Assembly (NCBI RefSeq): GCF_034932185.1
Contig: NZ_JAYGHW010000066.1
Coordinates: 35,180-99,179, forward strand
From: Spirulina sp. CCNP1310
GTDB lineage: Bacteria > Cyanobacteriota > Cyanobacteriia > Cyanobacteriales > Spirulinaceae
Direction of reading: 5' to 3'
DNA length: 64,000 nt
A program made the position numbers and the translations under genes. Positions 1 to 64,000 of the stretch are shown one piece after another (within the stretch, counting starts at the first letter, position 1; every line of letters begins with the position of its first letter). A model generated the notes under the pieces. The model did not search any database and was not told where the DNA came from. It saw nothing but the letters and a program-made list of their open reading frames with translations.

Positions 1-2749
1 CGGGGTCTTCGCCCCCTTCCCCAGTGTTGGATTTGCCGCCGATGCGGTTCATGGCGATCGCCAACGCCTCATGGGTTTCCTTGGAAATAGAGCCGTAGCT
101 CATCGCCCCCGTTTTAAACCGCTTCATGATTGCCTCGATGGGTTCCACCTCCTCCAGGGGGATCGGTTCCCGCTCTTTAAAGGCCAGCAGATCCCGCAGC
201 CGGAATTGCTTTTTGCCTTGATCATTCACCAGAGCGGCGTATTGGCGATAAAGGTTGTAATCCCCTTCCCGCACTGCTTTTTGCAGCAGATGGATCGTTT
301 CTGGTGAGAATAAATGTTCTTCACCATCCTTGCGCCATTGGTATTCGCCCCCCACATCGAGCGTCGGGGTTGAGCCGGGGCGATCGCTAAACCCGCTATG
401 GTGGCGCAACAGGGCCTCAGCGGTAATCACGCCCAAATCCACCCCTTCCAACCGGGAGGCCGTCCAGGAGAAATAGGTATCAACAACGCTGTGGTGCAGA
501 CCAATGGCCTCGAAAATTTGCGCCCCGCGATAGCTCTGGATCGTCGAGATGCCAATTTTGGAGCCGATTTTAATCACGCCCTTCGTAGCCGCTTTGACGT
601 AGTTTTTCACCGCCGTCTTCACTTCCACACCCTTAAGCAATCCTTCCTGAATCAGGTTCTCAATACTGGCAAAGGCCACATAGGGGTTAATCGCACCGCA
701 ACCATAGCCCAACAACACCGCAAAATGATGCACCTCGCGGGGTTCCCCGGATTCGAGGACGAGGCCGACGCGGGTGCGCGTGCCGTTGCGGATCAGGTGG
801 TGGTGGAGGCCCGCCACCGCTAACAGGGCGGGAATGGGGGCATGGCTCTGATCCACGCCGCGATCGCTCAAAATCAGGATATTCTTACCGGCGGCGATCG
901 CCCCATCCGCCGCACTAAACAATTCTGCCATGGAGGATTGTAACCCCTCCACCCCTTGGGCCGCCTCAAACAAAATCGGCAGCGTTTGGGATTGGAAACC
1001 CCGCAAATTCACCCCTTTTAACTGGGACAATTCCGCATTGGTGAGGATGGGGGTGGGGAGTTGGATCAGTTGGCAGCTTTGGGGTTCCGGGTTGAGGAGG
1101 TTGCCCTCGGAGCCGATGGTGGTGACAGCGGAGGTGATGATCGCTTCCCGGATCGAGTCAATGGGGGGATTGGTAACTTGGGCAAAGAGTTGTTGGAAAT
1201 AGTCGTAGAGGAGTTTGGGGCGATCAGAAAGTGCCGCTAAGGGGGTATCCGTTCCCATCGCCCCCACCGCTTCCACGCCATTTTGGGCCATGGGGCTAAT
1301 GAGTAGCCGCAACTCTTCAAACGTGTAACCAAAGGCCTTTTGATGGGCCAACAGTTCAGCCCCCAACGTGGGCGCGGGTTCCGCCGCCGGTAAATCCGCC
1401 AAATCCACCCGGTATTGATTCAACCAATCCCGGTAGGGGTGGGCGCTGGTGATTTCCTGCTTAATTTCTTCATCGGCGACAATTCGCCCCTGCTCCATAT
1501 CGACGAGGAACATCCGCCCCGGTTCGAGGCGACCCTTAAAGGCGACCCGCTCCGGCTCAATGGGCAAGACCCCGGCTTCAGAAGCCATAATCACGAGATC
1601 ATCATGGGTGACGTAGTAACGGGAAGGGCGCAGACCGTTGCGATCCAATACTGCCCCCATCATCGTCCCATCGGTGAAGGCAATGGAAGCGGGGCCATCC
1701 CAAGGTTCCATCAAGCAGGCGTGGTATTCATAAAATGCCTTACGCTCATCGCTCATCGATTCATGGGCGGCCCAGGGTTCCGGGATCATCATCATCATTG
1801 CATGGGGCAAGGAGCGACCGGCCAGGGTCATCAATTCCAGCGTGTTATCGAAAATGGCGGAATCACTGCCGTCCATATCGATGATCGGCTGCATGGCCTT
1901 GAGGCTATCGCCAAACAGTTCCGAGGCAAAGAGGCTTTGGCGGGCGTGCATCCAGTTGATATTGCCCCGCAAGGTGTTGATTTCCCCATTGTGGGCGATG
2001 TAGTGGTAGGGGTGCGATCGCTCCCAACTGGGGAAGGTATTCGTGCTGAAGCGGGAATGCACCAACCCCAACGCACTGGTAAACCGTTCATCACTCAAAT
2101 CGGGGAAATAGCTGCGCACTTGGGGGGGGGTGAGCATCCCCTTATAAACAATCGTGCGGCTGGAAACGCTGGTGGAATACCAATATTCATCGATACCGGA
2201 GCGTTGAATTTCATGGTGCGATCGCTTACCAATCACATATAACTTGCGCTCAAACCCCAAATCATCAGCAATCTTGGGATTGCGGGCAATAAACACCTGT
2301 TGGATAAACGGCTCACTATCCCGCGCCGTCTGGCCTAAATCGCCATGATCCGTCGGCACATCGCGCCAACCGAGGATCGTTTGCCCCTCTTCTGTGGCAA
2401 TTTTTTCGAGAATTTCCCGGCCCCGTTGACGGATCGCGGGATCAGGGTTGGCAAAAAACATCCCTACGCCGTAATGGCCCGGAGCCGGGAGCGTGATCCC
2501 CTGTTCCTGGGCCGCCCCCTGGAGAAAATCATGGGGGAGTTGGGTGAGAATCCCCGCCCCGTCTCCCGTGTTGGGTTCTGCCCCGACGGCCCCCCGATGT
2601 TCGAGGTTGACCAAAATCGTCAGGGCCTGATCAACAATGGCGTGCGATCGCACTCCCTTCATCTGCACGATGAACCCAACCCCGCAGGCATCATGCTCTA
2701 GCTGTGGATCGTACAAGCCCTGTTGCTGTGGTCGTTTGATGTTAGTCAT
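1..2749 (-). CDS. gltB: Glutamate synthase large subunit, N-terminal part. The gene start is in the window; the 3' part lies beyond the window start.
   Basis: The minus-strand frame is open from the ATG (rc of cat at 2747-2749) to the window edge. The N-terminus reads [33 protein letters not shown], which contains the Ntn-amidotransferase Cys1 start (CGVGF) typical of GOGAT. It is missing from the ORF track because it runs off the edge. The plus-strand ORFs 398..823 and 1415..2242 are antisense artifacts. Confidence 0.85.
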
Positions 2750-3303
2750 GGATGCAATTCGTGAAGGGAAACAGTGAGTCGCGCAAGCAGAGATACAGTC
2801 TGAGTTTTAGAATTGTCTCTCTAAAAGCTGGGAAAGGGGATCGTTCTTAATAAAATGATCAAATCAAGTTGCATGGATCTGTAATATTTCGTTGCAGAGT
2901 CCAGCCAAGGTGTCATTGTGAGCAAATGATGACATCAAACCTATACCCAGCTTGAGATTCTCGCATTTTGATTATCAGCAAAAATAGTTTTCTAACTGTA
3001 AAATTGGTCACAAAATTAGATCGATTTTACTGCCAGGATTGCCCCTAAAGGGCCCGGTATCACGATCCTTCCTGCCCCAGTAATCTTGCTCACCCCCAGA
3101 ACATTGGGGAACTGATCGGAGCCTACTCCCAGGGCAAAAAACGAGGAAAACACCAGATTAACGGCGGTGCTTGCGAGGAATTCATCGTTGAATCGCCATC
3201 CTGGGGAAGGATTGCCAGTGATAGCCCACTGCTCTGGGGCAAATCTTGATTTAGACTGGGGTTAGCTGAGAATTTTGGTTAAACAAAAAAATTTAAGTAA
3301 ACG

Positions 3304-4125
3304 TTGATGAAGCGGGAGAGAACTATGACTGGCCAACCCTCTGTAAACCCCAGAGCCGATGCGGCTGCGATGGCCCCTAAGCCTGAGCGAGAAGCAATGA
3401 TCATTGCCCGGGATGTGGAAAAGTGGTACACCAGCAATCAATTCCATGTGTTGCGGGGGGTGAGTCTCACGGTGCGCCGGGGGGAGGTGGTGGTGATTAT
3501 GGGGCCATCAGGATCGGGAAAATCAACGTTTATCCGCACGTTTAACGCCCTCGAACCTTACCAGAAGGGGCGGATCACCATTGATGGCATTGAACTCTCC
3601 CACGATTTGAAAAATATTGATGCCATCCGTCGGGAAGTGGGGATGGTGTTTCAACAGTTTAACCTGTTTCCCCATTTGAGCGTGTTGCAAAATGTCACCC
3701 TCGCCCCCATTTGGGTGCGTCGTCGCAAAAAAGCCGAAGCAGAGGCGATCGCCCTCCAACTTCTTGAAAAAGTCGGCATCTTAGAACAGGCCCGCAAGTT
3801 TCCGGGGCAGCTTTCCGGGGGGCAACAGCAACGGGTGGCCATCGCCCGCGCCCTAGCCATGCAGCCGAAAATCATGCTTTTTGATGAACCCACCTCAGCC
3901 CTGGATCCGGAGATGGTGCGGGAGGTATTGGATACAATGCGATCGCTGGCTAATGATGGTATGACCATGGTTTGTGTCACCCATGAAGTGGGGTTTGCGC
4001 GGGAAGTCGCGGATCGGGTGGTGTTGATGGCCGATGGGGAACTGGTGGAGGAAGCCACGCCCACGGAATTTTTCACCAATCCCCGCCATGAACGCAGTAA
4101 GCAATTCCTTTCGCAAATTCTCTAA
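3304..4125 (+). CDS. Polar amino acid (glutamine-type) ABC transporter ATP-binding protein.
   Basis: Walker [13 protein letters not shown] signature [15 protein letters not shown], Walker [12 protein letters not shown]. An alternative start exists at 3325 (MTGQP). Confidence 0.85.
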
Positions 4126-4310
4126 ACCCTGTAGGGAGGCAACCACCTAAGGAGGGATAGTACTGCCTGGGCAGATCGCAGCAGCGGATTACTGGGCAGA
4201 GCCAAGTTACGCGGTTAGGAGCGAAAATCTTTTGATCCTGATACCCTTAAAAAAAGTGAGATAATAGGACTCAATTTCCCACCTTTTTTTTCTGGGAATA
4301 AAGGAGTTTC

Positions 4311-5159
4311 TTGATGTTGCTTCAATTTTTTGCGGGATTACAGCGACGTTTTCGGTTCACCCACCCATCGCGCTCTCTAGTGGCGGGAATTTTGTGTCTA
4401 GTGAGTGTGGTCGGTTGCGGTGTTGAAGCGGAAAGTATGGCCGCAATTGATGATACTGGAGATCTCCATCTCACCTATGGAAAAGCGAAAGGAGAAGAGT
4501 TTAAACGCATTCGCACCGCTTTGGAAGAAACGGGCTTTTTTGATGATCTCGTTGACCAGTTAAATGAAAAACTCGCCTTTCCCAATGACATTAATATTGT
4601 CTTTACCAATTGTGGTGTGGCTAACGCCTTCTATAGCCCTAGCGATCTTGAGATCACGATGTGCTATGAATTGATTGCTTACTATTTACAAATTTTTGAG
4701 GAAAATATCGAAACGGAGGAGGATTATCAAGCTGAAGTGATTGATGCTACATCCTTCACCTTTTTTCATGAATTGGGCCATGCGTTTGTGGATCAATATG
4801 AATTACCAATTACTGGCAATGAAGAGGATGCAGCGGATAATTTTGCAACGATTATTATGTTGGATGTCTATGGCGATGATCTGGGGGTGATTAGTGGGAT
4901 GTTCCAATTTGATGCTGAAGCGATGGAAGAAATGGAAAACCCCGAAGATCTCGCCTATTGGGGTGAACATTCCTTAAGCACCCAACGGTATTACAACACC
5001 GCTTGTTTAATTTATGGTAGCGATCCTGAAAGCTTTAGCTTCATTGTTGAGGATGAATATTTACCAGAGGAACGGGCCGAACGTTGTGAATCCGAATATG
5101 AGCAGAAATCGGCAGCTTGGTGGACTTTGATGGAGCCGTTTTTAAAGGAGGAAATTTAA
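4311..5159 (+). CDS. Putative zinc-metallopeptidase-like lipoprotein (DUF4344-like, HExxH).
   Basis: The N-terminal signal peptide has a lipobox-like VVGC. An FFHELGHAF HExxH motif is present, followed by acidic D/E-rich repeats. Confidence 0.55.
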   Translation: MMLLQFFAGLQRRFRFTHPSRSLVAGILCLVSVVGCGVEAESMAAIDDTGDLHLTYGKAKGEEFKRIRTALEETGFFDDLVDQLNEKLAFPNDINIVFTNCGVANAFYSPSDLEITMCYELIAYYLQIFEENIETEEDYQAEVIDATSFTFFHELGHAFVDQYELPITGNEEDAADNFATIIMLDVYGDDLGVISGMFQFDAEAMEEMENPEDLAYWGEHSLSTQRYYNTACLIYGSDPESFSFIVEDEYLPEERAERCESEYEQKSAAWWTLMEPFLKEEI

Positions 5160-5165
5160 CCTAAA

Positions 5166-5816
5166 ATGATTCGCCTGTTGATTGTAGATGATCAATCCAT
5201 TATTCGGGAGGGCTTGAAAAGTTTGCTCCAAGCACAACCGGATTTAGCGGTGGTGGGGTTGGCGGAACAGGGTCAGGCGGGGGTGGAGCAGGCGATCGCC
5301 CTTCAGCCTGATGTTGTCCTGATGGATATCCGGATGCCGGTCATGGATGGCGTGGCAGCAACCCGCGCCCTTCTCGCACAAGAGCCGGAGATGAAAATCT
5401 TGATCCTCACCACCTTTGATGATGATCAACTGGTGAGTCAGGCGATCCGAGCAGGGGCCAAGGGCTATCTGCTCAAGGACACTCCCTCAGAGGAGTTGGC
5501 GGAAGCGATCCGGGCGGTACAACGGGGCTATGGTCATTTGGGGCCGGGCCTCTTGGCGAAAATTATTGCTACACCGCCCCCGCCCCCTGCACCGGAGCCG
5601 CCGCCGGAGTTGGCCCAACTCACCCCCCGTGAGTTAGAAGTGTTGAACCTATTGGGGGAGGGGTTGAGCAATCGGGAAATTGCCGAGCAGTTGTATATTT
5701 CGGAGCGGACGGTGAAAAATCATGTGACGCATATTTTAGGGCGGCTCCAGTTGCGCGATCGCACCCAAGCCGCCCTGTTTGCGGTGCAATTTGCTAAACC
5801 CCTACCCCCGAACTGA
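5166..5816 (+). CDS. Two-component response regulator, NarL/FixJ (LuxR HTH) family.
   Basis: REC domain (LIVDDQ...DVVLMDIRMP...KGYLLKD), a proline-rich linker PPPPPAPEPPPE, and a C-terminal LuxR HTH (LTPRELEVLNLLGEGLSNREIAEQLYISERTVKNHV). Confidence 0.9.
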   Translation: MIRLLIVDDQSIIREGLKSLLQAQPDLAVVGLAEQGQAGVEQAIALQPDVVLMDIRMPVMDGVAATRALLAQEPEMKILILTTFDDDQLVSQAIRAGAKGYLLKDTPSEELAEAIRAVQRGYGHLGPGLLAKIIATPPPPPAPEPPPELAQLTPRELEVLNLLGEGLSNREIAEQLYISERTVKNHVTHILGRLQLRDRTQAALFAVQFAKPLPPN

Positions 5817-6927
5817 GCAGCATGGTTAATCGCTGGCTCAGTTGGGCTTTGCCGAAATGGGCGATCGCCTCTTGGCGCAACCAAGCCCCCTGACAGCGTT
5901 GATCTTCCCCCTGGAGCATGGCAATACAACCTTGGGCGATCGCCTCCACATTGCGATGCTCCACCTGCCACCCTAGGCGGCCATCCTGTAAGGGATCAGC
6001 GGAGCCATCCCCCAACCCTGATAAAACAGGGATACCGCTGGCCATGGCTTCGAGGTACACAATGCCAAACCCCTCCTGAGAGGGCATTGCATAGGCATCG
6101 GCAACGCGGTAATGGGCAGGTAATTCTGCCGTGGGGACATAGCCCGCAAAAATAACGCGATCGCTCACCCCCAAATCCGCCGCCAACTGAGCCAACCGAG
6201 GCTGATCCCCCCCCCGACCAATGACTAAATATTTCACCTCAGGAATAGCCGCAGCAATCAGGGGTAGGGCTTGAATCATCACATCCACCCCTTTATAAAT
6301 GTCTTCAGGCCAAAGGCGAGCCACGGTCCATAATACCTTAGATCCAGCTAACTGATAGCGGTCTAACAATGCCGCCGGTTTAGGCCCTGGAGTAAACTCC
6401 GCTTCATCCACCACACAGGGCAGGAATTGCACCCGTTCCGGGGGAATTTGGTAAGCCCCACAGAGGCGATCGCGGCTATGGCGACTAATGGCCCACACCT
6501 GATCCGCCCCCCGCAGGCCGCGAATTTCCCAAGGGGAGAGATATTCCCAATTTCCCCACACCTCTTTCCCGTAGGTCATTAAGGTATAGGGAATTTTCAG
6601 CAATTTGCAGTAGAGATACACCAAGGGGGCCAGCTTCACATGGCCACAGATCACCCTTTCCGGTCGTTCAAAGAGTAGGGATTGGAGTAAATGTTGGGCT
6701 AAACGGGCGCGTTCCATTGTTCGCGATTCATGGCCCAAATAGGTAAACGTCAGTTGTGGTGAATCGAGGGGATTATCAGCCGGATGCTGATCATGGAGCA
6801 ACGCCACCGTCCCCCGGCAACCCCGTTCCTTCGCCCAATCCCCATAGGCGGCCAACACATCCATCACATAGGATTGAATCCCACCTTCGCGGCTGAATAA
6901 TTCTAAAAAAGCAAAGTAATGGCTCAT
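5794..6927 (-). CDS. Glycosyltransferase family 4 (GT1 fold).
   Basis: EGFGIVYLEAMASGIPVL E-x7-E-type motif, 377 aa. The 3' end overlaps the convergent response regulator by about 22 bp. Confidence 0.8.
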   Translation of the reverse strand: MSHYFAFLELFSREGGIQSYVMDVLAAYGDWAKERGCRGTVALLHDQHPADNPLDSPQLTFTYLGHESRTMERARLAQHLLQSLLFERPERVICGHVKLAPLVYLYCKLLKIPYTLMTYGKEVWGNWEYLSPWEIRGLRGADQVWAISRHSRDRLCGAYQIPPERVQFLPCVVDEAEFTPGPKPAALLDRYQLAGSKVLWTVARLWPEDIYKGVDVMIQALPLIAAAIPEVKYLVIGRGGDQPRLAQLAADLGVSDRVIFAGYVPTAELPAHYRVADAYAMPSQEGFGIVYLEAMASGIPVLSGLGDGSADPLQDGRLGWQVEHRNVEAIAQGCIAMLQGEDQRCQGAWLRQEAIAHFGKAQLSQRLTMLLSSGVGV

Positions 6928-6977
6928 AGTGGGGGGCGATTTTCAATAGTCGTTGGCGTATAATTTTCGCGAATTGT

Positions 6978-7008
6978 TGGCGTAGGGGCGAAAAATTTTT
7001 CGCCCTAA
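6978..7008. repeat. Dispersed palindromic repeat, copy a (TGGCGTAGGGGCGAAAAATTTTTCGCCC-TAA), slightly degenerate.
   Basis: It shares the core GGGGCGAAAAATTTTTCGCCCC with seven other loci in the window. It forms the left boundary of the AT-rich island. Confidence 0.8.
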
Positions 7009-7382
7009 CCTTCAGGTTTAAGGTTAAGCCTCAGGTTCAATCCCCAAGGCTCGCAGTTGTGCCGTCAGCAGTAGCAACCATGGCATCATTAGAGAACATC
7101 TGCTCACCATTCTAGCCTGTTATCTCCGGCCTGTCCCCACGCTTTCATCTGTGATGGGGCAAGCTTGCTAAAATATCCCAGGATTACAAAAAAGAGCTAC
7201 AATAAAATTATTGTTTTTTTGTATCAATACAAAAGTATTGCTATGGGAAGATTTTGGGCAGGAATAGTTTATCGAATTTACCTTTGGGTTTGTTGTATGA
7301 GACTTTCTTCTCTCAATGAGTTGTTAAACTCTTCCTCGCTTTTAGTTTTGTACCGTTAAAAAGAAAAGAGGTAAAAGCTTTT

Positions 7383-7811
7383 ATGCGTAATAAAGTTGTT
7401 GCTATCCTTCTCACATTTTTTCTGGGTTGGTTCGGAGTTCATCAGTTTTATCTGGGCCAGAATGTTCGTGCTTTTTTTTATCTTATCTTTTGCTGGACTT
7501 GGATTCCTGCTCTCCTTTCCATTTTTGACTTCGTTGGACTTTTGTTGATGTCGGAGGAAGATTTTGAGCGACGTTTCAACGATGGAAAACGTGGCAAAGC
7601 CGGACAAGCCGCACTGCCTAGCCGTAAACTTCAACAACGTCTCCTCAAAGTTTGCAAGGAATACCGAGGTGCAACTCTTAGCGATTGTGTCATTGAAACT
7701 GGAGCCGACTTGGAAGAAGTGAAGATGATCCTGGATCGCTTTGCTCGGCAAGGTCTTGTGAGCGTCGAAAACCGAATACACGACGGTGCTGTAATCTATA
7801 AAACCATATAA
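7383..7811 (+). CDS. TM2-domain membrane protein with a C-terminal soluble (winged-helix-like) domain.
   Basis: The N-terminus has two TM helices with the TM2/NINE-like motif FFLGWFGVHQFYLGQ. The C-terminal 80 aa are charged (LLKVCKEYRGATLSDCVIETGADLEEVKMILDRFARQGLV). The gene lies in a low-GC region. Confidence 0.6.
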   Translation: MRNKVVAILLTFFLGWFGVHQFYLGQNVRAFFYLIFCWTWIPALLSIFDFVGLLLMSEEDFERRFNDGKRGKAGQAALPSRKLQQRLLKVCKEYRGATLSDCVIETGADLEEVKMILDRFARQGLVSVENRIHDGAVIYKTI

Positions 7812-7855
7812 AAATTTGTTGCCAAGACATAAAGTGTCAAGAAATAGGCTATTAA

Positions 7856-7900
7856 ATACCCCTCTTATATCTAGATTGAGAGAAGAGGGGTATTTACATT
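7856..7900 (+). terminator. Intrinsic terminator-like hairpin downstream of the TM2 gene.
   Basis: ATACCCCTCTT-N16-AAGAGGGGTAT is a perfect 11-bp stem with an internal TCTAGA, followed by TTTACATTTCT. Confidence 0.5.
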
Positions 7901-7954
7901 TCTGCCTAAATTCAAAACAACTCTAAATGGTTCAGCGTAATGATTGCACAACTA

Positions 7955-7991
7955 GTTGTCACTTGACAACCAATGATTTTAGGTTTACATT
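7955..7991 (+). promoter_or_regulatory. Putative sigma70-type promoter (TTGACA-17-TACATT) overlapped by the inverted repeat GTTGTCA-N2-TGACAAC (candidate operator).
   Basis: A perfect -35 TTGACA sits at 7963-7968 and TACATT at 7986-7991. The AAGG RBS lies 6 nt before the ATG at 8009. The palindrome 7955-7970 overlaps the -35. Confidence 0.45.
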
Positions 7992-8008
7992 TAAAAGTAA
8001 AGGCTGAC

Positions 8009-8266
8009 ATGGGTAGACGATCTCATCCAAAACAAGAGGTTGAGGCTGCGCTAAAGTATGCTGAACAAAATGGCTGGCGCGTTGATGTGGGTGGATCACA
8101 CGCTTGGGGTAAAATCTACTGCCCCTATAACGATCAGGAATGCAGATGTGGCAACTTTTGTATATCCAGTGTTTGGAGTACTCCAAAAAATGCCGGAAAT
8201 CACGCGAGGCAGATTCGTCAAGTAGTCGATAACTGTATAAGATATAACCGCGAAGAGGAAAAATAA
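8009..8266 (+). CDS. HicA-like (YcfA fold) small protein with a Cys-rich insertion; putative toxin of a TA-like pair.
   Basis: KQEVEAALKYAEQNGWRVDVGGSHAWGKIYCP matches the HicA pattern (hydrophobic-x2-L-x3-G[FW]-x5-GSH-x5-P). The distal PKNAGNHARQIRQVV resembles the HicA C-terminus. There is a CPYNDQECRCGNFC insert. The ORF-track start at 7973 would lie inside the predicted promoter, so the ATG at 8009 is preferred. Confidence 0.45.
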   Translation: MGRRSHPKQEVEAALKYAEQNGWRVDVGGSHAWGKIYCPYNDQECRCGNFCISSVWSTPKNAGNHARQIRQVVDNCIRYNREEEK

Positions 8267-8269
8267 GCA

Positions 8270-8797
8270 ATGAAAGAGTATGATTTTACATTGAAATTTA
8301 GTATTGGGAATTTCCCAATTGACCCTGATAGCTATGTTGAGGCTTTATACACAGGTGGTTGTGATGATGCTTTGATTGGAGTTGGTAAAAAAGGATATCT
8401 TTCACTCAATTTTATTCGAGAAGCATCATCAGCCTATGACGCTATTTCTACTGCTATTGCTGATGTTAAAAATGTAATTCCATCTGCAAACTTGATTGAA
8501 GCAGCACCAGATTTTGTCGGATTGACAGATGTAGCCAAAATTATTGGCTGCACTCGACAAAATATCAGAAAGCTCATTGTTGAAAGTGAGCCAAGATCCT
8601 TACTTCCTATTTATGAAGGTACACCCTCAATTTGGCATTTAGCGGAAATCCTAGCTTGGTTGCGAGAATTCAAGACATATTCCATTGATGATTCATTAAT
8701 GGAGATTGCCAAAGCTAATATGGACATTAATATTGCGAAAAGCTGGCAGAAAGTAGCGCCAACTGCTCAAGAAAAAATTCAGCGTCTTGCTTTGTAA
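8270..8797 (+). CDS. N-domain + helix-turn-helix DNA-binding protein; putative antitoxin/regulator partner.
   Basis: It starts 3 nt after the upstream stop. The N-terminal ~90 aa contain GGCDDALIGVG. The central HTH is LTDVAKIIGCTRQNIRKLI (AlpA/MerR-like). Confidence 0.5.
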   Translation: MKEYDFTLKFSIGNFPIDPDSYVEALYTGGCDDALIGVGKKGYLSLNFIREASSAYDAISTAIADVKNVIPSANLIEAAPDFVGLTDVAKIIGCTRQNIRKLIVESEPRSLLPIYEGTPSIWHLAEILAWLREFKTYSIDDSLMEIAKANMDINIAKSWQKVAPTAQEKIQRLAL

Positions 8798-8822
8798 GAT
8801 GGAATCCAGTTGTATCCCTGAT

Positions 8823-8854
8823 TGGCGTGGGGGCGAAAAATTTTTCGCCCCTAC
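8823..8854. repeat. Dispersed palindromic repeat, copy b (TGGCGTGGGGGCGAAAAATTTTTCGCCCCTAC).
   Basis: Full-length copy. It forms the right boundary of the AT-rich island. Confidence 0.85.
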
Positions 8855-8890
8855 TGGGGATTTTGCTGATCTTTTGAGACGGGTTATTTT

Positions 8891-8950
8891 AGCCCCCTTA
8901 AAGATAAACCCCTCGCCCAAGGAGGGGAGGGGCTTTGGGTTTTTGATTTT
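8891..8950 (+). terminator. Hairpin plus T-tract, possible terminator.
   Basis: AGCCCC...CCCCTC-gcccaag-GAGGGG-AGGGGCT followed by TTGGGTTTTTGATTTT. Confidence 0.3.
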
Positions 8951-8995
8951 ATACCTTTGCGATAGTCAGCGGACTGAAGTCCTGAGGATGAACGC

Positions 8996-9319
8996 TTAGG
9001 AAGCTAAGGCGACTTCAACCATTTGTTGGAGTTCGCCACTTTGGTAAAGCTCGATCAGGATATCGGAACCGCCTAAAAATTCCCCGTTGAGATAAACTTG
9101 GGGGATGGTGGGCCAGTTGGAATATTCCTTGATGCCTTGGCGGACTTCGGGATCAGAGAGGACATCGAAGGTGGTGAAGGGTACACCGCAAATGTTGAGA
9201 ATTTGCACAACATTGTTAGAAAAACCGCATTGGGGCATTAACTTGGAACCCTTCATAAACACAACGATTTTATCTTGTTGTACGAGGTCGTCAATGCGTT
9301 TTTGGACTTCTGGAGTCAT
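8996..9319 (-). CDS. grxD: Monothiol glutaredoxin (Grx4/GrxD type, CGFS).
   Basis: The CGFS active site lies in ...[17 protein letters not shown]... The protein is 107 aa with a C-terminal [19 protein letters not shown]. Confidence 0.92.
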
Positions 9320-9372
9320 GGTGATTTAGGGGGTAGTAGAACAGGAAAAAGGAAAGATGTTGGTTTGAAAAG

Positions 9373-9627
9373 TTAGGCGTTGGCGATCGCCCAACTATCC
9401 GGGGTATAGGTTTTCAAGGCCAGGGCGTGGATGGCTTCAGTGGCTAGGGCTTCTTGTAAAGCACCGTAGACCATCTGATGCTGCTTAACGCGGGTCTTCC
9501 CTTCAAATGCGGTGGAAATAACCGTCGCTTGAAGATGATCCCCGCCGCCGGTCAAGTCCTCAACGGTGACTTGGGCATCGGGCAATTGGGCCTTAATCAT
9601 GGATTCAACTTGGTCTAGGCTCACCAT
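9373..9627 (-). CDS. bolA: BolA family protein.
   Basis: 84 aa with a BolA-like fold signature (...[31 protein letters not shown]...). It lies immediately upstream of the CGFS Grx on the same strand, the classic BolA-Grx pair. Confidence 0.8.
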
Positions 9628-9714
9628 AGGTCAGTTTACAAAGGGGTCTTCAAACATAAACTTGATTTTAACGCTCTGTTCCCCATTCAGGGGATGGTTG
9701 TCAGTAGGATTGGC

Positions 9715-10794
9715 TTAATCCGCAAAACCCAGTTCCACCAATTGCTGGAAGGCTCGCTCGCCAAGGCCGTTGGTGGGATTTTGCGATCGCACGATCTGGA
9801 TCAACAAGGGAACCGAGAGTTCCGGCTGATTTTGGGCGCGGTGAACGAGGGCCAATTGATAGGTGGTTTGATCCCGCAGTTGAGCACTGTCAAGGGCTTT
9901 TTGTCGCTGATCTTGGGCAACTTCGCGATCAATGCCAGAAAAGGTTTCGGAAAGTTGCTGATGGAAATTAGAGAGTTGATTAAACACTTGCCGGGCTTGC
10001 TGAAACTTGTTCTGGGCTTGGTTGTAGTCCCCGGCATTGACCGCCGCTTCTGCTTCACGGATCAAGTTTTGGCCGCCTTCAAAGCTGAGTAATGTGGGGG
10101 TTGCTTCCGGGATAATTTGGGCAAAATCGCCAGTGGGTTGCACAAAACCAAACCGCACCAATTGTTCATGGGCTTGGCGACCGAGGGGGGTGGTGGGATT
10201 TTGCGATCGCACAATTTGGATCAGCAACGGAATGGATAAATCCGTCCGGCCTTGGGCATGGTGGGCTAAAGCCAGTTCATAGGTGGATTGATCCCGCAGT
10301 TGGGCGGTTTCGAGGGCCTGTTGCCGTTGCTGGGCAGCGCGGCGGCTGTTAATGCCCGCAAAACTGCCGGAGAGTTGTTGATAAAAATTGGAAAGTTGGT
10401 TAAAGACTTGGCGGGTAGCTTGGAGCTTTTCCACCGCTAGGTCATAGTTGCCTTGGGCGCTGGCGTTGCGCCCCGCTTCCAGTAATGCCATGCCGCCGGG
10501 CATACTTAAAACACTGCTGCTTTGTTGCAAAATCCGGGGATCTTCGACAGCAAAGGGATCTGGCTCAGGGTTCGATAATTCTTGGGCTTGAACCCCCCCA
10601 GGAAGTCCTAGGGTTAAAACCGTCAAACTGGCCAACATCAGGGGGTGGATAATCTGCTTGAATCTCATTGAAGCCCTCAGACCCATTCCTAAAAACAGTA
10701 AAATTGATTGCAATCGTTTCCTACGATACCCTGTTTCAGACATAATTCTTAAAAAAAAGTTCTGTACTGGTGATGATCGCTCCGCCATGGTCAC
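9715..10794 (-). CDS. Secreted hypothetical protein with an internal ~150-aa tandem duplication.
   Basis: It has a signal peptide (LASLTVLTLGLPGGVQA). Two repeats share RQVFNQLSNF(Y/H)QQLS...AQLRDQ(S/T)TY(E/Q)LAL...(I/V)PLLIQIVRSQNPT...LG...QL(V)(R/E)(F/L)GF. Confidence 0.6.
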   Translation of the reverse strand: MTMAERSSPVQNFFLRIMSETGYRRKRLQSILLFLGMGLRASMRFKQIIHPLMLASLTVLTLGLPGGVQAQELSNPEPDPFAVEDPRILQQSSSVLSMPGGMALLEAGRNASAQGNYDLAVEKLQATRQVFNQLSNFYQQLSGSFAGINSRRAAQQRQQALETAQLRDQSTYELALAHHAQGRTDLSIPLLIQIVRSQNPTTPLGRQAHEQLVRFGFVQPTGDFAQIIPEATPTLLSFEGGQNLIREAEAAVNAGDYNQAQNKFQQARQVFNQLSNFHQQLSETFSGIDREVAQDQRQKALDSAQLRDQTTYQLALVHRAQNQPELSVPLLIQIVRSQNPTNGLGERAFQQLVELGFAD

Positions 10795-10930
10795 GAATCC
10801 CGGAGAAGCAACCCGTTGAGGCGATCGCCGATTTTTTCCACTCCCCGTGATGGGTTGGCCCAGATCCCATCTGCCACAACCTTGGGGGATTGGGTATTCT
10901 GGAAAGGATCCGTGCTTGCTCGCCCCCGTT

Positions 10931-13900
10931 ATGGCCTACACCGTTAGCGAAATTCAAAGCTTTCTGACTGCTCAAACCCCCTTAGGGATGTTGCCACCAG
11001 GGGCGATCGCCGCTGTTTTAGGGCGGATGCGGCCCTTTCGCTATCGCATGGGTCAAACCCTGTTGGTACGAGACAAGATCCCCCATCAGGTGGTGATTTT
11101 GTATGAGGGACAGGTGCGGCTGATTGGCTATGATCCCACAACGAAAATGCCCCTAACGCTGCAACTGCTCCAACCGGGGGACATGATCGGCTGGGTGAGT
11201 TTGCTGCGGGGCATTCCTTGCGAAACGGCGATCGCCTCCACGGAAACCGTCGCCATTACCCTTGGGGCCGAGGAATTTTTCGCCGTCCTCCAGCGTTTCC
11301 CCGATGTGGCGGCTCAATTTCATCAAGGGACGGCGATCGCTGAAGTCTTCGACCTCCTCTCCCGTCAAACCCTCCCCAACCTCAAAGACAGTAATGCCCT
11401 CAAGGAATGGGTGCAAAATGCTGCCAACCATGCCCAAGTTTGTAGCCTGCCCCCCGGTCGTCACCTCCTCCAAGACGAACCCGCCCGCATCCTCCAATAC
11501 CCTAATCTCGTTTGGTTTGTCAGCGGTGGCGGCCAAGTCACCCACTTTAAACCCGGCTATCCCATCAGCCTCGACCCCCAACAACGGAGCCTAGAGGTGG
11601 TGGGGGAATATCCTGCCCGGCTAATCGGCATTCAAGCCGCCGACCTCCTCCCCGTTGCCATTGCGGACACTTTCGCCGATCCCGATACCGTCCAACTATC
11701 ACCAGAGCCAGCAGAAATTCCCTACGCCGCCGAATTGGAAACCGTTGACGCGCCCACCCCCCCCAGCGCCGCCCCGAAGCCCAACCGCCAAGATTATCCC
11801 CTCGTTAAGGGGCGATCGCAACTCGATGCAGCGGTGGCCTGTTTCCAGATGTTGAGCCAATATTTTCGGATGCCCTTCCGTCGGGATGTGATTGAGCGGG
11901 TGTTAGGGGATCAACTGCGGCGACAGGGGAGCTTATCCCTCTATAACTGTGGCTCGGTGGCGGAACTCATGGGATTAACGGCGCAATTGGTGAATATTCC
12001 CGCTTCTGCGTTAACGCGATTACAGGGGCCGGCCTTGGTGCAGTGGCAAGACCGGCTGGCGGTACTCTATGAAATTAGTGATCAGGAGTTGGTGATTGGT
12101 GCGCCGGAGGTGGGGATTCTACGGCGCAAGCCCAAGGATTTCCTTGAAGCCTGGGATGATGTGGGCCAGGTGGTGCTGTTGCAACCCTCGAAATATACCC
12201 CCCAGGAACGCTTTGGTCTCAGTTGGTTTTGGCCGGTGTTATGGAAATATAAGGGCGTGTTAACAGAAGTATTTATCGCTTCCTTCTTTGTGCAACTTTT
12301 TGCCCTCGCTAATCCCCTAATTATTCAAGTAATCATCGATAAGGTCATTGTCCAAAATAGTACGGAAACGCTGCAAGTTTTGGGGTTTTTCCTGCTAGGG
12401 GTGGCGATTTTTGAATTTATCCTCAGTACGGTACGCACCTATCTGTTTGTGGATACCACAAACCGCATTGATATGAGCTTGGGGTCAGAAATCATTGATC
12501 ACCTGCTGCGATTACCCCTGAGTTATTTTGACCGTCGCCCGGTGGGGGAACTGTCCAGCCGCATTAATGAGTTGGAAAATATCCGTACATTCTTAACCGG
12601 AACCGCCTTAACAGTGGTTTTAGATGCGGTTTTTTCGGTGATTTATATTGCCGTGATGTTCTTTTACAGTTGGCGGCTGTCACTGTTGGGGCTGGCCATT
12701 GTGCCAATTTTCATTATCACGACACTGATTTTTTCCCCCTTAATCCGCCATCAACTGCGGATCAAGGCGGAACGCAACGCTGAAACCCAATCTCATCTGG
12801 TGGAGGTGGTTTCGGGGATTCAAACGGTGAAGGCGCAAAATATTGAGTTGCGATCGCGCTGGCGGTGGCAAGAACATTACGCCCGCTACGTTTCCGCCGG
12901 GTTTAAAACCGTGCAGACTTCAACCCTAGCGAATTCTGCCAGTAATTTCCTCAATAAAATTTCTGGCCTGTTGGTGCTGTGGGGTGGGGCCTATTTGGTG
13001 TTACAGGGGGATCTGAGTTTAGGGCAGTTAATTGCCTTTCGGATCATTGCCAGCTATGTCACTAGTCCCCTATTACGGTTGGCGCAACTGTGGCAAAACT
13101 TCCAAGAGGTGGGGCTATCTTTGGAGCGGTTGGGGGATATTTTAGATAGTCCTCAGGAAGGGGAAGCGGATCAGGGGAATATCCCGATGCCATCGGTGGT
13201 GGGGGCGGTGAAATATGAAAATGTTTCTTTCCGGTTTAAACCCAATGGGCCGCTGCAATTGGTGAATGTTAACCTTGATATTCCGGCGGGGAGTTTTGTC
13301 GGGGTGGTGGGGAAAAGTGGGGCGGGCAAAAGTACGCTGACGAAATTGCTCGTGCGTTTATACGATTGGGAAACGGGGCGGATTTTGCTCGATGGTTACG
13401 ATGTGGCCAAGGTGGAGCTTTATTCCCTGCGGCGACAAATCGGGGTTGTACCCCAAGAGCCATTATTATTTGATGGCACGATTCAGGAAAATATCGCCCT
13501 CAATAACCCCGAAGCCTCTAGTGAGGAGATTATCGAGGCGGCAAGGGTGGCGGCGGCCCATGATTTTATTATGGAGTTGTCCAGTGGCTATAACACGCGG
13601 GTGGGGGAGCGGGGGGCGAGTTTGTCGGGGGGACAACGGCAACGGATTGCGATCGCCCGCACCGTGTTGCAACGCCCTGCCTTTCTGATTTTGGATGAAG
13701 CCACCAGCGCCCTCGATTACCCCACGGAGCAGCAGGTTTGTAGTAATTTAGCCCAAGCCTTTCGCGATCGCACCGTCATTTTCATCACCCACCGTTTAGG
13801 AACAGTTCAGGGGGCGGATCAAATTGTGATGATGGACAGCGGCGCGGTGGTAGAAGTGGGAACCCACGCGGAACTGATCGCCCTCGAAGGTCGCTACTTC

Positions 13901-13936
13901 GCCCTCTACCGCCAACAGGATGCCCGCCAAGCCTGA
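10931..13936 (+). CDS. ABC exporter with an N-terminal cyclic-nucleotide-binding domain and a C39-like (catalytic Cys absent) peptidase-like domain; type I secretion/bacteriocin-exporter family.
   Basis: cNMP domain (GQTLLVRDK...GEEFF). The C39-like region has QLDAAVACFQML in place of the canonical Q-x4-DCG. Six TM helices follow, then Walker A GKSGAGKST, signature LSGGQRQRIAIAR and Walker B LILDEATSALD. The ORF-track start at 10847 is possible, but the ATG at 10931 (MAYTVSEIQ) leaves a more plausible divergent intergenic region. Confidence 0.85.
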   Translation: MAYTVSEIQSFLTAQTPLGMLPPGAIAAVLGRMRPFRYRMGQTLLVRDKIPHQVVILYEGQVRLIGYDPTTKMPLTLQLLQPGDMIGWVSLLRGIPCETAIASTETVAITLGAEEFFAVLQRFPDVAAQFHQGTAIAEVFDLLSRQTLPNLKDSNALKEWVQNAANHAQVCSLPPGRHLLQDEPARILQYPNLVWFVSGGGQVTHFKPGYPISLDPQQRSLEVVGEYPARLIGIQAADLLPVAIADTFADPDTVQLSPEPAEIPYAAELETVDAPTPPSAAPKPNRQDYPLVKGRSQLDAAVACFQMLSQYFRMPFRRDVIERVLGDQLRRQGSLSLYNCGSVAELMGLTAQLVNIPASALTRLQGPALVQWQDRLAVLYEISDQELVIGAPEVGILRRKPKDFLEAWDDVGQVVLLQPSKYTPQERFGLSWFWPVLWKYKGVLTEVFIASFFVQLFALANPLIIQVIIDKVIVQNSTETLQVLGFFLLGVAIFEFILSTVRTYLFVDTTNRIDMSLGSEIIDHLLRLPLSYFDRRPVGELSSRINELENIRTFLTGTALTVVLDAVFSVIYIAVMFFYSWRLSLLGLAIVPIFIITTLIFSPLIRHQLRIKAERNAETQSHLVEVVSGIQTVKAQNIELRSRWRWQEHYARYVSAGFKTVQTSTLANSASNFLNKISGLLVLWGGAYLVLQGDLSLGQLIAFRIIASYVTSPLLRLAQLWQNFQEVGLSLERLGDILDSPQEGEADQGNIPMPSVVGAVKYENVSFRFKPNGPLQLVNVNLDIPAGSFVGVVGKSGAGKSTLTKLLVRLYDWETGRILLDGYDVAKVELYSLRRQIGVVPQEPLLFDGTIQENIALNNPEASSEEIIEAARVAAAHDFIMELSSGYNTRVGERGASLSGGQRQRIAIARTVLQRPAFLILDEATSALDYPTEQQVCSNLAQAFRDRTVIFITHRLGTVQGADQIVMMDSGAVVEVGTHAELIALEGRYFALYRQQDARQA

Positions 13937-13937
13937 T

Positions 13938-13960
13938 GGTGAAAATTTTTCGCCCCTATT
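13938..13960. repeat. Dispersed palindromic repeat, copy c (partial: GGTGAAAATTTTTCGCCCCTATT).
   Basis: The 3' arm is intact and the 5' arm is truncated. It begins at the stop codon of the ABC exporter. Confidence 0.7.
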
Positions 13961-13990
13961 GTTCAGGAGGCAGAGCCTCCGCAGGTGCAT

Positions 13991-14092
13991 GACTTGGCAG
14001 AGCCAAGTCACGAGGGATTCCCATTCCCTATTGCCCGTTCCCTGTTCCCTGTTCCCCATTCCCCGTTCCCCATTCCCCATCTTCCCCACCCC
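13991..14092. repeat. Hairpin (GACTTGGC-AGA-GCCAAGTC) followed by an array of ~9 heptamers (consensus CCC[A/G]TTC), STRR-like.
   Basis: CCCATTC CCTATTG CCCGTTC CCTGTTC CCTGTTC CCCATTC CCCGTTC CCCATTC CCCATCTTCCCC. The ORF-track ORFs 13796..14089 and 14028..14309 are artifacts of this repeat. Confidence 0.8.
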
Positions 14093-14119
14093 ATGCTATA
14101 GTAGAAAAGCTTAATTTTT

Positions 14120-14193
14120 CGGGATGTGGCGCAGCTTGGTAGCGCACTTCGTTCGGGACGAAGGGGCCGCTGGTTCGAATCCAGTCATCCCGA
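14120..14193 (+). tRNA. tRNA-Pro (anticodon CGG).
   Basis: Acceptor CGGGATG/CATCCCG with discriminator A. D arm GCGCAGCTTGGTAGCGC. Anticodon stem CTTCG/CGAAG with loop TTCGGGA. T arm GCTGGTTCGAATCCAGT. The 3' CCA is not encoded. Confidence 0.85.
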
Positions 14194-14227
14194 TTTGCCA
14201 AGAGCGAATCTAGTTGTATAGTTGATC

Positions 14228-14259
14228 TGCCTGGGGGCGAAAGATTTTTCGCCCCTACA
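14228..14259. repeat. Dispersed palindromic repeat, copy d (TGCCTGGGGGCGAAAGATTTTTCGCCCCTACA).
   Basis: Core conserved with one substitution. It shares the upstream flank TTGATCTGC with copy g. Confidence 0.85.
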
Positions 14260-14438
14260 TCATTTATCCCCCTGGCCAACGGGTGGAAACGTGCGATCGC
14301 CTCACCCACCTCGATGGGGAAACCCTTTTACCCGGTTTAGTCCTCCCCCTGATCTCGTTGTGGGCCTAGGGGCAACCATTCCAGCCAGAAAAGAGAATAT
14401 GTTAACTTGGCCGAAACGGCCGGAATTTCTCTTTCTCC

Positions 14439-14891
14439 TTGGCGATCGCCCCTATGTTTAGCCCCACCCTCCTTTGGTTCATTGCGGGAGCCATCCTCTG
14501 TTTTATGGAGGTGGTATTTCCCACCGCCTTTGTGGAATTCATCATGGGTTTAGCAGCCATCGGCGTGGGGTTGCTTGCCTTCATCCTGCCCTTTTTACCC
14601 TTTCCCGCCCAAGTTCTGCTCTGGCTTGTCTTCACCACGGGGGGGATCATCTTCTCCCGGCGGTCTTTCACCCCCAAGCGGCGATCGCGCTTATTAGAAG
14701 ATTCCCGCCAAGGTCGCACCCTCACCCCCATTGCGCCCGGTGAACTGGGGCGCGTCGTTTGTGATGGCAACTCCTGGCAAGCGCGGTGTGAAGATGAAAC
14801 CTTAGCCATGAATGCCAATACGCCGGTTTTTATTGTCCGCCGCGAAGGTAACACGTTAATTGTGCTGCCCCAATCCGTAATTCAGCCCTAA
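14439..14891 (+). CDS. NfeD-family membrane protein (SPFH partner).
   Basis: N-terminal multi-TM region and a C-terminal OB-fold-like soluble domain (GELGRVVCDGNSWQARCED...PVFIVRREGNTLIV). It is followed 40 bp later by the SPFH gene. Confidence 0.75.
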   Translation: MAIAPMFSPTLLWFIAGAILCFMEVVFPTAFVEFIMGLAAIGVGLLAFILPFLPFPAQVLLWLVFTTGGIIFSRRSFTPKRRSRLLEDSRQGRTLTPIAPGELGRVVCDGNSWQARCEDETLAMNANTPVFIVRREGNTLIVLPQSVIQP

Positions 14892-14932
14892 CCCCTGAAG
14901 ATATACACCACAGTTCACTACGAGGTTGATCC

Positions 14933-15871
14933 ATGCCTGAATTTTTTCTACTGATTTTGTTAGCCTTAGGCGGCTCTACCGCCATCGGCTCAGTGAAAAT
15001 TATCAATGAAAAACATGAAGCCTTGGTGGAAAGCTTGGGGAGCTATAAGAAAAAGCTCACCCCTGGTTTAAACTTAATGGTTCCCTTCATTGACAAGGTG
15101 GTCTATCAAGAAACCACCCGCGAAAAAGTCCTCGACATTGCGCCCCAGTCCTGTATTACCAAAGATAACGTCGCCATCAGTGCCGATGCCGTCGTCTATT
15201 GGAAAATTGTCGATATGGAGAAGGCCTATTATCGGGTGGAAAATCTCCAAAAGGCGATCACCAATCTGGTCTTAACCCAAATTCGCTCCGAAATGGGCAA
15301 GCTCGAACTGGATCAAACCTTTACCGCCCGCAGTGAAATCAATGAAATGCTGTTGCGGGAATTGGATATCGCCACCGATCCCTGGGGCGTGAAGGTGTTG
15401 CGCGTTGAGCTTCGCGATATCACCCCCTCGAAAGCCGTGCAGGATTCGATGGAATTACAAATGACCGCTGAACGGCGGAAACGGGCGGCCATTCTTACCT
15501 CGGAAGGGGAGCGGGATGCGGCGGTTAACTCTGCCCAAGGGAAAGCTGAGGCTAGCATTTTGAATGCAGAAGCGGACAAAAAATCAGCGGTGTTAAGGGC
15601 AGAGGCGGAGGCTCAAAAAGAAGTCCTCAAAGCCCAAGCAACGGCGCGGGCCATGGATATTTTAATGGATAAAATGCGCAGCGATCCCCACGCGAAGGAA
15701 GCCCTGCAATTTATCCTCGCCCAAGACTATTTGACCATGGGTAAAGTGGTGGGCAGCAGTGAAAGCAGCAAGATCATGTTTATGGATCCGGCGAATATGT
15801 TTTCTACCTTGGAAGGGATGCGCTCGGTGTTAGGGGATCTGCCCCAGGATGTTAAGGGGAATGGGTATTAA
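14933..15871 (+). CDS. SPFH/band-7 (stomatin/prohibitin-like) protein.
   Basis: N-terminal TM anchor, then the SPFH core ([45 protein letters not shown]...), then an Ala/Glu-rich coiled-coil tail. Confidence 0.85.
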
Positions 15872-15923
15872 TCGGGGGCATTGAACAACGATCCTCAAAT
15901 GCCCTGAATTTGCAGCCCTGATC

Positions 15924-15954
15924 GGCCCAGGGGCGAAACATTTTTCGCCCCTAC
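15924..15954. repeat. Dispersed palindromic repeat, copy e (GGCCCAGGGGCGAAACATTTTTCGCCCCTACCC).
   Basis: It lies 3' of the SPFH gene stop. Confidence 0.85.
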
Positions 15955-16021
15955 CCCTAGCCAAGGGGGATGTTAAATCTAGTCTAAACATCGGTTAGGA
16001 TGGAGGCGTATTCGCGCTTTT

Positions 16022-16678
16022 TTGATGGTTGCTATGGTGATTCGCCGTCTTTGCTCTGCCCTGATTCCTGCTAGCCTTTGGTGGGGGATGGCGATCGCCC
16101 CCGCTCTGGCCATGCCCGGCCAACCCACCGCCGTTGTGGCCGCTTGGATTTTAGGCAATCAAGCCCTAGAGGGGGTGATGGGGGATGGCCTATCGGTGCG
16201 CCGCAGTAATGGCGGCTCCCAAACCTTTGAATTTACCGCTTCGATTTTTCCGCCGGGCCGGCTTTCCCCGATGGCAGCACGGGGCAGTTGTGCAACGCCG
16301 ATTTATCGCGGCTTGATCCGCTCTGAAACGATCGCCCTACGGGATTTTATCAATGGTGTGCCGCTCGATCGCCTGGAGTTTGGCCTGCGCACGGTGTACG
16401 GGTTAGATATTTATCAAGATTATCGTCAGGCCAGTTTACTCTATGCCTACCCGATGCCCGCTGGCATTGATCTGGGGCGCAGGCTGGGGCGACCGGGAAC
16501 GGAGGGGTATCGGGGGGAAATGCGCCGGGGCGATCGCTATGCCTATTGGTTGGAAATTGCCCACACCGAAACAGGGATGGCCTACAGTGGCCAAATCACC
16601 GTCTTTCTCAAAGAAGATTTACCCAAATTGGTGCGGGAAATGGGGGGCGAAATGGATCCGGTCTGTGAGAATCGCTAG
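16022..16678 (+). CDS. Hypothetical secreted protein.
   Basis: Signal peptide (LIPASLWWGMAIAPALA) and good coding regularity. No recognisable motifs. Confidence 0.5.
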   Translation: MMVAMVIRRLCSALIPASLWWGMAIAPALAMPGQPTAVVAAWILGNQALEGVMGDGLSVRRSNGGSQTFEFTASIFPPGRLSPMAARGSCATPIYRGLIRSETIALRDFINGVPLDRLEFGLRTVYGLDIYQDYRQASLLYAYPMPAGIDLGRRLGRPGTEGYRGEMRRGDRYAYWLEIAHTETGMAYSGQITVFLKEDLPKLVREMGGEMDPVCENR

Positions 16679-16785
16679 CTTTTGCCGAGGATGGAGCGGG
16701 GATCAATTTCCTGGCCCTGGGTTTAACGAGGTTCCCTCTCCCGGTACGATGGAATCAGCGATCCAACAGGAAATAAGGGGGGAAA

Positions 16786-18153
16786 ATGGCGATATTGAGG
16801 AGTAAACCCGTGTTGATCGGTGGGGTGGGTTTATCCTTTGCCCTGTGGGGGTGGTGGCAGTTGCAGGATGTGGGCTTAGATTTAGAAACCCTTGGGTTAT
16901 GGGGTTTGATGGCCGTCGGTGGGGGGATGTGGTGGTTGCGGCGCGATCGCCCCTCCCTTACGGCCAGCAATTCCCAACCCTCATCCCTGACGGCGGCTCA
17001 ACTGACCCAAACCCAAGCCCAAACCGAGGCATTGATCACGCTCCTCGCCGCTGAGTCTCCGAATTTTGATCCCACGCCTTACCAAACACAATTACAAGCA
17101 ATGGCTCAACCCCCTTCGGGGCCGCTCCAGGTGACGATTACCGGCGGTGCTTGGGTGGGTAAAACAGCGTTATTACAGCAATTAGCCGTTGGGGAAGGTT
17201 GGGAGTATCAAGAAGCGGCAACACCTCAGGATCAGACTCATCTCGTCTTAGCCCTCGTTGATGGCGATCTCACCGCTGCGGCATGGGTGCAAATTCAACA
17301 ATGGCGGCAGGCCCATCATCACATTTTCCTCCTTTTAACCAAACAGGATCAACACCCCGAACCCCAACGGCAACAACTCCTCGATACGCTCCGGCAACGG
17401 GTGGCCGGTTGGCTGCCATCGGATCAGGTTTTCGCCATTGCCGCTGCTCCCCGGCTGATCACCGTCCGCCACCATTGCACCGATGGCTCAATCACCGAAA
17501 CCCAAGAACCCCAAGCCCCTCAATTGGGGGATCTGCCCACCCGGTTAGCGATGTTGGCCAACCACAGGGAATCTTTAATCTGGGGCGTGCAGTGGCGACA
17601 ACTGATTGCCCTTCAGGGGGAAATTAAAACGCAATTGAATCAGGAAAGGGGCGATCGCGCCCTGCCGATGATCGAACGGTATCAATGGGTGGCAGCGGCG
17701 GCGGCCTTTGCCAATCCTGTCGCGGCGTTGGATCTGCTGGCCTCCTTAGCGATTAATGCCCAAATGTTCCTCGATCTGGCCCAACTGTACCGCCAACCCC
17801 TGAGCCTCAACCAAGCCCAAACCGCTGCCGCATCCATGGGGGAATTGTTGCTCAAACTGGGGGCGGTGGAAGTTTCCACCCAGGCGATCGCCACCCTCCT
17901 CAAAACCACCCCCCTCACCTATGCCGCTGGCGGCCTGCTCCAGGGGATTAGTGCCGCCTACCTCACCCGCATCGTCGGCCTCACGCTAATCACCCATTTC
18001 GCCCAACAAGACCCCCTCAATCCCCCCAGGACGTTGAATTGGGAAACAATCAGCCAAGGCCTCCAAACTACTCTGAAGCAGACCCAAGCCGCTGGCTGGT
18101 TGGGGGGATTCGTCCAAGAGGTGCGATCGCGCTTAGTCAGTCAGCCCGGATAG
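16786..18153 (+). CDS. Membrane-anchored P-loop GTPase-like protein with a C-terminal DUF697-like domain.
   Basis: Two N-terminal TM helices, a GxxxxGKT P-loop (TGGAWVGKT), and a C-terminal hydrophobic Ala-rich region typical of YcjF/DUF697. Confidence 0.55.
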   Translation: MAILRSKPVLIGGVGLSFALWGWWQLQDVGLDLETLGLWGLMAVGGGMWWLRRDRPSLTASNSQPSSLTAAQLTQTQAQTEALITLLAAESPNFDPTPYQTQLQAMAQPPSGPLQVTITGGAWVGKTALLQQLAVGEGWEYQEAATPQDQTHLVLALVDGDLTAAAWVQIQQWRQAHHHIFLLLTKQDQHPEPQRQQLLDTLRQRVAGWLPSDQVFAIAAAPRLITVRHHCTDGSITETQEPQAPQLGDLPTRLAMLANHRESLIWGVQWRQLIALQGEIKTQLNQERGDRALPMIERYQWVAAAAAFANPVAALDLLASLAINAQMFLDLAQLYRQPLSLNQAQTAAASMGELLLKLGAVEVSTQAIATLLKTTPLTYAAGGLLQGISAAYLTRIVGLTLITHFAQQDPLNPPRTLNWETISQGLQTTLKQTQAAGWLGGFVQEVRSRLVSQPG

Positions 18154-18154
18154 A

Positions 18155-18328
18155 TCTTTTGGGAAGAAAAGAGGATAGAGAAGAGAGGAGAGAGGAAAGT
18201 TGAATCTTCTCCCTCACTTCTCACTCCTCACTTCTCACTTCTCCCTCACTTCTCACTCCTCACTCCTCACTCCTCACTCCTCACTCCTCACTCCTCACTC
18301 CTCACTCCTCACTCCTCACTCCTCACTC
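18155..18328. repeat. Purine-rich arm (GAAGAAAAGAGGATAGAGAAGAGAGGAGAGAGGAAAG) plus a CT-rich inverted partner, followed by ~11 perfect tandem heptamers (CACTCCT) abutting the sdhB stop codon.
   Basis: Read directly from the sequence. The AG-rich and CT-rich halves are mutually complementary, giving a long imperfect hairpin. The perfect heptamer run spans ~18251-18327. Confidence 0.85.
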
Positions 18329-18329
18329 C

Positions 18330-19325
18330 CTACGGTTCCACCTGATGGCGTTGATAATCCTGCACAGCATTGATCAGCGATCGCACCTCCGCCGTCCCCT
18401 CCGAAGGCTCAAACGTAAAGGGAAATTTCCCCTTCGCCAACATCCGAAATCCCAAGGGTAAAATACTCACCAAACCCCGCACATCCTGAAAATAATTCCC
18501 CACCACCTGCAAGCCAAATTTCCGTTCATCCACCCAGCCCCCCGACTTCACTAAATCCACCAACACCTTACGATGACGCACCGGGCGGCTACTGTCTTGA
18601 TCATGGCGGTCTAACACCGCGTGTTTAATTTTACTAATTTGATCTAGAGGAGCCACCTCCATCGGACAAACCGTATTGCACTGATAACAGCGGGTACAGC
18701 CCCAAACCCCATCTAAGCTGTTATATTGTTCAATCCGTTCCTCTGTGCGGGTGTCGCGATTATCCGTAATGAGGCGGTTGGCTTTGGCCAAAGCATGGGG
18801 GCCGAGGAAATCCGGGTTAAAGGCCTTACTATTACAGTCGGAATAACAGGCCCCACAGAGAATACAATTGCCCATCTGATCGAGGCGCGATCGCTCCTCT
18901 GGGGTTTGTAAAAATTCCCGTTCCGGCACCGCTCGCCCTTGGGTACTCACATAGGGATCCACCGCTTCGAGATCATCCCAAAACTGCGCCATATCTACGA
19001 CTAAATCCCGCACCACCGGCAAATTTCCTAAGGGCGCAATGGTGATCACCGGGGGGCGATCGCTCCCCACCGGATGAAAGCGAGTCACCTCCTGAGCAAT
19101 ATTTTCTTTGCAGGCCAGGGTGGCACGGCCATTAATCCGCATCGCACAACTCCCGCAAATTGTATTGCGGCAATTTTTCCGAAAAGTGAGGGAGCCATCC
19201 ACCTCCCACTTGATCCGATTTAAACAGTCGAGAATCGTCTCCCCTGGTTCGACAGTCAGTCGATATTCTTGGGAGTAAGGGTTGCCTTGGGGCTGTTGGC
19301 GGAGAACTTGAAAAGTAACATCCAT
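18330..19325 (-). CDS. sdhB: Succinate dehydrogenase/fumarate reductase iron-sulfur subunit.
   Basis: 2Fe-2S ferredoxin-type N-terminus (CGSCAMRINGRATLAC) and two 4Fe-4S-type Cys clusters (CILCGACYSDC, CTRCYQCNTVCP). Confidence 0.85.
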   Translation of the reverse strand: MDVTFQVLRQQPQGNPYSQEYRLTVEPGETILDCLNRIKWEVDGSLTFRKNCRNTICGSCAMRINGRATLACKENIAQEVTRFHPVGSDRPPVITIAPLGNLPVVRDLVVDMAQFWDDLEAVDPYVSTQGRAVPEREFLQTPEERSRLDQMGNCILCGACYSDCNSKAFNPDFLGPHALAKANRLITDNRDTRTEERIEQYNSLDGVWGCTRCYQCNTVCPMEVAPLDQISKIKHAVLDRHDQDSSRPVRHRKVLVDLVKSGGWVDERKFGLQVVGNYFQDVRGLVSILPLGFRMLAKGKFPFTFEPSEGTAEVRSLINAVQDYQRHQVEP

Positions 19326-19843
19326 AGGGGTTAGAGGGGTGAGGACTGGCGGCGGCTCAGATCAAAAATAGCAACCTGATCGTATCCCTGAACCGAGGTG
19401 AAGGGCAAAACCCACACTAAAAATTTTGGTTTTTGGGTTGCTGATCGCGCATTTTAAGGATCGCGACAATATCTGGATTTTATCCCAATCGGGCAATGGA
19501 GATCCGCAATTTCTCCAGTTCAGGGAAAGTTTCAACCACCCTTGAAATTCTCTGGCCGGTGATCCCCAAGGCATTTTTCACCCCGTCATAAAGATCAGCA
19601 ATTTTCTTGATCTCTAGGGCCTCAGGGTATTACAGCAAAAATTGACAAACCCTAGATTCGCAGTTCCCACGACTGATTTTTGATCTCATCCCTCAGTTCT
19701 CGATCGCCCTCTAAAGATTTTTTCAAAAAAATTTTCAAAAAATGTCACAACCCTGAAGTTTAGCGATATAGTTCTTAGTATGACCAAATTTATGCAGTCA
19801 TCCCTACGGAAATCTCAACCCTATAAGGAGGTCTATTAAAAAG

Positions 19844-20233
19844 ATGTCTGATACTAAGCTGACTGGCAAAGCGCTCCTTCAAAAAGTAAAGGAGTTAGCT
19901 GAACTGCCTCGCCGTGAGACAGCAAAGCAATGCGGCTACTACACCCGTAGCAAAAGTGGTGGCGCACGGGTGAACTTGACTGAATTTTACGATGCAGTTT
20001 TGGCGGCAAAAGGCGTTGCTTTAGACCCAGATGGTGCCAAAGATGGCCGGGGTCGTGAACCGACCTATCGCGTCAGTGTCCATAAAAATGGTCAAATTGT
20101 CATCGGCTCTACCTATACCAACGCCATGGGTTTACACCCCGGTGATGAATTTGAAATCAAGCTCGGTTATAAGCATATCAAGCTGAACAAGCTCGATGAA
20201 AATGGCTTGGCTTCTGGTAACGACGATAACTAA
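19844..20233 (+). CDS. Cyanobacterial AbrB-family transcriptional regulator (cyAbrB/CalA-like).
   Basis: 129 aa with a C-terminal swapped-hairpin AbrB domain (GQIVIGSTYTNAMGLHPGDEFEIKLG). Confidence 0.8.
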   Translation: MSDTKLTGKALLQKVKELAELPRRETAKQCGYYTRSKSGGARVNLTEFYDAVLAAKGVALDPDGAKDGRGREPTYRVSVHKNGQIVIGSTYTNAMGLHPGDEFEIKLGYKHIKLNKLDENGLASGNDDN

Positions 20234-20237
20234 CAAT

Positions 20238-20270
20238 CCTCGAGGGGGGGATTTTTTCCCCCATCAATCC
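20238..20270 (+). terminator. GC hairpin after abrB-like gene.
   Basis: GGGGGGGATTTTTTCCCCC lies immediately 3' of the stop. There is no extended U-tract. Confidence 0.3.
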
Positions 20271-20357
20271 ACGGGTGGATACTGCATTACAGATCCTTAA
20301 TTTAGGGATCTTGTCTAGGGCGTATTTCAGTCGATACAACAGGATTAATGTTGATAT

Positions 20358-20436
20358 GGGGTGATTTTTACCAATAGAAATCACCTCGCTTTTTCATGTC
20401 AATTGATATTGCTCAGGGCATCCCCTGAGCAATATT
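20358..20436. repeat. Two stable hairpins in a 600-bp intergenic region (GGTGATTT-N11-AAATCACC; ATATTGCTCAGGG-CATC-CCCTGAGCAATAT).
   Basis: Perfect 8-bp and 13-bp stems read from the sequence. A third hairpin, CCTGATCC-CCATT-GGATCAGG, lies at ~20712-20733. Confidence 0.7.
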
Positions 20437-20827
20437 CTCTTTCCGATTGCTGGGTGCATCCCGGCTTGGACAATCTACCCCACCCTGCGGGCAGCCGCTT
20501 CGCGTCTACATCCCCCCTGCCCCTTCTTCTCCCACAAGGGGCGAAGGGGAACCAGATTCAAAGTCCCTCTCTCTCCCTGGGGATTGAGGGTGAGGGGGGA
20601 AAAGTGGGATGTTCCCCGATTGCCTCCTGATGGGGCGGCGATCGCCCCTAGCGGCTCTGCACTGAGAACCTTTTATGGAGTAGGAATGTCGGCTCTATGG
20701 CCACAAAAAAGCCCTGATCCCCATTGGATCAGGACTAGCAATTTAACCGTTGAATCCTGTGGGGGGGGATGGATGCGCTGACGCGAATCGGTGCGCTCAC
20801 GCTCTGGGTCTCCCCCCACAAGCTTTG

Positions 20828-21103
20828 TTAGCCGCCAGCGACTGCCGGGACAATACTCACCTCATCGCCATCGCTGAGGGGGGTTTCAGGCCCATCCAGA
20901 AACCGAATATCTTCGCTATTGACGTAGAGGTTCAAAAAGCGGCGGGGTTTACCGGATTCATCACAGATGCGGGCTTTAATACCGGGGCAAGCGGTTTCGA
21001 GTTGATCAATCATTTCATTGATCGTTGTACCCGTGGTTTCAATCACCGCTTGATTGTTGGTGAACTTCTGCAAGGGGGTAGGAACAAGGACTTTAATCGC
21101 CAT
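20828..21103 (-). CDS. MoaD/ThiS-family sulfur-carrier protein, CysO-like (C-terminal Gly-Gly).
   Basis: 91 aa, beta-grasp pattern. It ends ...[14 protein letters not shown] and resembles CysO-type carriers (...[16 protein letters not shown]...). Confidence 0.75.
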
Positions 21104-21218
21104 AGTGTAGTTTGAGAAAGAACAGGAATGGACGTGATCCCCCCCTGCCCCCCTTAAAAAAGGGGGGGAGAGGGTCGGCTTAAAAAGGGGGGATGGTTGG
21201 TAGGGGATCGAGGGGCAA

Positions 21219-22517
21219 TTAGACTAAAACTTGCTGCCAATCGAGGCGATCCAAGGTTTGGGCCCGCTCCCATGCCCGCTCGAAGCTGTCTAATTTGGCT
21301 TCGATGGTGAGGGGTTCGGAGATGTAGCCTTGGATGGCTTCTTGGGTTTTCAGTCCGTTGCCGGTGATGTAAACCACGGTGGTTTCATCGGGGCTGATTT
21401 TGCCCGCTTCGACGAGTTTTTTGAGGACGGCGATGGTCGTACCGCCAGCGGTTTCGGTGAAGATGCCTTCGGTTTCGGCTAAGAGCTTGATCCCTTCGAT
21501 GATTTCGGCATCGGTGGCGGATTCAATGTGGCCGTTGGTTTCGTTGGCTTGCTCGACGGCGTAGACCCCATCAGCAGGGTTGCCGATCGCAATGGATTTG
21601 GCAACGGTGTTGGGTTTGACGGGATCAATGAAATCGCGACCGGATTTAAAGGCTTGGGCCACGGGGGAGCAACCTTCCGCTTGTGCGCCGCTATAGCGCA
21701 CCGGCTTGTCTTCCACTAAGCCGCATTTGACAAACTCTTCAAAGCCTTTGCGGATCTTGGTGTAGAGGGAGCCGGAGGCGATGGGGGCGACGATATGGTC
21801 GGGGAGTTGCCAGCCCAGTTGTTCCGCCACTTCAAACCCTAAGGTTTTAGAGCCTTCGGAATAGTAGGGGCGGAGGTTAATGTTGACAAAGCCCCAGCCG
21901 TAGGTGTTGGCCACTTCGGAACAGAGCCGGTTTACTTGGTCATAATTGCCTTTCACCGCCATCACCGTGGGGTTATAGATCAGCGTCCCCAACACCTTCC
22001 CGGCTTCTAAATCAGCGGGAATGAAAACGCAACATTCTAAACCGGCATGGGCAGCGATCGCCGCTGTCGAGTTGGCTAAATTGCCGGTGCTGGCACAGGA
22101 GACGGTGGAGAAACCCAGTTCCCGCGCTCGGGTCAGGGCAACGGAGACCACCCGGTCTTTAAAACTGAGGGTGGGCATATTCACCGCGTCGTTTTTGATG
22201 TAGAGGTTTTTCAAACCTAAGCGCCGCGCCAACCGGGTGGACTTCACCAAGGGGGTCATCCCCGTACCCACATCGATCACGTTATCCGTAGCCACGGGGA
22301 GAAACGCCCGATACCGCCAAATGGAATGGGGGCCGGCGGCGATGGTTTCACGGGTGACGGTATCGCGGATCTTGTCGTAGTCGTAGACCACTTCCAAGGG
22401 GGCGAAGGTGTTTTCGCAAATATTAATGGGGAGCAGGTCGTAGGTGTAGTCCCCTTCTTTGGATTTGAGGTGGGTGAAGGTGGCGGATTCACTGCGTTTG
22501 GCGATCGCTTGTGTCAT
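21219..22517 (-). CDS. thrC: Threonine synthase (PLP fold-type II).
   Basis: PLP-Lys motif TLSFKDR. 432 aa with the long N-terminal domain typical of ThrC. Confidence 0.8.
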
Positions 22518-22641
22518 GTAAAACTTACTCTCAATTCAACGGTTGCCTGATAGTAACACGGGCAAAAATGCCGGTCAAACATACCCGATAAAATTTGTCG
22601 GGTATAGAAATTGAGGCAATATTTGCCCAGGCTCTCCCAAC

Positions 22642-24207
22642 TTGTTAACGTTGAGGGCAGAAAGCATTCTTAATCGCTGTGCTCCCCTGCCGCTGATGAT
22701 CCTGGAGACAATCCGCCCCGCTATGCCACGCCCTTGGTTTCGTCTTGCTTTAGGGGTAATTTTTTTGGGATGCCTGCTGCTACGCCTGTGGCGGTTGGAG
22801 CAGTTTAATACTCTTGTATTTGACGAAATCTACTATCCGGTTTTTGCCAATCGCTACCTAACCGGGGAATTTGTCTATAACTCCCATCCCCCCTTGAGCC
22901 AAATCCTGATCGCCGTGGGGATGTGGTTAGCCAGTTGGTTGCCCGCTGAACCAGATACGATCAATGGGTTAACGGGAGCGATGCGCTCCACGTTTAGTTA
23001 TCGTTGGTTGAATGCGATCGCCGGAGCCGCAATTCCCGTCGTCGGGGGCTTGATTGCCTATCACCTCAGCCAGCGGCGCAGTTTCGGGATCACTACTGCG
23101 CTGTTGCTCTCCCTCGATGGCCTGCTGTTGGTGGAATCCCGCTATGGTTTGAATAATATCTATTTGGTGTTGTTTGGCCTGTTGGGCCATTTGGCTTTGT
23201 TGCAAGGCTTGGGCGATCGCCCCCGCCCCACGGTAATCACCCGACGAGTACGCTGGTTCCGGGACTATCGGGGGGCCAAGTTTGCCCAGTTGCGGCGGTT
23301 GAGTGATTGGGTGAGCGATGGCCTCCGCTCCCGTCGCCCCCTTCAGCCGGAACAATATTTTATGTTGGCGGGGTTTTGGTTGGGCTGTGCCGCTGCGGTG
23401 AAATGGAATGGCTTAGGGTTTTTATTAGCCATTTATGGACTGTGGGCGATCGCCCACCTCCTCACCTGGATCGCCCCTCAAACCTTAGGCTTTCCCTGTA
23501 ACCGTTTAGCCACCCTCACCCCCCTCAACATCGCCCTTTATTTTGGCCTGGTTCCCCTCCTCACCTATAGCCTCGCCTGGATCCCCCATCTGCTCCTCAA
23601 TCCCCACCCCAACCTCTGGCAAGTTCATCGCCAGATCCTCGCCTTTCACCATGCCCTAGGCAGTGGCGCAGGCATACACCCCTATTGTTCCCCCTGGTTT
23701 AGTTGGCTCCTCATGTGGCGACCCGTCGCCTATTTCTATGCCACCGCCCGCAATTTTAGCGAGACTGTCCCCGCCTATCCCACCCTCCCCCCGGAAGCGG
23801 TGCAGGTGGTCTATGATGTCCATGGCATGGGGAATCCAATCCTCTGGTGGGGGGCAACGGCGGCGGTCGGCACGTTACTTTTGCGGGTATGGCAAGCTGA
23901 CCCACAGGAACGGGGGATCAACTTCTATCTCCTCTGTAGCTATGGGGCGAATCTGCTCCCCTGGGCCAATGTCAGCCGCTGCACATTTCTCTATCACTAC
24001 ATGGCGGCCTTGATTTTCGCCGTTCTTGCCCTCGCCTACGCTTGCGATCGCCTCTGTTGGCAAGGCCCCCTAACCCGGTGGCCATGGGGTATCGGTTTAA
24101 TCACCCTCTGTGCAGTGGCCTTCTGGTTTTGGTCGCCCCTCTATCTAGGCTTACCCCTATCTCCCCAAAGCTATCAATTGCGGATGTGGTTTTCCCACTG
24201 GATTTGA
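22642..24207 (+). CDS. GT39/PMT-like membrane glycosyltransferase (dolichyl/polyprenyl-phosphate-mannose-dependent family).
   Basis: Multi-pass membrane protein with the DE motif in the first loop (LVFDEIYYPVF). Alternative starts lie at 22696 and 22723. Confidence 0.65.
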   Translation: MLTLRAESILNRCAPLPLMILETIRPAMPRPWFRLALGVIFLGCLLLRLWRLEQFNTLVFDEIYYPVFANRYLTGEFVYNSHPPLSQILIAVGMWLASWLPAEPDTINGLTGAMRSTFSYRWLNAIAGAAIPVVGGLIAYHLSQRRSFGITTALLLSLDGLLLVESRYGLNNIYLVLFGLLGHLALLQGLGDRPRPTVITRRVRWFRDYRGAKFAQLRRLSDWVSDGLRSRRPLQPEQYFMLAGFWLGCAAAVKWNGLGFLLAIYGLWAIAHLLTWIAPQTLGFPCNRLATLTPLNIALYFGLVPLLTYSLAWIPHLLLNPHPNLWQVHRQILAFHHALGSGAGIHPYCSPWFSWLLMWRPVAYFYATARNFSETVPAYPTLPPEAVQVVYDVHGMGNPILWWGATAAVGTLLLRVWQADPQERGINFYLLCSYGANLLPWANVSRCTFLYHYMAALIFAVLALAYACDRLCWQGPLTRWPWGIGLITLCAVAFWFWSPLYLGLPLSPQSYQLRMWFSHWI

Positions 24208-24210
24208 TGG

Positions 24211-25548
24211 CTATTGGGAGGGGCTGGTTTGGGCTTGAGGGGGCCGCGACACAGAGCCGGGCCGTCGGGCCGTCACCTGCTCCAGCACCACTGCCAACGA
24301 CCGAGCAAATTGGGGATCTTCCACCGTACCAATGCGATCATTATTTAATTGCAGTTCTTCCCGTTGCTCATCACTGAGTTCGACAACAATATCCGGTTTA
24401 ATTTTTTTATCCTTCGTAATGCTATTGCCGTTGGGGGTGCGATATTCAGCGATGGTAACGGCTAAACCTGACCCATCACTCAAGGGCCGCACCGATTGCA
24501 CCAACCCTTTACCAAAACTATCTGTCCCCACCAACGTAGCGCGGCGATTTTCCTGCAAGGCTGCTGAAACAATCTCGCTGGCACTAGCCGAACCCCCATC
24601 AATCATCACCACCAGGGGTTTATTGGTGATGGCGGTATTGTTGGCCTCTTGCCGTTCCACTTCACCACGCCGGTCATGGGTGGAGACAATGCGGCCGCGA
24701 TTGAGCCACATCCGCGCAATATCAATACTGGCATTGAGTAGGCCGCCGGGATTGGAGCGCAGATCTAAAACGTAGCCCACCACAGCCCCCTCGCCTCGGA
24801 TTGCTTCAAAGTCCCGCAATGCCTTGCGCATATCTTGGGTGGCGTTGGCGTTAAATTGGGTGAGGCGAATATAGGCGATATTTCCCGCTGGGGTGGATTC
24901 GACACGGGTGCGCACGGGATGAATTTCAATGCGATCGCGCCGGAGGGGGAATTCAATCTCCCGCTCTCCCCGGCGGATCGTCAGAATCACCTCCGTTCCC
25001 CGTTCCCCACGAATCAATTGCACCGCATCATTAACATCCATCCCCAAGGTATCCACATCATCAATTTTCATGATGATGTCCTTGGCGAGAATCCCGGCAT
25101 TAAAGGCGGGACTGTCATCAATGGGGGAAATGACAATCAGGCGATCGCTCTCCTCATCCTTGGCGATCTGAATCCCCACCCCCGTTAGGGAACCGGAGGT
25201 ATCAATCTGCATATCTTGAAACTCTTTGGGATCCATGAAGCGAGTATAGGGATCATCCAAAGTTTTGAGCATCTCCCGCACCGCTTCGTAGGCATCGTCT
25301 TGGCTGGTGTAGGAGCGTTCGAGGTATTCGGTGCGGAGCGATCGCCAATCCTGCTGGTTAAACGTCCCATCCACATAATACCGATTAATGATCTGCCACA
25401 CCTCATCCACTAACTCCTTCGGGCTAGTGCTTAAGCTCAAAATCTGTCCCTGGGATAAGTGCAGTCCGGCTCCAGTCACCGCCACCGTCGTTAACACAAA
25501 GGCGGTTGCGCCAAGGACAAGTCCACGTTTTGCGAATACCATAAACAC
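24211..25548 (-). CDS. ctpA: Carboxyl-terminal processing protease (S41 family, PDZ domain).
   Basis: N-terminal anchor, PDZ region, and the S41 catalytic region (...GGSASASEIVSAAL...TLVGTDSFGKGLVQSV). Confidence 0.88.
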   Translation of the reverse strand: MFMVFAKRGLVLGATAFVLTTVAVTGAGLHLSQGQILSLSTSPKELVDEVWQIINRYYVDGTFNQQDWRSLRTEYLERSYTSQDDAYEAVREMLKTLDDPYTRFMDPKEFQDMQIDTSGSLTGVGIQIAKDEESDRLIVISPIDDSPAFNAGILAKDIIMKIDDVDTLGMDVNDAVQLIRGERGTEVILTIRRGEREIEFPLRRDRIEIHPVRTRVESTPAGNIAYIRLTQFNANATQDMRKALRDFEAIRGEGAVVGYVLDLRSNPGGLLNASIDIARMWLNRGRIVSTHDRRGEVERQEANNTAITNKPLVVMIDGGSASASEIVSAALQENRRATLVGTDSFGKGLVQSVRPLSDGSGLAVTIAEYRTPNGNSITKDKKIKPDIVVELSDEQREELQLNNDRIGTVEDPQFARSLAVVLEQVTARRPGSVSRPPQAQTSPSQ

Positions 25549-25638
25549 TCGTTGAGATGAGGAGTCACTTAACGCTACTCTAACACAGGATTTTACGAAT
25601 GGCAGAAAGCCCTAATGCTGTTCATGGAACTTTCTTTG

Positions 25639-25830
25639 TCAAAAAAGCTCATCAGCAGTGCATTGTTTGCCATGACGGATGATCTGTTCCCCATCCTCGT
25701 TCAAAATAATGCATTCAGTACCCTTCGACTGGCCTTTTCTCCATTCCACGAAAACCCAGACAGTCAGAGCCAACAGCACAATAATTGCCACTAATCCCAG
25801 TTCTTGTAAGCGACGCTCCCAATCGGACAT
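25639..25830 (-). CDS. Small membrane protein, hypothetical.
   Basis: One TM helix (LGLVAIIVLLALTVWVF). It sits directly upstream of ctpA on the same strand. The start could be at 25884. Confidence 0.35.
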   Translation of the reverse strand: MSDWERRLQELGLVAIIVLLALTVWVFVEWRKGQSKGTECIILNEDGEQIIRHGKQCTADELF

Positions 25831-26049
25831 AAAAGATCCACCGTTGTTGACGCTGTTGTAGTAACAATTAAATGAATCATTCAAACATGAACGAGGATTC
25901 CTTCAAATTATAACAGGCTGGCGTGAGCCGTCAAAATCCTGTGTTTCATCCAGCATACAAATGTTCTTGTATGAATTTAATGGGGGCCCATGGGATGGTC
26001 AGCATCGATAGCAGCGATCGCCACAGCAGATCGTTGCAAAGATGAAACA

Positions 26050-27255
26050 TTACAGGGGAGAAAGACGGGCAATCCGGGCTTGATAGCGGCCAGATTGTAA
26101 CGAATGGTCAGCTAACCATTGGCGATCGCCCGGACTATCGGCCAACCAGCGCTCAATCACATCGCCCCAACGTACCGGAACCTGGAGAAACTCCCAAGCC
26201 GCTTGACTGTTTTGTGAAAGGGATGTGTAGAGGGAGGGGGAAGTGATTAATGCTTGAGCGCAACGGGCGATCGCCTCTCCATCCCCCGCCGGAAAAATCA
26301 TCGCACTTTCCCGATGTTGCAAAATCCCCTCAAACATCGGATGGTCTGAGGCAATAATCGGGGTTCGGGATAATAACGCTTGGTTAATCGTAAAGGGAAA
26401 ACCTTCAGGGTAGTTGTGACGACTGGAAATCAAAACCAAATCCGCTGCGGCCATCGCATCAATGACCTCAAAATTAGGAATGAGGCCGAGAAACGTAACC
26501 GCATCACTAATCCCCAAACTTGCCGCTTGCTGTTTAAATAAATCCAGATTCCCCTTTCCGGCAATTTTAAACTGAAGATTAATCCCCGCTTGGCGCAACT
26601 TTGCCACCGCATTAATCCCATCCCCCACACCTTTTTCAGGAATCACAGAACCCACATAAAACATCGTCCAAGGCTGGGTTTCAGAACAAGGGGGAAAAGG
26701 CTTAGATTCACGATTTGACCAAGTTTGCGGCCAATCCCAAGGGATAATTTTAGCGGGGTTAACGCCAATTTTTTGTAAGCTGTAACTGGAGTTAATATTG
26801 TGATTAAATACCCATTCAATTTGAGGATGATTAAACAGTTGTGCTGTGCGCCAATTTTTTAACCGTTCCCGCCAAGTGTTTTGGTGATAGGAATTAGCCA
26901 AGGCCGCAATGGTGCGCAGATCTTTTTGATGACTGGCCCAGCGCAGAATACTCATCATCGGCGCACGCACCATTAAATGGGTGGGCTTTTGGGCAGCAAC
27001 CTTTGCCACTAATTCCCGATGTTGCTTGACGGGATCGGCTAAACCCGCTTCAATGACGCGACAACCATCGGGCAAGGTTTCTTCATGGGCTATTTCTGAT
27101 TTACAGGTAAACACCGTTACTTGATGATGTTTACTCATCTCAGTAAAGCGCTCTACCATAAAGCTGTGACCGTGCCAGGTGGAGGGTTTGCCCGCTTGAA
27201 TCCGATACCAGGCGTTGCGATAGTCCCCCGCATATAACACCAACATGAAATGCAT
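26050..27255 (-). CDS. Glycosyltransferase family 4.
   Basis: GT1-fold C-terminal domain (AADLVLISSRHNYPEGFPFTINQALLSRTPIIASD). Confidence 0.75.
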   Translation of the reverse strand: MHFMLVLYAGDYRNAWYRIQAGKPSTWHGHSFMVERFTEMSKHHQVTVFTCKSEIAHEETLPDGCRVIEAGLADPVKQHRELVAKVAAQKPTHLMVRAPMMSILRWASHQKDLRTIAALANSYHQNTWRERLKNWRTAQLFNHPQIEWVFNHNINSSYSLQKIGVNPAKIIPWDWPQTWSNRESKPFPPCSETQPWTMFYVGSVIPEKGVGDGINAVAKLRQAGINLQFKIAGKGNLDLFKQQAASLGISDAVTFLGLIPNFEVIDAMAAADLVLISSRHNYPEGFPFTINQALLSRTPIIASDHPMFEGILQHRESAMIFPAGDGEAIARCAQALITSPSLYTSLSQNSQAAWEFLQVPVRWGDVIERWLADSPGDRQWLADHSLQSGRYQARIARLSPL

Positions 27256-27441
27256 CGTTCAATCTCCCTAGGGCTTCTATTTTTGAGGGTGAAGGCAGCA
27301 GTTCAACCGTAGGCATAGGGTGAACCGAAATAAAATGGGCGCATCTCACTTTTGATACTGTGGAATAACGACTAAGATCGTTACTACAAGCGTTTGTCGT
27401 GAGGAATTTAGTTCTCGCGCAATGAGATGCAACCAACACAA

Positions 27442-28602
27442 TTACCGTTCACTGAGGAGTTCTTCCATATCCTTGCGTTCCGCTGGTTCTGTTAACGGTA
27501 AACTTTGGCGGGTATCGGTGATTAACCAATCGAGGGCGGCGGCTTTGACATCGATCGCCGCGCCGTTTTTATCGACACAATAGCGACCAAAGACTAATTT
27601 ATCCACCAACCGCACCCCCGGCCCGAGGCGAGAATATTCAAAAATCACGCTATTATCCACCGTAGCCCCAGCGCAAATATGGCAACTGGGGCCCACCATT
27701 GCTGGGCCGATAATCGTTGCGCCATCTTCGATATAGGTCATGCTGCCGATGTAAACTGGGCCTTGAATATCTACTTTATCCCAATTGACCCGCACATTTA
27801 AGCCGGTATAAACCCCCGGTTGCTCTTGACGGCCGGGAATGTCTACGTTTTTAATATCCCCCCGCAACACGCTGCGAATGGCGTGCCAATAGTCGGGGAC
27901 TTTACCAATATCCACCCATTCAAAATCCATGGCGACGGCATAGAAGGGCGCTCCCATTGCCACCAACTTGGGGAAGAGGTCGCCGCCAATGTCGTAGACT
28001 TGACCGGCGGGGATGTAGTCGATCACCTCTGGTTCAAAGATATAGATGCCGGTGTTGATCATTGTGCTGAGGGCATCTTCGACGGCGGGTTTTTCCTGAA
28101 AGGCTTGGACGCGGCCAGTGTCATCGGTGACGACGACTCCATAACTGGGGACTTGTTCTTTGGGGACGGTTTTGGTGATGATCGTGGCGATCGCCCCATG
28201 GGATTTATGCCATTCCACCGCAGCGGTGAGATCCAGATCGATCAGGGCATCGCCACAGAGCACCACAAACGTATCATCAAAAAAGGGCTTAAAATCCTGA
28301 ATCCGTTTCAACCCCCCCGCAGACCCCAACGCCCGGCCCACCAATTGCCCATCGACAATATTTCCCTCAAAGGAATAGCCCAACTCCACGCCAAACCGCT
28401 GGCCATCGCGGAAATATCCCTCAATTTCATTGGCCAAATGGCTGACATTGACCATCACCTGATCAAAACCATGCTTGCGCAACAATTCTAGGAGAAATTC
28501 CATGACTGGCTTTTGCAAAATGGGAATCAGCGGTTTGGGGATCGTATAGGTAATGGGGCGAACCCTTGTTCCCTTCCCGGCTGCCAGAATCATGGCTTTC
28601 AT
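27442..28602 (-). CDS. Sugar-1-phosphate nucleotidyltransferase (mannose-1-P guanylyl-/glucose-1-P type) with a C-terminal left-handed beta-helix.
   Basis: N-terminal MKAMILAAGKGTRVRPITYTIPKPL (G-x-G-T-R nucleotide-binding motif) and hexapeptide repeats in the C-terminus. Confidence 0.85.
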   Translation of the reverse strand: MKAMILAAGKGTRVRPITYTIPKPLIPILQKPVMEFLLELLRKHGFDQVMVNVSHLANEIEGYFRDGQRFGVELGYSFEGNIVDGQLVGRALGSAGGLKRIQDFKPFFDDTFVVLCGDALIDLDLTAAVEWHKSHGAIATIITKTVPKEQVPSYGVVVTDDTGRVQAFQEKPAVEDALSTMINTGIYIFEPEVIDYIPAGQVYDIGGDLFPKLVAMGAPFYAVAMDFEWVDIGKVPDYWHAIRSVLRGDIKNVDIPGRQEQPGVYTGLNVRVNWDKVDIQGPVYIGSMTYIEDGATIIGPAMVGPSCHICAGATVDNSVIFEYSRLGPGVRLVDKLVFGRYCVDKNGAAIDVKAAALDWLITDTRQSLPLTEPAERKDMEELLSER

Positions 28603-28682
28603 GCGTACTTATCCTCGTTAACGTCGGTTCTCAACAAGCTTGGATGACTCCACCTGATTTTATCCCATCTTCCGAGACTGGC

Positions 28683-29465
28683 TTAGTGAATCAGGGGTTT
28701 TATCGAGAGGTCTTCGTAGAAGTGAGATTGAAATAGTTCTACCTTGGATTGGGAGGCTAAGAACAACAAGGCCCAAAACACCCCCACCCGCTCATGGGTG
28801 TTGGCCAGTTGGTGCTGAGATTCCGCCCACCATTGCACCAATTGATCGAGGGGGATGGTTTCCGTGGGGGCTTGATCGGCAAGGGCGGCCAGTTTTTGCT
28901 GATATTGAGGCAAGACCTCCCGCACAAAGATTTCCAGTTGGCTGGCCATTTCGGTGAGGTTTTCATCGTGGGCGAGGGCGGTGATGTGTTGGCGGGCTTC
29001 TTTGTGGCTGTAGCCTTTGGTTGGGGGGCGGGGGCGGGGGGGTTTGGTTTCCAGTACCTGCGCCATTTGTTGAATTTGGGTGATCAGTTCGTCGAGGGTG
29101 ACGCGACGGCGGCGCAGGGGCGGGGCGGCGGGGCGGCGGCGGATGTGTTTTTCCATACGGGTGGGGAGTTGCCGCTCCGGGAGATCATTGAGGTCTTCGG
29201 GAATGTCTTCCGGTTCGGGTTCTAGGGGGATTTCGAGACTATCGGCTTTGAGGAGGACGAGCATGGAGGCCCAAAGGAAGGTTTGACCCGATCGCGGCAG
29301 ATCTGCTTGTTCCTGATGGGGTTCTAAATCCCCACTGAGGGCTAATTTACTCAAATAGCGGTCAATGACATCAATCACCTGCACATCCCAGGGGTCAATT
29401 TCCCCCCGCTGGGCCAGGTCAACCAGGACGGCGATCGCCTCTTCCGCTAAATTAATACTCATCAC
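28683..29465 (-). CDS. scpA: Segregation and condensation protein A (ScpA kleisin)-like.
   Basis: N-terminal AIAVLVDLAQRGEIDPWDVQVIDVIDRYL resembles the ScpA SMC-binding helix motif. It also has a C-terminal winged-helix-like region and a central Pro/Arg-rich insert. Confidence 0.55.
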   Translation of the reverse strand: MMSINLAEEAIAVLVDLAQRGEIDPWDVQVIDVIDRYLSKLALSGDLEPHQEQADLPRSGQTFLWASMLVLLKADSLEIPLEPEPEDIPEDLNDLPERQLPTRMEKHIRRRPAAPPLRRRRVTLDELITQIQQMAQVLETKPPRPRPPTKGYSHKEARQHITALAHDENLTEMASQLEIFVREVLPQYQQKLAALADQAPTETIPLDQLVQWWAESQHQLANTHERVGVFWALLFLASQSKVELFQSHFYEDLSIKPLIH

Positions 29466-29586
29466 TCAACCCCAAATCTGCCCCCATTTTCACTAATTTC
29501 TAGTCAAGGCGCAAAAAAACCTCCGCTGGGCGGAGGCATAGAGAGGAGTGGCCGATGATCAACAAACTCAAGCAAGATTGAGCTTT

Positions 29587-30357
29587 TTAAAGATCAAAAT
29601 CAATGGGTAAACCTGTGGGGCTAGGGCGATTGGTCGGGGTGGTAGGGCGGGGGGCATTGGATCGTAAATTGAGTTGCTCACCTGTGCCGCGATCGGAAGG
29701 GGCTAGGAAAGGCCGCAGATTGATCCCCGCTAATCCCCTCGTGGGAGCCGGTTGACCAGCACCGCCACCGGGCAACTGTAAACCACCGGGTAATTGCAAC
29801 CCACCCCCTAAGACATTACCTAAATCCCGGAGAATATCACCGCTCCCATTGTTATCCCGCAATGTGGGAACGCCTTGGGTTTGTTCGCCACTGTTGGCAA
29901 GGGTGAGGTTATTAAAAACGCTGTCACGGGTGGCGATCGCATCTTGCCCAGGGGGAACCGTCAACACAATCCGGCAAGCGGGATCATCTTCCGTCGTTAC
30001 ACAGATCACGTCGTAGCCGTTTTCCATCCCGGTGCGTAGTTCCACCAAACCATCGGGGCGGTATTCTTCCAAACGGCGGCTAATTTCCGCACAGCGACGC
30101 TCTGCCGACCAGCCCCCGCCTAATTCCCTGGGGGTTGCCCAGGCGTATTGCTGATTGGGTTGCTCCACGGGGCTATAGGCCACCGTGGGGGCCCCCGTCA
30201 TCACTTGACAGCTAAACCGGGGATTTTCCACCGGCTCAACCACAACATCGCCCTCTGTGGGTTGCTCTGGGGCTTGGCTCCAACTGGGGGCAGCTTGGGC
30301 CATAACCCCTAAAAGGGTGAGGCTCAGAGTGGAGTAGAAAAGAGTCTTTAAATGCAT
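29587..30357 (-). CDS. Secreted cyanobacterial protein, possibly COP23 (circadian oscillating protein) family.
   Basis: Signal peptide MHLKTLFYSTLSLTLLGVMAQA, Cys-containing core (FSCQV...RCAEISRRLEEYR...DVICVT...DPACRIVLT), and a Gly/Pro-rich C-terminal tail. The ORF-track start at 30555 is an unlikely N-extension. Confidence 0.4.
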   Translation of the reverse strand: MHLKTLFYSTLSLTLLGVMAQAAPSWSQAPEQPTEGDVVVEPVENPRFSCQVMTGAPTVAYSPVEQPNQQYAWATPRELGGGWSAERRCAEISRRLEEYRPDGLVELRTGMENGYDVICVTTEDDPACRIVLTVPPGQDAIATRDSVFNNLTLANSGEQTQGVPTLRDNNGSGDILRDLGNVLGGGLQLPGGLQLPGGGAGQPAPTRGLAGINLRPFLAPSDRGTGEQLNLRSNAPRPTTPTNRPSPTGLPIDFDL

Positions 30358-30768
30358 AACAAATTTTAAGACGGGTAACGACAAGAGATTGAGTGACGGC
30401 AGAACTAACCCCAACCTGCCAAGACGTATAACTGAGCCATGAAGTTCCCAAAAGCCTAAGGGACTGAAGTCCTTTCTCTCCAAGGTTCGTCGTGAGAACT
30501 TCAATTCTCTCTCAAACGCACCCCATACACCCAGAAAAATCCCCCAATCTCTCAAAATATTGTGATTAAAATTCTTATTAAAAGTTCACACTTTTGTTCT
30601 GTTAAGACTTAGCCAAACTGAGGAAGGAGAGCGATCGCCTGTGTTAAGTTCAAGCTGGCTTGTTCAATGCAGAACTGTTGCGGTTGGGGGTCTACATCCC
30701 CCACTGGCGCAGGGGATTAACCATCATCCCCCTTGTGTACCACAGGGGCCGTGTTGAATCTTGCCTCC

Positions 30769-30843
30769 TCTCGTTTAGCTCAGTGGGTAGAGTGGCCGGC
30801 ATGAACCGGCAGGTCGTGGGTTCAACTCCCACAGCGAGAACCA
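30769..30843 (+). tRNA. tRNA-like gene with CAU in the anticodon loop (Met/Ile2-like) but a non-canonical 6-nt anticodon loop; 3' CCA encoded.
   Basis: Acceptor UCUCGUU/AGCGAGA (U1-A72, one G-U). D arm GCUC-AGUGGGUA-GAGU. Anticodon stem GCCGG/CCGGC enclosing only CAUGAA. Variable loop AGGUC. T arm GUGGG-UUCAACU-CCCAC. Discriminator A, then CCA. Confidence 0.5.
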
Positions 30844-30913
30844 AAAGTTAGCTCACTGGTAGAGCATCAGACTGTTAATCTGACGGTTTTGGGTTCGATT
30901 CCCAAACTTTTTA
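30842..30913 (+). tRNA. tRNA-Asn (anticodon GUU), with a C1-U72 mismatch.
   Basis: D arm GCUC-ACUGGUA-GAGC. Anticodon stem UCAGA/UCUGA with loop CUGUUAA. T arm UUGGG-UUCGAUU-CCCAA. Acceptor CAAAAGU/ACUUUUU. It starts inside the CCA of the preceding tRNA-like gene. Confidence 0.6.
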
Positions 30914-31225
30914 CCCCCGCTCCGGGTAGGAGCACCTCGTTTAGGACGAGTTTCACCCCGCTCCCTTGGCTGGAGGTTCAGCGCCAGCACTAGAGCAAGG
31001 AGCCAGTGCGATCGCCCCTCTAGGATGGCTTGAGTCTACCGCTTTGGGCCTGGGCTGGGCGGGCCAGGTGGGGATCGTTTCCCCCGGTTGCGTCTGCCTC
31101 AACAGTGCTAAACCGGAGATCCCAGCCCCCTAAGGGCGATCGCCCGCCCCAGATCTAGGAACCTCCTCCCCAGGGGAGCACCCCCAATTTCCCTATGTTT
31201 AGCCTGTTTAAAACCTTCTTTTCCT

Positions 31226-32776
31226 ATGTTTGGCCTGCTAAAAACCTTCTACATCAAACCCCACGAACGTGCTTTTTTATTTGAGCGGAGTCATTTTCAA
31301 GGTATCCTCGGCCCCGGCCTCCATCGGCGTATGGGTTGGCATTGGAATATCCAAAGGTTTGATCTCAATGATCCCTCTCCTCAGATTGAAAATCTTGGAT
31401 TTTTATTGCAGAGCGATCGCCCCACTTTAGAAAAATCATTAATCATTGTTGAAACCGCTTTTAATGAAGTTGCCTTAGTTCAAATTGGACGACATTGGCA
31501 GGTCATTACCGCCAATCAACAGGTCGTATTTTGGCGTGGCCTTGATCCCATCACGGTGCATCACTTTAACTTTGAGGTCAGTTTAGAGATTCCCGCTGAA
31601 TTTGTCAGTCCATTACAACGATTGTCAAAAATTGCTGGCGTGCAATTTGTGCAAATTCCAGAGGGACGGATCGGCTTACTTTATGAATGGGGCAACTTTG
31701 TCCGCCCCCTTTTGCCGGGCAATTATGGGTTTTGGTCAATCCCTAACGGCGCAATGATCCGCACCTATGATCACACCCAACCCGATCCCCAATTTCCTGA
31801 CCCCGACACCCTCCTGCAAGCCCATCTCGATTTCCTCCGCGATTACTGCACAGTGGCAGAATTGGGGGCGCAACAGGTGGCGATCGCCCGTCATCACCGC
31901 AAAGTCATTGCCATTTTGCCCCCCTGTAGCCGGAAAATTTTCTGGCGGGAAGTGAGCGTTGAAATCATCGACATTAACCATGGGAGTAAACTCTCCCCCG
32001 CCCTCAGTAAAGAACTGGTTTCAGGCTTAAGGGACGTGTTAGATCTCATCTTGCCCCATGTGCATATGATCGAAGTTCCCGCCCAACATTTAGGGCTACT
32101 TTATCTCGAAAGTGCCTTTCACAGTACCCTCGAACCCGGTTGGCATTTGTGGTGGAAATTTGGCCAGTCCTTAAAAGCAGAGGTGATAGATTTACGTTTG
32201 CAAACTCTCGAAGTTGCTGGTCAAGAAATCCTCTCTAAAGATAAAGTCCCCCTTCGCCTCAACCTCACCGCCGGTTATCGCATCACAGACCCCCTGCGGG
32301 CTAAATCTGAACTGGTGGATATTCCTGGTTTTCTCTATAAAGAATTGCAGTTTGCTCTACGAGGAGCAGTAGGGACAAAAACCCTCGATGAGTTGCTCGA
32401 TGATAAGGGAGCAATTGATCAATCTGTAGCCGATTATATCCTTCAAAAAATCCCCAACTATGGCATTGAAGTGGAATCCGTGGGTGTGAAAGATATCATC
32501 CTACCCGGTGAAATTAAAACCATCTTGAGCCAAGTGGTAGAAGCGGAAAAAGCCGCCCAAGCCAACGTTATCCGCCGCCGGGAGGAAACCGCCGCCACCC
32601 GCAGTATGCTCAACACAGCGCGAGTGATGGAAAATAATCCAACGGCTTTGCGGTTGAAGGAATTGGAAATTCTCGAACGGATCGCCGACAAAATCGAGCG
32701 CATTAACGTCAATGGCAGCCTTGATAATTTGTTAACGGAGGTGATCCACCTCAGCCAAGCTCCAGCGGAGCCTTAA
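31226..32776 (+). CDS. Large SPFH/band-7 domain protein (516 aa).
   Basis: The C-terminal ~250 aa carry an SPFH core and a coiled coil (…IPGFLYKELQFALRGAVGTKTLDELL...EAEKAAQANVIRRREETAATRS...). A 31-nt near-duplicate of the gene start (ATGTTTAGCCTGTTTAAAACC...) lies at 31195, out of frame. Confidence 0.65.
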   Translation: MFGLLKTFYIKPHERAFLFERSHFQGILGPGLHRRMGWHWNIQRFDLNDPSPQIENLGFLLQSDRPTLEKSLIIVETAFNEVALVQIGRHWQVITANQQVVFWRGLDPITVHHFNFEVSLEIPAEFVSPLQRLSKIAGVQFVQIPEGRIGLLYEWGNFVRPLLPGNYGFWSIPNGAMIRTYDHTQPDPQFPDPDTLLQAHLDFLRDYCTVAELGAQQVAIARHHRKVIAILPPCSRKIFWREVSVEIIDINHGSKLSPALSKELVSGLRDVLDLILPHVHMIEVPAQHLGLLYLESAFHSTLEPGWHLWWKFGQSLKAEVIDLRLQTLEVAGQEILSKDKVPLRLNLTAGYRITDPLRAKSELVDIPGFLYKELQFALRGAVGTKTLDELLDDKGAIDQSVADYILQKIPNYGIEVESVGVKDIILPGEIKTILSQVVEAEKAAQANVIRRREETAATRSMLNTARVMENNPTALRLKELEILERIADKIERINVNGSLDNLLTEVIHLSQAPAEP

Positions 32777-32864
32777 GGTTTCTGAGGCAGTCAAGACTGC
32801 TCGCAATCCCTTGCTACAAGCATCAGCCTGAAATCCCTACTCTTCAGATCAATAGATCATTCCC

Positions 32865-33362
32865 CTACTCTCGCACTGCTCCCGCCTGACAATCCCGCAA
32901 CCATAATGTAATCGCCTGACCCATTATCCCCAAACTTGTTTCGCGGGGGGGCATTGGCTCTGTGTCTGGGCTGCTCTCCCCAAAGCGGGTGAAGAGATAA
33001 ACCATGGCCCAACCTGTATCGGTAGGGGTGAGGAAAAGCCAATGGTAATGCTGACGGGTGAGGAGGCGATCGCCCCTAAACTGCTGCTCTAATGTCGTAA
33101 AAAACACCTGCCGAGTCTCCCCATCCTCAGCCCCCCCCAAAGGCAAGGGTTCAAAGTCTGTTTGGCCCGCCAATTGGACATAGGTGAGATAATCCGGGCC
33201 AGAGCGCGATCGCTGCATCACCCGATTCGCATAGCTGGGTAGATCGCTCAACAGTTTGGCGGTGAGCGGTTCAAAGTCTTGGGGACAGGCTTGGGCGTTG
33301 AGAGAGAAGCAGCAAGTGAGCAAGATCCCCCCCAACCCCGCTTTTAAACAATGCGCCCTCAT
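32865..33362 (-). CDS. Hypothetical secreted protein.
   Basis: Signal peptide MRAHCLKAGLGGILLTCCFSLNAQA. It lies immediately downstream of the Ser/Thr kinase on the same strand. The ORF-track start at 33482 would abut the kinase stop. Confidence 0.45.
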   Translation of the reverse strand: MRAHCLKAGLGGILLTCCFSLNAQACPQDFEPLTAKLLSDLPSYANRVMQRSRSGPDYLTYVQLAGQTDFEPLPLGGAEDGETRQVFFTTLEQQFRGDRLLTRQHYHWLFLTPTDTGWAMVYLFTRFGESSPDTEPMPPRETSLGIMGQAITLWLRDCQAGAVRE

Positions 33363-33482
33363 CCCCCAACCCCCAAGGAGGGAGAAGGGGAGCCGGAAAG
33401 CCCGATCTTGCCTCCCCCCCTCCCATCTTTGGGAGAGGGGGACTGAGGGGGTGAGGGACTGAGGGGAGTAAAGAAGGCGCAT

Positions 33483-35015
33483 TTAAAGGAGGGAGGAGAG
33501 GAGTTGATAAATGAGACGGAAAAGGGCGGTGATTAGGACTACAATGGCCGCTGCGAAAATTGCCAACAAAAGATAGCCCTTCAGTCCCGTTAAACCCAAT
33601 CCCCCTAAAACTGCTCCCAAGGCTGCACTGCGATGGAACCACGGCACGAAATTCAGCAATCCCACCGTAATCCCCCCTAAAATGGCGAAATCCCACTTTT
33701 CTAAAAAGCGACGATATTGGCAATAGATTAATCCCCCCATGGCCATCCCCCAAAGGCCGATGCTGATGGGTGTGATCCCCTGGATTAAGCTGATCAAGAT
33801 CATGAAAATTAAGGAACCTTCAAACCCGGTAAAGGCGGAACTGGCAAGGATTTCAGTTAAACCAAAGGGGGCGCGGGAGCCTCGGCGGGAGGGTTGGGGA
33901 ATGGGGGCTGGTGGGGGGCCGGGTTGGGCGATCGCCGGCGCAGGGGGGGGCGGCGGTGCAACGGGGGCCGGGGCCGATGGGGGCGGTGCGGGAGCCGGTT
34001 GGGCAGCGGCTTGGGGTTTAGGGGTGAGGAAACGCAGCACATCCTCAGCGGATTGGAAGCGATCCTTGGGGGTGGGGCGCATCATCTTATCGAGAATAAT
34101 CGCGAGGCGATCGCTCGCCTGGGGTGCAAAGCCCCGCCAATTCCAAGCATTGTTATAGGGATCAAACAGTTCTTGAGAGGGTTTCCCCGTTAACAGCACC
34201 AAACAGGTTGCCCCCAACGCATAGAGATCCGTTGAAGGGTACACCTGAGAACCTTGCATCTGTTCCGGCGGCGCAAACCCCATCGAATAGATCCCCGTCG
34301 AACGATTTTGCCCACCGCCCGCCGCTGCTGCTGTACTGGCCACCTGTTTCACCGCCCCAAAATCCAGTAAAAACAGCCGCCCCTGTTTGTTACGCATGAT
34401 ATTTGAGGGCTTAATATCCCGATGGATCACATCCCGACTATGGATAAACGCCAACACCCCCAAAATTTCCCGCAACACCTCCACCACTTCCCCCTCACTA
34501 AAGGGGCCCCGGGCCGCTAACTCCTGCTCTAGATCCTGACCATCAATAAATTCCTGCACCAAATAGAAAAACTGTTCATCCTGATTCCCTTGGCGGTTCG
34601 GTGTCACGAGGGGGAAAAAGGCAAAGGAATCGGGGATCTGTCGATGTTCCCGCCCCAAATCTTCCAAAACCGCCGCTTCGCGCTCAAAAAGGCCTTGGGC
34701 GATCGCCAACTGTTGGGGGGAAAGATTCCCCGCTGGTTGAAACTGCTTCACCACACATTGTCGTAGCGAGGTGGTATAGCGATCGCGGGCTAAAAACGCC
34801 GTCCCAAAGCCCCCCTGACCCAAGAGCTTCACCGGCAAATAGCGCCCCCCTAAAATCAGCGGCATCCCGCATTGAGTACAAAATTTTTGCTGAGTCGTTT
34901 TGAGCGTATTGGGATCATCAAGATCAGGAAAATGATTCCGTGAGCCACAACTAGGACGAGTACAAAGGATTTCCATGCGTCGGGAAAAATGGGGTATGAA
35001 GCGAATCCCGACCAC
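33483..35015 (-). CDS. Serine/threonine protein kinase (Hanks type) with an N-terminal zinc-ribbon and a C-terminal membrane domain.
   Basis: CxxxxC...CxxC at the N-terminus, then GQGGFGTAF (G-loop), VVKQ (Lys), HRDIKPSNIM, DFG, APPE, a Pro/Ala-rich linker and 3-4 TM helices. Confidence 0.9.
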   Translation of the reverse strand: MVGIRFIPHFSRRMEILCTRPSCGSRNHFPDLDDPNTLKTTQQKFCTQCGMPLILGGRYLPVKLLGQGGFGTAFLARDRYTTSLRQCVVKQFQPAGNLSPQQLAIAQGLFEREAAVLEDLGREHRQIPDSFAFFPLVTPNRQGNQDEQFFYLVQEFIDGQDLEQELAARGPFSEGEVVEVLREILGVLAFIHSRDVIHRDIKPSNIMRNKQGRLFLLDFGAVKQVASTAAAAGGGQNRSTGIYSMGFAPPEQMQGSQVYPSTDLYALGATCLVLLTGKPSQELFDPYNNAWNWRGFAPQASDRLAIILDKMMRPTPKDRFQSAEDVLRFLTPKPQAAAQPAPAPPPSAPAPVAPPPPPAPAIAQPGPPPAPIPQPSRRGSRAPFGLTEILASSAFTGFEGSLIFMILISLIQGITPISIGLWGMAMGGLIYCQYRRFLEKWDFAILGGITVGLLNFVPWFHRSAALGAVLGGLGLTGLKGYLLLAIFAAAIVVLITALFRLIYQLLSSLL

Positions 35016-35070
35016 CGGGAAACTTCTTCTCTAGCCTAGCGACCCAAGGGGGAATCTTCAATATCGTTGA

Positions 35071-35252
35071 TGGAAGGAAAGAGGATAGAGGATAGAGAAG
35101 AGAGCGAAGTTGCAATCCTCACTCCTCCTTTTGATGGGCGTGGGGGCGAAAAATTTTTGTGCCTCCGGCAGGCTTACGCCAACGCCCCTATATCAACTTC
35201 CCACTTCCCACTTCCCACTTCCCACTTCCCACTTCCCACTCCTCACTCCTTC
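35071..35252. repeat. Purine-rich arm (GGAAGGAAAGAGGATAGAGGATAGAGAAGAGAG) plus CT-rich partner, an embedded palindromic-repeat copy, and six tandem heptamers (ACTTCCC) abutting the rbcR-like stop.
   Basis: It shares the AAGAGGATAGAG...TTG(C)AATC...CTCACTCCTC architecture with the 18155-18328 locus. The ORF-track ORFs 35067..35354 and 35110..35322 are artifacts (PTSHFPL repeats). Confidence 0.8.
35134..35168. repeat. Dispersed palindromic repeat, copy f (GGGCGTGGGGGCGAAAAATTTTTGTGCCTCC, degenerate 3' arm).
   Basis: The 5' arm and AT core are intact; the 3' arm has diverged. Confidence 0.7.
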
Positions 35253-36250
35253 GTCTCCACCGTTAAAGAAGGCACAGCATCCAAATCCAAGCGAGGAGCC
35301 GCGTCAAAGAGGGAAAAATTAGCGTGGGTGGAAAATTCCGGCAGAATTTCCTGAACAAAGGCATCCGCTGCCTTGGAGCGATAGCGACTGGGGTTGACAA
35401 TCACCGCCAACATCCGCCGTACTATCACATTGTCAATCATGGCCCGGTGCAACACCTTCATTTGCAATTCCTTCTCAATGGCGGAAATCGACACAAAGGC
35501 CGCCCCTAACCCCGACTGCACGGCATTTTTAATTGCCTCAATGGAGTTCAGTTCCATCTCCACCTTGAGCCGTTTGGGGTCAATCTCCGCCCGGCTTAAC
35601 ACCTGATCAATCACTTTGCGAATCGTCGATTGGGAATCGAGGGCGATGAAGTTGAGCTTATAGAGGTCTTCCCGCTGAATTGTTCCTACTTTAGCCAAGG
35701 GATGATCCACGGGGATAATCAGCGCCAGTTCATCATCAGCATAGGGGCGCACTCGTAACACATCCTGCAATTCCGCTGGCACTTCACCGCCGATAATGGC
35801 CAAATCTACCTGGCCATTGGCCACACTCCAGGAGGTGCGCCGGGTGGAATGGACTTGTAACTGGACGGAAACATCGGGGTAGGCTTGGCGAAACCGGCCA
35901 ATCATCCGGGGGAGCAGGTAAGTGCCGGTGGTTTGGGATGCGCCGACGATCAGCGTGCCGCCTTGGAGGTTTTGGAGATCTTCGATCGCCCGACAGGTTT
36001 CTTGGCAAAGGCTGAGGATTTTTTCACCGTAGTTGAGCAATAAATGGCCGGCTTCGGTCATTTGGGCCCGGCGGCCGCCCCGGTCAAAGAGGGGGACATC
36101 CATCTGCCGTTCGAGGTTTTGCACTTGTAAACTAACGGCAGGCTGGGAAACATAGAGACTATCAGCGGCACGCTTAAAGCTCCCTTCTGTGGCGATCGCC
36201 TTGAGAATGCGCAATTGATCCAGCGTGAACGGAATTTCAGACATATTCAC
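35243..36250 (-). CDS. rbcR: LysR-family transcriptional regulator, RbcR/Ycf30-like.
   Basis: N-terminal HTH ([40 protein letters not shown]) and a LysR substrate-binding domain. It is highly similar to the conserved cyanobacterial Ycf30-type regulators as I recall them. Confidence 0.8.
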
Positions 36251-36467
36251 AGGAGCTTGAGGAAAAGCAAGGGAGCCGCGTGACCCAGGGGCATGTTTGA
36301 TGTCATGCCGTTAGGGAAGTTCTGGGTCAAATCAAGGAATTTCCCTTAGTGAAAGACAGTATCACAACTGGGGATCAAGCGCTTTGCCCCTGATTCGTAA
36401 TACTTAACAAAGCGTTACCTTCGGCCGCTACAATTACAGGGTTAAGAAATATTAAGTATGCCGATCA

Positions 36468-37184
36468 ATGACGGATTTTTTTGGGTGGACAACGAGCCAT
36501 ACGGTGATGTTAGGCCTGCTTTTGGGGTTTGCCATTGCCCATAGTGGTTTGGCAGCTTTGCGACCTTGGGGCGAGGGAAAAATTGGGCCCCGACTGTATC
36601 GCGTCCTCTTTGCGTTGGTGAGTATCCCCTTGGCGACGGTGCTGATTATTTACTTCTTTAACCATCGCTATGATGGAGCGATGTTGTGGCATTTGCAGGG
36701 TGTGCCGGGGGTGAAGCCGACGGTGTGGATCCTCAGTGCCATTTCTTTTTTGTTCCTGTATCCCGCCACGTTTAACCTCCTGGAGATTGCGGCGATCGCC
36801 CGTCCCGAAGTCCATCTCTTTGAAACCGGCATTATCCGCATCACCCGCCATCCCCAAATGGTGGGGCAAATTATTTGGTGTGTGGCCCATACCCTCTGGC
36901 TGGGAACCACGTTCACCCTGGTAACTTCCTTGGGCTTAATTGCCCATCATCTCTTTGCCGTCTGGCATGGCGATCGCCGCCTCGCCGCCAAATATGGCGA
37001 AGCCTTCACCGCCGCCAAAGCTCGCACGGCGATCGTCCCCTTCCGCGCCCTCCTTGACGGCCGTCAAACCCTCGTTTGGAGTGAATTTTTCCGCCCCGCC
37101 TATGCCGGTGTGATCCTCTTCACCCTCCTCCTCTGGTGGGGCCACCCCTGGCTGATGACCGTCACCGCCCGCGTCCCCTGGTAG
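36468..37184 (+). CDS. NnrU-family membrane protein (Z-ISO-like).
   Basis: Five to six TM helices and conserved His residues (IRITRHPQMVGQIIWCVAHTLWLG). Confidence 0.65.
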   Translation: MTDFFGWTTSHTVMLGLLLGFAIAHSGLAALRPWGEGKIGPRLYRVLFALVSIPLATVLIIYFFNHRYDGAMLWHLQGVPGVKPTVWILSAISFLFLYPATFNLLEIAAIARPEVHLFETGIIRITRHPQMVGQIIWCVAHTLWLGTTFTLVTSLGLIAHHLFAVWHGDRRLAAKYGEAFTAAKARTAIVPFRALLDGRQTLVWSEFFRPAYAGVILFTLLLWWGHPWLMTVTARVPW

Positions 37185-37190
37185 TTCCAG

Positions 37191-37440
37191 GATCCCCCCG
37201 GCTACGCCGACCCCCTTAACAAGGGGGTTGAATTCAGAAACATCCGGCTACGCCGACCCCCTTAAGCGGATGATCCCCCCGGCTACGCCGACCCCCTTAA
37301 GCGGATGATCCCCCCGGCTACGCCGACCCCCTTAAAAAGGGGGTTGAACTCAAAAACCCTCCTTTTTAAGAGATACAGGGGGGATCTCCCCTTAAAAACC
37401 CCCCTTTTTAAGGGGGGCAGGGGGGATCTCCCTGAAGCAC
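37191..37440. repeat. Intergenic tandem repeat array: 4 copies of the core CCGGCTACGCCGACCCCCTTAA (3 with a GCGGATGATCCCC spacer giving a 35-bp period) plus C5-TTAA-A-G5 palindromes.
   Basis: Copies at 37199, 37244, 37279 and 37314. Palindromes: CCCCCTTAACAAGGGGG, CCCCCTTAAAAAGGGGG, CCCCTTAAAAACCCCCCTTTTTAAGGGGGG. Confidence 0.85.
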
Positions 37441-37481
37441 TGCGATATAATTTGTAACAAAGTCTAAACTTAAACCCCCCC

Positions 37482-37796
37482 ATGAGCGATCCCGTCACCC
37501 GTGCCTTCTTCGTTGGCCGCGCCCTTGCCACCGTTCTCGGTGAAAAAGTAGAACACAGCCTCACCAACGCCCTCAGCGACCTGGGTAAATTTGAAGCCGA
37601 ACAGCGGGAAAACCTCCGCCAACTCACCACAGAAGTACTCAGCCGCGCCGATCGCGAACTGAGCCAATTTGAAACCCATGGCTCCGGCGAAACCCCCGCC
37701 ACCGAAGCATCTCCCACGGATTTACAGGAAACCATCGATGACCTCCGCGCTGAAATTGCCCGGCTGCGATCGACCCTGACCCAGTACCGGGCTTAA
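37482..37796 (+). CDS. Hypothetical conserved protein (alpha-helical, coiled-coil).
   Basis: 104 aa (...[18 protein letters not shown]...[15 protein letters not shown]). Confidence 0.45.
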
Positions 37797-37844
37797 CCCC
37801 CGTTGCCTGTACTCATTTTTTATAAACCCCTTTCATAAAACCGC

Positions 37845-39590
37845 GTGTCTGCTCTGTCTCAAACCTCCCTCTCCTATTCCCCCAACCCCTCCACCGAGGA
37901 AATGCCCACCGCCATGGAAATCGGCAAGGCACGTTATCAGTGGAACCGTGACCACTATTCCCCCCTCCGGCGGCGCACTGATATCTGGCGATTTGTCTTC
38001 ACCTTCGTGGCTGAACTGTGGTGGGATGCGAAAAAGTGGAGCTATCCCGGTGGCTATAGCGAGGAAAAACGGCGCAAACGCCGCCAAAAACAAGCCGTCT
38101 GGGTGCGGGAAAACATTCTCGAACTCGGGCCCACATTTATTAAAGTGGGGCAACTGTTTTCCACCCGTGGGGATCTGTTCCCGGTGGAATATGTGGCGGA
38201 ATTGACCAAGCTTCAAGACCGGGTTCCTGCTTTTTCCTTCGATCGCGTCAAGGAAATTATTGAAAGCGATACGGGCAAATCGTTGACGGAACTGTTTGCC
38301 AGCTTCGATCCCACGCCCCTAGCCGCTGCGAGTTTGGGGCAAGTCCATCGCGCCCAACTCCACAATGGCGAGGATGTGGTGGTGAAGGTACAGCGACCGG
38401 GGTTAAAACAACTGTTCACCATTGATCTGGCCATCCTGCGGCGGATTACCCAATATTTCCAAAATCATCCCCGTTGGGGTCGGGGCCGGGATTGGTTGGG
38501 GATTTATGAGGAATGTTGCCGGATTCTTTGGGAAGAAACGGATTATTTACTCGAAGGGCAGAATGCTGATACATTCCGGCGGCATTTTCGTGATTTTGAT
38601 TGGGTGCGCGTCCCCAAAGTGTATTGGCGTTACACGTCCCCTAGGGTGCTGACGCTGGAATATGTGCCGGGGATTAAGATTAGCCATTATGAGGCGTTGG
38701 AGGCCGCCGGTTTGGATCGCAAACGCCTGGCCCGTCAGGGGGCGGAGGCTTATCTAGAGCAGTTGCTCAATAATGGTTTTTTCCATGCTGATCCCCATCC
38801 GGGCAATATTGCCGTTGCTCCCGATGGGGCGATGATTTTCTATGATTTTGGGATGATGGGGCGGATTACCGCCAATGTGCGATCGGGGTTGATGGAAACG
38901 CTCTTTGGCATTGCTGAGAAAAATGGCGATCGCGTCATCAATTCTTTAATCAATCTGGGGGCATTACAACCCACAGGGGATATGGGGCCGGTGCGCCGTT
39001 CGGTGCAGTATATGCTCGATAACTTCATGGATAAGCCCTTTGAGGAGCAGTCCGTGACGGCCATTAGTGATGACCTCTATGAAATCGCCTACGATCAACC
39101 CTTTCGCTTTCCTGCGACGTTCACCTTCGTGATGCGGGCTTTTTCCACCCTCGAAGGGGTGGGCAAGGGCCTGGATCCTGAATTTAGCTTTATGGAAGTG
39201 GCTCAACCCTTTGCAATGGATCTGATGACGAATAATTCTAGTAATGGCAATAGCATCCTTGATGAGTTGGGGCGGCAGGCGGCCCAAGTGAGTAGCACTG
39301 CTCTGGGGTTGCCCCGCCGCATTGAGGATACGATTGAGAAGCTTGATCGCGGTGATATTCGCGTGCGGGTGCGATCGAGCGAATCCGATCGCATTCTCCG
39401 CCGTTTGGGCATGGTGCAGATGCTGACCAATTACTCGATTTTGTTGGTGGGTTTTTTGGTTTGCGGTACGATTTTGATTGTCAATAGCAAAGTGACGCTG
39501 GCGATCTTGGCGGCGATCGCCGCCGGAGCCATGGCCATCATCCTCCTGCGCCTGATGCGGCAAATCAATCGTTACGATCGCTTACCATAA
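37845..39590 (+). CDS. ABC1/UbiB/AarF-family atypical protein kinase.
   Basis: ABC1 signature region (FIKVGQLFSTRGDLFPVEYVAELTKLQDRVPAF...AAASLGQVHRA...VVKVQRPG...HADPHPGNI...DFG) and a C-terminal TM helix. Confidence 0.88.
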   Translation: MSALSQTSLSYSPNPSTEEMPTAMEIGKARYQWNRDHYSPLRRRTDIWRFVFTFVAELWWDAKKWSYPGGYSEEKRRKRRQKQAVWVRENILELGPTFIKVGQLFSTRGDLFPVEYVAELTKLQDRVPAFSFDRVKEIIESDTGKSLTELFASFDPTPLAAASLGQVHRAQLHNGEDVVVKVQRPGLKQLFTIDLAILRRITQYFQNHPRWGRGRDWLGIYEECCRILWEETDYLLEGQNADTFRRHFRDFDWVRVPKVYWRYTSPRVLTLEYVPGIKISHYEALEAAGLDRKRLARQGAEAYLEQLLNNGFFHADPHPGNIAVAPDGAMIFYDFGMMGRITANVRSGLMETLFGIAEKNGDRVINSLINLGALQPTGDMGPVRRSVQYMLDNFMDKPFEEQSVTAISDDLYEIAYDQPFRFPATFTFVMRAFSTLEGVGKGLDPEFSFMEVAQPFAMDLMTNNSSNGNSILDELGRQAAQVSSTALGLPRRIEDTIEKLDRGDIRVRVRSSESDRILRRLGMVQMLTNYSILLVGFLVCGTILIVNSKVTLAILAAIAAGAMAIILLRLMRQINRYDRLP

Positions 39591-39664
39591 CGTGCCGCTA
39601 TCCGCTAATCAGACTAAAATCACAGAGAGCCAAATATTCATTACTTAGCAGCAACACAGGAGAT

Positions 39665-40387
39665 ATGGCACGTCGTTTTAAAGGCATTACAGATACCGGC
39701 ATTCTCCGCTCGGTGAATCAAGATGATTTTTACATCGATCCCGATGGCCGGTTTTGTATTGTGGCCGATGGAATGGGGGGCCATGCCGGGGGTCAAGAGG
39801 CCAGCCGCATTGCCACCACAACGATTAGAACGTATCTCGATGAAAATTGGGATGCGGAAATCGGCTCCGATGAACTCCTCCAAAAAGCCATCTGGGAAGC
39901 CAATCAAGACATTCTTGATGACCAAGATGCCCACCCGGAGCGGGCGGATATGGGTACAACGGTGGTGGTCTTGCTCTTTCGGGATGAAGAACCTTGGTGC
40001 GGTCACATTGGCGATTCCCGCTTTTATCGGCTCCGGGGCGAAATCTTAGAGCAGATCACCGAAGATCAAACTTGGGTGGCGCGGGCGATGAAAATGGGAG
40101 ATCTGTCCCCAGAAGATGCCCGCAATCACCCTTGGCGACACGTGCTTTCTCAATGTTTAGGGCGACGGGATCTGCAACGCCTCGATATTCAAAAGGTGGA
40201 TATTCAATCAGGCGATCGCTGTCTCCTGTGTAGTGATGGCCTCACGGAAGAAGTGGATAATGAGGAAATTTTTCAACACCTGCTCGCGGAGGCCGATGGG
40301 GAAGTGGCGATCCAAACCTTAGTAGAAGTGGCAAAAAACAATGGTGGCTCAGACAATATCACCATTGTGCTCGTCGATGAAGATTAG
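39665..40387 (+). CDS. PP2C-family serine/threonine phosphatase.
   Basis: DGMGGH...D...GTT...DSR...SDGL...GG.DN.T pattern (IVADGMGGHAGGQEAS; CSDGLTEEV; GGSDNITIV). Confidence 0.88.
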   Translation: MARRFKGITDTGILRSVNQDDFYIDPDGRFCIVADGMGGHAGGQEASRIATTTIRTYLDENWDAEIGSDELLQKAIWEANQDILDDQDAHPERADMGTTVVVLLFRDEEPWCGHIGDSRFYRLRGEILEQITEDQTWVARAMKMGDLSPEDARNHPWRHVLSQCLGRRDLQRLDIQKVDIQSGDRCLLCSDGLTEEVDNEEIFQHLLAEADGEVAIQTLVEVAKNNGGSDNITIVLVDED

Positions 40388-40438
40388 GGGCCATTGGGCC
40401 CGATCTTCAGAAAATTTTTGATTGCATCTCGCTTTAGC

Positions 40439-40490
40439 CTGCATCCCCTGCCCATTTTCTTGAGGAATGGGGAGGGGATGCAGTTTTTTC
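40439..40490 (+). terminator. Rho-independent terminator of the PP2C gene.
   Basis: CTGCATCCCCTGCCC-N15-GGGGAGGGGATGCAG is a 15-bp stem with one mismatch, followed by TTTTTTC. Confidence 0.65.
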
Positions 40491-40625
40491 AAGGGGTTAT
40501 GCAGGCTCACGGAAGGGATCAGCCGTGATTTTGATCACAGCATTGTTCCTCTATTACCCCTACTTTGTGCTCATCAGCCCTAACCTTCGGGAATAACAGG
40601 AGATGAAATCCGGCTGTATGTTGAT

Positions 40626-40658
40626 CTGCGTAGGGGCGGAAAATTTTGCGCCACTACA
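40626..40658. repeat. Dispersed palindromic repeat, copy g (TGCGTAGGGGCGGAAAATTTTGCGCCACTACA, diverged).
   Basis: It shares the TTGATCTGC left flank with copy d. Confidence 0.7.
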
Positions 40659-41034
40659 TCACTGAAAGGCTACACCATCTGAATGATCCTAATGCCATAT
40701 TATTCCCTGATTGCATTAAAATACGACGTATCGTAGAATTAACCTTTTCATTAATCGGGCAGCATCAGGATGCATACTGAGTAAAGGGAACAACTGGTTC
40801 AGCACAACCCTGAAACAGGAGCAAGACACTGACTGTCTCAACAGTACGCTCTCCCCCCCAACTGAGTTATTTACGGGGTGCTCAACAATGCCTGTGGAGA
40901 TGGTCTCGCCAAAGCTATGGCTGAAGTCCAGCGAAATAGCTTGACAGCAGGACATCCTTGAGGCAGCCGAAGCAATGGATCTTCACGCATCCGATCATTT
41001 TTGATGAACGTGGAGAGGATGTCAAAGGAGCAAC

Positions 41035-42201
41035 ATGGTCAATATTCCTTCTATTCTCGTTGTTGATGATGAACCCAATAACTTTGACGTTATTGAAACC
41101 TTCCTAACTGAACAGAATTATCAATTACATTATGCCGCTAGCGGGGCAGGGGCGATCGCCACCCTGGAAACCTTTAACCCCGACCTCATCCTCCTCGATG
41201 TGATGATGCCCGGCATCGATGGCATTGAAGTTTGTCGGCAGATTCGTGCCATGGCCCAGTGGCAGGCCGTCCCCATCATCATGGTGACAGCCCTCACCGC
41301 CAAATCCGATTTAGCCGCCTGTTTAACCGCCGGGGCCGACGATTTTATTAGCAAACCCGTCAACGCCTTAGAACTGCGGGCCCGCATTCATTCCATGTTA
41401 CGAATTAAACAGCAGTATGACAATATTCAAAACCTTGCCAATGTCCAAAACAATACCATTCACCTTCTCGAAAGTAGTTTAAGTGAACTCCGGGGCAATT
41501 TAGCCTCTAGCCTCTCCCATGAGCTAAATACGCCCCTCAACGGCATGTTAGGCATGATTGGCTTAATCAAAGAAGATTTAGCCACCATGCCCATTGAAGA
41601 ATTGCAGGAATTGATCGGTTATGCGGAAGAGTCAGCCCTGCGCTTAGAAAAACTGACCAAAAAGTTTTTGATCTATCTGGAATTGGAATTGATGGCCCAT
41701 CGTCAAGAGCCAACCTATCCCTACAGCTTAGAAGCAGAGCAGACGGATTTTTGTGCTGACAGGATCGAAGCCTTTTTAACCACCATTGCCAGCAAAGCCA
41801 ATCGTCAAGAAGATCTCATCCTGCAACTCACCGATGCAGAACTGGCCATGAGTGAACGCTATCTCATGACAATCCTTCATGAACTTATTGACAATGCCAT
41901 TAAATTTTCTCAACCCGGCACAGCGATCAAAGTCCAGGGCAAGATCCAGGAGGATCGCTTTGTTTTTTTAGTTCACGACTTTGGTCGGGGCATGACGGAG
42001 GAGCAATTGCATAAAGTGGGGGCTTTCATGCAGTTTGAGCGTAAATTTTATGAGCAGCAGGGGGTAGGCTTAGGGTTGAAAATTGTCAATAAAATTATTG
42101 AAAAAGTGGGAGGAGCGTTAAAAATCACCAGTGTTTATAATCAGGAAACACAGGTGGAAGTGATCTTGCCGCTATGGGTGGAGCCTCATGAATCAAGGTA
42201 A
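41035..42201 (+). CDS. Response-regulator receiver fused to a histidine kinase (REC-HisKA-HATPase).
   Basis: REC (LVVDDEPNNF...LLDVMMPGIDG...ADDFISKP), H-box SLSHELNTPLNGMLG, N/G boxes (LHELIDNAIKF; GVGLGLKIV). Confidence 0.88.
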   Translation: MVNIPSILVVDDEPNNFDVIETFLTEQNYQLHYAASGAGAIATLETFNPDLILLDVMMPGIDGIEVCRQIRAMAQWQAVPIIMVTALTAKSDLAACLTAGADDFISKPVNALELRARIHSMLRIKQQYDNIQNLANVQNNTIHLLESSLSELRGNLASSLSHELNTPLNGMLGMIGLIKEDLATMPIEELQELIGYAEESALRLEKLTKKFLIYLELELMAHRQEPTYPYSLEAEQTDFCADRIEAFLTTIASKANRQEDLILQLTDAELAMSERYLMTILHELIDNAIKFSQPGTAIKVQGKIQEDRFVFLVHDFGRGMTEEQLHKVGAFMQFERKFYEQQGVGLGLKIVNKIIEKVGGALKITSVYNQETQVEVILPLWVEPHESR

Positions 42202-42348
42202 ACATTGAAAATTGTTCGATGGGATTCAAAACCCAAGCCCATTATCATCAATCATGATCAGGGTGATCTCCATCTCGATTAGCAATAATCAGATCTTGGA
42301 GGATAGTTGATTGAGTTAAAAATTCGGTTCAGTTAAGGATTTGAGGTT

Positions 42349-44088
42349 ATGTTTTCAATTCTAGTTGTTGATGATGAGCCAAATAACTTTGATGTTATTG
42401 AAACATTTTTAGCTAATGAAAAATATCAGCTTCATTATGCTTCCAATGGCCAAGATGCTTTGCAATCTTTAGATATCTTTAAGCCGGATTTAATTGTGCT
42501 GGATGTGATGATGCCGGGGTTGGATGGCATCGAATGTTGTCGGCGGTTAAAGGCAATGGAGCGGTGGCAATCGGTGCCAATTATTGTCGTAACAGCGCTG
42601 ACGACCAAAGCGGATTTAGTGGAATGTATTAGTGCTGGGGCTGATGATTTTATCAGTAAGCCGGTGAATCGGATGGAACTGACGGCAAGGGTTCGCTCTA
42701 TGCTCCGCATTCGCCAGCAATATCAACAACTTGAGGAGTTTAATAACCGCTTAGAGGCGATTGTGCAGCAGCGCACGACACAACTGCGGCAGATGATTTT
42801 TCAAGATGCCCTGACGGCATTGCCCAGTCGAGCGGGATTGCTGCAAATGTTTGAGCAACGGCAGGAAATTAAGCCATTGCCCTGGGGATTGATCACGCTG
42901 GATTGTGATCAGTTTAAGTTAGTGAATGGCTCCTTTGGGCATCAGGTGGGGGATCAGTTGTTGCGGGCGATCGCCCAACGTCTCAATCGTCAACTTTCCC
43001 CAGGGCAATTACTGGGGCGCACCGGGGGGGATGAGTTTTCGATCCTAATTGAAAATGTGGATCGCGATGAGCAACTAGAGGTTTTAGTAGCGCGGATGTT
43101 AGCCTGCTTCACTGCGCCTTTTTGGGTGGAAAGCTGTGAAATTTTTATCACCGTTAGCATTGGTTTGGCGAAAACAACCCGCCTCAATCAGGATGGAGAG
43201 CAGCTTTTTCAAGATGCTGATACCGCCATGTATCAGGCCAAGTTGCGGGGCAAAAGCAGCTATCAAATTTTTGACCCGCAAATGCATGTAGCTATGTTGC
43301 AAAGATTGACCCTAGAAAATGATTTGCAACTGGCCTTTAAGCAATCGGATTTTACGGTTTACTATCAGCCGATTCTCGATTTAAGCAGTGAAAAACTGGC
43401 GGGGTTTGAGGCCTTAATTCGCTGGCGACACCCTAGCCGAGGCTTGGTCTCTCCGGCGGAATTTATCCCCTCGATGGAGATGACGGGGTTAATTGTCTCC
43501 GTGGGGCTGTGGGTGTTGCGCCAAGCCTGCGAGCAGTTGCAACAGTGGCATCGTCGCGGCTGGCCAGAATTGACAATGAGTGTCAATCTTTCGGTGCGCC
43601 AATTTGCTTCCCCCACATTGCTCGCTGATGTGGAGCAAATTTTGGCGGAGACCGGGGTGAATCCGGCTGTTTTAAAGCTGGAAATCACGGAAAGCGCGAT
43701 TATGGACAATGCGGAAATGGCGATCGCCCTCACCCAGTCCCTGCGATCGCGGGGTTTACAAATAAGTATTGATGATTTTGGCACAGGCTATTCATCCCTG
43801 GGGTATTTACACCGTTTTCCCGTGGATGCCCTAAAAATTGACCGCTCCTTCATTAATGCGATTAATCCCACCAGTGGCGTGACGAACCCTCCCCATCAAG
43901 TAGTGGAAACAATTATCACCCTGGCTCAACAGTTGGGGCTAGCGGTGATTGCCGAGGGCATTGAAACTCAGGCCCAGTTAGCTTGGCTCCAGCATCTCGA
44001 TTGTGAGTTTGGCCAAGGCTATCTCTTTGCAAAACCCCTGAGTGCGGCAGAAATTGAGGATCAATTCCTAAACCCTAGGCTAAAATAG
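42349..44088 (+). CDS. Response-regulator receiver fused to GGDEF (diguanylate cyclase) and EAL (phosphodiesterase) domains.
   Basis: REC nearly identical in pattern to the upstream gene, GGDEF motif (RTGGDEFSIL), EAL motifs (EALIRW...DDFGTGYSSL...LKIDRSF...IAEGIET). Confidence 0.9.
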   Translation: MFSILVVDDEPNNFDVIETFLANEKYQLHYASNGQDALQSLDIFKPDLIVLDVMMPGLDGIECCRRLKAMERWQSVPIIVVTALTTKADLVECISAGADDFISKPVNRMELTARVRSMLRIRQQYQQLEEFNNRLEAIVQQRTTQLRQMIFQDALTALPSRAGLLQMFEQRQEIKPLPWGLITLDCDQFKLVNGSFGHQVGDQLLRAIAQRLNRQLSPGQLLGRTGGDEFSILIENVDRDEQLEVLVARMLACFTAPFWVESCEIFITVSIGLAKTTRLNQDGEQLFQDADTAMYQAKLRGKSSYQIFDPQMHVAMLQRLTLENDLQLAFKQSDFTVYYQPILDLSSEKLAGFEALIRWRHPSRGLVSPAEFIPSMEMTGLIVSVGLWVLRQACEQLQQWHRRGWPELTMSVNLSVRQFASPTLLADVEQILAETGVNPAVLKLEITESAIMDNAEMAIALTQSLRSRGLQISIDDFGTGYSSLGYLHRFPVDALKIDRSFINAINPTSGVTNPPHQVVETIITLAQQLGLAVIAEGIETQAQLAWLQHLDCEFGQGYLFAKPLSAAEIEDQFLNPRLK

Positions 44089-44327
44089 TGAAGATAAGCT
44101 GTGAGATTTGAGGTGATGATCATCACGGGCAAATTTCAAGAGGAGGAATTACAGAGAACCTCAGTTCAATAATGGCTAGGATTGTCAGTAATTAAACCCA
44201 GCGTAAGCTAACAACTGAAGCCATGACTACGAGCATTAGTCGTGATAACTTTAGTCCTCGCCTTGTTTATCTTTTGGGATTCTAGACCACAATTTCTGAG
44301 GCTTGGCAGCTTGATCTTAACTCCCCG

Positions 44328-47300
44328 TTGTTGTTGCCTATGGATGGCGGTACTCCTGTGAATTTTCCCAATCTTGATCTTAGTTTACTGGAACTAAAAG
44401 GCGCGATTCTGCCCCATCCCCTGATGGTGACGGCAGAAACTTCTGTACGGGAGGCGATCGCCCTGATGGGGGCCGTGCATACCCAATGCCAGAGCGATCG
44501 CCAGTCCGAGAATAGTCTCTCCCTCGAAGCCCGGGCTAGTTGTGTGGTGATTGTGGTGGAGGAAGATCGGGTCTGTGGCATCCTCACGGAGCGGGATGTG
44601 GTGCGCCTCAGCGCCCAGCAATATCCCTTAGATCGTTTGGCGGTGGGGGAGGTGATGGTGCAGCCGGTGATCACCTGCTGTGAATCGGAAATTACCGATT
44701 TGTTTAGCACGATCGCCCTCCTCAAGCGTCATCAGATTCGCCATTTACCGATTGTTGATCGGGATAATCGCCTGATCGGGATCGTGACCCATGAAAGCCT
44801 CCGGCAACAGACGCGCCCCATTGATCTGTTGCGGTTGCGTTCTGTGGAGGAGGTGATGAGCGATCGCGTCCTGACGGCGGGGCCGGAGCAATCAATGCTG
44901 GAGATTGCCCGCTTGATGGCGGAGCGGCGGGTGAGTTCTGTGGTGATTACGCTACCGGGTGGCCGTGCCGATGCCCCTTTTGAGCGGGCCATCGGACTGT
45001 TAACCGAGCGAGATCTCGTCCAGTTTCAGGCCTTGGGCCTGAGCTTGACCGCCACCCCAGCGAGAACCGTCATGAGTAGCCCGGTGTTTACGATTTCTCC
45101 CCAGGAATCCCTCTGGACGGTGCAGCAAATCATGGAAAAACACCGGATTCGCCGCATGATTGTGGCGGGAGAGCAGGGGGAGTTGTTGGGGATTGTCACC
45201 CAAACCAGTATGTTAAAAGCCTTTAACCCCTTGGAACTTTACCATTTGGCGGAAGTGCTGGAGCAAAAGGTGACACGCCTAGAGGCAGAACGCATTTCCC
45301 TTTTGGAAATCCGAGCCGCCGAGCTAGAGCAGCAGGTGGCGGAACGGACAGCGGTGATGCAGGTGCAGGCGGAGCGCGATCGCCTCATGGCCCGGTTAGC
45401 GGCGCAAATTTTGGCCTCCCTGGATGTCCAGGTGATTTTAGACACCACCGTCCAGCAAGTCTGGCAAATCCTGGGGTGCGATCGCGTCAATATCTGGCGG
45501 TTGGATCCCGATGGCACCGCCTGGATCGTGGCGGAATCCACCCATTCTGAACATTCCCTGATCGGCGAGCAGATTACTGATAGTTGTGTTCAAGAAATCC
45601 AGGTCGATGTGGATCGCCAGGGGGCGGTGCGGGTTGTTCCTGATATCTACAGCACCCAAATGTCCGATGAGCATCGCGAGATGTTGATCCGGATTCACAC
45701 CCGCGCCAAAATTTTAGTCCCCTTATTCTGTGAGGGAGAGCCTTGGGGCCTGTTGAATGTCACTGAAAGCCAACCCCGCAATTGGCAAACCAGCGAAATT
45801 GAACTGATGCGATCGCTCTCCATCCAGTTGGGCATTGCCCTCCAACAGGCCACCCATCACCAACAACTGCAAGCAGAAATTCGCGATCGCCACCGGGCCC
45901 AACAGGAACTCGCCCAACTCAATGCCGAACTCGAAGCCCGCTATCGCGCCCTCATGGAAGGGGCCAGCGATGCCATTCTCCTGGCCACCCCCGCCGGCCA
46001 GATCATCGAAGCCAACACCGCCGCCGAAGAACTATTCGGCTACTCCCGCCAAGCCCTCACCCAACTCCACTACGCCCAACTCTATCCCCCCGAAGAGTTG
46101 GAGCGGATGACTAAAGCCTTTGAAAAACTGATCACCAAAGAGCAGCACCGCACCCTCCTCAATGCCCACATTCTCCACGCCGATGGTCATCAAATCCCCG
46201 TCGATCTCTCCGGAACGATCATTACCGTCGGGGATACCACCGTGGTACAAGGCATCTTCCGGGATATCACCGCCCGCCAAGCAGCGGAAGCAGAATTAGC
46301 CAAACTCTCCCAACGGTTAAGCATTGCCCTCTCCTCTGGCTCCATTGGCTGTTGGGATTGGGATATTGCCCAAAATCGGATTACCTGGGATGAGCGAATG
46401 TACTGCCTCTATGGCGTTGAATATCAGGGGCAAGCCATGGTTCCCTATGACGTTTGGGCCAATGGTGTTCACCCGGAGGATCGCCCCCAAATCGAAACCC
46501 TCCTTCAGCAAACCGTGGCCAGAGAAGCCGAATACGACTGCGAATTTCGCGTCATCCATCCCGATGGTAGCCTCCACTATATTCGCGCCTATGGGATGCT
46601 CGTACAGGATGCAGCGGGGAATCCCCAAAGCATCATTGGCGTGAATTTGGATGTGACCCGTATGCACCAAGCCCAACTGGAATTAAAAGAGAGCGAAACC
46701 CGTTTTCGGCGTGTTTTTGCATCGGATGTCGTGGGGATGATGTTCACTAATTTTTCCGGTGAAGTCACCGATGCGAATGATCGCTTTTTAGAGATGTTGG
46801 GCTATAGCCGTGAAGAGATGGAATCGGGGCAATTAAACTGGGCAAACTTGACCCCCCCAGAATATCAACAACAGGATATTGAAGCCATCTATCATCTGAT
46901 GACCTATCATTCCATTCAACCTTTTGAAAAGATTTATATCCATAAAGATGGGCATCCTGTGCCAGTATTGTTGGGGGTTGCCATGCTTTCCGATGAGGAG
47001 GAAACCTGTGTTTGTGTTGTGGTCGATATCAGTGATCACAAACGCTATGAAAATGCACTGCAAGAAAGTCAACTGCGTTTAGAACTGGCGTTGGAATCCT
47101 CCAATACTGGCCTCTGGGATTGGAATATGGAGAACAATGCCCTGTGGTTTAATAAACAGTGGAAAGGGATGTTGGGCTATGGCGAGCATGAACTAGCCAA
47201 CCACTTCACCGAGTGGGAAAGCCGCATTCACCCCGATGACTTAGCCCATACCTACCAAGATGTGGAGCAGCATATCCAAGGGCAAACCGAAGTTTATCGC

Positions 47301-50216
47301 AATGAGCATCGTCTCCGCTGTAAAGATGATTCCTATCGTTGGATTTTAGCCCAGGGGCGCATTGTCGAAAGGGATGCAACGGGGAAACCCCTACGGTTTA
47401 TTGGCACGCATACGGATATTAGCGATCGCAAAAACAACGAACTCGAACGGCAAAAACTGCTTCAAGAACTGGAGTCGTTTAAATTTGCCTTAGATCAATC
47501 CGCCATTGTCCTCACCACAGATATTAAAGGCGGGATTCTCTATGTCAATGAACGGTTTGAATCGATTTCTGGCTATAGCTATGAGGAAATTTTCGGAAAA
47601 AGCCCCCATATCGTCAATTCTGACCATCATCCCCAGCAATTTTTTGCCCAAATGTGGACAACGATTTTAGCCGGTCGCGTTTGGCGGGATGAAATTTGCA
47701 ACCGCACCAAAAATGGCGAAATTTACTGGGTAGATTCCACAATCATTCCTTTTCTCAATGCCCAAGGTCAACCTACACGCTTCCTATCGGTACAATTTGA
47801 TATTACCACCCGCAAAAAAGTAGAACTGGATCTCGCCGATAGCAATTCTCTCCTCTCCACCATTACCCATGCCCAGGCTCAATTTATTACCGCCGCCAAT
47901 CGCCTCACGATTTTTGAAGGGTTATTAAATAGCCTGTTGGAATTAACCAATAGTGAGTATGGATTTATTGGCGAGGTGTTATTTCGGGGCAATGGTACTG
48001 CCTACATCGAAGAAAACTTGCTTAAAATTCGTGGCGTTCCCTATCTACAAAGCCATAGCATTACTAACATTGCTTGGGATGCGGAAACAGAGAAATTTTA
48101 TCAAGATAATTATCAATCAGGGATGCAGTTCACCAACCTCAAAACCCTCTTTGGTGCGGTTATTTTGACGGGAAAACCTGTGATTGCCAATCATGCCCCC
48201 ACCGATCCCCGTCGTGGAGGCATTCCCAAGGGACATCCCCCCCTGAATGCTTTTTTAGGCATTCCCTTTTTTAAAGGCAATGAATTGATCGGCATGGTGG
48301 GCATTGCCAATCGTCCAGGGGGCTATGATCCGGATTTGATCGAACAGCTTCAGCCCTTTTTAACCACCTGTAGTAATTTGATTGAAGGCTACCGTTTGGA
48401 TCGAATGCGGCAACAGGCTGAAGCCCTGATTGCCCAACAACTGCGGCAACAAACGGCTTTAGAACTGATTTTGCGGCAGATTCGCCAGTCTCTCGATTTG
48501 CCGGAAATTTTGGCGATCGCCACCCAACAGGTACAGGAGCTTTTGCAGAGCGATCGCGTCATTGTCTTTCAGGTTTGCACCGATGGCCACAGTGCCATTG
48601 TCGCCGAAGCCGTCGGTGCTGACCTGCCCAGCCTCAAAACCATGAATTGGGAGGATGAAAGCTGGCCCCAAGAGGTTCTCGAACATTATTGGCAGGGGCA
48701 ACCTCGGATTGTCCCCGATGTGATGGATGACCGCTGGACGGATTGCTTGCGGGAATATTCCCAAGCGGGCCAGATTCAATCGAAAATTATCGCCCCCATT
48801 CTCCAAGAATTGCACAGTAGCGAAGATCATCGCTGGGTTGCCCCCAGGACGAATAACAAACTCTGGGGGGTGCTGGTGGTTCACGCTTGCCATCAACAAC
48901 GGGTCTGGCAAGAATCCGAAGCCCAACTATTACAGCAAATTGCCAATCAATTGGCGATCGCCATCCAACAATCCCACCTCTTTGAGCAATTACAACAGGA
49001 ACTCAGCGAACGCCAACAAGCCCAAACCCAACTCACCCAACGTAATCAAGAACTGATCCGCGCCACCCGCCTCAAAGATGAATTTCTGGCCAATATGAGC
49101 CACGAACTGCGCACCCCTCTCAATGCCATTCTTGGCATGACTGAAGGATTACAAGAAGGGGTGTTTGGAGCCGTTAACAGTGGCCAAGTCAAAGCCTTAA
49201 ACACCATTGAAAGGAGTGGTTGCCATTTGCTGGCATTGATTAACGATATTTTAGATGTGGCCAAAATTGAATCCGGGCAAGTGGAGTTAGAATGTGCGCC
49301 AACGGCCGTCGCGCCCCTGTGTCAATCTAGCATCACCTTTGTGAAACAACAGGCCCTCAAAAAGCAGATTCAATTGGTGGTCAATTTGCCTGCCCATTTG
49401 CCGGATATTGTCCTTGATGAGCGCCGCATTCGTCAGGTGTTAATTAACCTCCTCAATAATGCCGTTAAATTTACCCCCCCAGGGGGATGCATCACCTTAG
49501 CTGTCACCCTAACCCCCCCAGCACAAAATGCAACCCCTGATCTGCGCTTTGCCATCAGCGATACAGGCATTGGCATTAGTGGGGAAAATTTGAAAAAACT
49601 GTTTCAACCCTTTATTCAAATTGACAGCGCCCTCAACCGCCAATATCAAGGCACAGGCTTAGGTTTAGCCCTCACGAAACAGATTGTTGAACTCCATGGT
49701 GGCCAAGTCGGCGTAACCAGTGAAGTGGGGACAGGGAGTTGTTTCACTATTGATCTCCCCTATCAGGCTTCTGTCGTACTTTCTGCACCCATTACATCGC
49801 AAAATTCCACTGATTCCCCTGCTTTAGAAGCAAAATCTCCGGTAGGGCGTGTCCCGGTGTTGTTGTTGGCGGAAGACAATGAAGCGAATATTAGCACCAT
49901 TTCCAGCTATTTAACCGCCAAGGGTTATCACATTGAAGTGGTGAAAAATGGTCAGGATGCCATTGATCAGGCCATTGTTTTAGCCCCGGATTTGATTTTG
50001 ATGGATGTTCAAATGCCCGGTATGGATGGCTTGCAAGCCATTCAACAAATCCGTAAAATCACCGATCTAGCGTCAACGCCCATCATTGCTTTGACAGCTT
50101 TAGCGATGGACAGTGATCGCGATCGCTGTTTCGCGGCTGGGGCGAATCAATACTTGAGTAAGCCGGTAAAGTTAAAACAATTAGCTCTCGCCATTCAAGA
50201 GCTAATCACATCTTAA
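44328..50216 (+). CDS. Giant multi-sensor hybrid histidine kinase (4xCBS, GAF, multiple PAS/PAC, GAF, HisKA, HATPase, C-terminal REC).
   Basis: 1962 aa. CBS pairs at the N-terminus, H-box MSHELRTPLNAILGMTEG, HATPase LINLLNNAVKFT...GTGLGLALTK, and REC LLLAEDNEANI...LMDVQMPGMDG. An alternative start lies at 44340. Confidence 0.9.
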   Translation: MLLPMDGGTPVNFPNLDLSLLELKGAILPHPLMVTAETSVREAIALMGAVHTQCQSDRQSENSLSLEARASCVVIVVEEDRVCGILTERDVVRLSAQQYPLDRLAVGEVMVQPVITCCESEITDLFSTIALLKRHQIRHLPIVDRDNRLIGIVTHESLRQQTRPIDLLRLRSVEEVMSDRVLTAGPEQSMLEIARLMAERRVSSVVITLPGGRADAPFERAIGLLTERDLVQFQALGLSLTATPARTVMSSPVFTISPQESLWTVQQIMEKHRIRRMIVAGEQGELLGIVTQTSMLKAFNPLELYHLAEVLEQKVTRLEAERISLLEIRAAELEQQVAERTAVMQVQAERDRLMARLAAQILASLDVQVILDTTVQQVWQILGCDRVNIWRLDPDGTAWIVAESTHSEHSLIGEQITDSCVQEIQVDVDRQGAVRVVPDIYSTQMSDEHREMLIRIHTRAKILVPLFCEGEPWGLLNVTESQPRNWQTSEIELMRSLSIQLGIALQQATHHQQLQAEIRDRHRAQQELAQLNAELEARYRALMEGASDAILLATPAGQIIEANTAAEELFGYSRQALTQLHYAQLYPPEELERMTKAFEKLITKEQHRTLLNAHILHADGHQIPVDLSGTIITVGDTTVVQGIFRDITARQAAEAELAKLSQRLSIALSSGSIGCWDWDIAQNRITWDERMYCLYGVEYQGQAMVPYDVWANGVHPEDRPQIETLLQQTVAREAEYDCEFRVIHPDGSLHYIRAYGMLVQDAAGNPQSIIGVNLDVTRMHQAQLELKESETRFRRVFASDVVGMMFTNFSGEVTDANDRFLEMLGYSREEMESGQLNWANLTPPEYQQQDIEAIYHLMTYHSIQPFEKIYIHKDGHPVPVLLGVAMLSDEEETCVCVVVDISDHKRYENALQESQLRLELALESSNTGLWDWNMENNALWFNKQWKGMLGYGEHELANHFTEWESRIHPDDLAHTYQDVEQHIQGQTEVYRNEHRLRCKDDSYRWILAQGRIVERDATGKPLRFIGTHTDISDRKNNELERQKLLQELESFKFALDQSAIVLTTDIKGGILYVNERFESISGYSYEEIFGKSPHIVNSDHHPQQFFAQMWTTILAGRVWRDEICNRTKNGEIYWVDSTIIPFLNAQGQPTRFLSVQFDITTRKKVELDLADSNSLLSTITHAQAQFITAANRLTIFEGLLNSLLELTNSEYGFIGEVLFRGNGTAYIEENLLKIRGVPYLQSHSITNIAWDAETEKFYQDNYQSGMQFTNLKTLFGAVILTGKPVIANHAPTDPRRGGIPKGHPPLNAFLGIPFFKGNELIGMVGIANRPGGYDPDLIEQLQPFLTTCSNLIEGYRLDRMRQQAEALIAQQLRQQTALELILRQIRQSLDLPEILAIATQQVQELLQSDRVIVFQVCTDGHSAIVAEAVGADLPSLKTMNWEDESWPQEVLEHYWQGQPRIVPDVMDDRWTDCLREYSQAGQIQSKIIAPILQELHSSEDHRWVAPRTNNKLWGVLVVHACHQQRVWQESEAQLLQQIANQLAIAIQQSHLFEQLQQELSERQQAQTQLTQRNQELIRATRLKDEFLANMSHELRTPLNAILGMTEGLQEGVFGAVNSGQVKALNTIERSGCHLLALINDILDVAKIESGQVELECAPTAVAPLCQSSITFVKQQALKKQIQLVVNLPAHLPDIVLDERRIRQVLINLLNNAVKFTPPGGCITLAVTLTPPAQNATPDLRFAISDTGIGISGENLKKLFQPFIQIDSALNRQYQGTGLGLALTKQIVELHGGQVGVTSEVGTGSCFTIDLPYQASVVLSAPITSQNSTDSPALEAKSPVGRVPVLLLAEDNEANISTISSYLTAKGYHIEVVKNGQDAIDQAIVLAPDLILMDVQMPGMDGLQAIQQIRKITDLASTPIIALTALAMDSDRDRCFAAGANQYLSKPVKLKQLALAIQELITS

Positions 50217-50277
50217 AAACAGAGGTACAAATAATTCTGTACGCAGTCTGATCCCACTGCCCAATGCTTGAATCTCC

Positions 50278-51747
50278 GTGATCTTTTCATTCACCCCTTA
50301 TCCCCGTTTAGGTATGCAATCCAATCTTGAACCGTTTTTTGAGTTAGCCCTCAATCTGCTCTGTATTACCGATCTCCAAGGGCGATTTATCCGAGTTAAT
50401 CGTGCCTGGGAAGTCATTTTGGGTTATCCGACCGCCGACCTTGAAGGGCAATCCTGTTTAGATTTTGTCCATCCTGAAGACCAAGCCGCCACCCTAGCCG
50501 CCCTTGAGCACCTGAAGGAACAGGAAAAACTGGAAGGTTTTATCAATCGCTATCGCTGTGCCGATGGTGGTTATCGTTATCTAGAGTGGTACATCCAACC
50601 CTACGGCTCTTTGATCTATGCTACAGCCCAGGATGTGACCGAACGACAGCAGATTGAGCAGGAGTTAAAAAAACGGGAAGCTCATCTCGCCACAGCCCAA
50701 CGGATTGCCCATCTGGGCAGTTGGGAGTTTGATGTGGCGACCGGAGCGATTGCTTGGTCTGATGAGGTGTTTCGGCTCTTAGGCCGCGATATTGCCCTGG
50801 GAATGCCGAGTTATGAGGAACTTTTGGAAATTTATCATCCGGAGGATCAGATTGTTCATGATCAAGTGGTGGAGGCGGCGATCGCCACCGGCAAACCCTA
50901 CGATTTAGAATGCCGCGTCTGTCATCCCGACGGCCCCTATACCTACATCCAAGCCAGGGGCGAACCAATTCAGGATGCCAAAGGCAACGTTATCAGTCTA
51001 GTCGGTACGGTCTTAGATATTACCGAGCGCAAAACCCACGAAGCCGACCTTTTGAAAATCAGCCAGCAATTAGCTGCCTCCAATCAAGAACTCGAAGCCT
51101 TTGCCTATTCCGTCTCCCACGATCTTCGCGCCCCCCTGCGAGCTATTGACGGCTTTAGCCAAGCCCTCCTAGAGGACTATGGCGACTTATTTGACGACAT
51201 TGCCCGGGATTATTTCGAGCGTATCCGCTATAACGTCGGGCGCATGAGTAACCTCATTGATGATCTCCTCTCCCTATCACGGGTTTCCCGTTCTGACCTG
51301 AAACCCCAATGGATCAACCTCACCACCTTAGCCACCAACTTGATCCGGGATTTGCGCATTCAAGATCCCCAAAGATTGGTGGAGGTGATCATTGCGCCGG
51401 ATTTGAAGGTGACGGCAGATCCCACTTTGATGGCGATCATGTTAACCAACTTACTGGACAATGCCTGGAAATTCACCAGCCATCACCCCAATGCCCGCAT
51501 TGAATTGGGAATGATGCCAGGGGAAAAAACCCCCGTTTATTTTGTTCGTGATGATGGAGCAGGGTTTGATATGAAATATGCCAAAATGCTTTTTGGTGTG
51601 TTTCAACGGCTCCATAATACCGTTGATTTCTCCGGTACAGGCATCGGTTTAGCCACCGTCCAACGGATTATCCATCGCCATGGGGGGAAAATCTGGGCTG
51701 AGGGAGCCGTAGAGCAAGGTGCAACGTTTTACTTTACGATTCCCTAA
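50278..51747 (+). CDS. PAS/PAC sensor histidine kinase.
   Basis: Two PAS/PAC modules, H-box VSHDLRAPLRAIDGF, and HATPase (LLDNAWKFT...GTGIGLATVQRI). An alternative start lies at 50314. Confidence 0.88.
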   Translation: MIFSFTPYPRLGMQSNLEPFFELALNLLCITDLQGRFIRVNRAWEVILGYPTADLEGQSCLDFVHPEDQAATLAALEHLKEQEKLEGFINRYRCADGGYRYLEWYIQPYGSLIYATAQDVTERQQIEQELKKREAHLATAQRIAHLGSWEFDVATGAIAWSDEVFRLLGRDIALGMPSYEELLEIYHPEDQIVHDQVVEAAIATGKPYDLECRVCHPDGPYTYIQARGEPIQDAKGNVISLVGTVLDITERKTHEADLLKISQQLAASNQELEAFAYSVSHDLRAPLRAIDGFSQALLEDYGDLFDDIARDYFERIRYNVGRMSNLIDDLLSLSRVSRSDLKPQWINLTTLATNLIRDLRIQDPQRLVEVIIAPDLKVTADPTLMAIMLTNLLDNAWKFTSHHPNARIELGMMPGEKTPVYFVRDDGAGFDMKYAKMLFGVFQRLHNTVDFSGTGIGLATVQRIIHRHGGKIWAEGAVEQGATFYFTIP

Positions 51748-51790
51748 TAGCAAAGTTTTCCTTGCCTAAGCACCATTAAACATTCCCCCC

Positions 51791-52222
51791 ATGGTTTCTC
51801 CCCGCCCGATTATTCTTGTCGAAGATAACCCCGACGATGAACGATTAACATTGCGATCGCTCCGTCGCAGCAAAGTCACCAACCCCATTTTAATTGCCCG
51901 CAACGGTGAAGAAGCGTTAGATTTAATTTTTAGCACTCAGCCCTTACCAACAGTGGTGCTATTAGACTTAAAACTGCCTAAGCTAAATGGCTTAGATGTT
52001 TTACGGAGACTGCGAGCCGAACCCCGGTTTAAAACCTTACCTGTCGTGGTTTTAACCTCATCCAGCGAAGAAAGAGACATTATTGAAAGCTATAATTTAG
52101 GAGCCAATAGTTATGTCCGCAAACCCGTTGATTTTGAGCAATTTGCCCAAGCTGTTTCCCAATTAGGATTGTATTGGGCCTTAATCAACGAATCCATACC
52201 CGAAGATGAACCCAGGGAATAA
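51791..52222 (+). CDS. Single-domain response regulator (CheY-like REC).
   Basis: ILVEDNPDDE...LLDLKLPKLNG...SYVRKP. Confidence 0.85.
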   Translation: MVSPRPIILVEDNPDDERLTLRSLRRSKVTNPILIARNGEEALDLIFSTQPLPTVVLLDLKLPKLNGLDVLRRLRAEPRFKTLPVVVLTSSSEERDIIESYNLGANSYVRKPVDFEQFAQAVSQLGLYWALINESIPEDEPRE

Positions 52223-52224
52223 TT

Positions 52225-55200
52225 ATGCCGGAAGCACTACATCTGTTATTAATCGAAGACTCAGATGATGATGCCCAGTTATTACTGCGGGTCTTGCAGC
52301 GCAATGGGTTTAGGCTGACCTGGGAACGGGTACAAACCGCTGAAGCCCTTCGGAATGCCCTCTCCCAACAAGCTTGGGATGTGATTATCTCCGATTATAA
52401 CCTTCCCGGTTTTGATGCCCCCAGCGCCTTAGCCATCCTCAAGGAAAGCCAACAGGATATTCCTTTTTTAGTCGTATCGGGAACCATTGGCGAAAAGTTA
52501 GCCGTTGAAATGATGAAAGCCGGAGCCACCGACTACATTATGAAAGGCAACTTAGCTCGGCTTCCGGAAGCGGTGCGTCGGGAAGTGCGGGAAGCCCAAA
52601 TCCGCCATGAGCGTCGCCAGGCAGACCAAGCCCTGCGGGAGAGCCAAGAGCGTAGTCGGGCGATGTTGATGGCAATTCCTGATTTAATGTTTCGGGTGGG
52701 GGCCGACGGGGTTTATCGTGGTTTTATCACCGCTGATCGTTGCGGAGATATCGTGCCGACCAACATTGATTCCACTGGGAAATTAATGATTGATATGCTG
52801 CCGCCGGATTTAGCGGAGCGCCAACTTTACTACCTTCAGCAAGCCTTAGCCACGGGGGAATTGCAAATCTATGAGCAAACCCTTTGGATCAACAATTGCC
52901 GCCAAGATGAAGAAGTCCGGGTGGTGAAAAGTGGGGAGGATGAGGTGTTATTTATGGTGCGGGATATTACCCAACGCCAAGCAGCCCTGCGGGAACGCAA
53001 GCAAGCCGAGCGCCAACTTTATCACCTCAACCAAGAATTAGAAAACAAGGTTGCCCAACGCACCGCCGAACTTCAAAAACGGGAAGCCGAATTACAAAAG
53101 CTCTCCGAACGCCTTACCCTCGCTTTAAAATCAGCATCTATGGGGTGTTGGACGTGGCAATTAGAAGATAATACGCTGATCTGGGATGAACGGATGCGAG
53201 AATTTTACGATCTCCCCCCAGAGCATCAGATTACCTATGAGCAATGGCAGAAATATGTCCATCCGGAGGATCTACAATACTTGGTTGAGGGCCTGGGGAG
53301 CATCCTCAATAGTGGGCAAGAATACAATGCTGAATTTCGGATTATCCTACCCAATGGCACAATGCGCCACCTCAAAACCTATGGGGTATTAGTCCGGGAT
53401 GAAGCCGGTCATCCTCTGGCGATGACCGGGGTGAATATAGATATTAGCGCACAGCAGGCGGCCCTGCGACAACGGGAAGATGCGGAAAAACAACTACGGG
53501 CCTCTCAACAGTTTTTACAAACGGTACTGGATACTTTTCCTCTCGCGGTTTTTTGGAAAGATTGTGCTCTTGAATATGTGGGCTGTAATTACCAATTTGC
53601 TCAGAGTTTAGGGTTAGATGATCCTCAAGATGTGGTAGGTAAAAATGACTTTGATTTATATCATGAGCGAGAAGCCCTGACTTATCGGGCCATTGATCGT
53701 CAAGTAATTGAGTCGAACTTACCGATGATTGGCATGATGGACAATACAATTTTTCCTGATCAAAAATTGCACTGGCTAGAGATCAATAAGTTGCCGCTGC
53801 GGGATTTATTTGGCAATGTTGTCGGTGTTGTTGGCACTTTCCAGGATATTACAGATCGCAAAGAGGCTGAACATGCTCTTCAAGAAAGTGAAGAAAAATT
53901 CCGGCAGTTGGCTCAGGTGGTGGATGCGGTGTTTTGGATTATTGAAGTGGATCGCACGGAACGAGTCTATGTCAGCCCCGCCTATGCCCGGATTTGGGGA
54001 CGAGAATTAGATGAAATTTATATTTCTCCCGATATTTGGTTGGAGGCGATTCATCCGGAGGATCGCGAGGGTGTGATCGCTGCGCTTCCCCAACAAATCG
54101 AAGGAAAATTTGATCAGGAATACCGGATTGTGCGCCTCAATGGGGAAATTCGCTGGATTCGCGATCGCGCCTTCCCCATCCCCAATGCCCAAGGTCAGAT
54201 CTATCGGGTGGCGGGGATTGCCGAAGACATCACCGATCGCAAAATCGCCCAAGCCCAACTCCAAGCCACTAACGAGGAACTGATCCGCGCCACCCGCCTC
54301 AAGGATGAGTTTCTCGCGAATATGAGCCATGAACTGCGCACCCCCCTCAATGCCATTTTAGGCATGACCGAAGGACTCCAAGAGGAAATTTTCGGCCCCT
54401 TGAATGACCCACAAATCAAAGCCTTACAAACTGTGGAGCGCAGTGCTTTTCACTTGTTGGAATTAATTAATGATATTTTAGATGTCGCTAAAATTGAATC
54501 CGGTCAAATGGAGTTAGATTGCTCCCCCACAGCCATTGCGCCCCTCTGTCAATCGAGTGTCACATTTATCAAACAGCAAGCCTTGAAAAAACGGATTCAA
54601 CTTTCCGTCAATCTTCCTTTGAATTTACCTGATATCATGCTCGATGAACGGCGCATCCGTCAAGTGCTGATTAATCTACTCAATAATGCTGTGAAATTTA
54701 CCCATGAAGGGGGACAGATCACGCTAGAGGTAAACTCCCTCCCTCCTGCTGAATCAGAGGAGCAAACCCACTATCTTCGGTTTTCCGTGATTGATACCGG
54801 CATTGGTATTAGCCCCAAACACATGAAAAATTTGTTTCAACCCTTTATGCAAATTGATAGCGCCCTGAATCGCCAATATCAAGGGACAGGGTTAGGGTTA
54901 GCCTTGACGAAACAAATCATTGAACTTCACGGTGGGCGGGTGAGTTTAACCAGTGAAGAAGGGGTGGGCAGTTGCTTTATGATTGATTTACCCTATCAGG
55001 AAACCCCGGTTTTTTCAAAGCAGCATACGAGCCTTAATGTCAACGGTCATCACGATTTATTTGATCATCCGATTGCGGATGGGCCTTTGCTGTTATTGGC
55101 GGAAGATAATGAAGCGAATATCAGCACGATTTGCAGTTATTTAAAAGCGAAAGGCTATCGGATTGAGGTGGCTAAAAATGGTCAGGAAGCGATTGATCGG

Positions 55201-55479
55201 GCAATCCGATTCGCACCAGATTTGATCTTAATGGATATTCAAATGCCGGGCATGGATGGTTTAGAAGCGATGAAACAAATTCGCCGGTTGTCGGGGTTAA
55301 CCACAACGCCGATTATTGCGTTAACCGCCTTAGCGATGGAGAGCGATCGCGATCGCTGTCTTGCCGCCGGAGCGAACCAATACCTCAGCAAACCCGTCCG
55401 CCTCAAAGAACTCGCCCAAATGATCCTCAACTTACTAGGAATCTGCGAGCAAGCCCCCCATTCTCGTGGTCGGGGCTGA
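52225..55479 (+). CDS. Hybrid sensor kinase (N-terminal REC, 4-5 PAS/PAC, HisKA, HATPase, C-terminal REC).
   Basis: It starts 3 nt after the REC gene's stop. The C-terminal ~410 aa are ~80% identical to the C-terminus of the 1962-aa kinase, with the same H-box MSHELRTPLNAILGMTEGLQE. Confidence 0.9.
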   Translation: MPEALHLLLIEDSDDDAQLLLRVLQRNGFRLTWERVQTAEALRNALSQQAWDVIISDYNLPGFDAPSALAILKESQQDIPFLVVSGTIGEKLAVEMMKAGATDYIMKGNLARLPEAVRREVREAQIRHERRQADQALRESQERSRAMLMAIPDLMFRVGADGVYRGFITADRCGDIVPTNIDSTGKLMIDMLPPDLAERQLYYLQQALATGELQIYEQTLWINNCRQDEEVRVVKSGEDEVLFMVRDITQRQAALRERKQAERQLYHLNQELENKVAQRTAELQKREAELQKLSERLTLALKSASMGCWTWQLEDNTLIWDERMREFYDLPPEHQITYEQWQKYVHPEDLQYLVEGLGSILNSGQEYNAEFRIILPNGTMRHLKTYGVLVRDEAGHPLAMTGVNIDISAQQAALRQREDAEKQLRASQQFLQTVLDTFPLAVFWKDCALEYVGCNYQFAQSLGLDDPQDVVGKNDFDLYHEREALTYRAIDRQVIESNLPMIGMMDNTIFPDQKLHWLEINKLPLRDLFGNVVGVVGTFQDITDRKEAEHALQESEEKFRQLAQVVDAVFWIIEVDRTERVYVSPAYARIWGRELDEIYISPDIWLEAIHPEDREGVIAALPQQIEGKFDQEYRIVRLNGEIRWIRDRAFPIPNAQGQIYRVAGIAEDITDRKIAQAQLQATNEELIRATRLKDEFLANMSHELRTPLNAILGMTEGLQEEIFGPLNDPQIKALQTVERSAFHLLELINDILDVAKIESGQMELDCSPTAIAPLCQSSVTFIKQQALKKRIQLSVNLPLNLPDIMLDERRIRQVLINLLNNAVKFTHEGGQITLEVNSLPPAESEEQTHYLRFSVIDTGIGISPKHMKNLFQPFMQIDSALNRQYQGTGLGLALTKQIIELHGGRVSLTSEEGVGSCFMIDLPYQETPVFSKQHTSLNVNGHHDLFDHPIADGPLLLLAEDNEANISTICSYLKAKGYRIEVAKNGQEAIDRAIRFAPDLILMDIQMPGMDGLEAMKQIRRLSGLTTTPIIALTALAMESDRDRCLAAGANQYLSKPVRLKELAQMILNLLGICEQAPHSRGRG

Positions 55480-55646
55480 ATGGCAAAAGCAGCTAGTTCT
55501 CGAAGTCAAGCTCTAGAGACAGACCCCTTGCGTTTAGGGATTGCAGAACTTAATCCTTTAGCTCATGTTATCTAACGATCGGGAAGCCGCCATTGCCCAA
55601 AATTCACAGTACAATCGGGAACCAAAGGAAACCCGCTCAAACCAAA

Positions 55647-57308
55647 ATGATTCATTTTCACCGCACCTTGCCCCGCTTTTGGCGAGTTTTTGCCCAATTT
55701 TTCACCCTCTTCTCCCTCTGTGCCGCCCTGATTGTCGGCTGTAACCCCCAAACCAACCAAACCACCCCCAGCTCCACTGTTACCCCTTCTAGTACACCGA
55801 GCGATCGCATTATCTACGGAACCACCGTCCGCCCCCGTACCCTTGACCCCGCCGACAGTTATGAAATGGCCGGCATTGATATGATTTATAACCTGGGGGA
55901 CACGCTCTACACCTACACCCCCGGCACCACCGACCTCGTTCCCCACCTTGCCACCGCGATGCCTGCCATCAGCGAGGATGGCCTCACCTATATCATTCCC
56001 CTGCGGGAAGGCGTAGAATTCCACGATGGCACGCCTTTTAATGCCGAAGCGATGAAATTTTCCATTGATCGCTTTATGAATAACGGTGGTAAACCGGCCT
56101 TTTTACTCAACGATATTGTCCTCGAAGCCCAAGCCACTGGGGAATACGAACTTACCATCACCCTCCAACAACCCTTTGCGGGCTTTACCGCCCTCCTCGC
56201 CTTTGCCGGGATTTGCCCCGTTTCCCCCGCTGCCTACGAAATTGGCGATGGTAGCTTTAACCCCAATCAGTTTGTGGGAACTGGCCCCTACACCCTCACC
56301 GAATTTAATAGCGATACCCTCCACCTAGAAGCTAATCCTAACTATTGGGGTGATAAACCCAAAAATAAAGGCGTAGATGTGCAAATCTACACCGATAACG
56401 CCGCTAACCTGTTCAATTCCTTCACTACCGGCGCGGTGGATCTCGCCTATCAAGCCCTCGATCCCGAACAAATCACCAATTTAATCAGCGGTGCAGAAAA
56501 GGGGGATTGGCAGATGCTCGAAGCCCCCGGTACGGCGGTTAACTATATGGTGTTGAATCAGAACCAGGCCCCCCTGGATCAATTGCCGGTGCGTCAGGCG
56601 ATCGCCCATCTTGTCGATCGCGCTCTGATTACCGAGCGGGTTTTCCAAGGCCAAGCCGAACCTGTCTATAGCCTCATTCCCACCGCCCTCAGCGACTACT
56701 ACGAGCCAGCCCTGCAAAATAACTACGGCGAACCCGACGGTGCAAAAGCCAAGGAAATCCTCAATGAAGCGGGATTTTCTGCCACAAACCCCGCCGTGAT
56801 TCCCATTTGGTTTCCCAGTGCCTCCACACCGCGATCACTCGTTGCCCAAACCCTCCAAGCCTTAGCGGAGCAAGAACTGGAAGGGGCGCTCACCTTTGAA
56901 CCTAACACCGTTGATGGTGCATCATTTTTTAAAAATATTCGCGAAGGGGTTTATCCCGCTGCCTTAGTCAATTGGTATCCGGATTTTCTCGATCCCGATA
57001 ACTACCTTCACCCCTTCCTCAGTTGTAGCCAAGGCAGTGAAGTCGGCGGTTGTTCCCAGGGGGCTGCCCAAAACCAAGGCTCGTTTTACTACAGCGAAGC
57101 CATGAATGAACTGATCGAAGCCCAACGCAAGGAAACCAACCCCGAAGCCCGCCAAGGTATCATCCGTGAAATTCAACAAAAACTCGCTGATGATCTCCCC
57201 TATATCCCCCTCTGGCAAACGAAAGAATATCTCTTTGCCCGCAACGAAGTCAAAGGGTTAGCGATGAACCCCAGCCAAACTATCCCCTTCTGGCTCTTGG
57301 GTAAATAG
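55647..57308 (+). CDS. ABC transporter substrate-binding protein, family 5 (oligopeptide/nickel/dipeptide type).
   Basis: Lipoprotein-like signal (LIVGC) and the family-5 fold pattern (...YEMAGIDMIYNLGDTLY...NPNYWGDKPK...). The ORF-track start at 55593 is an N-extension. Confidence 0.75.
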   Translation: MIHFHRTLPRFWRVFAQFFTLFSLCAALIVGCNPQTNQTTPSSTVTPSSTPSDRIIYGTTVRPRTLDPADSYEMAGIDMIYNLGDTLYTYTPGTTDLVPHLATAMPAISEDGLTYIIPLREGVEFHDGTPFNAEAMKFSIDRFMNNGGKPAFLLNDIVLEAQATGEYELTITLQQPFAGFTALLAFAGICPVSPAAYEIGDGSFNPNQFVGTGPYTLTEFNSDTLHLEANPNYWGDKPKNKGVDVQIYTDNAANLFNSFTTGAVDLAYQALDPEQITNLISGAEKGDWQMLEAPGTAVNYMVLNQNQAPLDQLPVRQAIAHLVDRALITERVFQGQAEPVYSLIPTALSDYYEPALQNNYGEPDGAKAKEILNEAGFSATNPAVIPIWFPSASTPRSLVAQTLQALAEQELEGALTFEPNTVDGASFFKNIREGVYPAALVNWYPDFLDPDNYLHPFLSCSQGSEVGGCSQGAAQNQGSFYYSEAMNELIEAQRKETNPEARQGIIREIQQKLADDLPYIPLWQTKEYLFARNEVKGLAMNPSQTIPFWLLGK

Positions 57309-57371
57309 CCCTCACAGCCCCTCTCCCCAGGTGGGTAAGGGGCTTCCGATTCTTCTCACCCGCCATCCCCC

Positions 57372-57911
57372 ATGCAAGCCCTTAAACTTCAAGGCCTCTT
57401 CGCCCCCCGCTTTTGGCAAAACCTGCTCCCCCTCCCCGCTCAACCCGCATTACAACGGGGCCAAAAGTTGCCGGACTTTCTCCTACCCGATGCCACCCAT
57501 CGCACCACCGTCAAGCTTTCTAGTTTTATCGGCCAAAGTCCGGTCTTATTAGCCTTTACGCGCATCTTCACGGAAAACCACTATTGCCCCCTCTGTTATC
57601 CCCATATTGTGGAACTGAATCAACGGTATGAAGAATTTACAGGGCAGGGGATCGGGGTGTTGATGATTGCCAGCACCGATAGCCGTCAAAGTCAGCGAGT
57701 CGTGGCGGATTTGGGGTTGAAAATGCCGCTGTTGAGTAATCCCAGTTGCGATGTATTTCGGCTCTACGGCACAGGGCAAGCCCTGGGTGCGCCACTCCCA
57801 GCCCAGTTACTTATGGATCGGGAAGGGCGACTCGCTTATCAGCACCGCTTTTCATTCCTAGAACCCAACGCCTCCGTCGATAAGTTATTGCAAATCTGCC
57901 AAGGGAAATAA
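57372..57911 (+). CDS. Redoxin/AhpC-TSA-family thiol-disulfide oxidoreductase-like protein.
   Basis: Thioredoxin-fold pattern with a CPLC motif (VLLAFTRIFTENHYCPLCYPHIVEL). Confidence 0.6.
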   Translation: MQALKLQGLFAPRFWQNLLPLPAQPALQRGQKLPDFLLPDATHRTTVKLSSFIGQSPVLLAFTRIFTENHYCPLCYPHIVELNQRYEEFTGQGIGVLMIASTDSRQSQRVVADLGLKMPLLSNPSCDVFRLYGTGQALGAPLPAQLLMDREGRLAYQHRFSFLEPNASVDKLLQICQGK

Positions 57912-57920
57912 CGACTAACC

Positions 57921-57950
57921 TGTAGGGACGAAAAATTTTTCGCCCCTACC
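57921..57950. repeat. Dispersed palindromic repeat, copy h (TGTAGGGACGAAAAATTTTTCGCCCCTACC).
   Basis: It lies 10 bp after the redoxin stop. Confidence 0.8.
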
Positions 57951-57960
57951 CATCAAAGAA

Positions 57961-57992
57961 AAACCCCCCTGAAACAGGGAGGTTTTTTACTT
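57961..57992. terminator. Bidirectional rho-independent terminator between the redoxin (+) and porin (-) genes.
   Basis: AAAACCCCCCTG-AAA-CAGGGAGGTTTTTTAC: a GC stem flanked by an A-tract and a T-tract. Confidence 0.65.
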
Positions 57993-58019
57993 TTAACAGA
58001 ATCCGATCATCACCAATTC

Positions 58020-59738
58020 CTAGAAGGAGAACGTGGTGCGGAGGGTTCCGATGATGGCATCGCTACCCGTGCCACCCAGTTGTTGGTTGGGATCTGTCAA
58101 CCAGATCACACCGGGGGTGATGCTGATGTTGTCGCTGATTTGGTATTTGTAGAAGGCTTCTAAGTGCCAGGAAAAATCCTTGCGGAAGGCGGTGTTATTC
58201 GCGTTCACCCCTTCGAGACCCCGGAGCGTGGGCTGTGCGCCACCGAACAAACCGAGGACACTGCCTTCTTTACCCAAGTCGGGGAAGGCCAAACCAGCCC
58301 CAAACGTCCAAATATCTGCATCACCCCGGCTGATTAAGCGGGCTTGGGTGAGGGTGGCAAAGCCACTGAAGGAAATGGCATCACTGGGGCGAAGGGCAAC
58401 GGATACACCGTAGGAGTTACTGGAAATGCCTCGGCTCTCGAAGGCTGTACCTGCCGCCCCAAAGGTTGCGGCTGCACCGATAGGATTATTGGCTAAGGCG
58501 GTTCCCACTAGCCCATTCAAAGGATCACCGGCAGCATTGGCAGCACCCGATCCGAAGATGGGGCTTTGGCCAGAGTGGTAAGCGTGGACGTAGGTGAGAC
58601 CTAAACCAAAGCGATCGCTAATGTTGGCATTGATTTGACCCAACATCGCGTAGTCACTATTGACCAAGCCACGGCTGGGGGTGGAGGCTTGACCCGCCAA
58701 GTAACCCAAAGTGAGGGTGCTGGGGCCAAGGATGCTTTCAATCGGGGTGAACCCTAAGCTAATCGCCGCCCCCGTACCGCCACCAATGCGGTAGATCGGG
58801 TTACGGGATGCAAAGGTGGACAATGCGCCGTTACCGCCGTCATTGTCATCAAAGTAGGGGTTCAGCGTGGGGGCAAAGTCATCCCACGCACCGCCAGTGG
58901 CAGCCACATAGGCGCGGGAATTTTGGAAGGGGAAGTAGTAAGCCAACCAATCCACTTCAACATTGTTGCCGTTGTCGGGACTGTTGAAGGTTTGTCGTCC
59001 TTCAAAACCAGTAACTTCCCCAACGGTGGGAAGCACGCCCAAGTTACCGGCGGCCAAGCGAGTCACTAAGCGGTCTTCACCGGTAAAGCTGGTGTTCAGT
59101 TCGAGGCGCACCCGGTTGCCAAACACTGCATCAGTAACACTGTTAAACGCATCAGCGGCATCTTCGTTGCTGCTGAAGTCGCTGGTGAGGGCGAAGATTG
59201 CTTCCCCGTCCAGTTTGGTGGTGGTGGAGAATTGGTGATCTTCCAGGAAGGCGACGCGGCCTTCGAGGGCATCGACGCGGGTTCCGAGGGTAGCCAATTC
59301 GGCTTCAAATTCTTGGATGAGGCGTTGGAGCGCTTCGAGATCGGAGCGGGTCACGAAATCAGCGGTGGAAGCGGCGATCAAACGCTCGATTTGTTGTAAG
59401 CAGGCGTTTAAACCAGCGGCAAATTCGTAGCGGGTCAGGGAGCGGTTACCCCGGTAGGTGCCGTTGGGATAGCCTTTTAAGCAGTCATAGCGACGGACTA
59501 AATCGTCTAAGGCTTGGAATGCCCAATCGTTGGGGGAGACATCGGAGAACTGTGCTGCACCGGGAACCCCTTGGCCGAGGCTGCCATTGCTGTCTTCTGT
59601 GCCGTAGCGGTTGATTTGATCCAATACTTCAGCATTGGGAGCCGTTTGGGCGGCTGCACCCGTTGCGGTGGCAAGGGCGATCGCCAAGCCGAGCAATGCG
59701 GGGCTAACGCGGTTCAACTTAAAAAAGTTTTTAGCCAT
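58020..59738 (-). CDS. Outer-membrane porin with an N-terminal SLH domain and an OprB-like beta-barrel (iron/carbohydrate-selective porin family).
   Basis: Signal peptide, SLH motif (FSDVSPNDWAFQALDDLVRRYDCLKGYPNGTYRGNRSLTRYEFAAGLNA), a coiled coil, then a Gly/aromatic-rich barrel ending in ...TTFSF. Confidence 0.85.
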   Translation of the reverse strand: MAKNFFKLNRVSPALLGLAIALATATGAAAQTAPNAEVLDQINRYGTEDSNGSLGQGVPGAAQFSDVSPNDWAFQALDDLVRRYDCLKGYPNGTYRGNRSLTRYEFAAGLNACLQQIERLIAASTADFVTRSDLEALQRLIQEFEAELATLGTRVDALEGRVAFLEDHQFSTTTKLDGEAIFALTSDFSSNEDAADAFNSVTDAVFGNRVRLELNTSFTGEDRLVTRLAAGNLGVLPTVGEVTGFEGRQTFNSPDNGNNVEVDWLAYYFPFQNSRAYVAATGGAWDDFAPTLNPYFDDNDGGNGALSTFASRNPIYRIGGGTGAAISLGFTPIESILGPSTLTLGYLAGQASTPSRGLVNSDYAMLGQINANISDRFGLGLTYVHAYHSGQSPIFGSGAANAAGDPLNGLVGTALANNPIGAAATFGAAGTAFESRGISSNSYGVSVALRPSDAISFSGFATLTQARLISRGDADIWTFGAGLAFPDLGKEGSVLGLFGGAQPTLRGLEGVNANNTAFRKDFSWHLEAFYKYQISDNISITPGVIWLTDPNQQLGGTGSDAIIGTLRTTFSF

Positions 59739-60005
59739 GGTTGTTTATCCTCACACCTTCAGTCAATGTTTACGGCAGTTCAATGGACACCGTAGTCTGT
59801 CAGACTACCATACCTTAGCAGAGTTAGCAGCAGTCACATCAGCAATTTTAACCAAAATTCGGATGATTTTGCGACATTCACGCTGAAATTTACTGAAATT
59901 GAATTGATTGCTCCATTTGTGAACCTCGGGGGGCATTATAGCAATTTTGCCTTTCGGTGGCAGGATTTCTCCTCCCTTAGGGCCGTGGGGTTTTCCCCCT
60001 CAGGG

Positions 60006-60938
60006 CTAGAGCTTTTGCCAGGCGCTACCCCCTTGAGTCAGCCTGAGATTCAGCAACGACAGGGTAAAGATCACGAGGAACAAGGCTAAACCGATGGTGC
60101 AGGCGTAACTAATCTCTAAATTCTGAAAGGCTTGCTCATAGAGATAGTAGACCACGGTTTTCGAGCTATTGAGGGGCCCCCCTTGGGTCATGATGTAAAT
60201 TTCTTCAAAAACTTTGGTAGCCGAAATGGCAGAAATAACCGCCACCAATACCCAATAAGGGCGCATTAGGGGAATGGTAATATCCCAATGTTTTTGCCAG
60301 CCGGTTGAGCCATCAAGGGCTGCGGCTTCGTAAAGATCCAGGGGAATACTTTGCAATCCCGCCAGATAAATCACCATGTAATACCCTAATCCTTTCCAAA
60401 TGGTAACAACCATTACACTCCATATCGACCAATGGGGGTCAGTGAGCCAGGGAATCCCTTGGGCAAAACCGAGAAATTGCAAACATTGATTAATCAGGCC
60501 ATTGGAGGCATAGAGGGCATTCCAGGCGATGCCGGCCACGACCATGGAGATCACCACTGGGGCATAAAAAGCCATGCGAAACCAGTGAATTCCCCTGAGT
60601 TTTTGATTGACTAAAATCGCTAAACCGAGGGGGAAGATCACTAAAATGGGAACGACTCCCATTAGATAGATCAGTGTATTCCCTAGGGTTTTCCAAAAGA
60701 CGGGATCTTGACTGAGGCGTTGGAAGTTTTGCCAGCCAATCCAACTGGGCGGTTGGGTGAGATCATAGCCATAGCGGGTGAAACTGAGGGAAAATGCTTG
60801 GATAGCCGGTAAAAATACGGTCAAGCTGAGGATGAAAAGGGCGGGAAAGAGGAAAAGATAAGGAGTCCAACGGGGGGAACGGAAAGGTGAAGGCAGGGGC
60901 ATTGTCTTGTTCAGGAAGAGGATAGAATGGTTCTGCAT
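60006..60938 (-). CDS. Carbohydrate ABC transporter permease (MalF/UgpA-type).
   Basis: Six TM segments and the EAA-like loop (LDLYEAAALDGSTGWQKHWDITIPLMRP). Confidence 0.8.
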   Translation of the reverse strand: MQNHSILFLNKTMPLPSPFRSPRWTPYLFLFPALFILSLTVFLPAIQAFSLSFTRYGYDLTQPPSWIGWQNFQRLSQDPVFWKTLGNTLIYLMGVVPILVIFPLGLAILVNQKLRGIHWFRMAFYAPVVISMVVAGIAWNALYASNGLINQCLQFLGFAQGIPWLTDPHWSIWSVMVVTIWKGLGYYMVIYLAGLQSIPLDLYEAAALDGSTGWQKHWDITIPLMRPYWVLVAVISAISATKVFEEIYIMTQGGPLNSSKTVVYYLYEQAFQNLEISYACTIGLALFLVIFTLSLLNLRLTQGGSAWQKL

Positions 60939-61249
60939 TGAGACGCAGTTTGATGTTAGGATACCAACAGACTCGGGGCATCAGTGCTCAGATTAAGATT
61001 GCTAAGGGGTTACGAGGGCGAGCCGCGTTAGCGCACCGAATTACCGTTTTCAGGTCGGTTGCCCCATTGTTTAGACTGTCTCCGTGCATCTTCGCCATTG
61101 GTCTAGGGTAGAGAACTGTGCCATCTTCAGATTTTGCTGCCAATTTACCAGACCCTACTCCCCGGTTTCAGCCCGGCGGACTGTCTACGGGTGAGCTGTT
61201 TGCCTGTGGTGTGGGCGGATTAGATCATGCCCTCTGTTTACTCCGGGCG

Positions 61250-64000
61250 ATGCCTGTGCCGATGGTGGTGGCGCGGATGGCTGATTGTCAGGTGGGCTAT
61301 GCCAATGAACATTTTGAACAGATGTTTGGCATTGAGCCGGGCCAAGCACGGCGTATTGATGACTATTTTGATCCGGTGGCTTGGCAGGTGATTCAACAGG
61401 CTTTGTTGCAATACCGTTTTTTGCCTAACTATGAACTGCATCTGCGACGACAGGACGGCCAAAGGATTTGCGGGGTGGTGTCGTTGCAAATGTTTGAGCA
61501 GGGGGGAGAGGGCTGGGTGTTGGGGGTGTTTTATGACACCACTTATCCCCGTGCCATTGAGCAGGCGTTACAGGATCATCAGCGGCGCTTAACGAGGCTG
61601 AACCGTGAGCCTCGACAGCCTACCCATCGCGCCGAGGAAGAAAGCCAACTGCTCCAGGAACTGAGCCAGGTGATTAGTAACGCAGACCATTGGGAGGCGG
61701 CTCTGGCGGGGGTGGTGATGCGGGTCTGTGCGACGGTGGACTGTGTGATTGGTGAGGTGTGGTGTCCTGAACCGAGGGGGGAGGTTTTGGTGCTGAGTCC
61801 GGTGTGGCATAGTCGTTTGCCCGCTGCCCAAGGGGAGCGGTTCCGGGAGGCCAGTGTGGATTTTCGCTGTGGGCCGGGGGTGGGGTTGCCGGGGCGGGTC
61901 TGGGAGACCCAACAGTCCCAATGGTTCCCCGATGTCACCCTCGATCCGACGTTTTTACGATCGCACCTTGCTCAGGAATGTGGGATTAAATCGGGGTTTG
62001 GCACGCCGATCATGGCTCAGGGAAATGTGGTGGCGGTGTTGGTGTTTTTTTCCACCCGGGCGGAAGTTCGCGATCGCCGCCTTTTGAATGTGATGGGGGC
62101 GATCGCCACCCAATTGGGGGCCATGCGCCAACGACAACAGGCCACCGAAGCCGCAGGGGCGATCGCCACTGCCCTAGAAGAAAGTCAGCGGCAACTCACC
62201 AGCCTCATCGATGCCGTCCCCGGACTCTTTTTTCGCGCCTCCAGTGAAGACGGGTGGCCCATGACCTACATGAGCGCCGGCTGTCAAGCCCTCACCGGCT
62301 ACACCGTGCGGGAATTAGTCGATGCCCCCGACCATGCCTTTAATCGCGTCATCCACCCCGAAGATTTAGGCCGCGTCCTGGCCACGATGCGCACCCACCT
62401 CGAACGCCGTCAACCCTACGTTTTGGAATATCGGATCATCACCAAAACGCGGCAGGAAAAATGGGTTTGGGAAAAGGGCCATGGCGTTTACGATGCCACC
62501 GGAACCTTGCTGGCCATTGAAGGGTTTATTTCCGACATCACCGAGCACCGCCAAACAGAATTGGCTTTGCACTCTCATCTCAGCGAACTGCAAGCCCTCT
62601 TTGCGGCGATGACCGATATTATCCTGGTCTTGGATCATCAGGGAACCTACTTAAAAATTGCCCCCACCAATGCCCAACTCCTCTATCGACCGGCAGAAGA
62701 ACTCCTCGGCCATGGCATTGGGGACATCTTCCCCCCGGACATTGCCCAACTGTTTCTCAGCACGATCCACAAAGTCCTCGCCACTGACGAAACCCATCAC
62801 AACCTCGAATACGCCCTCGAAATGCGCGGCCAAACCTACTGGTTTTCCGCCACCATTTCCCCCACCGTTGATCGCACCGTTGTTTGGGTAGCGCGGGATG
62901 TCACCGCCACGAAGCTGGCCCATCAAGCCCTCGCAGAAGCGGAGCAAAACTACCGCAGTATTTTTGAAAATGCCCTAGAGGGAATTTTCCAAACCTCCCC
63001 CGATGGCCATTATCTCAGCGCCAACCCTTCCCTGGCCCGGATTTACGGCTATAGTTCCCCCGCTGAACTGATCACCTCCCTCACCGATATTGGCCATCAA
63101 CTCTATGTTGATCCACAGCAGCGGTTAGCCTTTCAACAGTTAATGGACGACCATGGCGTGGTGGTGGGGTTTGAATCGCAAGTGTATCGCCGCGATGGCC
63201 AGGTGATTTGGATTGCGGAAAATGCGCGGGCGGTGCGGGATGAAACGGGGCAAATTCTCCGCTATGAAGGCATGGTGATGGATATTACGGATCAAAAAGA
63301 GGTGGAGGCGGAACTCCATCGCCGCGCCTTTTATGATCCCCTCACCCAATTACCGAATCGGGCGCTGTTTCGGGTGCGTTTAAATGAGGCGATCGCCCGT
63401 AGCCAAGCCAGTGATGCCGCCCATCCCTATCATTTTGCGGTGTTATTTTTAGACCTGGATCGGTTCAAAATTGTCAACGATAGTTTGGGGCATTTGGTGG
63501 GGGATCAATTACTGATCGCCATTGCCCGCCGCATTGAACAATGTCTGCGTCACCATGATATGGTGGCTCGTTTAGGGGGGGATGAATTTACCATTCTTCT
63601 CGATGGCATTGAAGACATCCATGCGGCCACCGCCATTGCTGATCGCATTGAAACCGCCCTCCATGCCCCCTTTGAGTTGGAGGGTTATCAGGTGTTTACC
63701 GGAGCCAGTATTGGCATTGTCCTGAGTCGTAATGTCCATCCCCTCCAAGGGGTGGGCATCCATCAAACCGTTGAAGAGTTGTTGCGGGATGCGGATACGG
63801 CGCTGTATCAGGCCAAGGCGAGGGGCAAAGGCCGCTACGAACTGTTTACCCCCACCATGCATCAAAACGCTGTCAGCCAGATGCAACTCGAAACAGAACT
63901 CCGCCAAGCCTTAGCCAGCCAAGCCTTTTGTCTCTATTATGAACCGATTTTAGACCTGGCCACCCGGCGGATTGTCGGCCTAGAAGCCCTCCCCTATTGG
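61250..64000 (+). CDS. Multidomain c-di-GMP signalling protein (PAS-like, GAF, 3xPAS/PAC, GGDEF, start of EAL); 3' end beyond the window.
   Basis: The plus frame is open from the stop at 61109 to the window end. The first ATG is at 61250, with GTG possible at 61118. GAF (…VWCPEPRGEVLVLSPVWH...), PAS/PAC repeats, GGDEF motif (RLGGDEFTILL), and an EAL beginning (FCLYYEPILDL). Confidence 0.85.
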   Translation, partial: MPVPMVVARMADCQVGYANEHFEQMFGIEPGQARRIDDYFDPVAWQVIQQALLQYRFLPNYELHLRRQDGQRICGVVSLQMFEQGGEGWVLGVFYDTTYPRAIEQALQDHQRRLTRLNREPRQPTHRAEEESQLLQELSQVISNADHWEAALAGVVMRVCATVDCVIGEVWCPEPRGEVLVLSPVWHSRLPAAQGERFREASVDFRCGPGVGLPGRVWETQQSQWFPDVTLDPTFLRSHLAQECGIKSGFGTPIMAQGNVVAVLVFFSTRAEVRDRRLLNVMGAIATQLGAMRQRQQATEAAGAIATALEESQRQLTSLIDAVPGLFFRASSEDGWPMTYMSAGCQALTGYTVRELVDAPDHAFNRVIHPEDLGRVLATMRTHLERRQPYVLEYRIITKTRQEKWVWEKGHGVYDATGTLLAIEGFISDITEHRQTELALHSHLSELQALFAAMTDIILVLDHQGTYLKIAPTNAQLLYRPAEELLGHGIGDIFPPDIAQLFLSTIHKVLATDETHHNLEYALEMRGQTYWFSATISPTVDRTVVWVARDVTATKLAHQALAEAEQNYRSIFENALEGIFQTSPDGHYLSANPSLARIYGYSSPAELITSLTDIGHQLYVDPQQRLAFQQLMDDHGVVVGFESQVYRRDGQVIWIAENARAVRDETGQILRYEGMVMDITDQKEVEAELHRRAFYDPLTQLPNRALFRVRLNEAIARSQASDAAHPYHFAVLFLDLDRFKIVNDSLGHLVGDQLLIAIARRIEQCLRHHDMVARLGGDEFTILLDGIEDIHAATAIADRIETALHAPFELEGYQVFTGASIGIVLSRNVHPLQGVGIHQTVEELLRDADTALYQAKARGKGRYELFTPTMHQNAVSQMQLETELRQALASQAFCLYYEPILDLATRRIVGLEALPYW

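Follow-up and report, generated by a model that had tools for sequence, protein, structure and literature searches.

A candidate dispersed repeat with a conserved purine-rich head and a heptamer array at two gene 3' ends in Spirulina sp. CCNP1310

The question raised by this locus is whether heptamer arrays lying next to stop codons are separate microsatellites or copies of one element that was spread through the genome. As the earlier note had described, period-7 arrays are present at three loci of the window, i.e., the whole 64-kb stretch of DNA analysed here, which was confirmed with Tandem Repeats Finder (TRF) and by reading of the sequence (Table 1). TRF reported a CCCATTC-type array at locus 1 (14020-14080, 8.7 copies, 81% matches), where the G-tract pattern of the minus strand runs on to 14092, a CCTCACT array at locus 2 (18212-18329, 17.3 copies) and an ACTTCCC array at locus 3 (35196-35240, 6.4 copies, 100% matches). 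The uninterrupted period-7 self-match covers 71 nt at locus 2 (18252-18329) and 38 nt at locus 3 (35196-35240), whereas the longest run in 100 shuffled controls was 11 nt.

Table 1. Positions of the repeat features in the window.
Feature	Position	Strand	Remarks
Locus 1 C-rich heptamer array, CCCATTC / CCCGTTC / CCCTGTT units	14020-14092	+	without head
Locus 2 T-rich left flank, ATCTTTT(G)	18154-18160	+	follows the DUF697 stop TAG (18151-18153) and precedes the head
Locus 2 purine head, GGGAAGAAAAGAGGATAGAGAAGAGAGGAGAGAGGAAAG	18161-18199	+	nhmmer E = 7e-8; conserved, family-defining part
Locus 2 tip/loop, TTGAATC	18200-18206	+	
Locus 2 pyrimidine arm	18207-18329	+	degenerate CTCACTY 18207-18250, then 11 perfect CACTCCT 18251-18327
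Locus 3 purine head, GGAAGGAAAGAGGATAGAGGATAGAGAAGAGAGCGAAG	35072-35109	+	nhmmer E = 8e-7
Locus 3 tip, TTGCAATC, and short proximal pyrimidine arm, CTCACTCCTCC	35110-35128	+	CT arm 35118-35128
Locus 3 insert, 67 nt	35129-35195		holds REP-like palindrome variant GGGGGCGAAAAATTTTTG...CGCCCCTAT; splits the pyrimidine arm
Locus 3 distal pyrimidine arm	35196-35249	+	(ACTTCCC) x 6.4, perfect, then ACTCCTCACTCC

Locus 1 is an ordinary STRR-like microsatellite of a related G3/C3-type heptamer; the purine head is absent there. Its array reads (GGGGAAT/C)n on the minus strand, lies between an ABC-transporter stop (13936) and tRNA-Pro (14119) and is directly followed by a conserved TATAGT. At loci 2 and 3 a common purine-rich motif had been proposed, and this is borne out: AAGAGGATAGAG occurs at 18169 and 35079, against 0.11 expected matches, and an nhmmer profile of the family head recovered these two copies and no further one in the window up to E = 10. 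The two heads (38-39 nt) align gap-free, are themselves heptamer-periodic with AGAGGAT-type units (TRF rows 18165-18199 and 35075-35104) and run into TTGAATC and TTGCAATC, respectively.

At locus 3 the head is indeed present, but it does not directly precede the array, as the insert separates the ACTTCCC units from the head and its CT arm. The palindrome of the insert belongs to family D5 (copy 35135-35163), is self-folding and is unrelated to the head-array element. An insert-split pyrimidine arm is also found in the sister species and at further family loci; at L029 the head is joined directly to an ACTTCCC array with no gap. The minus strand of locus 3 reads (GGGAAGT)6, and both arms are different in the sister species. 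As to the genes, the sdhB-like ORF (18330-19325, minus strand) has its stop TAG (CTA at 18330-18332) immediately adjoining the locus 2 array. The stop TGA of the LysR/rbcR-like ORF (minus strand; TCA at 35243-35245) lies within the array-like terminal CTCACTCC, so that this stop and the final two codons fall in the distal arm.

Copies of the head-plus-array were found at no fewer than 22 distinct loci in Spirulina sp. CCNP1310, in a metagenomic species of ~90% identity and in the MAG Spirulina sp. DLM2.Bin59, a census biased towards loci that were fetched for containing the head, with exact 19-24-mers as queries. The pattern AAGNAAAGAGGATAGAGNNNAGAG gave four loci in the MAG and GGAAGRAAAGAGGATAGAG gave 13 loci in the JGI metagenomes Ga0316611/Ga0316612, all with the order head, tip and array kept, and variant-head copies were also found within those fetched loci. 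The module is therefore not restricted to two sites; such a restriction is what the earlier note had named as counter-evidence to its own proposal.

When 20 heads were aligned, the upstream flanks proved unrelated and the similarity began abruptly at GGGAAG, giving a sharp left boundary. The ordered, non-uniform 35-nt head GGGAAGAAAAGAGGATAGAGAAGAGAGGATAGAG is nearly unchanged at about 20 unrelated sites. Three copies, all at non-orthologous sites, form a subfamily with the purine arm extended by (GTAGGAA)n; two of them (L003, L046) share the tip AAATTTCC(C)TTGCCACT and the third (L023, 636-782) has a related one. The element consists of a short T-rich flank, a purine head (about 35-39 nt), a tip that varies (7-14 nt) and has its own short palindrome in some copies, and a pyrimidine arm of about 4 to more than 25 heptamers of CTCACTY or ACTTCCC type. 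Because one arm is an expandable microsatellite, the length of the element spans about 75-236 nt. The inverted repeats at its ends, GGAAGGA...TCCTTCC, are weak, being present in about half of the copies. TCTTTTR flanks resembling that of locus 2 are also present at L023 and L046, and the empty site has no T-rich flank. Judged from these alignments, the comparison shows a unit that has evidently been copied to many unrelated intergenic sites within a narrow Spirulina-like clade.

The window shares its gene order with the Ga0316611 species (~89-90% nucleotide identity), where the element is present at loci 2 and 3. In GCA_011390265.1 (~87% nucleotide identity) both loci are without it, likewise in more distant relatives (L079-82; L086). 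In the former genome the gap between DUF697 and sdhB is just TAA-CCCC-CTA (L091), with the convergent stops 4 nt apart and no repeat seed inside, tRNA-Pro has no upstream array (L091), and rbcR is followed by 20 nt instead of ~175 nt (L075). Neither of these empty/occupied comparisons (loci 2 and 3) revealed a target-site duplication. Together, the loci in three genomes and the empty orthologous sites in a fourth support the earlier suggestion of a mobile or templated element. The two 'empty' locus 3 sites each retain an 11-nt match to a part of the element: that of L075, ATCTTTTAGGA abutting CTCCTTCG, resembles joined termini, and that of L079, TGCAATCCTCA, equals the tip sequence. These matches may therefore be deletion remnants, in which case the element would be older and its loss as important as its gain.

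Array length differs between sister species by 7-nt steps, with 8 units against 9 in the window at locus 1 (L088/L089) and ~6 against 17 at locus 2 (L033, L037, L083-85, L088). The variation in copy number that had been expected was thus found between relatives, at all three loci, but the arrays are identical in several assemblies of the sister species and therefore no within-species hypervariability was seen. For the proposed extension of gene 3' ends by slippage there is little room: the sdhB stop lies outside the array, and the reverse strand of CACTCCT-type units has a TGA every 7 nt, so that all three frames close within 21 nt. The locus 2 ortholog of the sister species contains a 17-bp perfect palindrome (DNA fold z = -3.6), where five clustered differences all bring the left arm into exact reverse complementarity with the right. 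This suggests arm-to-arm template switching in a single ortholog pair, with the direction taken from how closely the window copy resembles the family consensus.

The copies are found almost always within a few bases past a stop codon. At 17 of the 22 distinct loci an element end lies within 20 nt of, or overlaps, the stop codon of an ORF with 90 aa or more that reads into it (gene calls in the relatives being ORF heuristics), compared with 8.9% of the non-coding positions in the window (binomial P about 2e-14). In about seven loci both ends abut stops and the element takes up all the space between convergent genes; sometimes it provides the last codons and the stop of a gene. Some copies lie directly upstream of start codons (L023, L046).

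We favour, with a probability of roughly 0.6, the reading that loci 2 and 3 each carry one copy of a dispersed repeat, non-coding and specific to the lineage, which would have been distributed by copy-and-paste and later changed by slippage. After insertion the pyrimidine arm would lengthen or shorten through slipped-strand mispairing, and intrastrand (hairpin) template switching might now and then bring one arm into line with the other. The stop-side position would reflect either a target preference or the survival only of insertions that spared coding and promoter sequence. The effect of the elements on neighbouring genes may be neutral, and the strong conservation of the head could be due to selection for function rather than recent copying.

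The first alternative is an adaptive bidirectional 3'-end structure. The purine and pyrimidine arms would pair in transcripts arriving from either side, giving a hairpin that would terminate transcription, insulate convergent genes or stabilise mRNA 3' ends, its strength being tuned by array length. The proximity to stops, at both ends in several loci, and the conservation of the head between species speak for it, as does locus 2, where the ancestral gap left the convergent genes without a terminator of their own. A long hairpin had been claimed for loci 2 and 3, and folding is possible, with a minimum free energy at locus 2 of -40 kcal/mol as RNA and -19 kcal/mol as DNA. However, when the unit sequences were compared by eye the arms proved only ~70% complementary, which makes the hairpin imperfect and the element a quasi-palindrome. 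The fold is also not clearly more stable than composition-matched shuffles: against dinucleotide shuffles, z was -1.45, +0.53 and -2.09 in the case of RNA, -1.9 and -0.7 in the case of DNA, and the DNA values across copies ranged from -0.01 to -1.9, bar one at -3.6. The family consensus structure reaches -8.1 kcal/mol with compensatory pairs at 0 of 21, and the repeat units shift (CACTCCT, CACTCCC, ACTTCCC, CACTTCT) without matching shifts of the head. Tip palindromes are significant in 3 of 15 copies, neither window copy among them. The hairpin can form, but it is largely a composition effect of a purine tract adjoining a pyrimidine tract. The terminator idea is weakened as well, as the intrinsic-terminator scan returned no site at locus 2 and one weak match, at the tip, at locus 3, and no U-tract follows the stem. 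Considering also the copies directly upstream of start codons, we regard this explanation as unlikely.

Still less probable, from the base patterns considered, is a role of non-B DNA or RNA, in which a G-quadruplex or i-motif at GGGAAGT and GGGGAAT units, or H-DNA or an intrastrand triplex at the purine/pyrimidine tracts, would affect replication, transcription or the local stability of the genome. The minus strand has 11 G-tracts at locus 1 and 6 at locus 3, both fitting the G3+N1-7 quadruplex pattern, and G4 formation in vitro is known for comparable GGGNATC heptamers, which are stop-proximal, too (PMC4692102). However, locus 2 with the longest array is without G3 tracts on both strands, and the window holds 21 G4-pattern matches, so that the pattern is non-specific. 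For a triplex, the pyrimidine arm is more than twice as long as the purine arm, as needed for the R-Y-Y order, and CACTCCT, taken as a cyclic word, has mirror symmetry; such motifs for an intrastrand triplex occur in large numbers in some cyanobacteria and are linked to instability (PMC4666352). Against this, one A per heptamer in the pyrimidine strand breaks the homopyrimidine run that triplexes need. Neither structure explains the conserved, sharply bounded head and its dispersal.

Very improbable is the reading as RNA motifs that would bind ribosomes or a CsrA/S1/Csp-type protein just past termination. In the sense of the upstream gene the arrays, which directly follow stop codons, give SD-like or GGA-containing units, (AGGAGUG)n and AAGAGGA, the opposite arm resembles the anti-SD CACUCCUUC, and a role of heptamer repeats as sites for post-transcriptional regulators has been put forward (PMC4679880). 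However, the argument is one of resemblance, the orientation varies with respect to the neighbouring genes, and ACTTCCC/GGGAAGT units have no SD-like core. Equally remote, and already disfavoured for the head-bearing loci, is slippage in place from stop-side seeds with convergence on slippage-prone units and no mobility, which would fit the heptamer periodicity of both arms, the headless arrays (locus 1, L022 about 6073-6095, L043 2807-2839, L075 7916-7941) and the native rbcR 3' end ACTCCTTCG, similar to the repeat unit even in element-free genomes, but not the near-constant head with its sharp left edge, the derived tips common to subfamily members at non-orthologous loci or the seedless empty site of locus 2.

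The dispersed-repeat reading can be compared with several known systems. The STRR, short tandemly repeated repetitive heptanucleotide sequences, were reportedly described in heterocystous cyanobacteria by Mazel and co-workers in 1990. The arrays of the window are STRR-like, as had been suggested, in that tandem units of 7 nt are dispersed over many, mostly intergenic loci with a strain-variable copy number. In difference to STRR, the units CCCCAGT, TTGGTCA and CAACAGT do not occur in tandem within the window, the host is a non-heterocystous, Spirulina-like organism, and two of the three loci have a conserved head outside the array as well as a second arm that is inverted and semi-complementary. 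Quasipalindrome-templated mutation, i.e., intrastrand template switching in imperfect inverted repeats, is an established mutational mechanism, and the clustered multi-base differences of the locus 2 ortholog likewise perfect an imperfect inverted repeat, although here in one ortholog pair with its direction drawn from consensus similarity.

Small dispersed repeats, the SDR elements of Nostoc, are said to have been reported by Elhai and co-workers in 2008. With REP/REPIN/BIME and MITE-type elements (Bertels and Rainey, 2011, PMC3116915) the head-array element has in common that it is short, non-coding, multi-copy, extragenic, typically located past gene 3' ends and hairpin-capable, with sharp boundaries, subfamilies and lineage restriction. 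It differs by the expandable microsatellite arm, the weak terminal inverted repeats, the lack of a target-site duplication at the compared sites and the lack of a GTAG-plus-palindrome core. Another repeat family within the window has such a core.

The quadruplex-forming heptamers GGGAATC and GGGGA(C/T)T of Xanthomonas and Nostoc are found genome-wide, are strongly intergenic and lie for the most part within 0-50 bp of a stop codon, which some of them overlap (Rehm et al., 2015, PMC4692102). In xanthomonads their length and sequence vary between related species at the same intergenic site, and 70-75 convergent inverted pairs could form stem-loops, with few paired repeats in Nostoc (PMC4692102). 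Loci 1 and 3 resemble them, with a G3 tract recurring at 7-nt intervals on the gene-sense or antisense strand. However, the unit sequences differ, the locus 2 array has no G-tracts, and the arms are unlike each other (AGAGGAT-type versus CTCACTY-type) rather than one unit inverted, one of them being a conserved, sharply bounded module common to all copies.

TAACTGA direct repeats occur in Beggiatoaceae, Cyanobacteria and Bacteroidetes (MacGregor, 2015, PMC4679880), including the non-heterocystous Microcystis and Cyanothece. Heptamer repeats are thus not limited to cyanobacteria with heterocysts (PMC4679880, PMC4692102). They lie mostly just upstream of starts in BOGUAY, the most-studied Beggiatoaceae genome, and at mixed positions in the sampled cyanobacteria (PMC4679880). 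Intergenic heptamer arrays, 7-nt-step indels between sister strains and strain-specific distributions are shared features, whereas the unit sequence differs and their description includes neither a conserved flanking module nor an inverted arm (PMC4679880). The element is a lineage-specific version of the heptamer repeats already known in cyanobacteria.

Tandem Repeats Finder assigns a period of 7 nt to the heptamer arrays at all three sites reported in the earlier note (locus 1, locus 2 and locus 3), and the perfect period-7 self-matches of 71 nt (18252-18329) and 38 nt (35196-35240) are far longer than anything in 100 shuffled versions of the window, where the maximum was 11 nt. A purine tract lies ahead of the array at loci 2 and 3. 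The two tracts (18161-18199 and 35072-35109) align without gaps and are followed by TTGAATC at locus 2 and TTGCAATC at locus 3. Chance would give 0.11 occurrences of the head core AAGAGGATAGAG in the window, and a search with the head-family profile matched exactly two copies, at loci 2 and 3, and no further head in the window, in agreement with the earlier observation of the same purine-rich motif before two arrays. A third AAGAGGATAGAG-like match at 60916 was rejected, as it is isolated, contains one mismatch, lacks an array and is missed by the head profile. Head, variable tip and CT-rich heptamer array (pyrimidine arm) together are called the element here; according to Tandem Repeats Finder the head is heptamer-periodic, too. 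Locus 1 is headless and is an ordinary heptamer array. Besides the 3 loci in the 64 kb window, the related loci (315 kb, a biased sample) contain about 30 more period-7 arrays.

The arrays also meet stop codons, as had been claimed. The sdhB stop CTA (18330-18332) directly follows the locus 2 array, and the rbcR-like stop TCA (35243-35245) lies within the array-like terminal CTCACTCC of locus 3. On the other side of locus 2, the stop of the DUF697 gene (18151-18153) is located 7 nt ahead of the head.

Arrays, neighbouring genes and REP-like palindromes in the window
Feature	Coordinates	Strand	Description	Source
Locus 1 array	14020-14080		CCCATTC-type, period 7, 8.7 copies, 81% matches	Tandem Repeats Finder
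Locus 2 array	18212-18329		CCTCACT, period 7, 17.3 copies	Tandem Repeats Finder
Locus 3 array	35196-35240		ACTTCCC, period 7, 6.4 copies, 100% matches	Tandem Repeats Finder
ABC transporter	10847-13936	+		Pfam
tRNA-Pro	14119-14194			
DUF697 protein	16786-18153	+		Pfam
SdhB-type iron-sulfur subunit	18330-19325	-		Pfam
Ser/Thr kinase	33483-35015	-		Pfam
LysR-family regulator	35243-36250	-	highly similar to cyanobacterial RbcR-type proteins	Pfam
REP-like palindrome, six full copies	6982-7009, 8827-8854, 14231-14258, 15927-15954, 40630-40657, 57922-57949			
REP-like palindrome, partial copies	13938-13958, 35135-35195			

Further copies were found in relatives. A degenerate 20-base head pattern matched four loci in the MAG Spirulina sp. 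DLM2.Bin59, and a 19-mer search yielded 13 loci in the metagenomes Ga0316611/Ga0316612, whereas most other matches of the head patterns in genome contigs and metagenomes were chance purine-rich sequence in unrelated taxa. The DLM2.Bin59 and Ga0316611/Ga0316612 loci have one architecture in common, in which the head is followed by a tip of 7-14 nt (often GAAATTGAAATTTC) and by CTCACTY-type heptamers. Additional copies with variant heads are present inside the same loci of relatives. In one variant copy an ACTTCCC array is joined straight to the head, which shows that the locus 3 array is part of the element despite the insert that interrupts it. When 20 copies were aligned, the upstream flanks were unrelated and identity started abruptly at GGGAAG. 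In one subfamily the purine arm is extended by (GTAGGAA)n (stretches L003, L046 and L023 636-782 from relatives); L003 and L046 have the tip AAATTTCC(C)TTGCCACT in common and L023 carries a related one, and the three members occupy non-orthologous sites in two species. The same head architecture at many sites, the sharp left edge and the subfamilies are hard to obtain from growth of arrays in place and thus indicate copying, which strengthens the earlier suggestion of a mobile or templated module.

The head pattern also detected one variant in the MAG Oscillatoriales cyanobacterium S07.Bin090 (L012 ~3260-3371), where the purine head GGAAGGAAAGAGGATAGAGTCGAGAGGAAAGAG is followed by (TCTCTTTTCTATGCA) x 4 with a 15-nt period, so the head can couple to other repeat types. 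In DLM2.Bin59 the end of contig RECT01000148.1 falls inside the heptamer array of an element (L013 1-90); arrays evidently break short-read assemblies and copy numbers from MAGs are therefore lower bounds. An ATG is often found ahead of the head, but a small-ORF reading was rejected since the frame varies among copies.

We favour the reading, with a probability of roughly 0.6, that the element is a lineage-specific copy-and-paste quasi-palindromic repeat which lodges by stop codons and then evolves via slippage and arm-to-arm template switching. The head-plus-array would be copied as a unit into sites beside stop codons; after lodging, slippage would change the length of the array and template switching between the arms would alter the element itself.

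The proximity to stop codons was counted for 22 distinct element loci, using flanking ORFs of at least 90 aa. The head side begins at most 20 nt after the stop of a same-strand ORF at 13 of the 22 loci; at 11 of the 22, an opposite-strand ORF has a stop that the array side adjoins or overlaps. One or both of these arrangements is present at 17/22 loci, and about 7/22 have both, being convergent gene pairs in which the element is the entire gap. For comparison, only 8.9% of the non-coding positions of the window are equally close to a stop (binomial P of 2e-14). A few copies (L023, L046) end straight at a start codon. As the reverse strand of CACTCCT-type units contains a TGA every 7 nt, ORFs that enter such an array are closed within 21 nt, and the idea that slippage could extend the 3' ends of genes was not borne out. 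ORFs reach 13-23 nt into the array in L003, L009, L032 and L068.

Relatives of the window organism include a sister species known from metagenomes (contig Ga0316611_1000002 and others from repeated JGI/ENA assemblies), which is syntenic with the window at ~89-90% nucleotide identity, GCA_011390265.1 (~87%), GCA_964502285.1 (~77%) and GCA_001890765.1, a genome with a 4.99-Mb scaffold (~79%, over little aligned sequence). The sister species carries the element at the orthologs of both locus 2 and locus 3, whereas it is absent from both in GCA_011390265.1 and from locus 3 in GCA_964502285.1 (L079-82). In GCA_011390265.1 the DUF697/sdhB gap (L091) consists of CCCC only (...GCATAA CCCC CTAAGG...), so the 176 nt of the window occupy an otherwise 4-nt space between convergent stop codons. 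At locus 3 the same genome (L075) has 20 nt in place of ~175 nt, and its RbcR ends with KES* instead of KE*; thus, the stop codon and the preceding base in the window are supplied by element sequence. No target-site duplication, i.e., no direct repeats flanking the element, was present when the window was compared with L091 at locus 2 and with L075 at locus 3.

The sites without the element at locus 3 may be deletion remnants and not virgin sites. L075 (~5005-5110; ortholog of window 35016-35245) retains ATCTTTTAGGA, an 11-nt match to the left end of L046, joined to the right-end-like CTCCTTCG, and L079 (~5002-5258; ortholog of the same interval) keeps TGCAATCCTCA, an 11-nt match to the tip of the locus 3 copy in the window. 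Loss may therefore count as much as gain. Another length difference, ~270 nt in the window (20428-20697) vs ~850 nt in the sister species (L033 2492-3340), was rejected as a repeat element, because the additional sequence codes for a small TusA-like protein (MADKTLDIKGVNEP...) and reflects a difference in gene content.

Copies at orthologous sites differ in a manner consistent with slippage and template switching after insertion. The locus 2 array has ~17 units in the window vs 6 in the sister species, the locus 1 array 9 vs 8, a difference of exactly one 7-nt unit, and at locus 3 both arms differ, including a concerted GAGGATA to GAGGAAA change in two head units. The array length variation proposed earlier is thus found between the two species at all three loci but not within the sister species, whose assemblies from several samples are identical at each of them and give no sign of hypervariability. 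In the sister-species locus 2 copy (L037 4200-4296, identical in L033, L083-85 and L088; ortholog of window 18154-18250) the arms form a 17-bp perfect palindrome, GAGAAGTGAGGGAGAAG / agttgaac / CTTCTCCCTCACTTCTC. It differs from the window by five clustered changes, and all of them bring the left arm into exact reverse complementarity with the right one; of the two copies, that of the window is nearer to the family consensus. Such clustered, arm-correcting changes are what intrastrand template switching typically leaves behind in a quasi-palindrome, and the palindromic ortholog is the strongest indirect sign that the arms, at least on occasion, do pair as DNA.

A selected function of this pairing as a hairpin or terminator is not supported. 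The arms of locus 2 can pair (MFE -40.5 kcal/mol for RNA, -18.8 kcal/mol for DNA), yet dinucleotide shuffles leave z-scores that are at most modest, both for RNA (-1.45, +0.53, -2.09) and for DNA (-1.94, -0.69, -0.01, -1.04), with -3.57 for the corrected locus 2 ortholog alone. RNAalifold gave a consensus of only -8.1 kcal/mol for 15 copies, in which 0 of 21 pairs were compensatory; array units vary among copies without matching changes in the head, and only 3 of 15 copies have a significant tip palindrome. For the terminator activity considered earlier, a scan for intrinsic (Rho-independent) terminators, i.e., a G+C-rich stem-loop with a U-tract, came up empty at locus 2 and gave a single weak candidate, at the locus 3 tip (9 pairs, 4 of them G-C). 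The long hairpin of the earlier note is hence possible as a fold, but with these z-scores, no compensatory pairs and one weak terminator site, selection for it is the less likely reading.

At gathering thresholds Rfam detected three tRNAs in the window and nothing at the element. One of the tRNAs (30769-30840, 54.6 bits) is reported by ARAGORN as 'tRNA-???' at 30769-30843 with a 2-nt anticodon (tg), abutting a tRNA-Asn at 30842-30915; its anticodon loop is either unusual or was parsed wrongly.

The window contains a separate dispersed REP-like palindrome, GTAG-GGGCGAAAAATTTTTCGCCCC (other strand ...CGCCCCTAC), in which GTAG is followed by a stem-loop. Unlike the element, this family (GTAGGGGCGAAAAATTTTTCGCCCC) fits the REP pattern of GTAG plus an imperfect palindrome; its six full copies compare with none expected by chance, and they appear terminator-like in a simple scan. 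The pyrimidine arm of locus 3 is split by a 67-nt insert (35129-35195) that carries a variant of this unrelated palindromic repeat (GGGGCGAAAAATTTTTCGCCCC(TAC)). At locus 3 and its ortholog the palindrome occupies the loop that joins the two heptamer arms (purine and pyrimidine), and it does so again in L068 6759-6932, L069 ~1830-2060 and L014 ~2229-2300, so its association with the heptamer element is recurrent. A cluster of 35-nt units (CCGGCTACGCCGACCCCCTTAA...) that includes CCCCCTTAAAAAGGGGG-type palindromes was noted at 37191-37432, downstream of the NnrU gene; its relative upstream of tRNA-Pro in GCA_011390265.1 (L091 1634-1727) makes it the clade's third family of small repeats.

A more far-reaching proposal, which we regard as unlikely, is that the element is a self-propagating, quasi-palindromic 'microsatellite carrier' of an undescribed kind. 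It would insert specifically just after stop codons, even into a 4-nt convergent gap, without target-site duplication, might move by means of a hairpin/ssDNA intermediate or of template switching at the replication fork, and could then serve as a length-tunable bidirectional 3'-end module. The recurrent GTAG-type palindrome in the element loop (locus 3, L068, L069, L014) might point to a mobilising enzyme common to both repeats.

As a probable copy-and-paste repeat beside stop codons, the element bears on a long-standing question, since heptamer repeats have been fingerprinting markers in cyanobacteria for decades while their origin and role are still unexplained. The family is unusually tractable, with a conserved, searchable head, occupied and empty orthologous sites, measurable length changes between sister species and a template-switched ortholog. 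It could therefore serve to distinguish spread by copying from growth in place, and to study the causes of the clustering at stops and any effect on the formation of 3' ends between tightly packed convergent genes. The elements define the final codons plus the stop in some genes, interrupt short-read assemblies as at the L013 contig end, and could help to type strains of Spirulina-like cyanobacteria. Should they turn out to be neutral, a routine note in genome annotation would suffice.

Heptamer SSRs have long been recognised in cyanobacteria as STRR sequences, with the canonical STRR1-3 units CCCCAGT, TTGGTCA and CAACAGT, and SDR elements were reportedly described by Elhai et al. in 2008. The arrays resemble STRR in their tandem 7-nt units (8.7, 17.3 and 6.4 copies) and in their dispersal over many loci, 3 in the 64 kb window and more in relatives. 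However, the canonical units are missing from the window, where no tandem pair of any of the three was found with one mismatch allowed, and the host is not heterocystous: Spirulina is a non-heterocystous genus, and the best protein matches are Spirulina sp. CCNP1310 (100% identity for the Band 7 protein), further Spirulina species and Spirulinaceae. Inverted heptamer-array hairpins also exist outside cyanobacteria: in MAGs of the unrelated Chitinophagaceae (L010 ~40-221) and Desulfobacteraceae (L001 ~3400-3617), a loop separates purine heptamers from complementary pyrimidine heptamers, e.g., (GAGGATA)n ... (CTATCCT / CTACCCT)n.

The closest documented parallel are the GGGAATC / GGGGA(C/T)T repeats of Xanthomonas and Nostoc, which are intergenic, lie mostly 0-50 bp from stops with some overlapping them, and have no known function; in xanthomonads 70-75 convergent inverted pairs occur, and the repeats vary in length between species (PMC4692102). 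TAACTGA repeats differ by indels in 7-nt steps between sister Cyanothece strains and are also found in non-heterocystous taxa (PMC4679880). Compared by sequence pattern with the G4-forming heptamer repeats (Rehm et al., 2015; at least four G3 tracts 7 nt apart), loci 1 and 3 have G3 tracts every 7 nt on the minus strand (11 and 6 tracts, respectively), whereas locus 2 does not show this pattern. Like those repeats, the arrays are intergenic and within ~50 bp of a stop (coding strand) or a start (non-coding strand). The G-rich strand of locus 3 is the rbcR sense strand and overlaps the rbcR stop; that of locus 1 is the antisense strand, and its end lies 27 nt upstream of tRNA-Pro.

With REP/REPIN and MITE families, which are extragenic, 3'-proximal, hairpin-capable and multi-copy (PMC3116915), the element has this general character in common. 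In contrast to REP/REPIN sequences its head begins with GGGAAG without a GTAG-palindrome core, and neither arm is an inverted copy of the other. Like MITEs it is polymorphic for presence and absence at orthologs, although the residues at locus 3 leave deletion as an alternative; about half of the copies have a left GGAAGGA facing a right TCCTTCC while others end differently, and, unlike in MITEs, no target-site duplication accompanies the element in the two comparisons of occupied and empty sites. The composite of a conserved, sharply bounded purine head that is copied together with an expandable, partly complementary pyrimidine microsatellite appears not to have been described before.
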